DNA of 60,991 bases, counting the filler, from Globobulimina sp. (Eukaryota): NCBI GenBank assembly GCA_003354225.1. It is 15 parts of 15 records of this genome, joined end to end, with 100 filler letters (N's around TTAATTAATTAA, not from the genome) between each part and the next. Parts side by side here need not be neighbours in the genome. Positions count along the whole stretch, not along the records: positions 1 to 3,977 come from PIVH01001797.1; positions 4,078 to 8,054 come from PIVH01001798.1; positions 8,155 to 12,130 come from PIVH01001799.1; positions 12,231 to 16,204 come from PIVH01001800.1; positions 16,305 to 20,278 come from PIVH01001801.1; positions 20,379 to 24,351 come from PIVH01001802.1; positions 24,452 to 28,423 come from PIVH01001803.1; positions 28,524 to 32,495 come from PIVH01001804.1; 7 more parts are not named here. The stretch is one strand, 5' to 3'. The translations under genes and the position numbers were made by a program. Positions 1-60,991 of this stretch are shown here, piece after piece. The notes under the pieces are model-generated. The model saw only the letters and a list, made by a program, of their open reading frames with translations, had not been told where the DNA came from and made no database searches. The first letter of the stretch is position 1; every line of letters begins with the position of its first letter.

Positions 1-445
1 GTATGTGATTAATATATATAGTGTTTTGTGACGGTATGCATTAATATTGTTTTATACGGCATGCATACTCAATTAAATCATCGTAATGAGTCTAATGACT
101 TAAATTATTTTCGTTTTGTGTATCTTTCATATAAAATTAAATTATTTTCGGATTTCTTTTACACGCATTGTACCCTCTTTAAATTTAATTTAATTCTACA
201 AAAGTACTTGTTTGTAATCGTTGATAAATGCCATTCCAATATCTGATCATCCAAAATGTACAGATTGTAATATATAGTCAGTTTCAGATGGTTCTGGACT
301 GTGGAGATACGGAGTTCTGGCTGGCAACGAATTCCATGCTATCATTAATAACAATTTTCTCCGAGCTAGCTAGTGTTGCAACGGGCTGCGCTAAACATAG
401 CAGTTGTTGATTCCCTTCACTTGTGGCGAAATCCTATTGTACTAT

Positions 446-844
446 ATGTCCATTGAACTCTTTACATCGACGCCATCCGGGGATAGCTATCCAACTTTTG
501 ATTTGGAAGACGGAATACGACAAAACGAGGATAGCAATGAAGAATATGAGAGCGATGTGAAACCGAGTTGTATTAAATCAGAGGCGAATCCCTTAACAAT
601 TGCTCGAGAGAAAAAAATAAACGATGGTCAATCATTAAAGGTAACATTTGATGAAAGAGTAGAAGTTCGTTATTTGCAATGCGACGGTCCAATTTCAGGA
701 AAGAAAAAACAGAAAAGATTGTCGCTCAAGAAAATATTCCTTCTTTCTATAGCTAAAAAGAGAAAAACCATTATTAATAAACAAAACACCGTATCACTTG
801 GCATGATTGGTGTTATATTGTTAATATCACTTATTTGTATTTAA
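446..844 (+). CDS. Small tail-anchored protein with RVxF-like PP1-docking motif
   Basis: First ATG at 446 (MSIELF...). Acidic N-terminus, KVTFDERVEVRY motif, basic patch, and a C-terminal hydrophobic helix (VSLGMIGVILLISLICI*). Confidence 0.6.
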   Translation: MSIELFTSTPSGDSYPTFDLEDGIRQNEDSNEEYESDVKPSCIKSEANPLTIAREKKINDGQSLKVTFDERVEVRYLQCDGPISGKKKQKRLSLKKIFLLSIAKKRKTIINKQNTVSLGMIGVILLISLICI

Positions 845-1389
845 GTAATATGTAAGTAAGTATGCCAGTGAATGGTTTGCAACGTGTTCACCTTTTTTTT
901 CCCTTTTTTTTTCTTCCGTATGTACATATCATTAAATATTTTTTTTTATGTCTTGTTATTTTGTTTTTGTTTTTGTTTAAATGTCTGAACGGCATGCTTA
1001 CTGATTCCAATTCTGTTTGTTTTTCTATGTTTTACTCACATTGTACCTCCTTTACTTTTATTTATAATATACTGGTACCCGGTACTTGTTTGTACTTAAT
1101 GTTTCAAAACGTTTTTTAGAGTATGTGCAAGGATATCGTTCAATTTTAAAGCAGTCTGTAGTATGACTAGTATCCTTGCACACATCGACACATTAGTTCA
1201 AAGTGCTTTCTTTGTGGTCAGTCTCTTTGGTCCAAAATACAAATCAAACGTATATCAAAATTAGACAATTAATCAATTAATTGACCTGATTATTGTTGTA
1301 TACCAATCATTAAAATGGTTAGAATTTATTCTTCCACTCACTTGTGAATTATTGAAATAAAAAATTAAATTCGAAGAAATGGTACAAAT

Positions 1390-2752
1390 TCAAGGTATTG
1401 AATGAATTGTGATATTTCTGTTTGTTAATGTATCAAAATATATTTTCGCATCACATAAATTAATATCTAAAGGAGAGTCAGAATGAATTGTTGCAAAATC
1501 ATGATACAAATCACAATCAAAATAATTCCCAGCCAATCTTAGATCTTGTAAATGTTTCTTATTTCTTTTATTCACAATTTGTGTAATATTACCAATAAAA
1601 TTATTATTATGTAACCAGAGCACTTGTAATTTGTTTAATGATTGTAAATTACTGATATTTCCATGCAAGTTATTATTATCCAATGCTAATATTTGCAAAT
1701 TATGAAATGTTGAAATAATTGGTGGAAATTGTCGATTTAATTTATTATGCGATAATATTAAAATTTCCAATTCTTTACATTCTTCAAATGATAACGGGAA
1801 GCCACCTCTTATTTTATTATGCGATGCCATTAATATTTTCAATGAAATGTGTCTCCCTAAATATTGTGGCAAAAATCCAGAAATATTATTATTTGATATG
1901 CGAAATATTTGCAAATTTCTTTGTATCCCAAATGTTGATGGTATGGTTCCAGAAATATAATTACTTTCAATCTCAAATATTTTTAATGATTCAATAAAAG
2001 CAAATATATCATCATGGATTGTACCAACAAATTGATTGTTATTCAATCTTAATATTTGTAACAAGGCTAAACTTGCGATAAAATCGATATTTCCAGACAA
2101 GAAATTCCGCGATAAATCCAATTCTATCATCTAAAATTCTAAACATTTGTTATCTGAATAAAGCAAGAAAAGGGAAAACAACTTAATACGTTTTGTAGAT
2201 TGATGAATATATTCGGCACAGTCCCAGTTAGATTATTTCCGATCAGTTTCAAATGTGTTATATATCCGTTATCTGTGCAGGTTACACCATATTCAGCACA
2301 TAACGTTGCCTTAAAAAGTTTACACAAATATTTCAACAATGTTCTTGATTTAATAAAAACACACTTTTGAAAAATCCCAATTTCGAAGCCAAAATATGCC
2401 ATTTGTAGAATGATAAAATTCTTTCAATGCGTTTTGTTCTTTTTGTATCTGATAAGGAACATCTTCTTTTGTAAATTCTTCAACAAATTCATTTGGATCA
2501 TCTGCAATTTCCGAAAGAAATAAAATAAAATGAAAGTATTTTTGGTGAATAGATATATACAGAGCACGTACCATAATGAGCAAGATTATATTTCTGTTGA
2601 TTTGTTAGTTGATATTCTAATTTTGGTGCTTGATAGTTTGGTAATACTTCAATTTCAGCCGTTGTTTCGTTTGTTATGTTTGTTAGATTGGATATATTTG
2701 GAGCAGTTAGGATGTTGTACAAAGAAAAAAGTATTATTCCTACAAAGATCAT
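1390..2752 (-). CDS. Leucine-rich repeat protein (plant-type LxxLxLxxNxLxGxIP) with N-terminal hydrophobic segment and LRR cap, 4 exons
   Basis: GT-AG introns 2571-2502, 2364-2310 and 2189-2131 join the ORF pieces in frame (HY/DDP, WDFSK/ATLCAEYGVTC, LQN/MIELDLS). About 9 LRRs. The cap reads EQNALKEFYHSTNG..W..NW..YGVTC. The true start may be further upstream. Confidence 0.85.
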
Positions 2753-2874
2753 ACTTCAAATGAAAATGTTTTTTCTCAGTGAAAACCCTCAAGTCGATCC
2801 TTGCACATATAAATTATACATACGTACAGTATAATGAGTATAGAAATACATAATGCATCAATTAAAGTTAAAAG

Positions 2875-3939
2875 TTAAATATCCCATTCTTCCGTCATAG
2901 GATTCCAACATTGTCTGCTTTCTGCAACACTCAATTTATCCAATTCATTCATCTCTTCATCACTTAAATTAAAATCAAATATATTGCCATTCTCTGTTAT
3001 CCTGAATGGTGTCACTGATTTTGGCAATACAACAAAGCCTTTTTGTAAGCCCCATCTCAACATAACTTGTGCCCAGGATTTGCCATATTTGCTGCCAACA
3101 CTCGCCAACAACTCATTATCTTTTGCAATGTCACATGCTTGGCTCAATGGACAATATCCCTCCAATACAATATCATTATCTTTACAATATTGAATCAATT
3201 CAGTTTCATATAAAAACGGTGAAATTTCTATTTGATTTACTGTTGGTTTTCGCAATTTTAATCTTGACAACGTTTCTAAATGTTTTATACCGAAATTAGA
3301 GACACCGATTGATTTTATTTTGCCATTCTTTTGTGCTGCAATCATAGCTTTATATAAGTCGATGACATCCCGTCCTCGTTCTCCTTTCTTTTTGTCAGAA
3401 TGAGGCGAATGTATTAATAATAAATCAATATAATTAGTTTGCAAATGCTTCAATGACTCATCGATACATTTCCTGCAACTCTCAGCATCGCGCACTGAAC
3501 GCGCTATCTTTGTAGTTATAAATAAATCTCCTCGCTGAATATTTTTATTTTTATCATTTACTATCAAATTAATGGCGTCTCCCACAATATATTCTGTTCT
3601 GTAACGCTGTGCTGTATCAATATGTGTATAGCCATAATTTATTGCTGTCATCACTGCGGTTTTGAATTCATTCATTTCAACTTTATTTTGGATGTGATGT
3701 TCTTTTAATTCCTGTTGAGTTAATTTATTTGCATCAAATTTGTCAAATCTGTTTTCTCGATGAGGTGAAAATGTCCCTAAGCCGACTACGCCAATGGATC
3801 GGCCATCATTTAGTTGAATCTTTGCACTGTTCAATTCTTTGTTAAATGAACAAGTTTCTGCTTGTTTTGAATCGTCACAAGATATATTCACAAATGAGAT
3901 GATGTCATCAATAATTTGTAAAAGTTTCGAAGCGGACAT
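2875..3939 (-). CDS. Aldo/keto reductase
   Basis: Motifs GLGTF, IDTAQRY, LFITTKI, YIDLLLIHSP, IGVSNF, NQIEISP and LPKSVTPFRI. Catalytic D/Y/K/H are present. Confidence 0.95.
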   Translation of the reverse strand: MSASKLLQIIDDIISFVNISCDDSKQAETCSFNKELNSAKIQLNDGRSIGVVGLGTFSPHRENRFDKFDANKLTQQELKEHHIQNKVEMNEFKTAVMTAINYGYTHIDTAQRYRTEYIVGDAINLIVNDKNKNIQRGDLFITTKIARSVRDAESCRKCIDESLKHLQTNYIDLLLIHSPHSDKKKGERGRDVIDLYKAMIAAQKNGKIKSIGVSNFGIKHLETLSRLKLRKPTVNQIEISPFLYETELIQYCKDNDIVLEGYCPLSQACDIAKDNELLASVGSKYGKSWAQVMLRWGLQKGFVVLPKSVTPFRITENGNIFDFNLSDEEMNELDKLSVAESRQCWNPMTEEWDI

Positions 3940-3977
3940 GATCGAGTTTTAATAGTTTTTTATAAACAACTGTACTC

Positions 3978-4077
3978 NNNNNNNNNNNNNNNNNNNNNNN
4001 NNNNNNNNNNNNNNNNNNNNNTTAATTAATTAANNNNNNNNNNNNNNNNNNNNNNNNNNNNNNNNNNNNNNNNNNNN
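3978..4077. other. Artificial contig-joining linker (44 N + TTAATTAATTAA + 44 N); first of 14
   Basis: Identical 100-bp linkers start at 3978, 8055, 12131, 16205, 20279, 24352, 28424, 32496, 36568, 40640, 44712, 48783, 52853 and 56923. The 12-mer gives stops in all six frames. The intervening pieces shrink from 3977 to 3969 bp. Confidence 0.98.
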
Positions 4078-4103
4078 GATCAAATACCTCAATCTTTAAC
4101 GCA

Positions 4104-5931
4104 ATGAATAACTCCAATAATACCAATAATAATACTAATAATTCCATATTAAATGCTTCCATATCTCATTTACAAACAGATTCCGAGATAATATTCAATG
4201 AATCCGTGCCAATCATCGTTCGAACCTCTATGACAGAGACAAATACGCAACTGCTCACCTTAAAAATTGAAAAACTTGTGCAATTACCACAAAATCAGCA
4301 TATTTTATCCGTCACGTTGACCGACGAAGTTTTGTTTTTTAATTTTATTTTTCGTAGTCGTAGAAATTATTTTTTATTATTTTCCACAGTCAGATCCATA
4401 TTTTTTATACACATTGGTAGTGAATGAGAATGATTTCCATCATTTAAAATCAGATCAGACGCTGTTGGTTGATTTCGCCGTATTTCCTAAATCATTGGTG
4501 ATGTTATTACAGCAATGTTTGCAGTGCAAAAACATGGAACATCCCAAGTTTGTGGCGGTCTTAATCTATAACAACAACAATGGCAATACCTCGGCCATCT
4601 TATCCGTGCAAGAAACCAACCAATTCCGTCATTTACAGCATATTTCATTGAAATTAATGCCAGCCTCTGCCGACAAATTGCGTCAATATTTAGGCCAAAC
4701 TCTGATGCTTTACAAGGGCGAAACGACCAAATTGAACAAATTATATTTCGATTGCAAGCAGACATTGCAGCGCTGCAAAATGGACAAGAAACAGGCCGAG
4801 AATTATGTGTCGGAAATAAAATCCAAATACGAGCAATGTTTGTGTGATTTGAAAACCTCGCATTCCGCTTCGATATCGTCGTTGAAGCAGAACAATTTGG
4901 AGCAAATGGAAGAAAATCGCAAGGAATTATTGAATAAGAAAAACGACTTAGAAAAGGAGCTGAAATTTCAAATCAAAACTCAAACTTTGAAATATAACAA
5001 ATTGAAGGAGCAGTTTGACGAATTGAATACGAATACGTTGACATTGGAGAATAAATACAAGAACACGGCGGAAATGCTGACAGTGACGAAGCAGAGCTAT
5101 GAGAATAACAAGAAAGAGTTATCTGAGTTGCGCGTCGAATGTAAGAATTTGGATCAGTTGAAATTCAAATATGAGAAGGAAATCAACCAACATTTGGTCA
5201 ACATCTCGGCGTTGAAGCAGCAGATTGTGGACAAAGCAGAGATCAACAACAATAATACGAGTTTGTTGAACTCGCAAAAAGAGCAGAAAAGGTCGATGGA
5301 GCAACAGGTGAAATTATATAAATCCAATTTGGAGAAATCAGAGAAAAAAGTCAAAGAATGCATTAAGGAGATCAACAAAGGAAATAACATCATCTCGCAT
5401 TTACAGAACGAAATTCGGAATCAAAGGAACAAGAACAAATTGAAGGAGCAAAAGCTGTTAAATATGGCGTCGACGGCCAACAACAACAACGACGATATGC
5501 ACAAATTGAAGGAGGAGATCAAGAGCAAGACGGAGATGGTGAATAAGTATAAAACGGATGTGCAGGAATTGAAAAATACGTTGATTGGCTGTAAGGAGAA
5601 ATTGCAGGAATCGCAGAAAGCCATTGAGTCGAATCAGAGAGTGATTGCGTATTTAAACAAACAGTTAAATGACAATCAGATGAATAATAATATATTTTCG
5701 AGCAACAATCAATTATTGGCGGGGATGACACCGTCGCCGTATTCCAACAAGGCGATGAGTAATAATATGGCGTCCAAGTATCAGTCGCCATATTTGAGCA
5801 AAATGAGCGGAGTGCATTCCAATCCGAATACTATTTCTGGTCTAAGCAATATTGCCAATACTGCCACTTCGCCCATTTTGAATAATAACAGCAATCAAAC
5901 AACCACGCGGTCTTCTTACTTTCCTCAATAA
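4104..5931 (+). CDS. SAS6: Centriole cartwheel protein SAS-6, 2 exons
   Basis: Intron 4329-4389 restores LTDE/SDPYFLYTLVVNENDFHHLKSDQTLLVDFAVFPKSLVMLLQQC (SAS-6 head/PISA motif). A long coiled coil and a disordered tail follow. Confidence 0.93.
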
Positions 5932-6032
5932 AAATGATTTTGTTTTCAACTTTCTTTTGTCTTTGTTGTGTGCGGGTACTTAATTATCAGTTTTAATTTA
6001 TTTATTTATTTCAAAACTTTAGTAATTTGAGC

Positions 6033-6746
6033 ATGGCTTCGCTGGATCTGGATATCGATATCGATGCAACTGCTTTTGTAGAAGTAGAACAAGGACCAAT
6101 GTTTATGGATTATGAAGCTAGGACTAAAGCATTGAATGCAGGAGAAACACTTGAACCTTTTGTGCAGGTTAGAAATTTCTAGTTGTTTGAATTAAAATTG
6201 TGAGATGGCACAACTATGATATTTACAGAGAGCAGCACGAAACTGTCCATATTGCAAAGCAGAATTAAAAGGGCCGTGTGCTTCCCAATTTGCTGACCTT
6301 TACAAATGTGCAATAAAGAGAGGCGACAAACTTATCACATCAAAAAACTGCAAATCTTTTGCCGACATTTATATGTTTGGATCTTTTCTATTTGGTTTGG
6401 CTTTTGCAAAATCATATGGAACATGCATTGGTTTTGATTGATTTGTGTGTATAAAATACATAGAGAGTGTGTGGAGATTGATTATGTAAAGAGGCAAACA
6501 TTGTGTCCAATGTATATGACATTTTTGAAAACAAACATAGAGTCATCGCCATGCAAGAAGCAGTTGAAAATGATGAAAAAAATGTGTTGGAAGCCGAACA
6601 AAACGCGGAGGCCAAATAACCAACAAATTAATTCAATCTGCATTAATGCTACAAATGAATTAAGGCGATGTGTGCAAGGAACATCGCATATGTATAATTA
6701 CATGGGATTTTGGAGGAAATACGATGGGGGACAAGCACCTGTCTGA
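6033..6746 (+). CDS. GCK/CHCH-type protein with two CX9C-type helical hairpins (187 aa), 3 exons
   Basis: Introns 6168-6228 and 6375-6463 give CPYC-x7-C-x9-C...C-x9-C followed by CP...C-x10-C...C-x9-C. The second CX9C only forms across the predicted splice, which supports the model. Confidence 0.75.
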
Positions 6747-6856
6747 TTAATCCTTGCTTTTACATCTCAGAACTACTATGACTGCCATCTCCTGTTCTTC
6801 TTAGTTTTTGAAGTAGTCGACAAATTAAAAAAACTTTTTTTCCAAATCATCAAAAC

Positions 6857-8054
6857 ATGTCTCAAGAATTAAGAATTGTGAAACAAAGAAATTGTGATTG
6901 CAGTGTGCATTCTTATGCGAATGATATTTGTTCAATTTGTAATGATTGGAGTGGAGATGCACAATTACCGGATATTAAATGTTCACAATGTAGCAATTCG
7001 TATCATTTATTATGTTTAAAACCATCGCAACGAGTACCCAATTCGTGGAATATTTGTCAAGAAATTATTGGGAAGACAATTAAATGCCATAAAGGTGAAA
7101 CGCAAAGATTTAAATTTGAAGAAGAACAACAAATAACCGATACTAAAAAGGAAGTTGTAAGATTAAAAAAGCGGTATGCGAATAAAATAACTGATTTGAA
7201 TCCTGAAGTGGGTGGATATCGATTTTATGAATCTTTTTCTTGGAACAATGTGCAATACAAAATTACTGATTTTGTTCAAATATTTTATGCTGAAAATGGA
7301 ATATGTGTGGCACAGATTGTTAATATATATTTAGACCCTCACAATGTCGCAAAATTAGTGGTTGAATGGTATTGGACAACGCGAGAAAGTGATTTTTTAT
7401 CTCAAAACTTTCCAAATGAGAATTATTTATTATTTGAAGAAAAAGTGGGTTGGTTTTTACAATCAACAGAAATTAAATTAATTATTGGTAAAATATCTAT
7501 TTGTTCATCAAAATCCGAATGTATTAAAATGAGAAAAAAATTAGAAACTTCGTGGAAAAATATTAGAAAACTACAGCAAAATAATAATATTGATTGTATT
7601 AATGATGTAAATGTTGAGTATGTATCATGTTTTATTATATCATCAACAAAATTTAATTCAAAAACTGGAATTTTAATTAAAAATGAATCAAAAAATAAAC
7701 AAAAGGATGAAAAAAGTGATGATGGTAACAATGAAAATGAATTAATGATTGGATATGTTTCAAATGATAATCCAATGGACAGTGCATGCGATGAATTGAC
7801 GACATCGTCTGATGGAAATAATGAATATTTAAATAGTGATCAATTGCAACTTCAACCATCAAAGAAAACCAATCAAAATAATTCAAATTGTATTAATATT
7901 AATAATGATGAAACCAATGCAAATAATAAAAATGTAGCATTGGATATTAATGATTTAAATGATTCTGATGTGAAAATTGAAGAAAATAATCAAAATACAA
8001 GAAATGAAACAGAAACAGAAAAGAGTGTTATTTATAAATTGAAACATTGTTATA
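6857..8054 (+). CDS. PHD finger + BAH domain chromatin protein (3'-truncated)
   Basis: CSIC..CSQC..YHLLC..W..C is PHD-like (last ligand absent). FYESFSWNNVQYKITDFV..VAQIVNIY..VEWYW is BAH-like. The ORF runs into the contig end. Confidence 0.75.
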
Positions 8055-8422
8055 NNNNNNNNNNNNNNNNNNNNNNNNNNNNNNNNNNNNNNNNNNNNTT
8101 AATTAATTAANNNNNNNNNNNNNNNNNNNNNNNNNNNNNNNNNNNNNNNNNNNNTCGCCAATGTTTACAAGAAAAGGTTGCCGAAACTGAATCTGAGTTG
8201 GCCAAATTTATCGAATTAACCATATCAAAACCAAGTTGCGTCCATTCTATGCACAGAAATTATTTATATCCTCAATGTACCGCCACAAAAATATAAATTT
8301 ATTCAATAAGTATACTTTATACCAATTCCATTCGCCTTCCACTATGATTATACCAATGAAGTATACGATCATTCGCCTTCCATTCCCATTTTAAGGCGGC
8401 GCAAATGAGCAGAGTTTATACC

Positions 8423-8494
8423 AATGGCGTTGTGCCAACATTTCATGTACAAGACTGTGAATAGCAACATGCCACTCTTTGGGACAACGCCTTT
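8423..8494. repeat. Short element with 16-bp imperfect terminal inverted repeats, in a putative intron
   Basis: AATGGCGTTGTGCCAA (8423-8438) pairs with TTGGGACAACGCCTTT (8479-8494) at 14/16. The right arm is identical to 49175-49190. Confidence 0.6.
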
Positions 8495-8539
8495 TACCAC
8501 AATACAACATATAATATTTTATATATATACAAACAACAG

Positions 8540-10167
8540 AAGGTAACACCAAAGAAAACGAAAACGAAAACGAAAGCGACGCAGTAAAAGAGAAAGAAAC
8601 GAAGGTTGCTGAAGAAAAACAAGAAAAAGGTTTTTGTGAGGAATGGATCAAAACCGTATGGAAAATGCGTAGTGTTTATGGAGGATTAGCTGTCCATTCA
8701 TTTGATGTTTTGACTGATGTTTTGGTGATATTGCAATGGATACAAACACCAAATGTCGAAGGCGATAATATTGATCCTCAGGTTATGGCGTATTGCGCCA
8801 TCGCAGTCATGATAGCTTCCAAAATTATTTCAGCCGTTGCTATTTATGTAAAAGAAGGGAATATTATACGATGTATGCTTCAATTATGCGATTTATTGAT
8901 ATTCCAAGAAATATACGAAGCGCACAACAAAGTTATCTCAAGTTTTAAAAGCAAACAACTTAAAGACGAACAGAATAACAATGCGATAGAATCAACATTG
9001 TCGTTTAAATATGTCCGAAGTATGGAAGCTATCTTTGAGTCCATTCCTGAATCCATATTGCAAATGGTTTATGTGATGCGGACGTCTGCCATCCAGCCAA
9101 TATTTGTTATTTCCATCATTCAGTCCATTGTTTCAATGACTAATTCCATTTTAAATGATGATTATACGCGAATGCAAGAAGATAAATGGAAGAAACATAA
9201 ACAACGTTTGCCGCCAACCTTTGCTTGTTTTAAACACGCATTGGTACGCTTTGCAGAGATTACATATCGGATTGGTTTGTTAGCTTTGCTGTGGACTGTC
9301 TGCGAAGGACTGACATTCGGTATAATATTAGCTATAGATTTGTTGCTTATTGCTGGCCGAACCCTATTTTTATTTTATGATGAAGAATGGGATTCAGATA
9401 CAATATTATTGAGTATTAATTCGTTGATAGTTATTCCATCCGATTATGTGTATGGTGAAGAAACATATGCATGGTATGAATACTTAGGATGTGAGCAGCT
9501 TTCAAATGGTAATTATTCGCGTGTTGCAGTGTTACTTTGTTGCAATTGTTGTTTTTGTCAGGGTTTAGCAGCATTATTATCCTCACTCTCTGCTTATATC
9601 TGCTTTCCATATATGGAGGATGTCAAGGTCGATGATATCAGGATTAGTTTTATCCCACTAACGAGAATATGTGTATCTTTCACTGAGTTTACATTTTTGA
9701 TTTTGTGGGCTTTTTTTGGTGGCAATGGAGAAAGAAAAGAGTTTTTGTTGTCTGCAGATTATGGATTGGCAATATTTATAACGACATGTGTATGTTTTTT
9801 GATATATACTCAATATTTGGTGTTATTTCCTGACTTCTCATTGCCACTCAATGTTAATGTACGGAGTAAATTTGGCTATGCTTTTTCAAATGAAATAACT
9901 GAATTGAAAAAAGTTAAAATACCTTTGAAAAAAATGCCATATGATAAAAAATATCGGCGCAATACGTGGGAGGTGAAAGATGAGGCGACTTTTTGGGATG
10001 AACCTGTTGCATTTTACAATTGCGACAAAACAAAACCAATAACGGCGGCTGTATTTGCATTAGCAAAGGGGAATTATGATATTGTTGAATGGTTAGAGGA
10101 ACAGGGAGCTGTTCGTCATAAAGGTGTTTCCACAGAAATTGCAAAAGAAATGTTGAAAATTAACTGA
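8540..10167 (+). CDS. XK-related multi-pass membrane protein with a C-terminal ankyrin-like repeat (last exon; 5' exon fragment probably at 8155-8234)
   Basis: FDVLTDV and EAIFESIPESILQ resemble XK-family motifs. Many TM helices. TAAVFALAKGNYDIVEWLEEQGA is ankyrin-like. The frame is open upstream of ATG 8665 to an acceptor at 8539. Confidence 0.65.
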
Positions 10168-10719
10168 ATTAAGCTATGCAATGTTATCTCATATTTATTT
10201 GACACTGTACATATCCAAAATGATTGATAAAAATAAACATTTAAATTCTTCAGTGAAATATAGCACTTTTATATGATGATAGATGTTTGCTTTTTTTCCA
10301 TTACCAAAGTTGATTATTCTTCTGTATAAATTATATTTTTGCTATACTTTTTTTGTTGTTGTATAACGAAAGCTGCCTAATTTTACTTTTTACGTCACGG
10401 TTTTTACAAAGTGTTGAATCTGTCATGATTTTTTCTGAACGACCAAAGTGAAGAATAATTTAAATTAATGAGGTCGTAAACCTCTAAGAAATAAAATTGT
10501 TGAGTTGAATCTTATGATTCAGGCTGCAGAGCAACAAAGTTCTGAATAAACATCAATGTCTGAGGACGTATTGGCACAAAGAATAACATTGTAAATAATT
10601 ATTTTGTACAAGAGAAGTTGTGAAGTTGTGTTGTTTTCAGAGAAGAAACCAAGGACAGTGTTTAATTCGCAACAAACTGTAATAAATAAATACAATACAA
10701 TAAAATAACAATATTTGAC

Positions 10720-12130
10720 TTATATCAATTCAGACAAACTGCCGTCATAACTCATATTCTGATTGGTTTTGTTTAATAAATCCTGAATTTTTTGTAATCC
10801 AATTTTCATCGAACGGGTCGCATCCAATGGAGTGGTGCAACGAAAATAATTCAATTTATTTTTATTTACAACATTAATATTATTTGTTTTATCACTTTTA
10901 TCCATATCATCAACGTCTTGTTGTCGCGAGATATTATACAAAAAATCGGATTTAGATTTAATAGATTTCTCACAAATATTATTTCCATTTAAATTTAAAT
11001 CTCTCTCAGCTGTGTCTACTCGGAATATATTTGGTGTATGCAATCGGGTGTCATTATTATTATTACTTTGTAAAAATTCATTGTTTTGTTTGCATTCATT
11101 CAATAAATACTCATCAACACCGAATTCAGTAAAACCTGTATTATTATCACTGTGACTGTGGCACATCGAGGTGGTTGAGAATGAAGTCAATGCGGTGTCG
11201 GGTCTGCAGCTGATTGTCATCGGTGTGTCCGGAACGGTGCAGGGTATGAACTGACTGCTTTTATCAATAATATGTCCATCATCCATAATATGTTTTGTTT
11301 CTGGTTTTTGTTGTTTGAGAATAACACTTTTTAAACGTTGCAGTTCATTCGAGATTTTCTCATATTTATTCAATTCCAGTTTATCATTTTCTGTTTGGTT
11401 GCAATTCGAATTGGAACTGGAAACATTTGCTATTTGCTCATTGATCTGAAATGCAAACGAAAACACTACAAAATGCATGCAATATAATAGCATATAACAA
11501 TGACCTGTTTCTTATGCATTTGCAATTCGTGTCGAATCTGTTCCCGATTGTCCAGTAAATCCTGTTTCAAACTCAATATTTCCCGTAACATTTGTTTCGA
11601 TGTCGATGGCCGCGAACGTTTCTTCTCTCTCTCATTCGCAGCATCATCAATTACATCGATCTGGCTTCTTTCACATACAATATCTGCATTTCTCGCTATA
11701 TTATTCTGTACTTTTGCTATATTTTCTATATTTTGTAGGTTTATGTTTGATTTGTTGACATTTGCTTTCTTTGCTATATTCACTCCGTTTGCTACATTGC
11801 TCAGATTCGACATATTCATGGCTTCAAATTCCTTTTCGTGTCGATATTTTTCCTCCAATTCCTGTAATTCTTTTTGTATTTTAAGTTCTAATTTCCTTTC
11901 TTTCTCCTTTTCCTCCTCCTCTTTCTCTCTTTTTTTCCTCTTAATTTCCAGTGCCTGCTCCTTTAACTCTTCTTGATATTGTTCCTTTTTTCTGGCTCTT
12001 TCTATTTTCTCTCTTTTTGAATTGTTGCCGAATATGCCCATATTCGCAGAGTTATTATTATTATTATTTGCATTCTCGATCATTTGCCGGTTTCTTTCAA
12101 TTTGCATTTCCAATTTCATACCGTGTTCAT
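10720..12130 (-). CDS. Coiled-coil protein, CSPP1/CCDC66-like charged segment (5'-truncated)
   Basis: Intron 11504-11446 joins HKKQ/INEQ in frame. YQEELKEQALEIKRKKREKEEEEKEKE resembles the CCDC66/CSPP1 domain, but this is weak because the segment is low complexity. Confidence 0.6.
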
Positions 12131-12381
12131 NNNNNNNNNNNNNNNNNNNNNNNNNNNNNNNNNNNNNNNNNNNNTTAATTAATTAANNNNNNNNNNNNNN
12201 NNNNNNNNNNNNNNNNNNNNNNNNNNNNNNGAAAACAAATGCAAAGTTTATCAAATGATAAATGAAACAGCACAGCGAATGAATGAAATTAGAAATACTG
12301 CAAAATGGTGAATAAAACCATATTTGTTGCATGCGTTGAGGTTGCTAAGCATTTAATATAGGCTCCATGCTTTGTGTAACC

Positions 12382-12538
12382 TTTTCAGTAAGTCGACTGC
12401 CCAAAATGTACAAGGAAAGTTGTTTATAAAATTATTCACTGCGACTGCGGAAATCGTGGTGGTCGCATTCCAACGTACTTTTTGACATCGATGCAAAACG
12501 CAGTCGATTTCCGCAAGGCGCTGTGACTTCACTGAAAA
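12382..12538. repeat. Nested inverted-repeat element
   Basis: Outer arms TTTTCAGTAAGTC (12382-12394) and GACTTCACTGAAAA (12525-12538). Inner perfect 11-bp arms TGCGGAAATCG (12446-12456) and CGATTTCCGCA (12505-12515). Confidence 0.6.
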
Positions 12539-12569
12539 TTAACTAGTGTGTACATTTGCGAATATTAAC

Positions 12570-13838
12570 ATGGTTCGTGTTTGTCGAAATGTATTTCACG
12601 CAAATGTTAAATTATTTTTCTTTTGGATTTCCTACACATTTAAATTATTTAATGGGCTGCCATTAGAATTGACAAACCATATTGCGTTAGAAAAGCGTAT
12701 GAAAAATGGAAAAGAATTTATTGTAAATGTAAATAAATCATTTATAACTAAATATGCGAATGATATGAATCAACTTGGTATTGAATTAAAATCGTTACAT
12801 AATGGAACATTGCCTTTCAAAACGCGTCAAATTGCTTTTTTTATCACACGAATCGCAGTCATTATGGCTGCTTTTAGCGGATACATAGCGATGAGTTTTG
12901 TAATCAGTTTATTACAATTTATCATTTTACCCTATTCTTTATTTATTTCAATCGGTTATGGCATTGAGACTGCAATCATGTTATTCAGTGGACATCTTTT
13001 AATCTTCCCCATTCTCAAATATTTTGTCGATTTATTATGTCCCGTCTCTCTCAATATATATATAACATTTTCGCCTTTATTTCTGACTATTTTTCTTTTT
13101 CTTGATCAGCTTATTTGTGCGTTGTGTTTAATCCAAACACCAAAAGGAAAAACAGAAAAAATGAGTTTACGTCGTGTTTGGCAATCAGTATGGTACGGTT
13201 TTTTAAACTGTAAAACATATTATTTAGTCTTAATTGCATTATTATTTGGTCAGCGTTTGCCATTAACTGTGTGGATTATTGATGCTGTGTTGGGTATATC
13301 GACCAAGATTAGTGGCTATATCTGTGGGCCCTATTGGTCGATTGTATTTTATCACGTTCATCGAATCGGACATATACCAAATGTATACCCAGATGCACAT
13401 AAATTTCATCATTATTTGCATGATACCACGGCGTTTGATGCGCATGTTTTTGGCTCGGGAGCACCTGAAGAATGGTTATTGATTGTCATTGAATTTTTAA
13501 TTGCATTGCTTTGTGGCGGTATGCCACCAGGACTCAGTTATTATGTATTGAGGGTATCATGGCTTACTAAATATTTTGGGCATACACGTAATTATCAGAC
13601 ACCAGGTCATGAAGATAATTTTCATGCTGATCATCATGTGAAACATAATAAGAATTTTGGGCAGTATTATCCATTGGATATTGCTATGGGAACAACCGTA
13701 ACCAGAGAGGAGTATGTATTCAATAGATATAAAATAAAAAGAATTGAGTTGGCTGATATCGTCAGATTAACATTTACACCAATTGCACAATCTGCGCAAT
13801 CCACAAACTTTTCGCCTGTCACCTTCGGTAAAATTTGA
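12570..13838 (+). CDS. Fatty acid hydroxylase / sterol desaturase superfamily membrane di-metal enzyme
   Basis: His boxes HRIGH, HKFHH, FGH and HADHH followed by NFGQY. Multiple TM helices. First ATG at 12570. Confidence 0.85.
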   Translation: MVRVCRNVFHANVKLFFFWISYTFKLFNGLPLELTNHIALEKRMKNGKEFIVNVNKSFITKYANDMNQLGIELKSLHNGTLPFKTRQIAFFITRIAVIMAAFSGYIAMSFVISLLQFIILPYSLFISIGYGIETAIMLFSGHLLIFPILKYFVDLLCPVSLNIYITFSPLFLTIFLFLDQLICALCLIQTPKGKTEKMSLRRVWQSVWYGFLNCKTYYLVLIALLFGQRLPLTVWIIDAVLGISTKISGYICGPYWSIVFYHVHRIGHIPNVYPDAHKFHHYLHDTTAFDAHVFGSGAPEEWLLIVIEFLIALLCGGMPPGLSYYVLRVSWLTKYFGHTRNYQTPGHEDNFHADHHVKHNKNFGQYYPLDIAMGTTVTREEYVFNRYKIKRIELADIVRLTFTPIAQSAQSTNFSPVTFGKI

Positions 13839-14125
13839 CCATCATTTTTTTTTTAATTTATAACTAAAAAGGTTTTCGTCTCAAAGCATCCTCAAAGTCA
13901 CACCATGTCAACAAGAAAAAGAAAATTGCTTACATTTTACCCTGGTCAATTACTTACATTTTACAATCAATCAATCAATAACAAAACATAAAAGGTTATT
14001 GTTGGCATAATTCAATATTTTTTCGTTTAGTCTATTTATATAAAAAGATATATAAAAAGATTAAAAGTTTATTAAAATTCAGAGTTACAAACAAGTTTCT
14101 TTCAAAGCATGTAGATCCTTTTAAA

Positions 14126-16204
14126 TTAGTCATCATAATAATTCTTTCTATAAATATCTTTTTCATATTTTTTATTCACATCCAAATTTTTCTGTTTGTT
14201 GCATGATATTCGCGTGATATACAAAGTATAATTCAACATATATTCATAGACATACCTCATATTCATAGAGTTGCCACAATAAATTCTCAATAGCAACTTG
14301 TGCATCTTCCAAATTCTGTGCTGTATTAAAGATCTTTTTCTGTTCAATTTCGTCATCAGTATCGATATCCGATATTTCATCATCTTTCCGATCAAAACAG
14401 CCACAAAATCTAATCATCGTAACTAGAAACACCAAACATATGCACCCAATCATTATGTATTGATTTATTGTTAAGCCAGGCTCCTTTTCCTTGATTTTAA
14501 CAAACAAAGGTTTACAATCTGAATGGGATGAATTTAACACGCATTTATCAACAACACAGGTTTGTCCAACAGATGGATCCGTACAATCAATGTGTTCTGG
14601 ACACCACTCTTCATTTGGCGATAATTCATCCATATTTGCATATACTTTAATATAAAGCGGCGTTGGTTTCATGTAGTTTCGTAATGACCCGTTTATGTTC
14701 CAATTAATAACATAATACATCGACATATTGCTTTCTTCGTCGCTCATTGGACATTCTACATTCGCAGTGACATAAAACTCAACTTCATTTTCTTGCATTG
14801 TCTCACTTTGAATCTTAAAGTTTTCCGGCTGAAATTTAAAAAACTCTTTTTCTGCTGCGCTTAATAAACAAAATGTAACTCAAACTCAGACGTACAGTGC
14901 AGTTAGATATGCACTCAACGTACAGTGGAATCAAAACAACATCGATATATTCACCAGCTTCAAATTTCAAGATTTGTGGTGTAGAAATCTTTCGATTCTT
15001 TACTTGAATAATAGTTGGTACGCTTATTTGTAATTGACGGGAGTCTGTGGAGTATACATTTATTGCATCCGGTTTGATATATTCATGAACTGATTGCCCA
15101 TTCAAATAAAACCTTAATTGACACTCAGCTGTTTGTATTGGTGTGATACAAAATCGCTGATGCATCGAATCATTCATCTCCTTTTCTTTTGAAAATGTAA
15201 CCTCTCGCGGTTCAATTATCATTTCTTCACATAATTCAAACGTAACTCCAATTTCTGTCATAGGCTTTCTATTTAACGATAATGTAAAACAATACTTATT
15301 CCACACTTTCATTGTAGAAATATAAAACGGTACAAATTTTTGTTTCGCTGATTCAGCAACAATCGCAGGGAAAAGTTGATCCATTTTCGCAGGGAATTGA
15401 TTGAATCTGCATTGTAAACATTTCATTTCATATTCAATTTCTAATTTCTCTGACAATGCTAAATCTTCTTTTGCTTTGATATAAATATAACTTCGTTTCT
15501 GAAAGTATGGATGTGTGTATGTAAACTGTATAGGATTTGTGTTTGTATCTGACCCAATCAAAGACGCTTTGAACTGCAATGCGTTTAATAATAATGATTG
15601 TGGTTTGATATTAAGCATCTCAGGTATTAACAGTCTATGCGGTATCATTACTTTTATTGGTTTACTCCATTTGCCACGGATTACATTGAATTGTGGGATA
15701 ATCAATGTACCCAATCCTTAGTTACATAATGCATTTAAAATATATTATTTAGATATATTGCTATACAAAACTTGGTTTTTCTGTGGTGATAGAAATAGCT
15801 GAATCTGGTAAACTTAACATACAGTCCGTTTTTTCCTCATCGCAAATGCCACCTTGATACGTTCCTGTGATTTGTATACTGATTGAATACGATGGTTCGC
15901 AGCCAGGTACTTTTAAAGTTAAATCTAATGCCACTCTTAAATCAACTCGTTTGACATATTCCATCCAAACTATTTCGTTTATAAATTCCGACGTTGGTGC
16001 TTGGATTTGTGCCCATATTTCATTTGATTCAAATTGAAGTGCAATTGTTCTTTCTGTACCGGGTTCCGAATTAATTGATATCCATAAAAGATTCCGAACT
16101 ATATATATATACAAAAAATAATTAATATATTAAATATAAAATTAATTATAAATTCATACCCGTTTCACCACAAATAGCATGACGTTGCGTAATATTATTC
16201 CTAA
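14126..16204 (-). CDS. Multi-exon single-pass membrane protein, beta-rich ectodomain (5'-truncated), unknown function
   Basis: Consecutive same-strand ORFs separated by short AT-rich GT-AG gaps. Cys cluster, then TM helix (YIMIGCICLVFLVTMI), then an acidic tail ending KNYYDD*. Confidence 0.7.
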
Positions 16205-16965
16205 NNNNNNNNNNNNNNNNNNNNNNNNNNNNNNNNNNNNNNNNNNNNTTAATTAATTAANNNNNNNNNNNNNNNNNNNNNNNNNNNNNNNNNNNNNNNN
16301 NNNNATACGTGCTCTGTTGATATGCACATACTAAGTAACGATTGGTGGAGGTTTCAGTCGCCAATTCATGTTCCTCTGTATCTGTATATGCATGCATTTG
16401 CAGTATGCGGTGCATACGGACAAAAACACTTTGACAGAGACACAGTATGTACTATACACAGTACCTATGAAGAGTGTGTTATTGGAGATATTTACGATAA
16501 ATTCAGAGGAATAATGCGAGATATGCATGATCTCAATGCTGCAGTGGTTTAACAGTGCGGCGTTTTTAAATGTTGTTTGCGGGGCAGATTGAATTAATTT
16601 CGTACAGTGATTTTTCAGATGCAACTCTTTTGGACCGGTGATGTCTGCATAATATGATGGCAAACGCAAATCGGGAATATCTGTGTGTTTAATGTACCTT
16701 TTCTCATTCTTACGGTTATCAAATGTAAACAATGAACGAGTGTCTTTGTCCATGGCATGAACTGCATCCTTAATGGCTAAGTTACCGCAGGTTGTGTCGA
16801 GAACCAACATGTCGTTCGAAAGAGCTACTATTAGTACTATATAATATTAATTGGCTAGCTAGTTAGTTTTTTGTAGTGAGCTAATCTCAGTTATTACGGA
16901 TTTCGAAACGAGGTACCATGAAAAGTACTAAAAAAATGAATATTTACAAAGATACACAGTGATTT

Positions 16966-18331
16966 TCAATCTTTATGTGCTGCATTTCCAGCAACATCGA
17001 CATCTGTGTCATTGCGTATAGGAATCATTTCATTCCCCACAGACACATTCACCCTTTGGCTATCTAATGGTGCTACACAACCAGCAGCTGCAGCAGCTCT
17101 TATTTCCTTCTTTTCAGCGCTATCCAATGTTTTCTGCTTATCCAAAGTCATACTTTCATTCTTGTTTTCATGTTTAAATTTGGACTCATTCAATGCATGC
17201 AATGTTACTTGTTTTAATACAGTATGTTGAGCACCATTTTCCTCTTCAATCGAAGGACTCACTTGTCGCAGCACCTCAATATCATGAAGCACCCCAAGAA
17301 CAAACAATTCTCTCTGCAAATATACACAAAAAGATATAAAAAATATAGCAGCAAATACATATAAAAATGAACTAAACTCCACCCATTTCTCTGGAGGTGA
17401 TTTTCTTATTAAATATCTCAGCATCTTCGTATGGAAGTTGACTAAATGCATGAAGTGCTCTCAGAAGCTGCAGATCATCGTAGGCCCAGCAGCAACAGGT
17501 CAATATCATAATTATTTCACTCGCAATGTGTATCTTGGCAGTAACAAATCCATTGATGATTAGAAATATCTCTCCACCGAATACCAAACACATTATAAAT
17601 ACATAATAATAGAATGTAAATGTAAACAATCGTCGAGTAGTTTGCCCGATTTTATTCGCAAAGGTAGCCCGAATTCCTAACGTAAAATCAACAATGAAAC
17701 TCATTGCTATATTGGCAAAACCATACCAGGTTGAAAACGGACTATAAAAACCCAACAAAATGCTCAAACCGGCAGCAGCTGTCAACCAATGATGCATCAA
17801 AACAGAATAATCCAATCTGCCATAACGATTTGTTGCGACTTCCCAGCAGTAAAAGCCCATTATTGATGCAGCAATATGTTGATATGGTGGATGATCAGCA
17901 GTGGAGGCCTCTAATTTTACAAAATGATCACTCGGCCATTCAGGTGCAAACATAGCAAATATTATGGTTACTAATAATATTGATAATGACCATACTGCTT
18001 TAATATAATGGATTGAGCCACGTCTTTGAATACGAAATCGACCGCTGTAATCTAAGGATTTTGTCAAGCGTTTGTTCAATGTGTATGTTTTTAAGGGGTT
18101 ATTGGACGTCTTGGCATTATGGTGCATTTCGGTACGAGTGCGTATTTGTGGCGCCATATCACATCTTCTTTCTAACAATTCTTGAAACAACCAACAAATA
18201 AATATTGTTGCTATTACTGTTATCGATGTGTAACGCAATTGATTTGGATCTGCATTCCATTTTGTTGGACATGCAGTAAGTGTATCACATGTAGCAATTG
18301 TGCCACAGTATTTGACCGAACATGAAGACAT
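16966..18331 (-). CDS. TLC (TRAM/LAG1/CLN8) domain membrane protein, 2 exons
   Basis: IMGFYCWEV..DYSVLMHHWLT is TLC-like. Intron 17377-17314 joins MGG/RELFV. Confidence 0.75.
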
Positions 18332-18441
18332 GTTAAATGAAGGTATCTACTGTTTTTGTACCCTAGTTCGAACTGTCAGAGACTAGAAACAAAACAGAGA
18401 CAGAGCAGAAACAAAATAACACATACAAATGTACAGTATAA

Positions 18442-18698
18442 AGAATTGGTGCATTTAACTGAATCGAAAGCAAAGTCACTAATTCAGTACAATTTTATTC
18501 GTCCCAGCAACGATCAAGGTTTCTAAAAACTTTATGATATAAAAAATGTAGGTAATTCTGTAATATATCCTTTTCAACATAAATATGATTGATATAATTA
18601 AACATTTATTCGATGAGTCTAATAAATATAGACTGTAGACGGATAAAATAAACTGAATTATCAACTTTGCTTTCAATTCAGTTAAATGCACTAATTCT
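18442..18698. mobile_element. MITE-like element with ~60-bp terminal inverted repeats
   Basis: Left arm AGAATTGGTGCATTTAACTGAATCGAAAGCAAAGTCACTAATTCAGTACAATTTTATTCGTC. Reverse complement of the right arm AGAATTAGTGCATTTAACTGAATTGAAAGCAAAGTTGATAATTCAGTTTATTTTATCCGTC. The interior is non-coding and AT-rich. Confidence 0.8.
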
Positions 18699-18808
18699 AT
18701 TTACTAAATATATACAACAATCAAAAGAACCACTGTATTATAATCGAACAGAAACAATGAAAATACGAGCATTCGAAAAATAATCAAACAAAAAAAAGAA
18801 TTCACCAT

Positions 18809-20165
18809 TTATGGAACATCTGAATCACTTTCAACCTGTGATGAGGGTACGGCTTCCAATCCCATTTCAACATTTCCATCTACATTTTTCTTTGATTTTA
18901 TATTATTTTTAAAATTAGTGTCAATTTCAGTGTCTTTTGTCAGCGTCTGTGGTGTGGACGGCACAGTTTCCTGTTGTTCTGTTGTGGTTTGACTGATTGA
19001 TCTGAGTGAAAATTGCCTTGATAATGAATGCATTGTCATTAAAAAATCATCCTTTTGTCCACAAATTGAGCAACAACAACAACAGCAAAAATGCAAAATT
19101 TTATTCCATACTGGATCGGCAAAGCTGAACATTAACCACACAGTGAAACAATTAATTATTGCATCCACCGGTATTAACAATGAAAAAGCAGGAATTATAG
19201 CACCACCACCAAATATTAACAATGACGATAAACAGGCAAATAAAACCAATATAGTCTGTTTACGGATAACTTTTGCAAATTTGCGGGAATGTTCTGTTTC
19301 ATTTTTTGATCGTAATTTAATTTTACTTTTATCACTATGCTCGCTGCCCATTTTAAGTACCTATGAACACCAACATATATTAAAATGTTTAAAGAAAAAT
19401 AAAAAAATAATATCAACACTAAACTACATTCAATTTGTATACAAACAAGCCACAAACAAATATTGTAAATAGTACATCACCGATAAATAATAGACCTAAG
19501 ATATAATTTTGATTATCATTTTTTTGTGCATCATTGCCCGTGGTACACATTCCAATCATGTGATTATTGTAAGTGTTGCTGATTAATTTAACATAATCCC
19601 ATGTCACGTACATAAAAGCTGCATTTAATACTGATATTCCTACGGCATATATTATCATTGTAATGGATAAAAAACATCGGTTATAACCTAACGCAGAAGT
19701 ATGAAAAGCTAAATCAATTCGTACTAAAAATATTGTTAATAGTATCAATTTGGATAAAAAAACGCCATTTGTAGTCAAATAAAAACCAATTTTACAAGAT
19801 ATTAATGTGCCCATTGGCAATATTATGTCAATTCGAAAAAATGCATAGCCAATACACGTTATCCAATATGAGATGAAAAATGAAATATATAAAAAACGAG
19901 CAAAGCCTTTTGCGATATCATCGTTATAAAAATGATAAATTGCATGCACGCTGATTATTAATATTAAGATTATGCCAAGGAAACCGGAGATGACCATTGA
20001 TAATAACCATCCAAAGGAAAATAAATCTGTATCGGAATCTACATCCATATCACTCGTTGCTGTGGAGCTAATATTTAATGAATCCGTATGTATTGTGTGG
20101 AAGAGTAATATTAATAATATTAAATAATAGTACCTCCCCACAAAGCGTACTAAAAACGACAACAT
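18809..20165 (-). CDS. Seven-transmembrane (GPCR-like) protein with signal peptide and poly-Cys tail, 2 exons
   Basis: Signal peptide plus 7 hydrophobic segments. Intron about 19424-19361. CCCCCC follows TM7. ATG at 20165. Confidence 0.75.
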
Positions 20166-20378
20166 TTTGTAGTACGTCACTTCTAGTTCTAGGTTTTTGG
20201 TATTATCATTTAAATTTAACAGAAAAAATATTCAATTTTAGTGCCTGTATGGTACAAAAAAGAATTAATAATCACTTGNNNNNNNNNNNNNNNNNNNNNN
20301 NNNNNNNNNNNNNNNNNNNNNNTTAATTAATTAANNNNNNNNNNNNNNNNNNNNNNNNNNNNNNNNNNNNNNNNNNNN

Positions 20379-23129
20379 TACCATTAGCAGCACCATACAA
20401 GTTACTGCTTACAATTTTCATTGTGCCCCGCCCCCAATTCACCACAAAGAAGTTAATATTGAGTGCATTTTTGTCAAAAATACATACACGATCATGATCA
20501 CAATATGCATTGTAATGACTGTTTAAATTAGCTATTTCCACATAATCATAGGAATAAATAGCTTTTTGAACTATCATTATGCTATTCGCACCAACTCCGT
20601 ATATATCAAGCCCGTGTACATACAAATAGCCACCATTTACTGTTATAAATCCAGCCGGAGTATAAGACGTAGAATAATACATTACTGCCGTTGTATTGAT
20701 AGTAACTGGACATTGCCACTCATTTTCTTGGAATAATTTATTCTTTATAGCCTGTAATGACATCGGTGTTAAGTCATTGTATATTGAAATTGAAAATAAT
20801 TGTATTTTATTTACAGGGGAATCATCAGAGATAATACTAATTAGTAAAATGGGAACATCACAGATAATATGCCAGAATTTGCTTCGATATCCAAAATAGC
20901 AACTTCACCTTGTGAAAACCAACAATTTTCATCTACATAAGAATCCAGCCAGCAATTATTAACTAATTGATTCGAAATCAAATAATTAATATTCACATTG
21001 GATATATTTATCGCCGAATTTCGCGCCAATATCAAAAATAATGAACCATAGAATTCATTTATATCATCATCTGGTATTTGAACCATTTTCGATGTGGTTA
21101 TATTTATATTGGTGATCACAAATGTCCCTGAATTTGCATTGTCTGCATTGATGATGGTACCATCTACATTATAAAAAATTATATCTTTGATAGCAATATG
21201 GTTTGATTTAATTACACCAAAAATACTGATGAGCAGTGAGTTTGTTTGAAGGTAGACGTTGGTAAATGTATTATTATCAATGTCCACATACAGCTCAGCA
21301 GAGTTTACCTGTTGTACAATATCGACAAACGATGTCAAATTTAAAAGTGTTATATTATTAATCACACATTGTTTCATGATAAAACTTGTTTGTTTTAAGT
21401 CAGGTAATTCGAACTCATCAATGTTAGTCGAAAATATTGCTTGATAACGAGTATTAATTGTATTGTGGTTGAATGTTGCTTTATAAATCTCAATATGTGG
21501 TGCGTTTACTAATGATTTTTCTGTATACATAATATGGTTGTTCTCAAAGGTCAAATTGTGAAATACATATTTGGTAACAATATAACCCGCAGACGCCATT
21601 CCAATAATAAAAGTAGGTTTTGTGTCTTTGTTAACAACATTCCAGTCATTAATGATTAAATTGTAGAATTTTACAGTAAAATTAACCACAGGAAAGTTAT
21701 AATTAACCGTTTCATTAGTTTCAATTTGTGTTAATTGAAAAAATGACTCCTGCGACCAAGCTGAATTAGGCTCATAATCGCATAGTGCTTGATTTGCCGG
21801 GAAAATTGGAAACCAGTCGTTTAATGATGATATATATTGTGGATCAAATACAAATGATACTGTGTTGAATGCGAGCTGGTTGAAGCTATTGATCGATATT
21901 TCAATTCTTGGATAACATGGATTGAACTGAAAATATCGGTTTCCGTGTGATATTTCTTCTCGATTTTGACCACGAATAACAATTATAATCGATGTAATGT
22001 ATTCTATTGCTCTGGCCACAAATGCACCATATTTCATCGTCAAACTTAGGGTGCCGCATGGCTCATGTTCCAGACCGCAATGATCTGTATCCCATCCGTC
22101 AGACGCAACATAAAAAGTCACTGTGTTACCACTGATGTTATTGGAATTTATCCAATTAGGGATCACAAACAGTGGTGTGGACATATTTGAATTGGAGGAA
22201 ATATTAGAAACAACGTTTGATGTATTGTTGGAAACATTAGAAACAGCGCAGTATTCCGCTGAGATGTTGGCATCTAAAAAATCGCCTGATTCCAAATAAA
22301 TATACCAAAAACTACAAAATTCAACTTCCATTACAAAATAAGGTAGTAATTGTGGAACGGCACCAATTGTACACACTGCTATGCCGTCTGTTTCATTGCT
22401 GGTAATAATATATGAATAAATATATGTTGATTCAGAATAATAAATTAACGGATAAATATATAAATGCGAGCCATCATAATATATATTGCCTCTATAATCA
22501 GCATCATAGCCAATGTATGAATACACTCCGCTAAAATATAAATAGTTTTCAGTGTTGCTATGAACACATAAGTCACATTGTTCTTCGTCATCATTCAAAT
22601 AACAATCACTTGTCCCGTCACATAACATAGAATTATTTATACATACTTGAGATCCTAAACAACTGTAATCACATCCATTGCAACCAATATCCACAATAAT
22701 GGAGGTATCAAACGTGACACCGTCGGTGGTCCAACCCTGACAATTTTCTACTTTCATATTCGTTACATTGGACACTAAACAAAATGCATAAAAAGATGCA
22801 AATGTATTATAATCAGCGCTAATAATATATGCTATGCCAGACGGATATAAATAATAGTTATTGACAGAATTTTTATAGAGAATAGATTTCGTGGTTGTAT
22901 TATACGAAAAATATTCGAATGGGCCACCAAATAATCCATACACATCGCCGAAACACACTCTGCAGCTGTCAGCTTCATCTTCATTATCTGGACAATCATT
23001 CATTCCGTCACAAACCATAGATACATCAATGCAAATGCGTGACTGTCCACAAATAAATTTGTCTGTACAATTCATAAAGCATTTGCATATTTGGAATAAG
23101 TATACAGTGATAATTAAAATGGCGAGCAT
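20379..23129 (-). CDS. Large secreted protein: two LDL-receptor class A repeats + beta-helix-like region (3'-truncated)
   Basis: Signal peptide. CTDKFIC..CIDVSMVCDGMNDCPDNEDE and C..CINNSMLCDGTSDCYLNDDE are LDLa repeats. FYVASDGWDTDHCG..PCGTL is a beta-helix-type cap before Asn-rich strands. Frame change near 20840-20900. Confidence 0.8.
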
Positions 23130-23463
23130 TTCGGATTAAAATGTTTTTATTAAGCTAGACAGAAATTTCTAGAACTTCGCTTAATTTGATATATCTTCTA
23201 CTCTGTGCATAGTGCATACACCGTATCATAACTCTGTACATATACCGTTACAACATTTACGATGCAACTTATTGACATATTTAACATTTACATTTGTTGG
23301 TCAGCTCAAGTTTGTGATTGCGAAGTTTCTATGTTTTGCGTCAATATTTCAGACTCTTTTAGTTTTTTATCCGTTCAATTTTTTGCTCCAAAAAACATTA
23401 ACAAATCGAATCAAATCCTCATCAACATCGTTTGGTAACATTTTTCGGTTTCTTGCCTGAGTC

Positions 23464-24351
23464 ATGAACTCGCCCTTATTGATGGCGTCATTGGACGAGC
23501 AAAATGAAGACACCGAATTGTTGAGTCAACCAAAATTTAAACAAACAGGTTATATTAACTTTAACTCCTCGCGTTTACGGTTAACAATTTTAACCACGTT
23601 GTATTATTTTTGGACCATACCAACTTTATCAATGGACCTTGCTACATTCAAAAATGGCTCATTATCCGACGACGATAAAGTAGCATATCGGTTAGTTATT
23701 GCAGGCAACGCATTTTTATTAATTGGATCCATTATAAATGGATTAGATTTAACATTCCATATCTATCGAAATAGCAATATTAAATATTTGAGCTTAATTA
23801 GGTATATACTGTCCATATCTATATATATTAATATTATATACAATTACTAGCTGTGCTGTGTGCAGATTTATTTGTGGCGCATTTTTTTCGTTGGGAGCTG
23901 TATTGCATATTTTCGCAGCCACACAAAAATGGAATGTGCAATGCGTTGATGATGATGGTGCTTCGTGGTGTCGTTCCGCGTATTATGCGGTGGATTTTTT
24001 GGCTGAAATGTTTTCGTTGGTGATGGCTTATGATATTATTTGTATTAAAAATCACAATTATTTGAATATTCGAGCAATCAGAGTCATGATATATTCTTTT
24101 GTACTATTTTTAACATCGTTTATGTTTGCGATGGTTTATGGATATTATATACAACCATTAACTGGTATGGATAGAGACAATTTGAGTGGATATTGGATTG
24201 TTGCTATTGCCACGTTTACTATTTATTGCAGTATGTTAGGACGACTTTTTTTGTGCAGAGAGGAGGTTCGCCAAAATAGGAATAATTTGAATATGGAGGA
24301 TGAGAATATTGGATTAAGTAAAAAGAAATATTTAAATTTAGCATTGACATT
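23464..24351 (+). CDS. Multi-pass membrane protein, unknown function (reaches contig end)
   Basis: Intron 23802-23865 joins LIR/FICGAFF. About 6 hydrophobic helices. Confidence 0.7.
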
Positions 24352-24451
24352 NNNNNNNNNNNNNNNNNNNNNNNNNNNNNNNNNNNNNNNNNNNNTTAAT
24401 TAATTAANNNNNNNNNNNNNNNNNNNNNNNNNNNNNNNNNNNNNNNNNNNN

Positions 24452-25571
24452 TGATTTCTATATTTTGAAGTGCTATGAACTCCAATACATTGTTTTCTAT
24501 TTCTGGCTGTTCTTCTTGCACTTCTTGCTCTTTTTGCACATCTTTGTCATCAATTACATGCGTTATATCATCTTCTGCCGCTTCTTCCTCTTCCTCTCCC
24601 TCTCCCTCTTCTTCTTGGTGTTGACTATCAACACTTACATCATCATCATCTGTATTACCTTTCTTTTCTTTTTCTTCATCATCTTCTTGTTGTGGTGGTA
24701 CTGGTACATTATCTTTATGTTCTTGTGGTGGTACTGATACATCACTACTTTCTTCATTCTCTGCCTCTGCATCTTCCTCTTCCTCTCCATCTCCTGATTC
24801 ATTTACTTCTGGCACTTGCTCGACATTTACAGTCTCATTTTCTTTATTAATATTATCAATTACATCATCCATCTCTTCATTGTTATTATTATCGGCATCC
24901 ACCGATACAACACTTAGATCTTTTTCTTTTTCTTTTTCTTTTTTTCCATGTTCTTGGTCTTGTTGTACATTTTCTTCCTCTTCTTGTTCTTGTACATCAT
25001 CTTTACTTTCTATAACTTCATCATCTCTCTCTTCCTCTTGCTCTTCCTCTTCCTCTTCCTCTTCTGATTCATCCACTTGCTCAACATTCACAATCTCATT
25101 CTCTTTGTTATCATTCACAGTGAGATCATTATTATTATCATTTGCTTGCACATCATTCATTTCATTCGCATCAACTTTGTTTTCCTCTGTATTTGTATCA
25201 TCAATTTCTGGTTTAGGTTTATTCTCATTTTGTTCGTCTTCATTATGAAACCAATTATCACCATCCTCATCATCATTACTTTCATTTGATTCCTTATTTA
25301 TATTTTCTATGTTTGCTGTTTTATCACTAGTCTCAGTGCTCATTGTAGTGGTTGTATTTGTTGTGTTTGTGTTTGTGAATTGTGCTTCATCAAAGTCCCA
25401 ATCATCCTCATCATCATCCGCTGGTAATTGTTCTTGTGCAATTTCCGCAAGACTATCATTATTATTATTATCATTGGATTGTTCAGTCACCTCAGTGAGT
25501 GTTTGTGTTTGTGTGGTATCTTCACCAAATGCATCAAAGTCTCCCCAATCGTCATCACCAAAGTCTGCCAT
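24452..25571 (-). CDS. Highly acidic disordered protein with N-terminal DFGDD/WGDF motifs (3'-truncated)
   Basis: ATG 25571 MADFGDDDWGDFDAFG. E/D/N-rich low-complexity open frame runs to the contig end. Confidence 0.75.
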
Positions 25572-25622
25572 GATGTAGCTCACTGTAAATGTATTTAAAT
25601 TAAAAACTCTACTTCAAATAGC

Positions 25623-28332
25623 ATGAATTTCAAAGCACTTTTATCCACAAACATAATTGACGAATGGAAGGATCATTACATTTCATATGATTTATTAGCT
25701 GACCAAATTGCAACAGCAAAACTTAACCTTTTTGGAGCTGATGCCACATTCGATGAAGGGGAAAGGGATGGATGTTTATGCAGATGTAACAAAAATAAGC
25801 AAGATGAAAATATTTTTGCCAAACAGGTCCTGTCTGTCCATCGTGAAAAAAATGATTCAGCTTCCAATTGTTCGGGAATATCATTAACAAACATGCGCGC
25901 TGACTCCATTGCAAACAAAAAAGAAACAGAACAACCTTTACTTATTTCAAGCATTTTTGACGAAACAGATATTAAAGTGATGAATGATGTGAATGATGAT
26001 GGAAATTATACATCATTTGCAGCTATAACTACAAATTTCAAATCCATGCTGAATTCAGAGAGCAACAAAGTGAATAACTTTTATTTATCTGTTGAAAAAC
26101 AATTATTTTACGAATATACATTGATTTGTAAGCGTTTGGAGAAATTACATGAACAGTTTAGAAACAAGACCAGCTATTCAACAAAAACAAATATTTTAGA
26201 AAATATATTCAAATCTCCAGCGTTACGTTTCAGCTTTGCATCGGGCACAGAAACCGAAGAAGAAGAAGAAAAGAACAGATTCGTTTACCGGACTGCCTCC
26301 AATGCCTCGTCATCATCACAGACATCGCTCAATAACCGAGCTGGTCACAGCGACGCTAACATTGCATGGCTAGAACCATTAACCATTCCCAAATCCCGAC
26401 AATCTAAAGATGTTTATTTGCAACAGCTAAAAATAAACATTTTTGTATTATATCAACGATTTATTGTATTATCAAACTTTTCAACGTTGAATCACATTGG
26501 TTTTGAAGTGATCGTCAACCGATTTAATAAAGAATTGAGATGCGATGTAAAAACTGATATTGATATTTCAGAGTATATTCATTTTGAGAATTTAGATTTT
26601 ATTTCCAGCTCTAAATGTATTGAATGCATGAATGGTTTAATTAGATTATATTCAAATATTTATGAATCCGGCGATGTCGATGGTGGTAAAATACGTTTAT
26701 TACATTCAATTTCTTGGAGCAACACAAAAAATAAATGGCTGAATAACGATAAATCCATATTTTGGATGGGCTGTAAGTTTGGTGGCATGGTGGGATTATT
26801 GTGTTGGGCTTTTTTAGCTTTTATAAACAGTGGAAACGAGTTATATTTCCCAACCAATGCGATTTATGTGTATAGGTCTTGCGGTGTGTTATTGTGCTTG
26901 CTATGGTTTTGGTCGTTTGATATTTATATTTGGAGCAATCAGCGCATTAATTTCGTGTTTATTTTCGAGTTCAATCCTCGAACGCGATTAACGTTTCTGC
27001 AGTGTTTTGATATTGCTACCACGCTCACTATTATTTATCTAGTAAATGCTGTATTGTTTGTTGAAACACTCGCACATTTTGGTCACAATTATTCCATTAT
27101 TTGGCCGTCCTCATTGTTTATATTTTATATTCTTCGGCTAATTTTACCAATTTTTGATCATTGGTCATCAAGGAAAATGTTACTAAATGCAATTTTTCAA
27201 TGTGTTATTGCACCGTTTGGTGTTGTTGGATTTCGTGATTTTTTCATGGGCGATGTTCTGACTTCTTTATCAAAGGTACGTATTAATGACATTTGTTTAT
27301 ATTACCTTCGTTTTGACGAAAGTTAAAACAAGATCAGCATTGTTAATATTAGATAAAACGGTTATTTTTTGTGCAGAAACGGGTTTAAAATAAATAGAAT
27401 TTGATAGTTGGACATTTTATATCAACCGTTTCTGAACAAAAATATTCAAGCTGCTTTTAATTAATTTTTTTAAAGTGGCTATATCTTATCTTGAATTTTA
27501 CGATAAAACTATAAAATGTACATACAAATATTGTTTTAAATAGGTGTTTGTAGATATTTATATGAGTGGATGTATATTAGTATTCAACGAATATTATTCC
27601 GGATCGCATTGCACAGACTCTCGCTTTACAGCGATAATGAAACCAATATTAATATGTTCGCCATATTGGTTTCGTTTTATGCAATGTATCAACAGATATT
27701 ATGTAACAGGCAAACGTGGCCCAAATGGTTTTAATGCACTTAAATATGGATTGTCGTTAAGTGTAACATTGATGGGTTCATTCCATGCATCATACACAAA
27801 GGAAGATTTTGATGGTGATAAGGATGATCATTTTGATATAGGGCGCGTTATTTGGTTGACCACAACATTGCTGTCGACATTATATTTAATATTTTGGGAT
27901 TTGAAAATGGATTGGAACTTATTCCCATTTGATAAACGTGTTAAATCATATCCACGTATCTGGTATTATGCTGCTATTATTATTGATGTTATTTTAAGGT
28001 TTTTTTGGACATTTACTTTATTTCCGGGAGTGGCTAATCCATATTTTGCGGATTCTGCGTGGAATGTAGTTACCCTGGATACGTTTGTAGCATTTATTGA
28101 AATTGCTGAAGTATTCCGTCGTTGTGTTTGGGCCATTTTCCGTGTCGAAAAAGCACATATTGGACAAAAAGAGGAATTTAGAACGTATCAATATATTCCA
28201 TTGTTTTATGAGAACAATACTTTAATAAAAGGAAAAGAAAAAAAGGGCAAACCAATGACAATGTTTATGGAAGTAATTGCAATATTCATATTATTAATAG
28301 TTATTGCTGTTGTTATTGTCATTACAAAGTGA
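25623..28332 (+). CDS. SPX-EXS phosphate exporter family protein (XPR1/PHO1/SYG1-like), 2 exons
   Basis: SPX start MNF..EWKDHYISY. EXS motifs INFVFIFEF, FRDFFMGDVLTSL, PYWFRFMQC, WDLKMDW and EVFRRCVWAIFRVE. Intron 27276-27543. Confidence 0.92.
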
Positions 28333-28585
28333 ATAAAATTGTAAATATATAACTAAGATTACAGCAACGTTTTTGTAATCGGTGACAAAGACTATATCTT
28401 CGGATTTTTTAATCATATTGAACNNNNNNNNNNNNNNNNNNNNNNNNNNNNNNNNNNNNNNNNNNNNTTAATTAATTAANNNNNNNNNNNNNNNNNNNNN
28501 NNNNNNNNNNNNNNNNNNNNNNNAATATCTTAAGTCTCCATCAATCGCCGATCATCCCGTTATAGTCTTATCAACACACTAAACT

Positions 28586-29024
28586 ATGGTACATTATTTA
28601 AAACATTTATAGCTATGGATGATGAGCACAACATATAATTATAATATGTAGGCACAAGAAGCTCCAGAGAAAAAATCAGCATTTGAACAAGCAACAGAAT
28701 TCGTCAGAAATTTACCAAAAGAAGGCGATTTAGACAACGCCACAAAATTAGACTTCTATGGTGTGTATATTTTTTTTTTTCATGATTTTTATGCATCTCA
28801 AACATTCTGAATGTCAATGATTAGCATGTTTTAAGCAGGCGACAGTGGGTAAATGTTCAGAAAAAGGAGGTTCCCAACCATGGGCTGTCCAAATGGAGGC
28901 TCGCGCAAAATGGGATGCATGGGCTGCGTTGGCAGATTTGTCCGCTGATGATGCCAAGCAAAGATATATTGATAAATTGATTGCAGCAACGAAGAATGAC
29001 AAAAATAAATTTGTTCCACAGTAA
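28586..29024 (+). CDS. ACBP: Acyl-CoA-binding protein (103 aa), 3 exons; absent from the ORF track
   Basis: ATG-only first exon and introns 28589-28651 and 28761-28824 give FEQATEFVRNL..KLDFYACFKQATVG..ARAKWDAW..AKQRYI. Confidence 0.92.
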
Positions 29025-29185
29025 CATATGGAAAATGCCATTTGATTTTTTTTTTCTTAATTTGCAAATTAATCCTTGCACGTCAGTCATATGTAAAAGT
29101 TTTTTGTTAGCACAGTCAAAAGTATTTAGCCATTCCCACCATTTTGTATAATTAAGATGTGAAAAGAACACACGTTGTGAACAAG

Positions 29186-30706
29186 TTAAATATCATTTTT
29201 TTTGTGATTATCCGTCAACTCAACCTCTGTTTCCTCCGGAAGTGCACCATCAGTGTCAGTCTCATTCTCTGTCTCAGTCTCTATTTTCGTAGCATCACTT
29301 TTCTTATTTAATGTTTTTTTCAAATTTGCCATAGAATTTGATAACGCCCTCGACTTTTTCATGCAATCGCTGGTATTACAGACATAATCAAAGCACGGAT
29401 CATAGGCATTCTGCCATGTTTTGTCGCCTAATGTGGGAAATTCCGATTGCACGATACTTGAATGCACGCCATATTTATGTAAAATAGTTTTGCTTTGATC
29501 AATAATGGTCATCTTATCATGCAATATGTCACATTCATCTTTGCAATATTTATCCGTATGGTCGTTATCGATCCAATGCGGATCAATGATGAGATGAACC
29601 GTCGCCATATAATATCCAGTCTTTACTTCCCAACAATGCAATTCATGCACGTTCAGAACACCTGAGATCGAACATAACTCCTTCTCCATCTCACGGATCA
29701 CAGCAGAATCAAATGGCGATTTATCTAATAATATATTTGCACTTTGCCGCACCAATGGCCATGCCGTACGACTTAGAATCAGTTAAATATCCCTTCAGTA
29801 CATATAAAACAGCAAAAATACGACAAAAACAGACCTGATTAACAGAACAATCAACAGCGTACAAACAGGGTCAATGTAAGTCGTCCACCATCCTGACGTA
29901 TATTTAATGATCAGCGCTGACACCATAACAGCCACAGAACCCAACAAATCACCCAAAATATGCAAAAAAACGCCTCGTATATTGAGGTTTTCTTCGTGTA
30001 CGTGTTTCCGCTCTGGATTGGAATGCGAATGTGCTTCATGACTATGGTTATGACTGTGGCTGTGGTCGTGATCATGTTTCTGTTCATCGAGTTCGATATA
30101 GATTTGGATATCAACCACATCAGAAGCCGCAGCATGGCCATGTTCATGCGAATGACCGTGCGAATGTCCATGGTGCCCAAATATGAATAAACCGATTAAA
30201 TTAATAAATAAACCCAAACCGCCAACTATTAGGACATAATCTACGTTTTCGATGGATTCGTTAAAAAATGCAATCCTTTGAATGGCTTCTAATCCCATAA
30301 TAAAACAGGAGGTCAATAGTATGGTTCCATTGATTAATGCGCCAACAATCTCATATCGCATATAAACCATTGTGTGTTGGAAAGAGTTTTCCTGCGCCTT
30401 TCCATTGGCCATTCGATGTGCGAAATAGCCGATAATTAAGGCAATTAAGTCTGACATCATATGCAATGCGTCGGATAATAAGGTTAATGATCCGGTCGCA
30501 ACGCCAGTCACTATTTCTGCCAACATCATGGTTGTGGTTAATATGGACATTAAGATAAAGCGATACGAATCGTGGGCGCCTGCGGACTCTAATTCGTGTA
30601 TGGTCGAATTGAATAATCTATACCTTCTGCGCGAGGCAAAGGGTCTATTTGCAGCTGTTATTAAGGCTACTTTTATTGATGGTGACTTCGATCGATGACG
30701 CTCCAT
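29186..30706 (-). CDS. CDF/ZnT zinc exporter (ZnT1/Zrc1-like), 2 exons
   Basis: Metal-site motifs LLSDALHMMSD and FLHILGD, His-rich loop, C-terminal VHELHCW. Intron 29834-29772. Confidence 0.93.
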
Positions 30707-30778
30707 TTTTATTTCTGACTCTCTGGGGTGGGATGGGATGGGAAAAAAACAATTTTCTGCTAACTGAACCTTACTACA

Positions 30779-32209
30779 ATGACAGCATACGCAGCGCAGA
30801 AATCACTTGTTGTTTGGCTCACTGTCGCCATTTTAAAATCTACCGTAGAATCACAAATTATCGTAATGGACAAACCCGGCCCATTTTATCTCCCAACTCA
30901 TCCAATAACACCTGATGGCCAAACATATTATATTCCAGATATTCAAATTGAATTTGATATCTTATTACATAATACAAGTGTTTCTGGGCAGATCTTCCAT
31001 TTGGGGAAACCTCATGATTATTTATATTGGTATCCCATCATTTTCGTCTCCCATTATTCTCAATTTAAAGCTGGATGGACTGAGCCTGCGGAAGATTTGA
31101 AATCTGGCAATAAATACAGAATCCAAGACATACAATTTCCGTTTTTTGTGACTCAATGGCAACATATTTATTGTAGGTTCAATACAGCTCATGTTCATAT
31201 CAAACGAAACGATGTTGTTGTCTGGAACCAAGTGATTGCGGATCCATTCATTTTAACAACCGATTTGGATGGAATATGGGATATATTTATTGGTGGTGAC
31301 TCCCAGCGGTCAGCGCCTAACGCAACAATGGCAAATATAAAAGTAACGAGTATGGCTCCATTGTTATACACACTGATTCCAACAACCGCTGGTTTGTCAT
31401 TTGTATAATCTGTTGCTAATTAATTAATTATTTTATTGTTTCAGAATTCAGATCCAACAAAGCGTCCAACCAATTTTCCAACCAATTTTGCAACCAATAA
31501 TCCAAGCAGCACTCCAACTAATTTGCCAAGCCATATTCCAACAAATACGCCAAGCAAAAATCCAACCAATTTCCCAACAAATATTCCAACCAATTTCCCA
31601 ACAAATATTCCAACCAATTTCCCAACAAATATTCCAATCAATGTTCCAACAAATATTCCAACAAATACTCCAACAAATATTCCAACAAATATTCCAAGCA
31701 ATAATCCAACTAATTTAGCAACAAAATCAACTTCGATACCAACGCATAAGTCAAGCATTGAAGTAATCACTTCAACAAAACATGGGCAGCAAACACAAGA
31801 TGAACACGTTGAGACGCGGAGTAATGCGGACACTATGATTGTAACAATGATTGCTGGATTTTCATTTCTGTTTTGTATTATCATCATTTTGGTTTTTGTG
31901 GTTATAAAATTGGTGAAAACAAAACAAAGTAATATGGACATTCAAATGAAAGAAATTGGTGCAACTTACATTGAGTATGTTCCTCCGTACATGTCAATGA
32001 TGTGATAGGTAATAATTACAATAGTGAAGGAAACGGAGATGGAGATGTATACACGTTTTGTAAATCAGGAATTTAGTGATGATTCAGAGACAGAGAGTGG
32101 TGATGTTAATACCAAGCCGGGTGAAACAGATGGCTATGGAGACAACTTCGATGCGCAATTGATAAACGATATAAATACCATCGATCAAATAATGAAACAA
32201 ACATATTAA
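30779..32209 (+). CDS. Type I surface protein: beta-sandwich/lectin-like head, PTxx repeat stalk, TM helix, acidic tail; 3 exons
   Basis: Signal peptide. Introns 31392-31451 and probably 31959-32024. More than 20 PTNF/PTNI/PSxx units. TM helix MIVTMIAGFSFLFCIIIILVFVVI. Confidence 0.75.
31454..31745 (+). repeat. Coding 12-bp tandem repeat (CCAACVAATWTY-type units; Pro-Thr stalk)
   Basis: Visible 12/24-bp periodicity encoding PTNF/PTNI. Confidence 0.9.
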
Positions 32210-32595
32210 TATTCTAAAGCGCTTCATCTTTGTTGTGAATTAAGTGCATTATATTAAACAACCTAAAAACACAAGGTACTTAAACAAATATCATTTAATT
32301 TGTTGATAGCAATTTTTCTGTTGGGTTAATAAAAAATGAATTAATAATTTGTAAAACTAAATAGTTATTATCTCACATTTTAATTCTCGTTTGTAAATTA
32401 TAATTAATATTTGTGTTTGTTTGTTTTTTATTCTTTTTTGTTTGAAGTTAAAGTTTTTTTTTATCATTTTGTAAAAATAATCATGTCCCTTTCATNNNNN
32501 NNNNNNNNNNNNNNNNNNNNNNNNNNNNNNNNNNNNNNNTTAATTAATTAANNNNNNNNNNNNNNNNNNNNNNNNNNNNNNNNNNNNNNNNNNNN

Positions 32596-35500
32596 CAGTT
32601 TACGTTGAAATTCACTGCCAAAGGCACCAAATGTCTGCATGCCGAAATCCTGGCCACTTCTCTGAAGAAAGTGCATGTGACTTCGCCTGTTTTTTTCCAA
32701 AACACGTCGACGTTATTTTGCCCAAATTGCGACAGCGACACTGATAATAAGCTGTTGGCATTGATACCGTATACCGGCCATCATAATATTCACAAAGTGC
32801 CGGTGTTCTTTGATGGTGGTTCGGGCCGCTATCGATTGGAAATAAACGATACCAACATCGCGCATTTGCTGAATCATGACATCAATATCGGCCAAGACAG
32901 GAAAGTGAGTGTGATGCACGGCAACAATTTAGGGCGGACCTATTTATTTTTGATTGACTATTTCAATCCGGATAACTTCGCCTATATCAATGTGGAGGTC
33001 GAATTGGTGCGGAAATGGGAGTTGGCTCCCAATGCAGTGAAGGAAATATTGATTAACAGTTTCGTGGAAATGCCCATTATGATTCGGGACCAATTTAACC
33101 GTAGATTCAGTTCATTGGACGGCATGAAACAAGTTATTAGCACAAGCTCACAGAATCAAAAAGTGAGCCTAGAATTTGTAGCGCCGAGCATCAACCAACT
33201 GATTGAAGCCCATTTCAATCCAACCGCCGCAGCAAAGCCACACAAAACCAACAATACGCAAATTATCAAGGACCTCAAGTCCAACATATTGCAGAAAGTG
33301 CAGCATAATTTACAGAAAAAGACGCAACGCATAAACTGCAGCGACATGGACGGGAAGATCATGGTTCGTGGCGTCAGCAGCGGCTATGATGCGTTTGTGA
33401 TCAGTCTGCAAAGAGATATTTCAGAGCTGCAACAAAATATGAACTCTGATATGTTCGTCTCGGTGTACAAAGAAATCAAACCGCTGCATAAAGCCGTGGC
33501 CATTGCCATTAATATCAATGAGCCGTATACAATGCATTGGGACTATGGTCCGCTGCCTTGGCCGATCAAAGAAGTGATTCCCGTGGACCCGCAATTCCTG
33601 CATCCATTACTGGTAAATATCCCGGCCATATCCACTGCGAATGCCGCGTTGAAGGATGAAAACAAAGACTTTGGCTTCCGATACAATGGCAAAACGTTAG
33701 AATTTGTGTGCTACGAAGAGTTTCATTCCTTCATCGAGCTGACAGTCAGTAACCGCGAACTGGACACGTTGGCCCATCCGGTTCTGTGCACTGTGGCCAT
33801 CGAAGTTTATTGCTTCCCGCAATTTCAATTCAATTCGTCCAAAATGGAGATGGGCGTCGGGACCAGAAAGAATGCCAAGGCGTTGTACCCCGACTGGGTC
33901 AAATCGGAGAACATATCGTCAGAGTTCTTTGTGGAGATTGACCAGATTCAGACGGATGGGGAGCGGGACCGAGTGGTCTCCGTCGTGAATAACGACAACT
34001 TAATCGCAAAACGGTTGGGCTCCTCGCTGATTACCGGCACTTTGCAGCATCCCACGCAGAGAGTGCATATTCACGAAAGCGGCTTTAGCGACACTTTGGA
34101 GATCATTGTGTTGTTCAAAGGCTTTACGATGGAGATGCCGTCATATTGGATCATCAACGGATTGGATGAGATCGCACACATTGAGGGCTTGGACGGCGAC
34201 CATCATATTCTGCCATTTCGGCACAACTTTGACGACGTCTTTGTGGAATGGAGCAGCGAAGACGCAAATATCATCGAATTGTTATCCATTTTGCCGGCTC
34301 AGAGCCAGTATAACACGGAAATGGCGGACAAAAAGAAGGAAAGAAACAGCGTCGGCACGGGTTTGTCGGTGCGATTGGCGGCGCATTCTGTCGGTTTGGT
34401 GAATATTGTGGCGACCATTTCGTTGCGTAATCCGCCCAAAAGCATCAAAATGAAGACGCAGTTCCAATTGACGCAGACCATCACCGTGATACCGCGCGTG
34501 GTCTATCCCTGTAATTCCATCATTTTGCAGGCAAACTCGTCCTTGCCATTGTCGCCCATTTTCAATCCGGACACCAACGTGGCGGGCATCGGTCAGATTT
34601 ATAATGTGGAGCATGGCTACTCGCACAGCGACGGCTTTGTCTATGTCTCGAACAAGAAATTGAATGTCGAGTCCAGTGCGCCCACGGCGGAGAATGTCGC
34701 AGTTACATTGATTTTGCAGTCGCCGTCCCTGAAAAAGCCGCATGTGGCCAAACAATACCCGTTGACGCAGGCGGCCTCATTGATAGTGAGCATTGTGGAG
34801 CCGACTGGCCTCAATTTGCTGCAAAGCACCGTCACAAACAACCCCAGCGAGGACATTCTTTATTCCTTCTCGCAGTCTGTGGGCGGCGCTGACGACGATT
34901 CGCTGCCATTTTGGTCGTACAACAATCGCGTGGCGGAGGAGCAGGTGGCGCAGCAAAAGAAATACAGCAAAACGGAGAATGTTCTGTGTGAAAAGCAAAA
35001 CATTACTTTGAAAATCGCCATTTTGGACGAATTGGGGCGAGAGCTGCATGTCATCGATGAGTGCAAAGTGGTGTCCAATGACACGTCGATTGTGTTGCCG
35101 CGGAAAGACATTTTCATTTCGAGTGAGTCGATTGGAGGGCCCCAGTACGCCAATGTTTATTTGGATGCGTTGCAGGCGGGATTTGCCACTGTCACTTTCC
35201 GGCACGATCAGCAAAAAGATTCCTATCGACAACAAGCAGCGGCGGCGTCTGCGTCTGCGTCAAACCCATACTACGTCTACGACAATCCTACCTTTTTGCG
35301 CACCGTGCTGACAATCCGGGTTTTGTCCGCGGTGCAATGCGAAGAGGACTTTGGGATTATTTATCAAAGCGGAGGCGGCCGGGCAGCCAATTTAAATTTA
35401 AACCAAACTGCTTCTCTGAAAAGCATGGCCGCAAAAGCGGCGAATCTCAAACAGCAGCAACGCGAAAAGAGAAGAAATTGGCAGTCCGCCACTGCAAAAA

Positions 35501-35811
35501 TGGGCAATGCCACCAATATTAATCGGAAAGCGTTGATTGTAATTTTTTGTGTGTTGATGTTCGTATTCATCGTTGGTTGTACCTGGCAAAGTTGTTGGGA
35601 CATTTTTGGATTTGGGAGCTCGAGGACGCAGAATGAGAATGAGAATGACAACAATGTGGGGAATGGCAATGCGCTGCGTGCCATCGGCTATGACCAAAGC
35701 AACATACTGCCGCCGGCTGCTTTCAATCCCAATCCCTATGCCACCACCAACACCGCCAACAATTCCTTCCAGCAGCACCCGTTCAACACAGCAAACTCGT
35801 TTTATATGTGA
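32596..35811 (+). CDS. Large single-pass protein with tandem Ig-like repeats, nucleoporin GP210/NUP210-like (5'-truncated)
   Basis: Over 1000 aa of beta-rich sequence with repeated I.D..GR/NR.F and W.S.D/SND..IV motifs. One TM helix near the C-terminus and a P/N/S-rich tail. The family call is from resemblance only. Confidence 0.55.
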   Translation, partial: QFTLKFTAKGTKCLHAEILATSLKKVHVTSPVFFQNTSTLFCPNCDSDTDNKLLALIPYTGHHNIHKVPVFFDGGSGRYRLEINDTNIAHLLNHDINIGQDRKVSVMHGNNLGRTYLFLIDYFNPDNFAYINVEVELVRKWELAPNAVKEILINSFVEMPIMIRDQFNRRFSSLDGMKQVISTSSQNQKVSLEFVAPSINQLIEAHFNPTAAAKPHKTNNTQIIKDLKSNILQKVQHNLQKKTQRINCSDMDGKIMVRGVSSGYDAFVISLQRDISELQQNMNSDMFVSVYKEIKPLHKAVAIAININEPYTMHWDYGPLPWPIKEVIPVDPQFLHPLLVNIPAISTANAALKDENKDFGFRYNGKTLEFVCYEEFHSFIELTVSNRELDTLAHPVLCTVAIEVYCFPQFQFNSSKMEMGVGTRKNAKALYPDWVKSENISSEFFVEIDQIQTDGERDRVVSVVNNDNLIAKRLGSSLITGTLQHPTQRVHIHESGFSDTLEIIVLFKGFTMEMPSYWIINGLDEIAHIEGLDGDHHILPFRHNFDDVFVEWSSEDANIIELLSILPAQSQYNTEMADKKKERNSVGTGLSVRLAAHSVGLVNIVATISLRNPPKSIKMKTQFQLTQTITVIPRVVYPCNSIILQANSSLPLSPIFNPDTNVAGIGQIYNVEHGYSHSDGFVYVSNKKLNVESSAPTAENVAVTLILQSPSLKKPHVAKQYPLTQAASLIVSIVEPTGLNLLQSTVTNNPSEDILYSFSQSVGGADDDSLPFWSYNNRVAEEQVAQQKKYSKTENVLCEKQNITLKIAILDELGRELHVIDECKVVSNDTSIVLPRKDIFISSESIGGPQYANVYLDALQAGFATVTFRHDQQKDSYRQQAAAASASASNPYYVYDNPTFLRTVLTIRVLSAVQCEEDFGIIYQSGGGRAANLNLNQTASLKSMAAKAANLKQQQREKRRNWQSATAKMGNATNINRKALIVIFCVLMFVFIVGCTWQSCWDIFGFGSSRTQNENENDNNVGNGNALRAIGYDQSNILPPAAFNPNPYATTNTANNSFQQHPFNTANSFYM

Positions 35812-35931
35812 GGCCATTTTTGATTTGTTTTCAAACTCCTTTATTTAATGATTTTTCTTCCCGATTTCAGAACACATAAATCATTTATATTTAATTTATA
35901 CAGGAAAAAAAAATTAATTGTTTTGAAGAAG

Positions 35932-36567
35932 TCAAATTTTAACGCCAAATATCTTAAATTCTTGAATCTTTATATAATAACTACCACCATAATTATCCAA
36001 TATCTCCAATTTGAATTGCTGATATTTTTTGGATTTGATAGTCTTCCATTTTTGAGCTATTCTGTTGCGCGCATTATCATTACCAACAATGTCCAAATTA
36101 AATGACTGGAGTGTTTGAACAGTATTTGAGCAAATAAATATTTGTTCATTGAGTTCAATCCATTCATTCAAAGCACTGCTTCCCACTTTTAAACGAAATC
36201 TCTTCATTGAAAATGTAGTACCTGACCCTCCGATATTAACTTGTAATTTTGTCGGATAATACGTATCATTATTATTTATATCAAAAATAATCCAATCATC
36301 GGTTATTTCATACGCTGTGCTTGCATAACACTGACTGTCAGATGTTAGCACTCTGTCCGGTACACAGCCGTCATAATGACCTTTATGAGAATGAATTTTC
36401 ATTGAAATATGTTCCTCATTGGAAAGATCCAACCATTTCCCGGCATGCGCAACAACAATATATTTAATATTTGATTCAATAGTCATATTTAAAGGTTTTT
36501 GAATGGAGTGTTGTATCATAAATTGATATTTCTTATTAAATTTAAAGACATCTTGCATTTGAGCTGA
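35932..36567 (-). CDS. Galactose-binding-like (APC10/DOC or F5/8-type) domain protein (probably 5'-truncated)
   Basis: DWIIFD..PTKLQV..KRFRL..W..LQSF..FKLEILDNYGG..IQEFKIFGV is a jelly-roll pattern. Confidence 0.6.
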   Translation of the reverse strand, partial: SAQMQDVFKFNKKYQFMIQHSIQKPLNMTIESNIKYIVVAHAGKWLDLSNEEHISMKIHSHKGHYDGCVPDRVLTSDSQCYASTAYEITDDWIIFDINNNDTYYPTKLQVNIGGSGTTFSMKRFRLKVGSSALNEWIELNEQIFICSNTVQTLQSFNLDIVGNDNARNRIAQKWKTIKSKKYQQFKLEILDNYGGSYYIKIQEFKIFGVKI

Positions 36568-36667
36568 NNNNNNNNNNNNNNNNNNNNNNNNNNNNNNNNN
36601 NNNNNNNNNNNTTAATTAATTAANNNNNNNNNNNNNNNNNNNNNNNNNNNNNNNNNNNNNNNNNNNN

Positions 36668-37024
36668 CCTCGTCGATATCCTCATTTTTCAGACTACGAA
36701 GCCCCAAATCAAATAAATGAAATAAATAATAATGAATTGAGTCGAAAATATCTGCATAAAACCTAAAAAATGCATCATTATTATTATTAATATTTAAATT
36801 AATATTTTCAGATCCATTCATTTGACAATGTCGATCGCTCAAAATACACCATTTTATGTCACATTTCTTAAAACCATATTTGACAAATAATATTTCAGCG
36901 CATAAATGATACGATTCACTGCTTCGCACTTATTCAGGTTTGGCCTCCTTTCATCGCATTCTTCTGTACTTTCGAAGATGGCGAAATCAATCGCATGTTT
37001 ACTCTTTTTCTCGTTCGGATTCAT
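36668..37024 (-). pseudogene. Frameshifted fragment of a Cys/His-motif protein
   Basis: Two overlapping minus-strand frames (..CEAVNRIIYALKYY and KYGFKKCDIKWCILSDRH..FDSIHYYLFHLFDLGLR) with no evident intron between them. Confidence 0.45.
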
Positions 37025-37253
37025 CTTATTTATTTTGTCCGAATTTAAGTGACACGCTATTACCAATATTGTAGCTGTTGAGCTAAGGATTTATTAATCA
37101 AAAGTGACACGCTATTACCAATTTATTAATCAAAAGCTGAGCAAAGGAAAACCCAGTAACAGTTTTTCTTCACTTTTTTCCTACACTTTATCTCAAACTT
37201 TATCGACAGACAATTTGCGTTCAAAACCGCACCGCCCACGCAGATAATATGCT

Positions 37254-37311
37254 TGTGAAGCCAATAATGTGAACTGTGAAGCCAATAATGTGAACTGTGA
37301 AGCCAATAATG
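37254..37311. repeat. 21-bp tandem repeat, about 2.7 copies
   Basis: TGTGAAGCCAATAATGTGAAC x2 followed by TGTGAAGCCAATAATG. Confidence 0.95.
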
Positions 37312-37370
37312 CTTGATTTACCAAAGTCAAAAAAAAACCAATATTCTTCAGCACAGTATTCTGAACGACA

Positions 37371-40369
37371 ATGAGTTCTGAACAGCTGTACAATACATAT
37401 TTAAGGCAACATATCAAATCAATTTTATTGGGATCCATTGATGATGCAAAATTCCACGATGTTGCATTCAATGTCGGAATGTCGGAAGACACCCAGAAAT
37501 TCTATGGTTTTAAATCATTTTTTGCGATTCAAAGCAATAAATGGCATGAATTATTGTATAATAATAACAAACTAAATAATTATAAAGACGTCGACATGAA
37601 ACAAGAGGAGGATTGTTTGGAATTGCCACTTGGCGAAGAGAATGAAATTCAAATAAAAACCAATCCATATTATCCAAAATCTGTATCGATATTCACACGG
37701 ATATTGTAATATATTTACTATTTCTATCGAATAAATTTGATTCTATTCCACAAGAATTCAAATGGAAAGTATGCGTTTCGTGGACAGTGAATGATAAAGA
37801 TAATAAACCACAACATCGCAATGATACCGATCCTCTACAATACGAAGGAAATCAATGTGTGCCGTCTCCGATTCTTTGCTCAATTTTAAGTTGGATTGGA
37901 ATTATTTTGGCAATGAAAATGCCGATGATCGAGAGCTTAAAATTGATCATGACAGCAAATCGAATGAAAAGTTGGTACAGCAAGATTTCCGTAGTAAATT
38001 GGGGCAATTTGTGCCATTTTTTGTATTTACCACAATGGATTGGGCCTTTTTTATCGAAAATGTGTATTCATTGGAGGTGTTAACCAACGATACGGTGATA
38101 TATATTTTATGTGATTATGTGCTTAAACACGCACAATTTATGCTGTCCACAGACCGAAAGAAAAGATTTTTTTTACCCACCACAAAATTTATTAATTATA
38201 TAAAAGAACAGAAACAATTCGTGCTTAACACACAGAAGAACACAGAGGATGGTGACGACGGAATGGGGGAAAAAGATATTATTTTGCAATTGGTTGAATT
38301 CATACAATTCAATACAAACAACATTGAAAATAAGAAAAAATCGACTCGTTACAGTGCCGTTGATGCCGCATTTGAAAGGAAGAGAGTCAAGAGACGCTCC
38401 TCAAATTGCATACCATTTCTTTATACTGGCGATTCTAAACAGAAATACAGCCAAAATGCCTCAGATCAGGTTAGCAAACGTTGCGACAGTCGAGATATAG
38501 GATCGTTATATCCGAAGTTGTGTGAATCGGTTGAAAATAAGTTGGAGAAACTAAGCAATCGTCCATTGTTAAATGATGTTAGATTCAGATTAAATTGCGA
38601 TAAATCATTACATTTTGGTATACGAGCTTTGTTTGCGTTGCATTCGAAAGTATTCGATTCTATGTTATTCAGCAGAATGTTTGTTGAGTCCAGCAAACAG
38701 ACAGAAGTTTATTTGGATAATATCAATGGAGAAACATTTAAAATTTTGCAACGGATTCTGTTGGGATTGCAATCGGGACCCATTACCAGACAAAATATAG
38801 TGGGGATATATTGCTTTTCCGATACTTATTTGATGATTGATATAAGATCGTTTGCGCTGAAATTTATATGTTGCATTAATATTGATTCTGGCACAAAAGC
38901 TGCAGATTTTATTGATATTATTGCCACATTACATGAGTACCAATCCAGTGCATTTTGGAATTTATTCATTGCGCAAATATATGAAGATGGCGTTACGTGT
39001 TCGCAGAAGGAATGCGATTATTTGGTGGACCATTTTAAATTTGCCAAACTGTCAAAAGATATTATTAAACCATTTGTATTTGAATCCAATTTGTTTGCGG
39101 TTTATTCACAGGAAATGTTATGGAAAACTATCGTAAAATGGGCATCGAGTCAATTCAAAGCAAATTTATTTCTACAAAATGCATTAAAGCCATTTTTAGA
39201 GTTTTTCAATTTGTATAAAATGAATTATAACAAATTATCAGGCAAAGAATTTCTAATATTACTCAACAATGCCAGATATAAACGGATATTCGAGATCATT
39301 AAAGCTAAAAAATGGCCATTAAAGCATTGCAAAAACGTGTTAGAAAATGCGTTATTCAAATCATTGTCATTTGAGATCGCGGATCATATTGTTATGAATC
39401 TCAATGTGTATCATAATGTTCACGAAGAATTGTTATGGTCCGCCTGCGTCAAATGGTGTATGGCACTAAAAAACAACCAAAAATTAAGTGGAAAATTGAA
39501 ACCGTTTCTGAAACATTTTTTATTTTCGACTATGTCTATTGTATATTTTGAATGGAATGTGGTTCCGCATAATGTTTTAACGGAATATGAAATATATAGC
39601 GTATATGAACGATTTTGCGATTTTCACGGTGTCGCCGCGACCATAAATTCACAAAATGCGGTAAGATTATGTTTGGGAGCAAGTAAACATTCGCTCCGCA
39701 AATTGCAACGACATTGTCTGTCGGTGGTGGCCTCAATGAATATTTCTAATGAATGTTCTCGATTTTTAACTATTATGAAACAGTTATATGAGTCTAAGAA
39801 AATTAATAATTTCACGAAACAAATGTCGACGTTGTTTGCAAAAAGACGTTGGTCAAACTCAGAATGTTGGACTGTTGCAAATAATGCACACTTTGAACTG
39901 TTGCCGTTGGAACTTGTTAAATTGGTAATATTTGAAGCAAATCAGTTTGGAGAATTTAGTGAAGCTCAATTATGGCAGATTTGTGTGAAATGGTGCGATG
40001 TAAACAGTAATTACGCCAACCAACGAAATAAAAAATTAAGAGAATTTGTGTGCTATTAATTTTAACAATATGACAATATCATTTTTTAGAGCAAATGTGG
40101 AGAATTTGAATGTATTGACGGATTCGGAGATAATGAGAATTAATCAAAATTATGTAACACATTTATTGGACGTGGTGCGGCAGAAAAATGAAACAATAAA
40201 ACAACAAAAAGGAGTAATTGCGTCGCAGGAATACAAAATCAAAGAAATACAATCAATAATCTCAATTCAACAATTCGTTCAAAAAATAATTACATCGGTT
40301 GTCTGGAAGATGATATTCGAAATCTTAAAGCTCAAATATCCAGATTGCGAAATTAAGTGTTTGTACTAA
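37371..40369 (+). pseudogene. BTB/POZ + repeated BACK-like protein, broken by three frame changes
   Basis: Two BTB starts (HDVAFNV..FYGFKSFFAIQS and NDVRFRL..FGIRALFALHSKVFDSML). Repeated E..LW..CVKW units. Frame changes near 37655, 37825 and 40050. Confidence 0.65.
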
Positions 40370-40739
40370 TAATAGTGGCTGTTGTGTGAAATTGTTTGTG
40401 TTTGTGTTTGTTGTGTGTCGTAAATAGTAAATAATAGTGTTTGTTGTGAATTAAGTGTGCTATTTTTATGACAAGGTTAAGGGTATTGGTCCGCTATTTT
40501 TATGCGTTTTTACCTGTTTTGTCTCGAATCCATTTAATTTCTTCATAATAACCAATACAAATACCAGTAATACAATATCCAATCTTTCAAACTTCTCTTT
40601 TTCTTCGCAGTAAACAAAAAGCTATTTCGCTTTGTAAATNNNNNNNNNNNNNNNNNNNNNNNNNNNNNNNNNNNNNNNNNNNNTTAATTAATTAANNNNN
40701 NNNNNNNNNNNNNNNNNNNNNNNNNNNNNNNNNNNNNNN

Positions 40740-40833
40740 ATGGATATGGTACCGTTTCCACGGTTACATTTTCTAATGTCTTCAATGTGGCCGTTAATAC
40801 CAAACAAAAGTCAAAATATTATATTCAAAGATG
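40740..40833 (+). repeat. Exact 94-bp copy of tubulin coding sequence 43642-43735
   Basis: Base-for-base identity from ATGGATATGGTACCG to ATTCAAAGATG. Confidence 0.97.
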
Positions 40834-41112
40834 CTTTTTACTCTTTACATGTTGATTCCATTCGGATTTTGATCCAATATCTACCAAACAATCTTTACAG
40901 CGACGGGAATATCGGTTGTTTTTAAATTTTGTTTTGTTGTTTGTATTATTTGTATGTATTGCAGTGTCACATAGATTTTTATTTCGATGATCATGGCTTG
41001 TATACGGAAACAGTGTTTGTCGTTGTTGTATATGTAATTTATATGGTGTTCCGTCATCAATTTTCCTTCGTTTCAATGATGGTTTACCGCAGGAAATCTT
41101 TTTTTCGTGCAT
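40825..41112 (-). CDS. U1/matrin-type C2H2 zinc-finger protein fragment
   Basis: CKDC-x12-H-x5-H (CKDCLVDIGSKSEWNQHVKSKKH) and an NLS-like KRRKI. The ORF ends at the junction with the duplicated tubulin piece. Confidence 0.55.
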   Translation of the reverse strand: MHEKKISCGKPSLKRRKIDDGTPYKLHIQQRQTLFPYTSHDHRNKNLCDTAIHTNNTNNKTKFKNNRYSRRCKDCLVDIGSKSEWNQHVKSKKHL

Positions 41113-41400
41113 GAAGCAAATCTGTATGACATGGTTTAATTTTTCGGGCTCTCAGACGCGAAAAATAGAAGTTCGCGAAAAATAGATGTTCTACAGTATA
41201 CCATCTCCAATGATTCCGATTGGCCTCTAGCTTCTTCAGCTGCTTATTCCGCGTTTGCAGCAAACTTGATTTTAGAGTTTATTTTCAGTTGACACAAAAA
41301 CTGTGCTGAGATAATCATAATTCAAACTCCGCAAAGAATAATAATTAATTAATTAATAAGTATTTATAATCATCAACTAGCACTATCAACTTTAATTAAA

Positions 41401-42766
41401 ATGCATAAACCAGCTATATCAGTTTGTTGTGGGGAAGGAATATGTTATTGTTATCACTGTTCATTAATCAATGCAATCCGAGCCAATAAAATTGCTGATG
41501 GAATTCCTCATGATTTGCTCTATTCGATTACCGATTACATTGGAATCTATGCAGTCTATGGACACTTATTCAACAATAAATATCAAATACTGCCTCCATT
41601 ATCAAATTCGATGGACAAACCCGACAGAATTTATATAAATGGAAAGCATGCTTTTTTTTATTCACAAAATAACAAATTAGAGCATGCGTACGTTACGACA
41701 AATACATTTAGTATTCCATCACAATTGCAATTCAACACTACGCAATCAATGTTTTCTTCTATAACCGACAGAGTGCGACAATTGTTTGGTCTCCGCCAAA
41801 CCACAGCCATTGATGACAAATTTATCATCGGTAAAACCAACAACATTGAGGCTACAAAGTTTATTTTGGTCAATACTATTTCTTTGGAATTGTTTGAAAT
41901 TGATTTTACGAATTTTCATTACAAAATATCGCCGATGCCACTTCTCAGCGCAGAATTAAAATCTTCGCAAAGCTCAAAATCTGACAATAAAAGATGTCAT
42001 CCATATGGATCATAATTCAGTTGTAGGAAATTATTGGTTTTTGTTCGAACAGGGTTCATTGATTCAAATCCCTGATATTTTGGGACAATTTGCTCATTCA
42101 TTAAATAATAATTACCCCGGCAATATTCGTGGGTTCAGGGCAGTCAAACTCTTAAGCAACGCACACGAGATTGCAGTGGGTAGAAGTCATCAATTAATTG
42201 TTGATAAAGATAGAAATTTGTGGGTTTGTGGCAATCCATGTTACCAGCCAATGCAGCCCGGTTTGTCATCAATTGGAGCTGATCGACATTTTGTTTGGGG
42301 GCAAATTCCATTGCATCCATTCCCTTTTCCAGACAAATTGTTTCAAAATAATAATGTTAAAATTATCCGATGTGGGATTGATGCGGATGTTTCGTGCGTT
42401 ATTTTAGAAAATGGACTGTGTTTTTTATTTGGTAGACTGAAATGTAAAAATGGAGTTACTGTGATTAATTTCAGCTATTTCACAATGGATAAATATGCAT
42501 CGCGGACTTTATTCCAAAGTTTTGAGGATTGTTCGGGAGTAAAAATTGTGGATGCAGCTGTTGACAGAGAACGTGTTGTTTTATTGGACAATGAATCGAA
42601 AGTGTATGTTCTGGGAATGATACATTTGCACAATAAACTGGCAAAAATGTTTACAACTCCATATCAAATCAATAGGCATGACATTAATATTTTGAATGTA
42701 AGGCACAAAATTGTTAAAATACTTAGCTGTGGGACGAGGAGTTTTTTTGTTACAAAGATTGAGTGA
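41401..42766 (+). CDS. F-box-like + RCC1-like repeat protein with one frameshift
   Basis: IPHDLLYSITDY, then EIAVGRSHQLIVDKDRNLWVCG, IIRCG..SCVILENG, VVLLDNESKVYVLG and ILSCG..SFFV. Frame change at about 41958. Confidence 0.65.
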
Positions 42767-42801
42767 GTTCCTCGCACTTTGATACTAGTTTTGAGTAAAC
42801 A

Positions 42802-44253
42802 ATGGCAGAGGAAAGGCCAAATAAACAACGCGAAATTATAACAGTAAATTGTGGTGGCTGTGGTGTAAATTTGGGTGAGAACATATTAGAACAGTTTGCG
42901 TTGGAACATGGTATATCATCATCAGGATACAAAGAATTGGCAACAAAGTATGATTCAACAATACCAATATTATTTGATGAAACTTGCAAAGGCAAATACA
43001 TCGCACGGTCATTATTTACAGATTTGGATCCATATTCAATTAATAATATTAAAAAACGATGTTCATACAATTCATTATTACATCCAGAATATTTAATTAA
43101 TGGCAATAGCGGTGCTTGTGTTAATTTTGCAATGGGACATTATACAAAAGTTACTTATAATATTAATATATATTTCATATAAAATAACGTTAACACTTAA
43201 CAGGGCAAAGAAATAATTGAATCAATAAACAATGCATTACGAACATTAGTAGAGGCCGCAGATAATGTACAGGGCTTTTTATTCAATCATTCATTGTCAG
43301 GAGGAACCGGCGGTGGTTTAGGAATGTTAATTTTAGACCGGATTGCAACCGATTATAGAAAAAAAATCAAATTTGGAATGAGTGTGGTTTTTAATCCAAA
43401 TCGAGCAACTTCTTCGATGGAAATATATAATGCATTGTTATGTCAACATTGGTTATTGGATCACACGGATGTTGATATTGTTTTTGATAACAGAGCAATC
43501 GCAAATATTTGTAAAAATGTATTAAAAATTGACGATCGTGCTGCTACGTATAAGGATTATAATAATTTAATCACAAAGTTAATGAGTGATCTTACTGCAA
43601 CTTCGCGCTTTGCCATAAATGAAATATTTGGTTCAATTCATATGGATATGGTACCGTTTCCACGGTTACATTTTCTAATGTCTTCAATGTGGCCGTTAAT
43701 ACCAAACAAAAGTCAAAATATTATATTCAAAGATGATATACAGACTCTGACGAATCAATGCTTAGTGGAGAAATATTTTATGGTTGATACACCGGATTTT
43801 GATCCATATGAAGATAAGAATATGGCAGTATCATTTTGTTGCCGTGGCGAGAATATTAATAAATATATGTCGCAGTGTAATGCATCCATGCAATTTATGA
43901 GAGTGAATAAGAAATTTACTTTTACTGAATGGAGTGCCGCAAAACCAATGGTTAAATTTGTCGATGTGAAAGCTAGCAAAGCAAAAAATGATAATATGTT
44001 AATTACAGATAAACAAATATCAATGATGATGAATAATACTTGCATTTCAAGATTATATTCAGACAGAATTGGGAAACAATTTGATATATTATACTCAAAA
44101 AGGTCCTATGTACATCATTATGTTTCCGCTGGAATGCAAGAAGGTGAATTTGCAGAAGCTAGAGAAGATTTGGGTTTCTTAGAAAAAGATTATTTAGATG
44201 TTGTATCTGATCAAGTCACTGATGATTATGATGATGAGGATGATGATTATTGA
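42802..44253 (+). CDS. Highly divergent alpha-tubulin (retarian alpha-2-like), 2 exons, 465 aa
   Basis: Intron 43150-43203 joins GHYTK/GKEII. Motifs QREII, HSLSGGTGGGLG, VPFPRLHF and EGEFAEAREDLGFLEKDYLDV, with an acidic tail ending in Y. Confidence 0.92.
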
Positions 44254-44329
44254 ACAATATTCACTTTTAATTGTTTTTCTGTTTTTTTTGTGTATTAAAT
44301 GAAAGTAACAAGTCCGACAAAGTACAAAG

Positions 44330-44574
44330 TACATTGAATTAAAAAGTCGTCTAAATTTAAATTAACCTTTTGATTCACTAATATGGGTGAATATAATTCA
44401 TGAAACTGACAGCAAAAAGAAAGAAAAAAACGTTAATTAATATATAAATAGATAAGACTGATAATTTGGTTGGCGGTGTCAAGTAGAAAATAAAACGTTT
44501 CCTTAATTCAATGTATTTTAATTCAATGTATAATACAATATAAACTTAAACGACTTTTTATATAATTCAATGTA
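44330..44574. mobile_element. AT-rich MITE-like inverted-repeat element
   Basis: TACATTGAATTAAAAAGTCGTCTAAATTTAAATT (44330-44363) pairs with the reverse complement of 44537-44574 (TACATTGAATTATATAAAAAGTCGTTTAAGTTTATATT). AATTCAATGTA is reiterated at 44505-44610. Confidence 0.6.
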
Positions 44575-44811
44575 TAATTTAATTTAATGTATTAATAATT
44601 CAATGTATTTTAATGTACAATATAATAAGAATAATTATAGTGCTCGCAATAGATAATATAACAGATATGCAAATTGTTCGGGATGGTATAAGTGCGTCAT
44701 TACGTTGTGTTNNNNNNNNNNNNNNNNNNNNNNNNNNNNNNNNNNNNNNNNNNNNTTAATTAATTAANNNNNNNNNNNNNNNNNNNNNNNNNNNNNNNNN
44801 NNNNNNNNNNN

Positions 44812-45128
44812 ATGGATATGATGATTTGGAGATAATTGCTGATGTCACATTTGATGAATTGGTAAATATAGGAATTGATAAAAGTGGTCATCGTAAGAAA
44901 ATAATTAAATATGCACAGAAATTAAAACATAAAAATCAAGGATTGCTTCCTCAACAACAGCAACAACCAGCTGCACACCGTCAAAATATAAGTAATAGTA
45001 TCGGATTGTCGTGGACTTGTTCACAGTGTGATACCTCAAATCCATATACAGCACAAGCATGCAGTCTTTGTGCTTATGTCAATAAATCAGAAGTTGAAGG
45101 AACAAATGTATTGGATACTGCAAAGTAA
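44812..45128 (+). CDS. SAM domain + RanBP2-type zinc finger (5'-truncated)
   Basis: GYDDLEII..ELVNIGIDKSGHRKKII is a SAM domain. WTCSQCDTSN...CSLC is an NZF/RanBP2 finger. Confidence 0.85.
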
Positions 45129-45370
45129 TCATTTTGACCGACTTATATTATTGCAATTATAAGGATCCATAGCCACAGACATGCCACCACTACGCTCCTC
45201 ACGTGACGCTCGTCAATTTTAACTAATAGGTCATAGCAGACATGTGTATGTATACTGTCTGTATAACTATGAAATAATTGGCTTTAAACAACATGCTGTT
45301 GTTTAAATATGGAGATTATTTCAACATCAAAAATCACAATTTTCAACATCAAACCATAGAAAGAACTACA

Positions 45371-46228
45371 ATGTCTTTACTCAAATTGCTACTGACACTC
45401 TACATTTGTCAACCATTTGCAATTTATTCATCATTTATACACAACAAATTACGTTTTTCACCAATGCTAGCAGTGCACCAAAGAAATGAGCAAATTACCA
45501 ATCAAACAAGAATGAATGATTTACAAATTATCCATGATTTCAGTGAATTTGCATCAATTCAAAAAATGTACAAAAGCTTATTCCAATCAAAACAAATTTC
45601 AGTAATGGATGTTGCAAATAATTTCAAACATTACGATGGAATACTTCATTTTACCCACCCTGAATTTTTGAATTGTGAGTTGTTTGAATTTTACCAAAAG
45701 CTTAATAAAACTTGTATTGTTCGAGGTAAAAGTATTGGAATCCTGGGAATGCAATTGCCAGTACCTGAGGAAGTTAATTATTTTTGTATTAAAGCCAGAA
45801 ATAGATCTCCAAGAACATGTACACTGCCTCAGTCAGAGGTATTTTTGTTTGCATTTTTTAGTAAAAATGGAGATTACTTACGTACCATACTCCGTCAATT
45901 CATATTTCCTTCCATATACATTTATATGATGGATGATACGGATATGGATTTGCTGATACATAACATGATCAGAATGATAAATGGTGCAAAAACCTTGTGT
46001 GTCTATGGACAGTTTAAACAATATCGAGCAACACTTGGTTTTGCGCGGTTGATACCGGTATCGAATGACATACCGACATTGTTTATATCCCACAAAGAGG
46101 ACTGTATTTGGGAACTTAATCATTTTCTAAGAAATAGATTGCACACAACTACAAGGTCTACAGCTGGGTGGAGGAAGATCGCAAAAGATAAGAACAAAAA
46201 TGCTTGTACATGTTGTCGTGTATGCTGA
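45371..46228 (+). CDS. Hypothetical protein with N-terminal hydrophobic leader
   Basis: 286-codon open frame from MSLLKLLLTLY, ending ACTCCRVC*. No family recognised. Confidence 0.55.
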   Translation: MSLLKLLLTLYICQPFAIYSSFIHNKLRFSPMLAVHQRNEQITNQTRMNDLQIIHDFSEFASIQKMYKSLFQSKQISVMDVANNFKHYDGILHFTHPEFLNCELFEFYQKLNKTCIVRGKSIGILGMQLPVPEEVNYFCIKARNRSPRTCTLPQSEVFLFAFFSKNGDYLRTILRQFIFPSIYIYMMDDTDMDLLIHNMIRMINGAKTLCVYGQFKQYRATLGFARLIPVSNDIPTLFISHKEDCIWELNHFLRNRLHTTTRSTAGWRKIAKDKNKNACTCCRVC

Positions 46229-46305
46229 GATTGTACTGTTTATTTAATATTTATTTTGTTTTTCCAGTGTACCTTAGTTCCAAAGTGGGTATTATTTATA
46301 AAGCC

Positions 46306-47427
46306 ATGCCAAGTTCAGAATCGTTCGAAATGGAGTACAGATTACTGGGCAAAACAGGATTGAAAGTATCAGTATTTGGTTTTGGTTGCATGACATGTAA
46401 CACTGCTTCCAATGCAAAATCACTATTATCAGCAGCTCGTAAATATGGTGTAAATTTTTTTGATCATGCAGAAATTTACGGAAACCCAGCTGGTAAATCC
46501 GAATATGTATTTGGCAAAGCATTGAAAGAGCTGCAAGCAGAAAATCCAATATTATGGAGAAGATCTGACTTAATTATAACAACCAAATTATTCTATGGCC
46601 CTAACCGGGGCGACATTGGTATTGGAATGGAAGAGCGCCAAAAGATTGGCCCAAATGAGATTGGCCTATCAAAGAAACGCTTATTTGAAGGTATTAATGG
46701 TTCATTACAGCGATTGGGTTTAGATTATGTAGACATTGTATTTGCTCATAGATGCGATGGATTAATGTCAATGCGAGAGATTGTTAAAGCATTTACATAT
46801 ATAATTCAAAGCGGAAAAGCATTATATTGGGGCACATCAAACTGGAAACCAATTGATATTGTCAATGCATACTGGACTGCACAGACAAATGTTGGCTTAA
46901 TTGCGCCAATAATTAGTCAAGAACGGTATAATATGTTTAATAGAAACGTTGTTGAATCAGAGTATAAAGCATTGTTTGGTGAGCCATATAATTTAGGGTT
47001 GAGCACATGGGGTGCTTTGGATAGTGGTATATTGAGTGGTAAATATATGAATAAAGGACAAATAGCAAGGGATGGGAGATTAAGTGGTAATAATCCATTG
47101 GGCTCATATGTAGGTCATTTAGATTATGTTACAAATGAGAAAACAAGCAAAGTTGAGAGATTGTCACAAGTTGCAAAAGAATTGAATGTGTCATTGGTGA
47201 ATTTAGCACTTGGATGGCTGATCAAAAATGGCAATGTTAGTACGTGTATATTGGGAGCAACAAAGCCAACACAAATAGACAGCGCAATAAAAAATACCAT
47301 TATTGCTGCAAATAGAATTACACCACGATATGTGGCACAAATTGAAAGCATTTTAAATAATAAACCGAAATTAGGCACATTGCATAAACAATGGAGAACT
47401 GCAAAGAAACTTGTATCAAGATTGTAA
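46306..47427 (+). CDS. Aldo/keto reductase, Kv-channel beta-subunit-like (AKR6)
   Basis: Motifs MEYRLLGKTGLKVS, FFDHAEIYG, WRRSDLIITTKLF, YVDIVFAHR, ALYWGTSNW and GILSGKY. Confidence 0.92.
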   Translation: MPSSESFEMEYRLLGKTGLKVSVFGFGCMTCNTASNAKSLLSAARKYGVNFFDHAEIYGNPAGKSEYVFGKALKELQAENPILWRRSDLIITTKLFYGPNRGDIGIGMEERQKIGPNEIGLSKKRLFEGINGSLQRLGLDYVDIVFAHRCDGLMSMREIVKAFTYIIQSGKALYWGTSNWKPIDIVNAYWTAQTNVGLIAPIISQERYNMFNRNVVESEYKALFGEPYNLGLSTWGALDSGILSGKYMNKGQIARDGRLSGNNPLGSYVGHLDYVTNEKTSKVERLSQVAKELNVSLVNLALGWLIKNGNVSTCILGATKPTQIDSAIKNTIIAANRITPRYVAQIESILNNKPKLGTLHKQWRTAKKLVSRL

Positions 47428-47586
47428 AATTATAATATCGTCACTTAAAAAAACAGTCTTAAAGCAATCCTCTCATCATGTTTACCTTGATAGTAACGGT
47501 TCTTTTATATGCTGCCCAAGTATAAATTGATCCTGAGTCTTAACGAAAAGATTTTTAAAGAAACTTTTTATCTTTACTGGTTGACA

Positions 47587-48782
47587 ATGTTATCGGAAAC
47601 ATCAACATATCGTATTTTTCTCATTGGGACCATTGTAGCAAATTATTGTATATATTCTCCAATATTGACATATTTCCTACAGAAGTTTTACAAATTGAAA
47701 CGTACATTGCTTTATGAAAAAAGGTTATGATATTTTGTTGATGTATTAACGCAGAAACCACCGCTACGGAAAAGTGTGGTTCTGTTTCATTTGTTCAAAT
47801 ATTTATTGATACAAAGTGTTACCGGTTTCATTTGTTTGATTTTTGAGCCATGCACTAAATTATAACATACACAAAACAGATATGGTAAACTAGTCTGCGC
47901 ATCAAATATTGTGGCATTATTACTATTGCTGATTACAAGACCATTACAAATGCTACGTAGTGTAATACCAATGTCATCATTCATGTACAACAATGGCATA
48001 TTTATATTAAATTCGTATTTATACACATTATTTATATATCTCATGACGTGGAGGTTTTATCTCTTATTTTTTCGTTTAAATTGGAAGAAATCCAGCTTAA
48101 ATTCACAATGGAAACAACATTTAAACTCACAATCAAACAGATCACCTGCAGCTGCAACAAAACTTGATTTTTTTTTGCAAAACAAAACCACATACAAACA
48201 CAAATCCGGAATATGGTTTATTATCATATATTTTATGCATACTACACTTATCTGCATTGCCCATAGCTATACAAGAGACACAATAATTGAAATTGCCATG
48301 TCGTTGCCTCCCTTTATTGTTGTTGTGTTGTTATGGAAAGCAACACCACAATTTTATGATTATTTTTTCATTCGAAATGAAATGAAATGGCTATGTATAA
48401 CGTATGCTATTGACATACTGTGTAGCTTTGCAGTTTATGTCGCTAAAACAGACTCTTTGTACCAAGTTTAGTGTTTTTGTTTTTTGTTTCTCTCAATTTG
48501 TGTATTTCTGCGATAGATCGTTATTGCGAACGTGCGATCATTTACGTTATTAATGATGGTATTGACCACAACCTTTTATGTTTGGTATAAAAATGAAACA
48601 GAAATAATATCAGATAGCGATGCCGGAGAGTCCGGTGTAAATTTGTCAAATTTTGATTTCAATTCTCAAGCATCTGAACAACATACAATAGTTCGGATAT
48701 TATCCACACTGCGTTGCCGGAAACAAAATGCAAACAAAGAAAGAGATCGGACACAAGTCATTGATTTAATTGGTAAAATTGA
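47587..48782 (+). CDS. 7TM protein, possibly 7TM-RGS type (3'-truncated)
   Basis: Intron 47724-47879 joins EKR/YGKL. A second intron lies near 48466-48516. About 7 hydrophobic segments. Any RGS domain would lie beyond the contig end. Confidence 0.6.
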
Positions 48783-48882
48783 NNNNNNNNNNNNNNNNNN
48801 NNNNNNNNNNNNNNNNNNNNNNNNNNTTAATTAATTAANNNNNNNNNNNNNNNNNNNNNNNNNNNNNNNNNNNNNNNNNNNN

Positions 48883-48939
48883 TCGGCAAAAAAGAAAACA
48901 ACCAAAAAGAAAAAAACAGCAAGAAAATCAAAGAAATAA
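48883..48939 (+). CDS. 3' end of a Lys-rich histone-like protein (H1 or extended core-histone tail)
   Basis: SAKKKTTKKKKTARKSKK* at the contig start, followed 38 nt later by a histone-type stem-loop. Confidence 0.6.
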   Translation, partial: SAKKKTTKKKKTARKSKK

Positions 48940-48977
48940 ATTTCAAGCTTTCTAAATATACTTTTTATTTTTTACCA

Positions 48978-48993
48978 GGTGTTTTTCAACACC
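48978..48993 (+). promoter_or_regulatory. Histone mRNA 3' stem-loop-like element
   Basis: GGTGTT-TTTC-AACACC followed by ACC. Perfect 6-bp stem and 4-nt loop, matching the geometry of metazoan GGCTCT-TTTC-AGAGCC-ACC. Confidence 0.75.
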
Positions 48994-49253
48994 ACCAAAC
49001 TATATATTCCACCTTCACTAAGTTCTTGACACTGTTTTTTGACACTGGCTGTAAACTTTTTTTTCGGCCTTGAGATTTGTGGTAAAATATCGAGTCTGGT
49101 AACGTGTTTCTAAAAACAAAGTTTTTCGCACAAAGGGGGCGCGTCTTAGGCGCGTAGCGCCGCGCCCCGAGGTGTTGGGACAACGCCTTTAAACAATCTG
49201 AATGTTTCTCCTACCAGGTGTTTTTCAGAAACAAATCAAACAATATAACTAAT

Positions 49254-52249
49254 TCAGTCATGCGGTAAAAAGTCATTAACTGCCAGTACTTTCATTTTAT
49301 TTTGAAGATAGGGATAAAGAGCGGCTATCATTTCAATCGTAGGCTGGACATACATTCCTTTTCCAGTCTGTCTCAGCCTATTTATCAACGTTTCATCTTC
49401 CAGTAATCCATCAAAATTCCATTCAACTTTATTTTCCTTAATATACGGTGTTATAATTATTGCCATTCCCTCCAAACTCCACATTTTCGTTTTCAAATCG
49501 CATGAATCGGATTCAATGAAGTGCTTCAACACAGCCATTGTTTCATCGATTTGCTCTTTCAAACTCAGCAAAGCCCAGAAATGGTCCGCTCTCGATTTGC
49601 CGCTCAAAGTCTCCTCCAACAAACTGTATCGATTAAACATTTCTGGCGCACATTCCATTGCTTCCATTGCCTTTTTCTTTTTTGATGTTTGTGCTCGATA
49701 CTCATTCCATACTTTTTGCATTGTCTCAACCTGTTTGGACAAAGCAGCCCAAAATTCATTGTCAGTATGCTGCAGATTATAATTCTCCTTTTTTAGCTCT
49801 AGAACGGATCCAACAATATTTAATGCAAAATAATTCCATGTCTTCTGCCAAGACGGCGTAGTATCAACATTCTCCATTTCTTGTTTGCAGTCTCCTTCAT
49901 CGACAATAGATTTCCATGCTGTTTCCGCCAAATATTTCAAACACGACAACAAATTTTGCCTCAAATCCATTGTTTTCAGCTTCTTTTTCTTTTTCAATTT
50001 CTTTTTGTTGCTGGAAAGCATATCGTCGATCGCATAAAAACCGTCATTCTGTTGTTTCGATTGCAATGTTTGCAAATAATGAGATATTCTGTAATAATCA
50101 ATGATAATTTCTGCCAATTTATGAAAACAATCAATTAGACCATGTTTATTTTCTTCGCTTAATTTCTCCAAAATGTCTTCCATTCGGTCTGCCACATCCA
50201 ACTTATTTGCAAATACTGCCATCCCATTGTCCAAATTATCCATTCCTCCATCTTCAGCCATCACTCTTTGCATAGCACCCAAAATAAAGTGATTTAGTGA
50301 TTGTTGCAAATAAAAGTAAGCGCCGTGCTCATTATCCTTTTGATCCAATCGATATAAAATGGATCCCCATTCATGAGTAAATACTGCATTCTGTGGACTC
50401 CATTCCAGCAGCATTTGGAACAATTTCTGCAATGATTCCGCAGTATCTTTTGACGCAAACTTGCAATCCAATGATTTTTTTAATAACTCCAACCCGCTCA
50501 TAACATCGCCCTTATTCACCAAAGTTACACCAATCCAATGGTCCGCCTCACAAAATGTAGCATCAATCTCTTTGGCTCTGTACAATTTCGACAACGATTC
50601 GTCAAAACGCAGATGTCTTCGGTCCAATATTGCCTTTATTATTAATTTAATATTCAATTTGTAGTTTATTTAATATTACTTCTACACTTAACGGCATTTT
50701 GTAATACTTTGACAGACTGCGGACACACTTTGTATGCAGCATCGAATAATGTTTCTTCGTTCCGCCACTCTTTATTTCTGTCGTATGTTTTGGAGACATA
50801 CAGAGAGAGAATAACTGCGACAACACTGTACAGCAACAATTTATTGGCAATGAGGTGGATGAGGACATAGGACAACAACATACAAAATCCAATGGATGGT
50901 AAATATAATAATCGTTCCGCCACAAAAGTAGCAACAAAGAAAAACAAATTTGAAGCCGGCATAAACGGCACAATCATCCAAGCAAACATTATAACAATGT
51001 TCCAATATTTATTGCTTTCATCACCAACTCCTGAAAACATGGAGTGCAATATTTTAAATGCAGAGTATATCAAAGCTACAAAGAGCAGCAAATAGGTAAT
51101 AATCCAACATATATTTCTATGATCATTTATTGACTCAATCATTGGGATGCAATTAAATGAATAGTCGGCAGACAATGGATGCGGACATACCAACAATGAC
51201 AAATAATAATAATGCAGATATGGAATAGTCAGTGATCGAGTCACAAGCTCAGATTCAAAAGCAATCGGATTCTCGATTCGGCGAAATATTTCATGGCCCA
51301 CAGCCATTGCAACGCCACCTAAATATTGCCGCAATCGCAAGTATAATATCAGCCAAACCATCGGAATGAGCAACAATGTAAAATTAATCAATAAATTAAA
51401 ATAAAAATAAAAATATAATGCAAGGTTTCTTTCTTCAATTTCAATAGTATTCATCTTATAATATGTCGTTAACTGTTGCCAGCATTTAAACATTGAATAT
51501 AAACTCATCAGACCCGATATGGTAACACCAGTTTCTTTGGATAATGCAGACAAACAATAAAACATTGAACTGATACCGCACCAAAATAAAAATGCAACAA
51601 AAGCGTTGGATGTCACTGGTTTATAAAATGAGATATTATTAAAATAAGCGGAGTGCGCAAATACATAACAAAAAAATGAGAGTAATCCAAAGAAACAACT
51701 CAGTAATTCAGCAGCACCCACAATTCCCGTAACAGCCTCGACGTGGATTGGATGTGTGGCGAAGAGTAATGATGAAATAAAGGATAAGTCTGAGTTATAC
51801 TCCTTTTCATCATCGAATAGCAACAGAATCAGAAATGCGACGAATAAGGAATTGAGTGAATGTAGCACCATATTACCCAAATGCAAATAAAATGGTTGCA
51901 GATCCTTTTCACGATGGATATATTCCGGATGAATTTGCTTCTCTTTCATTGTTAGATTATTTATTAAAAATGTGTTCGGATTTGCAGTGTAGACTGACAA
52001 CGTATATTGCCGAATTAATCTGAAATAGGTGATAGTGACTGGCCGGTATGATTTATGACTTTGATTTGATGAGATATCATGTCCCCAAAAATCGTGATGC
52101 CACACAGGCAAATATGGCTGCTCTGGCGACGAATCTGCATTGTATAGCACAGCAAACATATCATCAAAACACAGTTCATTTTGCAATGCATTCAAATAAC
52201 AAAAGACACTCAATCCAATAATAACACATATTTTAAAGCACCAAGACAT
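49254..52249 (-). CDS. TMTC-like protein O-mannosyltransferase (GT-C + DUF1736 + TPR), 2 exons
   Basis: Motifs FDD, DFWG, SHKSYRPVT, HPIHVEAVTGIVG, SKETG, ENPI, LSADYS and AERLLYLPS. Intron 50692-50634. TPR-like helices follow. Confidence 0.92.
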
Positions 52250-52952
52250 TGTCTAATTCAACTCAACTCAAACTACTACGATTAAAAACTGCTTTAAAAA
52301 TAAAGCATAAAATGTTGTCAATCAGATTGCTATTATTTTGATAAACAGACAGATACTGAGACACACACTGTAGAGCATGCAAATCAACCAAGTGATGAAC
52401 TATATAATTCCTTTGGGAAATGTACAAAAAATGTATATATTAAGCACAATCAACAATATAAAGGATGATATGACGTCAAAATGGTGATTTTGTGGTGATT
52501 TCTATGGTGAATCAGAAAGTGCTATTTAGTATTCGGTGGAGCTAATTTTTTCTTTTCCCGTTTTAGAACATTGTTTTTTATTATTTGTAACGGTAGAAAA
52601 AGATCTTTAGATTTTTGCGAATAAAACATAGTGTGACCAATATATTTGTGTTAGAAATCCGAAAATATAAAAAAATTTAAAAAATTAGCAACCAAACTGA
52701 ATGATTTTTATTTTATTTTATTAATTCAACCTTAAACTTCTTTATTCATTCAATTAAATCAACAGCAACAACCACCGCAAGAATGTCATATATTTTTATG
52801 ATTTGCAAAGCAATCACAGCCATCAAACAATATCATGGCGGTGCCTCAAGAANNNNNNNNNNNNNNNNNNNNNNNNNNNNNNNNNNNNNNNNNNNNTTAA
52901 TTAATTAANNNNNNNNNNNNNNNNNNNNNNNNNNNNNNNNNNNNNNNNNNNN

Positions 52953-53397
52953 TTTCAATTGCAACAATTTCATCTGAAATTCTTTGGCTTTGAACACAAT
53001 CCCTAACAATATGCACATTATATCCATTCTTTAATAAATCCAAAACAGTTTGAAAAATGCAAATATGTGCTTCTATTCCAATAATAATAACATTTTTTCT
53101 GCCCAATTTTGTTAATTCATCATTGACAGCATTCGTACACATTGAAAATTGTGTCTTTTGAATAACTTTGGTTGCATGTTTACTTATTTGTAATTCCGTG
53201 AAAGTCGCACCAAACACTCTTCGAACATGTTCCGTTGCGATAATTGGTATATCCAGTTCTTGACAGCAATGGATTATAAAGGATTGGTTTGCTATTAATT
53301 TATCCACATCGCGAAGCAATCCGCGAAATAACTCTTGTGAGTCACAAACCAACAAAACGGAATCCTCTGGCAAAGGCATTACACATTTGTGTGCCAT
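52953..53397 (-). CDS. Isochorismatase-domain protein, ISOC1/ISOC2-like (3'-truncated)
   Basis: Motifs LLVCDSQELFR, ATEH, KTQFSM and GIEAHICIFQTVLDLL. Confidence 0.9.
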
Positions 53398-53462
53398 GAT
53401 GTTTACACTGTATGCTACTTAATAAAGATTTAGAGGCTCAGCTTTTTTTTGTGAGGAAAATC

Positions 53463-54452
53463 TTAAACTAATTGTGTTTGCAAAATCTTACACCAAGAAT
53501 TAGGTCGTGATAGAGACATTGCTGGGAACCAACAGTCCACAGAGTCCACACAAGGTAAATTGGGTAATTTCATCATATAATCAGCGATGTCGTCTATTCT
53601 TTCTTGATTTGTCTCAAAATAAAACGACAACACTCCATTATCTTTGCTCGATAAATCAACAATCATTGTTATTATACATTCATCAATAAACTCAATTTCT
53701 GGTTTCTGATCATCCCAATCCGTCTCACAAAATCTGTGATTATCTCCTAAATATATTCTATTCGAACAAGTATCAATTCCGTAACAATCTAAAATGCCAT
53801 TTTTATCCATTGCTCGTTTATTGAAGCGCATTGTTTCCGATCTTGAAGAAGTTACACCGATAAAATTGCCAGTCACTCGAGTACAATATAACGAATATTT
53901 GATTTCAACTCTCATTGGATAACATATCCCACGCTCAAACCGTATGGATTTAAAAGGTTTCTTCAATGTTACCAGAGATTTATCCTCTGAGAGTATCATA
54001 CTTTTTCCTTTATATTTATCTGACCACTTTCCAATATATGCATATGTGTGTTCTGCGTTTTTCATTAAATCAAACTCATTCAGCAATTGTTGGAAGCGCA
54101 GTTTTGTACAAGTTATATTTTCATTGAATGTATGTTGTACATTGATAATTTCTTCAACATCACACTCATTGCCATGTTTGCTTCCATTTAATTGAATGGA
54201 GTTAATTGATTTATCTATGTTTGCTTTATATTCATCAATCCGCACTTTCATCCAATTGCACAAAACATTTGTGTTGTAATGCATCGATTTCTTAGCGGAT
54301 TCTACATAATCAGTACTTTCCAGGATTGTTTTGCATTTAACCCTTTGAAGGCATGGTGATTCTGGTTGGATGTGTTGACTGTTGAGCATTGAGAAGATTA
54401 TGATCCATTTGCAAAGTGTCATATTTATTGAATGACTGCAGTATGCTATCAA
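53463..54452 (-). CDS. Coiled-coil + SPRY/B30.2-like domain protein
   Basis: WSDKYKGKSMILSEDKSLV, FIGVTS, ITMIVDL..LSFY and WFPAMSL. Start codon uncertain. Confidence 0.6.
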   Translation of the reverse strand: MIAYCSHSINMTLCKWIIIFSMLNSQHIQPESPCLQRVKCKTILESTDYVESAKKSMHYNTNVLCNWMKVRIDEYKANIDKSINSIQLNGSKHGNECDVEEIINVQHTFNENITCTKLRFQQLLNEFDLMKNAEHTYAYIGKWSDKYKGKSMILSEDKSLVTLKKPFKSIRFERGICYPMRVEIKYSLYCTRVTGNFIGVTSSRSETMRFNKRAMDKNGILDCYGIDTCSNRIYLGDNHRFCETDWDDQKPEIEFIDECIITMIVDLSSKDNGVLSFYFETNQERIDDIADYMMKLPNLPCVDSVDCWFPAMSLSRPNSWCKILQTQLV

Positions 54453-54572
54453 TAATTACCAATGATGTTATTGATGTATGTCGATTTACAGTTGACATTG
54501 TCAGAATACTTCAAAGTTTTCTGAATTATTTAAAACGGCTAGTAATCATTGATATAATTAATAAATTATAAT

Positions 54573-55118
54573 ATGTTTGCTGTTGTAATGAGTTTGTTAA
54601 CCATATCAGTAACAGTAAATGGCTTTGATTGTAATCACATTGATATGGGATGGAGTGTAATACATCCAATTGGCCCATGCGTTATTGGCAGAAATTCAGC
54701 ATCCAATGGTATGATGTCAATGCAGCATCATTGCATTGATGAATGGACAGCACAATCTCGCATTTATACTACTAATAATTGCAGTGGCCATGATTTTGAA
54801 ATTGTAGCAACTCACAACTGTCGGTCAAATACAACATCCAATGTAAAGTGTAATTGTTCATTTAACACAGATGAACAATGTTCATTGGTAACAGATATTC
54901 AATATGTTAAACAAAGAAATGGTGAATGTGATAAATCCCAATTTACGGATAAAAGAACGTATATTGTTCAGTCACATGAAGTTCCAAAATCTTATATTGA
55001 TTCGAATTGCTTTGAAAGACAGTCAGATGGAAGTTTAGTAATCAATGCAATGTGTATTATTTTGTCAAATATATTAACAATGTTTTATATATTTAGATGG
55101 AAAGGATTTTGTGAGTAA
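54573..55118 (+). CDS. Small secreted Cys-rich protein
   Basis: Signal peptide MFAVVMSLLTISVTVNG and about 11 Cys. There may be a short intron near 55052-55096. Confidence 0.65.
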   Translation: MFAVVMSLLTISVTVNGFDCNHIDMGWSVIHPIGPCVIGRNSASNGMMSMQHHCIDEWTAQSRIYTTNNCSGHDFEIVATHNCRSNTTSNVKCNCSFNTDEQCSLVTDIQYVKQRNGECDKSQFTDKRTYIVQSHEVPKSYIDSNCFERQSDGSLVINAMCIILSNILTMFYIFRWKGFCE

Positions 55119-55332
55119 AACTGTGCCATTTTGGTTCCATAAATTAGCAGCAAGTCATTTTTGAACCACTGTAAATGAATTATTTGTTATTGTTTGTTGA
55201 ATATGGGGTTCAATGTCGCAATCAAAACTGAACCACTATATTAACAATAATAAATATGTGTGATGTGTTTGTAATATATATACTTTTAGTGTAGATTCCT
55301 CCCGTTAATAAATAACAAAAACACTATTAAAA

Positions 55333-55380
55333 ATGTGCAAGGATACGAATGCAAGGATATCAATCTGCTGTGCAAGGATA
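55333..55380 (+). promoter_or_regulatory. Cluster of three (G)TGCAAGGATA motifs
   Basis: Copies at 55335, 55350 and 55370. The same motif occurs at 1125(+), 1172(-), 2797(-), 29072(-) and 58241(-). Confidence 0.6.
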
Positions 55381-55427
55381 CCACTGTAAGTTTTTCAAAA
55401 AACAGCTTGTTGCTTCACTAGTTTACA

Positions 55428-56693
55428 ATGGGTTGCAAATGTTCGAAACAACAGACACGGAAATTAGAAAAAGCATCGTCACGAAGAAATCACTTGGCAT
55501 CACACCCCTTAATTATTGAACGTAGAGAGAAAATTCCTGACACAATTGAAGTAATTCGGGAATATGTTGATACGGGAAAAGGTCATTTGATATCAACCTC
55601 TTGTTTCCGTTCAAAATCAATGAATAAAAAACAATTAAACGGAATGATATTTTATTGTCAAGGATATGGTTCCTGCACAGAGTGGACAGATACGGACATT
55701 GGTATTAATTTTGTGAATCGGGGCTATATATTCATAACACACGACCATTATGGACATGGTTGCAGTGACGGCGACTGGTTAACTTCTCCCACATTATCCC
55801 ATGATACATACGTCGATGATGCTTCATATATCTTTGAAAGAGCAAAAAGGAAATTTACACCGGAACTGTACATCGAAAATAATAAAAAATTCCATTATTT
55901 TTTACTGGGACATAGGTATTAATTCATTTTGATCGAATGTGCATAGAATGTGATGAAATTCCATCGCATTCACAGTCACATTCCATTCACATTCGACCAC
56001 CACACACTGACCAGTCTTGGCGGAGCAATCACCATTGAAATATCTAAACGATACACCTCATCTTCGTATTATGGCAATGTTGAAAAGCGTTTGCAACAAA
56101 ACAAGGATGGGAATGTTGCAAAAACAAATGATTATATTCCAAAAACATTGTTAGAATCATATTGCAATAATGATGTAAACATAAATACAAATAACATGGA
56201 ACAGGACTCATTATTTGGATGGGATGGCATGATTTTGTTGGCCCCAATGGTTAAAATAAGGGATGGTATGAAGCCGCCCGCTTTTGTAATAAAAATTGGG
56301 TCATATTTAGCCCCGTTGCTGCCTGATGCCCGTATTGTGCCGGTGAGCAATTTTGCTGTTAAGTTGACGCGCGATGAGGCCTATTTTGATATGATTAAGA
56401 AATCGCCGCTGTCGTATGACGATAGGCCCGCATTGAGGACAGCAATGCTTTTATTGGGGTTTACTCAGCACATTGAGCAAGAAATTGATTTTGTGCAGTT
56501 ACCGCTGTTGATAATGCATGGAGAGAAGGATCAATTGACTGATCCAGGAATGTCACAATTATTTTATGACAAATGTTCTTCGAAAGATAAGAAAATTAAA
56601 ATCTTTGGTGATGCGTTCCATACACTGTTACTCGATACGTGTCGTAATGAGGTGTTTGAGGAAATTGATAACTGGATTTTAGAGAGGAGTTAA
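55428..56693 (+). CDS. Monoacylglycerol lipase-like alpha/beta hydrolase with MGCKC acylation motif, 2 exons
   Basis: Intron 55916-56014 splits the nucleophile codon and restores GHSLGG. Motifs DHYGHGCSDG, LIMHGEKDQLTD and AFHTLL. Confidence 0.92.
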
Positions 56694-57447
56694 TGACAAA
56701 AATTTATACATATATTTAAATGAATTATAATATTGCAAAGGAGACGAAACAATTTCCCTTTGTGCTAGCTTCAAAAAACAGATACTTCAATTTTCTTTGC
56801 TTAGTCATCCAATTCCGAAACTTTTAATTGGTGCAAAATTATGTACTCATCCACTGAGTTACAACTATTGAGGCAAACCAATAAAATTAACTTTAAGAAA
56901 TATTTATTTGATATATTTAATGNNNNNNNNNNNNNNNNNNNNNNNNNNNNNNNNNNNNNNNNNNNNTTAATTAATTAANNNNNNNNNNNNNNNNNNNNNN
57001 NNNNNNNNNNNNNNNNNNNNNNATCGGCAAAGCCAACAAATTTGGAATATGAATCATTTTTTATTGATAATATAATATGGGATATCCGCTTGTTAATGAA
57101 TATTGGCAAAAGAGGTAAGTTAGTGGCGCGGTTACATAATGTCAATGACTCTGAGAAAGATATAACCCGATTATTAGATTTATCACCGGTTACACCAAGA
57201 CATGTTCGCGAAGGCGGTGGGCCTGGAACATTATTAGCTGCCTCTGGAGACCGCGCTATTTATTGTCATAATATGATGGATATATTGTTGGATGCTCTGT
57301 CTATGGGGACTTTATTTTAATATTTCTGTACAATATTTACTTCATTTTTCCACCATTGTTTGATTATAATGTAAAGTAACAATAGAAATCTAAATCTAAA
57401 TCTAAAACCTTACTAACTAAATCTTTTTAACTTGCTCTAAGCTCTAA

Positions 57448-58796
57448 ATGGCTTTAACATATATTGAACAGTTAATTGTAGAGTTTGCAGATTGTTCGGA
57501 TAATTTAAGGAATTGCAAGGAATTATACGAAAAGAAATTATGGCATCAATTAACAGAAGAACTCGATAAATTAATATTAACATCACAATCTAAAATTGAT
57601 TTTATTCGTTTTGAAGCGAAATTTATTCGCGATTTCCGCAAGTTTATGAATACGTTGCGTTATGGCTCCATTATCATACAAATTGCGGCCAGGTCCTATT
57701 CACAAAAAATAATAAATGAAATCCAAGGAATTGCGTTTTGTGAACAAGCATTAAGTTCCATTGAAAATGATGAAAAAAAATCAGAAAAAGAACATTTTGA
57801 TGATAAAAAAATTGATAATACACAAACAAAATTATTAATTAAAACGCAAGTTGCTTTATTTGAATTAAACAGAATGTGTGACGATGATAATTCGTTTAAA
57901 ATTGCTAAAGCCAAATTAGATGCCATTTGGAGTGAAATAGAAGCCTCAATTCGGGCTTGTCCCCCTTTGATATATTCGCGATATCATTTTGTTTGTTGTA
58001 AATTATGGGCATCGCAACAGAATAACGACGAATTAGCATCGGATATTTCATGGAGTAATATGTTTTACAAACATTCAATGTCTTATCTAGGATATACACC
58101 GCTAAATAAAATTAATAATAAAGAAAAATGGGCAAATGATATTGCTTTGGTCGCTTTGGTTGCTCCCAATTTTTACGATTTCTCAGAATTAGTTTAGTTT
58201 TTCTTTTTTTTTATTTTATTTTATTTTATTTTATTTTTATATCCTTGCACTTAACGGTATATATATGTATTATTAATATATTATTTATTTAATAGTCCCT
58301 TCATCCAATTATAAAATCATTGGAAAATACAGCTTCCGAATGGTTATTAAACATTCTATTCGCATATATTTCGGCAGATATTAATTCATACAATGATGTG
58401 ATATCAAAATATGATAAAAATATTTCAGAAAATAATATTTTACAAACAAAAGAGGCAAAAAATATTTTAAATGAGAAAATAAGATTATTGAGTTTAGTGA
58501 GTTTAGCTTTCGACAAAGCATCATTTGAAAGAATTATTTCATTTTCAGAGATTTGTTCAGTAACACAATGTGATGATAATTCAGTGGAATATTTAATTAT
58601 GAAAGCAATGTCTTTATCATTAATCAAAGGAATTATTGATGAAATTGATAAAACCGTCCAAATCGAATGGGTAAAACCTGCGATATTAGATATCAAACAA
58701 ATGGAAGCAATCAATAAAAAAGTTACAGTTTGGATCAATAAAATACAAGAAACTCAAAAAGATATTGCTCCTCAACTTAATACATTATTACAATGA
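57448..58796 (+). CDS. RPN9: 26S proteasome lid subunit RPN9/PSMD13, 2 exons
   Basis: YEKKLWHQLT, FYKHSMSYLGY, YDFSEL/SLHPIIKSL (intron 58192-58295) and the PCI motif VEYLIMKAMSLSLIKGIIDEI..WVKP. Confidence 0.92.
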
Positions 58797-58902
58797 TCGA
58801 CTTGACTTCTAATTTAGATGAAAAACATCTGTTCATTTGTCATTCACTCAAAAGTTTTTTTTACTTAAAAATAAAGCCAAGTCAACATTATTTTTGCATA
58901 CC

Positions 58903-60918
58903 ATGCCAAGAGGAAAAAATAAAGGAAATAAACGAAAAGGAGGTGATGAGACACAGACCCGCATTGCAGTGGTATCCGGAGTTAAATGTAAACCAAAAAA
59001 GTGTAAATTGGAATGTAAGAAAAATTGTCCAGTAAATAGACAGGGAAAGGCCTGCGTTGAAGTCAAATCCACATCAAAACTGGCATTCATATCAGAAATA
59101 TTATGTATTGGATGTAATATTTGTATTAAAAAATGTCCGTTTGACGCAATCAAAATATTGAATTTACCAAAAAACTTAGATAGTTCAACGACGCATCGTT
59201 TTGGGCCAAATTCCTTTAAATTACATCGATTACCGATTCCGAGACAGAATCAAGTTTTAGGGATAGTTGGAACGAATGGCATCGGCAAGTCGACCGCCTT
59301 AAAAATATTGACTGGGAAAACCAAACCGAATTTAGGTTCATTTGATGACCCGCCGGGTTGGGAAGATATTCGTACATATTTTCGTGGATCGGAATTACAA
59401 AATTATTTCCAACGCATTTTAGAAGAAGACCTAGAAACTGTAATGAAGCCGCAATACGTCGACCATATACCTAAAAAAGTTAAAAAAGGTGCGACGGTGA
59501 AAAAATTATTAAAAAAAAAGGATGACCGAAAGATCTATAAACAGTTACTTTGCAATTTGGATTTACAAAACGTGTTAAAAAGAGAGATTGTGAATTTATC
59601 GGGTGGCGAGCTGCAAAGGTTTTGCATTGCAATGTGTTGTTGCCGCGATGTGGATGTTTATATGTTTGATGAGCCATCGTCTTATTTGGATGTCAAACAA
59701 CGATTAAATGCGGCGCGAGCTATCCGAGAGTTAATATCCTATCCAGAGGAAATGAGGCGAGCTAAAAAACACGGCCGACCTAAATCTGCCTATGTTATTG
59801 TGGTTGAACACGACTTGGCTGTTTTGGACTATTTGTCCGATTTTATTTGTATGTTGTATGGGACGCCGGGCGCCTTCGGTGTTGTTACTATGCCGTTCTC
59901 TGTGCGCGAAGGAATAAATATATTTTTATCTGGCTTTTTGCCCACCGAAAATATGAGATTTCGAGATTTTGAGTTAAATTTTAAAGTTACTGATGCCACC
60001 GATGATGATTATGATGCAACAAAAGAAGAAAAGAAAAACGACACTAAAAATACAAATACAAATAAAAATAAGAAAGAATATAAAAATAAAGGCAATGACG
60101 ACATAGTTATTGGTGGAGACGCAGAATATTATCGATTGTCGAAAGGAGCGTATCGATATCCAACAATGAGGAAAACTTTGGGTACTTTTAATTTAACCAT
60201 CGAACGTGGCTGGTTTCGAGATAGCGAAATTGTTGTAATGTTGGGCGAGAATGGAACGGGCAAAACGACCTTTGTCAAGATGTTGGCTGGTTTATTATCG
60301 CCAGATGATGACAGTGACACCGTGCCTGAATTAAGAGTGTCCTATAAACCACAAAAAATATCACCTACATTCCCCCATTCAGTGCAAACATTATTACACA
60401 AACGAATCCGTGCAATGTATCAACATCCACAGTTTGTGAGCGATGTAGTAAAACCGTTAAAAGCGCGCCTGTTGTATGACAAAATAGTGACTACTTTAAG
60501 TGGCGGTGAATTGCAACGGGTGGCCATAGTGTTAGCTCTCGGCTCTCCGGCCGATGTGTATTTGATTGATGAGCCATCGGCTTATTTAGATTCTGAACAA
60601 AGGATAATTGCGGCAAAAGTCATCAAAAGGTTTATATTACACGCAAAGAAGAGCGCATTCGTGGTGGAGCATGACTTTATAATGGCCACCTATTTGGCAG
60701 ATCGGGTCATTGTGTTCGATGGCGAGCCGGCGGTAAAAACTGTTGCTCGAAGACCGCAATCCTTATTGAGAGGAATGAACAAATTCTTAAAACAATTAAA
60801 TATTACATTTAGGCGGGATCCCAACAATTGGAGACCAAGAATAAATAAATTAAATTCACAAAAGGATTCTGAACAGAAAAAAACTGGAAATTTCTTCTTT
60901 TTAGATGCCACTGATTAA
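58903..60918 (+). CDS. ABCE1: Ribosome recycling ATPase ABCE1/RLI1
   Basis: Fe-S domain ([27 protein letters not shown]). Two NBDs ([24 protein letters not shown] x2). C-terminal RPRINKLNS. Confidence 0.98.
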
Positions 60919-60991
60919 ATTGAAGTAATATTATATATTAATAACAACTGATTATTTAAAATCCATTTACTTGTATTATTTGTTTTTTTGA

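What the first reader, a model, noticed from the sequence alone, without database searches (positions are those of the whole stretch)
1123..58250. Recurrent non-coding motif GTGCAAGGAT, oriented sense and 3' of genes: candidate termination/3'-end or boundary signal
Seen: exact GTGCAAGGAT at 1125(+), 1172(-), 2797(-), 29072(-), 55335(+), 55370(+) and 58241(-), plus TGCAAGGAT at 55350, on four unlinked contigs. All exact copies are non-coding. Every intergenic exact copy lies about 70-280 nt downstream of a stop codon on that gene's own strand. This includes convergent gaps (1125/1172 and 29072), where a promoter role is unlikely. The single intronic copy (RPN9) is antisense. Assuming ~30% GC, chance expectation is about 0.05 copies in the window, but the motif was chosen post hoc. 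Inference: the site of a polar DNA-binding roadblock/terminator or a 3'-processing factor in a genome with very short intergenic gaps. I know of no description of it. One partial copy (ATCCTTGC, 6750) is antisense to its upstream gene.
Basis: partly seen in the sequence, partly recalled or inferred. Interest (0 to 1): 0.75.

Follow-up and report, generated by a model that had tools for sequence, protein, structure and literature searches.

The report
Rigid intergenic DNA word, likely protein-binding site
A ten-letter DNA word recurs far too often, and only between or inside genes rather than in coding sequence, in a very gene-dense microbial eukaryote; it is most likely the landing site of one DNA-binding protein at gene boundaries, and the claimed link to gene ends is not yet shown.

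Summary
GTGCAAGGAT occurs 7 times exactly (0.11 expected) on 4 of the window's 15 unlinked ~4-kb pieces. An unbiased k-mer scan of the ~10.2 kb of non-coding DNA returns its core GCAAGGAT as the top non-simple 8-mer: 9 copies against 0.15 expected, and none in 49.3 kb of coding DNA. The word is rigid: 7 exact and 1 one-mismatch copies, with two-mismatch copies at chance level. It is not part of a longer repeat. It folds into no common RNA structure.

The "sense and 3' of genes" rule is weaker than it looks. It is automatically true in convergent gaps. At the four informative loci the orientation is 2 sense and 2 antisense. Both sense tandem sites also lie 44-48 nt before the next gene's ATG and 9-10 nt before a shared T-run/A-run tract. 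Only 5 of 26 gene 3' flanks carry the word, so it is not a general 3'-end signal.

Best reading is a site for a sequence-specific DNA-binding factor at gene boundaries, acting next to promoters and possibly also as a roadblock. No whole genome was held, so the function is unresolved.

The parts
1124..1135 (+). Motif copy (TGTGCAAGGATA), left arm of a perfect 12-nt inverted pair in the 545-nt convergent gap between the 132-aa gene 446-844(+) and the LRR gene (stop 1390-1392, -)
1171..1182 (-). Motif copy, right arm of the inverted pair (35 nt between the arms); 208 nt after the LRR gene stop
2797..2806 (-). Single motif copy in the 122-nt tandem gap. It lies 68 nt after the aldo-keto reductase stop (2875-2877) and 44 nt before the ATG (2752) of the LRR gene, on the same strand as both
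2765..2787 (-). T-run/A-run tract (GGTTTTCAC..AAAAAACA) starting 9 nt after the motif, shared with the lipase promoter
6750..6757 (-). Partial copy (GCAAGGAT; 8 of 10). It lies in the tandem gap between stop 6744-6746 and ATG 6857 and is antisense to both flanking + genes
29072..29081 (-). Single motif copy in the 161-nt convergent gap. It lies 104 nt after the zinc-transporter (cation efflux) stop at 29186-29188 (-) and 47 nt after the ACBP stop at 29022-29024 (+)
29057..29072 (.). Perfect 16-nt palindrome TTAATTTGCAAATTAA abutting (1 nt overlap) the motif copy
55334..55380 (+). Cluster of three direct copies (55335 exact, 55349 one mismatch, 55370 exact). They lie 170-205 nt after the corrected stop 55162-55164 of the upstream gene and 83, 69 and 48 nt before the ATG 55428 of the MGCKCSK... 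Hydrolase_4 (lipase-like) gene
55390..55404 (+). T-run/A-run tract (GTTTTTCAAAAAACA) starting 10 nt after the last motif copy. The listed RNA contigs of the downstream gene begin at 55422, 55437 and 55459
58241..58250 (-). Single motif copy in the middle of the RPN9 intron (58192-58295), antisense to the host gene

Best explanation
GTGCAAGGAT (extended form T-GTGCAAGGAT-A) is most likely the DNA recognition word of one sequence-specific DNA-binding protein of this very gene-dense eukaryote. The protein would occupy the short non-coding spacers at gene boundaries.

In tandem gene pairs the word works as an upstream, promoter-proximal element. It sits in sense orientation immediately (9-10 nt) in front of a T-run/A-run core tract and about 45-60 nt before the ATG. 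It can be single or a homotypic cluster of three.

Copies in convergent 3' gaps and in an intron fit a 'general regulatory factor' type of protein. Such a protein keeps a spot nucleosome-free wherever it binds. It may therefore also start antisense transcripts or block read-through there.

Shown: enrichment, restriction to non-coding DNA, rigidity of the word, absence of a longer repeat and of a shared RNA fold, and the positions relative to stops, ATGs and RNA contigs.

Inferred: that a protein binds it, that it activates or positions the adjacent promoter, and any roadblock effect.
For: Enrichment and location:
- 7 exact copies against 0.11 expected.
- The core 8-mer is the top non-simple word in 10.2 kb of non-coding DNA: 9 against 0.15 expected.
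- There are 0 copies in 49.3 kb of coding DNA.

Rigidity:
- In non-coding DNA there are 7 exact, 1 one-mismatch and 4 two-mismatch copies. Shuffles give 0.01, 0.34 and 4.8.

Arrangement:
- The word occurs in both orientations. It is found in tandem gaps, convergent gaps and an intron, as expected of a DNA-level site.
- Two loci carry clusters: three direct copies within 45 nt, and a perfect 12-nt inverted pair.

Promoter-proximal position at the two sense tandem loci:
- The motif starts 54 nt (LRR gene) and 58 nt (lipase gene, last copy) before the ATG.
- The sequence between motif and ATG aligns better than 980 of 1000 shuffles, sharing GKTTTTCA and AAAAAACA.
- The RNA contigs listed for the lipase gene start at 55422, 55437 and 55459, downstream of that tract.

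Rival features absent:
- Flanks do not align beyond about 12 nt.
- There are no Rfam or tRNA hits in the window.
Against: - Two of the six loci (1125/1172 and 29072) are convergent gaps with no gene start to serve.
- None of the 6 divergent (start-to-start) gaps in the window has a copy (after removing one antisense-ORF artefact). This is the opposite of what a simple promoter element predicts, though 2/5 against 0/6 is not significant.
- Only 2 of 15 putative ATG-upstream regions carry a sense copy, so it is at best a subset element.
- An almost invariant 10-mer is unusual for ordinary transcription-factor sites.
- The sample is only 6 loci, and the promoter-spacing argument was noticed post hoc.
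- No binder, no transcription start mapping and no conservation data are available.
Confidence: 0.45

Rival explanations
1. One reading: a polar DNA-bound roadblock or terminator (gene-boundary element). A bound protein stops RNA polymerase II that reads through the upstream gene's poly(A) site. This protects the next promoter in tandem pairs and prevents collisions in convergent pairs.
For: - Copies occur in 2 of 5 convergent gaps and 0 of 6 divergent gaps.
- All 7 intergenic copies of at least 9/10 match lie 68-280 nt after a same-strand stop.
- After the LRR gene and gene 54573-55164 they lie 80-140 nt beyond an AATAAA, so behind the likely cleavage site.
- Spacers are so short (38-122 nt from stop to next ATG in several tandem pairs) that interference control is plausible.
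- Yeast Reb1p, Rap1p and Abf1p sites do exactly this while also being promoter elements (PMC5052057, abstract and passages read).
Against: - The 'sense' rule is trivially true in convergent gaps. Informative loci split 2 sense and 2 antisense.
- 21 of 26 examined 3' flanks lack the word, including tandem pairs only 38-110 nt apart, which would need it most.
- For yeast GRF roadblocks no preferred site orientation was found (PMC5052057 passage), so polarity is not a feature of the nearest known system.
- No nascent-RNA data are available.
Confidence: 0.22
2. An RNA-level signal in 3' UTRs, such as a binding site of an RNA-binding protein or a cleavage/polyadenylation element, read in the sense orientation in the mRNA of the upstream gene.
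For: - All intergenic near-exact copies are sense to an upstream gene.
- A rigid 8-10-nt word is typical of some RNA-binding proteins.
- A lineage-specific downstream poly(A) element exists in Blastocystis (PMC4159000 passages).
Against: - Only 5 of 26 3' flanks have it, at variable distance of 68-280 nt. The Blastocystis element is in ~96% of genes at a fixed 4 nt from the poly(A) site.
- Contigs covering gene 54573-55164 reach only to 55232 and 55272 (+9 loose letters), 18-27 nt after the AATAAA at 55249 and 54 nt or more before the first copy.
- The two antisense copies (58241, 6750) and the inverted pair are unexplained.
- Five of six strands folded show no stable structure around the word beyond the inverted pair itself.
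Confidence: 0.05
3. Footprints of a mobile element. The word would be the terminal inverted repeat of a tiny MITE-like element (1124-1182 as an intact 59-bp copy), with the other copies being solo ends.
For: - A perfect 12-nt inverted pair is separated by 35 nt.
- The near-invariance of the word could reflect recent spread.
- A 10-nt direct repeat ACCACTGTAA flanks 55175-55379.
Against: - No similarity is found beyond ~12 nt among the nine copies.
- No second arm within two mismatches lies near 2797, 29072 or 58241.
- No matching target-site duplication flanks 1124-1182 (sequence).
- A direct triple array within 45 nt is not MITE-like.
- The copies are confined to non-coding DNA, with consistent spacing to two ATGs.
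Confidence: 0.07
4. Another chromosomal function of a bound factor in intergenic DNA, such as a replication-origin recognition word, a recombination hotspot or a replication-fork barrier.
For: - It is a rigid long word confined to intergenic or intronic DNA at roughly one per 8.5 kb.
- It is present in convergent gaps.
- In yeast the same bound factors also stop DNA polymerase delta (PMC5052057 abstract).
Against: - There is no direct evidence of any kind.
- The fixed spacing to two promoters would be coincidental.
Confidence: 0.08

Closest known systems
Binding sites of yeast general regulatory factors (Reb1p, Rap1p, Abf1p): promoter elements that also act as Pol II roadblocks (PMC5052057; abstract and passages read)
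   Same: - Short, well-defined DNA words found in promoters, 3' regions and inside transcription units.
- Bound factors open chromatin next to promoters and physically stop read-through polymerases.
- This fits a word found both just upstream of ATGs and in convergent 3' gaps.
   Different: - There is no sequence resemblance and no binder is known here.
- The organism is unrelated and unidentified.
- The yeast study found no preferred site orientation for roadblocking.
- Here neither binding nor roadblocking has been measured.
Blastocystis TGTTTGTT element downstream of poly(A) sites (PMC4159000; passages read)
   Same: A lineage-specific conserved word lying downstream of gene 3' ends in a compact protist genome.
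   Different: - The Blastocystis element is present in ~96% of genes at a fixed 4 nt from the poly(A) site and is thought to act in RNA.
- The present word is at 5 of 26 3' flanks, at 68-280 nt from stops.
- It also occurs antisense and in an intron.
De novo cis-regulatory motifs of compact parasite genomes: Theileria (PMC2612703, abstract and passages read) and Entamoeba sense/antisense promoter and poly(A) motifs (PMC7677554, abstract read)
   Same: - Lineage-specific words found by over-representation in very short intergenic regions.
- In Entamoeba, motifs on the opposite strand at gene 3' ends set the starts of antisense transcripts. This offers a reading for copies in convergent gaps.
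   Different: - Those motifs were defined genome-wide with transcript maps.
- Here only 6 loci in 60 kb are available.
- The word itself was not found in the searched literature.
Pol I terminator boxes bound by Reb1/TTF-I-family proteins (recalled from general knowledge, not checked in a call)
   Same: Long, rigid DNA words, often in tandem arrays, that stop a polymerase in an orientation-dependent way.
   Different: - Those sites act on Pol I, downstream of rRNA genes.
- No rRNA gene is in the window.
- Polarity is not supported by the informative loci here.

Membership tests
Promoter-proximal transcription-factor / GRF binding site | Over-represented word restricted to non-coding DNA | tested here: met
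   9 copies against 0.15 expected in non-coding DNA, and 0 in 49.3 kb of coding DNA
Promoter-proximal transcription-factor / GRF binding site | Positional preference upstream of transcription/translation starts | tested here: inconclusive
   Two loci lie at -54/-58 from the ATG with a shared downstream tract. However, 0 of 6 divergent gaps have a copy, 2 loci are in convergent gaps, and only 2 of 15 upstream regions have it
Promoter-proximal transcription-factor / GRF binding site | Bound by a protein; nucleosome-free in vivo | not testable with these tools
   No chromatin or binding data, and no genome in which to search for the factor
Polar Pol II roadblock / terminator | Consistent orientation relative to the upstream transcription unit | tested here: not met
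   The four informative (non-convergent) loci split 2 sense and 2 antisense. The sample is tiny, so this lowers the claim but does not exclude it
Polar Pol II roadblock / terminator | Polymerase or read-through 3' ends pile up just upstream of the site | not testable with these tools
   Only assembled RNA contigs of one 4-kb piece could be laid
General poly(A)/3'-processing signal | Present at most genes at a fixed distance from the cleavage site | tested here: not met
   5 of 26 3' flanks carry it (5 flanks were cut short by a piece end), at distances of 68-280 nt from the stop
Structured RNA element / terminator hairpin | Shared stable fold around the word | tested here: not met
   Only the inverted pair at 1124-1182 folds (z -2.8 and -4.0). 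The other four loci give z between -1.2 and +1.5. There are no Rfam hits
Dispersed repeat / MITE family | Similarity extending beyond the word; paired ends; target-site duplication | tested here: not met
   Only 8 invariant columns are found, with a weak preference at -1 and +11. There is one inverted pair and no partners elsewhere

The most novel reading that the evidence does not exclude
The word is an orientation-dependent gene-boundary element of an ultra-compact eukaryotic genome. A dedicated DNA-binding protein would sit on it immediately in front of promoters and in the middle of convergent 3' gaps. There it would stop RNA polymerase II arriving from the upstream gene. This would let genes lie only 40-160 nt apart without transcriptional interference, making it a Pol II counterpart of the polar Pol I terminator boxes.
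Probability: 0.2. Interest if true: 0.7.

Novelty: new member of a known kind. Interest (0 to 1): 0.42.

Why it matters
If the density seen here (about one copy per 8.5 kb, about one per kb of non-coding DNA) holds genome-wide, this would be the most prominent cis-element of a poorly sampled, very gene-dense eukaryote. Its closest protein relatives in the databases are unnamed. The word would give a direct handle for finding the binding factor by pull-down. It would also help in asking how promoters and terminators are packed into spacers of 40-160 nt. If the roadblock reading proved right, it would be a rare case of a sequence-defined Pol II boundary element outside yeast.

Tried and rejected
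- Whole-genome counting: no genome is held for this window.
Piece 14 alone was then laid, which used the only call. Pieces 1, 8 and 15, with the convergent and intronic copies, could therefore not be examined. No DNA run was laid to test conservation.
- No RNA holder was listed by the run search. The four runs laid nevertheless carry spliced contigs.
- No listed contig covers 55273-55421, the part holding the motif cluster, in any of the four runs. The contigs come from strains 1-10% different from the window, so this is not used for or against any reading.
None resembled this organism. There was no blastn hit to the window and only weak ABC-ATPase tblastn hits. The matches were coding repeats or chance.
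- Organism identification failed. For ABCE1 the best hit was 84% to an unnamed EukProt entry, then about 65% to diverse eukaryotes. For the TMTC-like protein the best hits were 59-78% to unnamed entries, then about 33% to animal TMTCs. An atlas look-up of one orphan protein gave only SPRY-like leads.
- Literature string searches for the 10-mer, its reverse complement and the 9-mers combined with 'intergenic', 'conserved motif' and 'compact genome' returned only primer-type or unrelated hits. No listed paper held the word together with those terms.
- Earlier findings of this scan: nothing for this genome, its relatives or these sequences. A word search gave only unrelated phage and bacterial repeats.
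- Other recurrent 10-12-mers in the window lie mostly (36 of 39 occurrences listed) inside long ORFs, so most are coding or compositional words and not companions of this motif.


Full report
**What the window is.** The 60,991 bases are 15 unlinked pieces of about 3.97 kb, joined by N44 + TTAATTAATTAA + N44 separators. The DNA is AT-rich, about 33% GC. It carries spliceosomal introns and is extremely gene-dense. My ORF/Pfam-based mask.3 kb coding and only 10.2 kb non-coding. Several tandem gene pairs have only 38-122 nt between stop and next ATG. No whole genome is held. The organism could not be named. Its ABCE1 is 84% identical to an unnamed EukProt entry and about 65% identical to everything else.

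**The observation.** Chance gives 0.11, and 0 of 100 shuffles reach 7. The one-mismatch copy at 55349 and the 8/10 copy at 6750 are also real.

- **Post hoc choice.** After simple A/T words, the core GCAAGGAT/ATCCTTGC is the most over-represented 8-mer, with 9 observed and 0.15 expected. Overlapping words fill the next ranks.
- **Coding DNA.** The same 8-mer occurs 0 times in the 49.3 kb of coding sequence, where about one is expected.
- **Other recurrent words.** Other recurrent 10-12-mers of the window are mostly inside ORFs.
- **Rigidity.** In non-coding DNA there are 7 exact, 1 one-mismatch and 4 two-mismatch copies. Shuffles give 0.01, 0.34 and 4.8. Essentially only the exact word is enriched.
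- **Flanks.** Aligned copies share nothing beyond the word, except a preference for T before it (5 of 9) and A after it (6 of 9). The copies are therefore not pieces of a longer repeat.

**Anatomy of the six loci.**

- **Locus 1125+/1172-.** This is a perfect 12-nt inverted pair, TGTGCAAGGATA / TATCCTTGCACA, with 35 nt between the arms. It lies in a 545-nt convergent gap. The left gene (ATG 446, stop 842-844) is real. An identical 132-aa protein and relatives down to E 7.6e-10 are in the protein library. The right gene is an LRR protein with its stop at 1390-1392.
- **Locus 2797-.** It lies in a 122-nt tandem gap, 68 nt after the aldo-keto reductase stop and 44 nt before the ATG of the LRR gene, all on the minus strand.
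- **Locus 29072-.** It lies in a 161-nt convergent gap between a cation-efflux (zinc transporter) gene and an ACBP gene. It abuts a perfect 16-nt palindrome.
- **Locus 55335/55349/55370+.** Three direct copies lie within 45 nt in a tandem gap.
- **Locus 58241-.** It lies in the middle of the RPN9 intron 58192-58295, antisense to the gene.
- **Locus 6750- (partial copy).** It lies 3 nt after a stop and 99 nt before the next ATG, antisense to both + genes. No plausible splice donor is present, so I read this as a tandem gap and not an intron.

**The polarity claim.** 'Downstream of a stop codon on the gene's own strand' is automatically true for any copy in a convergent gap, whatever its orientation. 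Only tandem and intronic loci are informative. They split 2 sense (2797, the 55335 cluster) and 2 antisense (6750 partial, 58241). By gap type, a copy is present in 2 of 5 convergent gaps, 0 of 6 divergent gaps and 4 of 32 same-strand gaps. These counts come, after dropping one convergent/divergent pair created by an antisense ORF over the tubulin gene. The 2/5 against 0/6 contrast favours a 3'-side element but is not significant with these numbers. Only 5 of 26 examined 3' flanks carry a sense copy within 300 nt (5 flanks are cut short by a piece end). Tandem pairs only 38-110 nt apart have none. The word is therefore not a general termination or 3'-end signal.

At both sense tandem loci the word is close to the next gene. 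The motif starts 54 nt before the ATG for the LRR gene and 58 nt before it for the last copy at the lipase-like gene. In both, a T-run/A-run tract (GGTTTTCAC..AAAAAACA and GTTTTTCAAAAAACA) begins 9-10 nt after the word. The motif-to-ATG stretches align with score 13, against 5.6 +/- 3.1 for shuffles, and 20 of 1000 shuffles do as well. A similar tract without the word precedes the isochorismatase-family and ABCE1 genes, so the tract is found upstream of 4 of 15 starts. This was noticed post hoc and rests on two loci.

**RNA data (piece 14 only, one call).**

- The four runs laid are spliced. They show GT..AG joints at 55033-55096 and 55914-56012, so they are RNA from strains 1-10% different from the window.
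- The first intron moves the stop of the upstream gene to 55162-55164.
- Contigs covering that gene reach 55232 (X7) and 55272 plus 9 unaligned letters (X8). That is 18-27 nt after an AATAAA at 55249.
- Contigs covering the lipase-like gene begin at 55422 (end of the X8 contig), 55437 and 55459 (adapter-flanked), downstream of the T/A tract.
- No listed contig covers the cluster itself.

**Other rivals tested.**

- **RNA structure.** Only the inverted pair folds (z -2.8 and -4.0). The other four loci give z from -1.2 to +1.5. The window has no Rfam family and no tRNA.
- **Mobile element.** There is one inverted pair but no longer similarity, no partners at the solo copies and no target duplication.
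- **Related DNA elsewhere.** A metagenome scan for paired copies gave 118 stretches, none related.

**Interpretation.** The word is short, nearly invariant and confined to non-coding DNA. It occurs in both orientations, in homotypic clusters, and in every class of non-coding DNA. This is best explained as the recognition site of one sequence-specific DNA-binding protein. Two further steps are inferred, not shown: that a protein binds, and that it acts on the adjacent promoter. The positions at the two tandem loci favour a promoter-proximal role. The convergent-gap copies argue that this is not the whole story. They fit a factor of the 'general regulatory' type, whose sites in yeast sit in promoters, 3' regions and gene bodies. 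Those yeast sites both organise promoters and block polymerases, without a preferred orientation (PMC5052057). In Entamoeba, motifs at gene 3' ends on the opposite strand set antisense transcript starts (PMC7677554 abstract). That is another way to read the convergent and intronic copies. An RNA-level 3' signal like the Blastocystis TGTTTGTT element does not fit. That element is in ~96% of genes at a fixed 4 nt from the poly(A) site (PMC4159000).

**Novelty and limits.** I found no description of the word. As a kind of thing, a lineage-specific cis-element in a compact protist genome is familiar (for example Theileria, PMC2612703). Everything rests on six loci in 60 kb. The genome-wide, transcript-end and conservation tests listed under next steps are needed to decide between promoter element, boundary/roadblock, or both.

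Noticed in passing
window 54422-54573: Very compact bidirectional promoter. A contig of the minus-strand gene (ATG 54422) reaches up to 54522, and a contig of the plus-strand gene (ATG 54573) starts at 54544. The two divergent transcripts therefore appear to start within about 22 nt of each other.
   Followed up: partly
window 42764-42804; 53397-53465; 58794-58905: Tandem genes are separated by only 35 nt (RCC1-like stop to tubulin-like ATG), 65 nt and 106 nt. An isochorismatase-gene contig ends at 53426, only 36 nt beyond the upstream gene's stop. Promoters must therefore overlap the neighbour's 3' end.
   Followed up: partly
window 44330-44610: A cluster of AATTCAATGTA words (4 direct copies at 44505, 44520, 44564 and 44597, and one inverted at 44330) lies in the 460-nt non-coding tail after the tubulin-like gene. 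One more inverted copy is at 15682. This could be a second candidate element or a local tandem repeat.
   Followed up: no
window 55165-55174 and 55380-55389: An exact 10-nt direct repeat ACCACTGTAA occurs directly after the upstream gene's stop and directly after the last motif copy, bracketing the whole 3' UTR plus motif cluster. It could be chance or the trace of a duplication or insertion.
   Followed up: no
window 32596-36567: This piece has 44.6% GC against about 33% elsewhere. It is nearly filled by one 1071-aa open frame (cut at the piece start) with no Pfam match. Its origin and nature are unexplained.
   Followed up: no
window 55033, 58192: Two of the three introns seen start with GTTTAGT (55033-55096 confirmed by spliced contigs; 58192-58295 in RPN9). 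This is a possible extended donor consensus.
   Followed up: no
window 55176-55177: RNA contigs of two runs carry 11-14 extra letters here, in the 3' UTR of gene 54573-55164, and differ from the window by about 1-10% overall. Several diverged strains or species of this organism therefore exist in public data.
   Followed up: no
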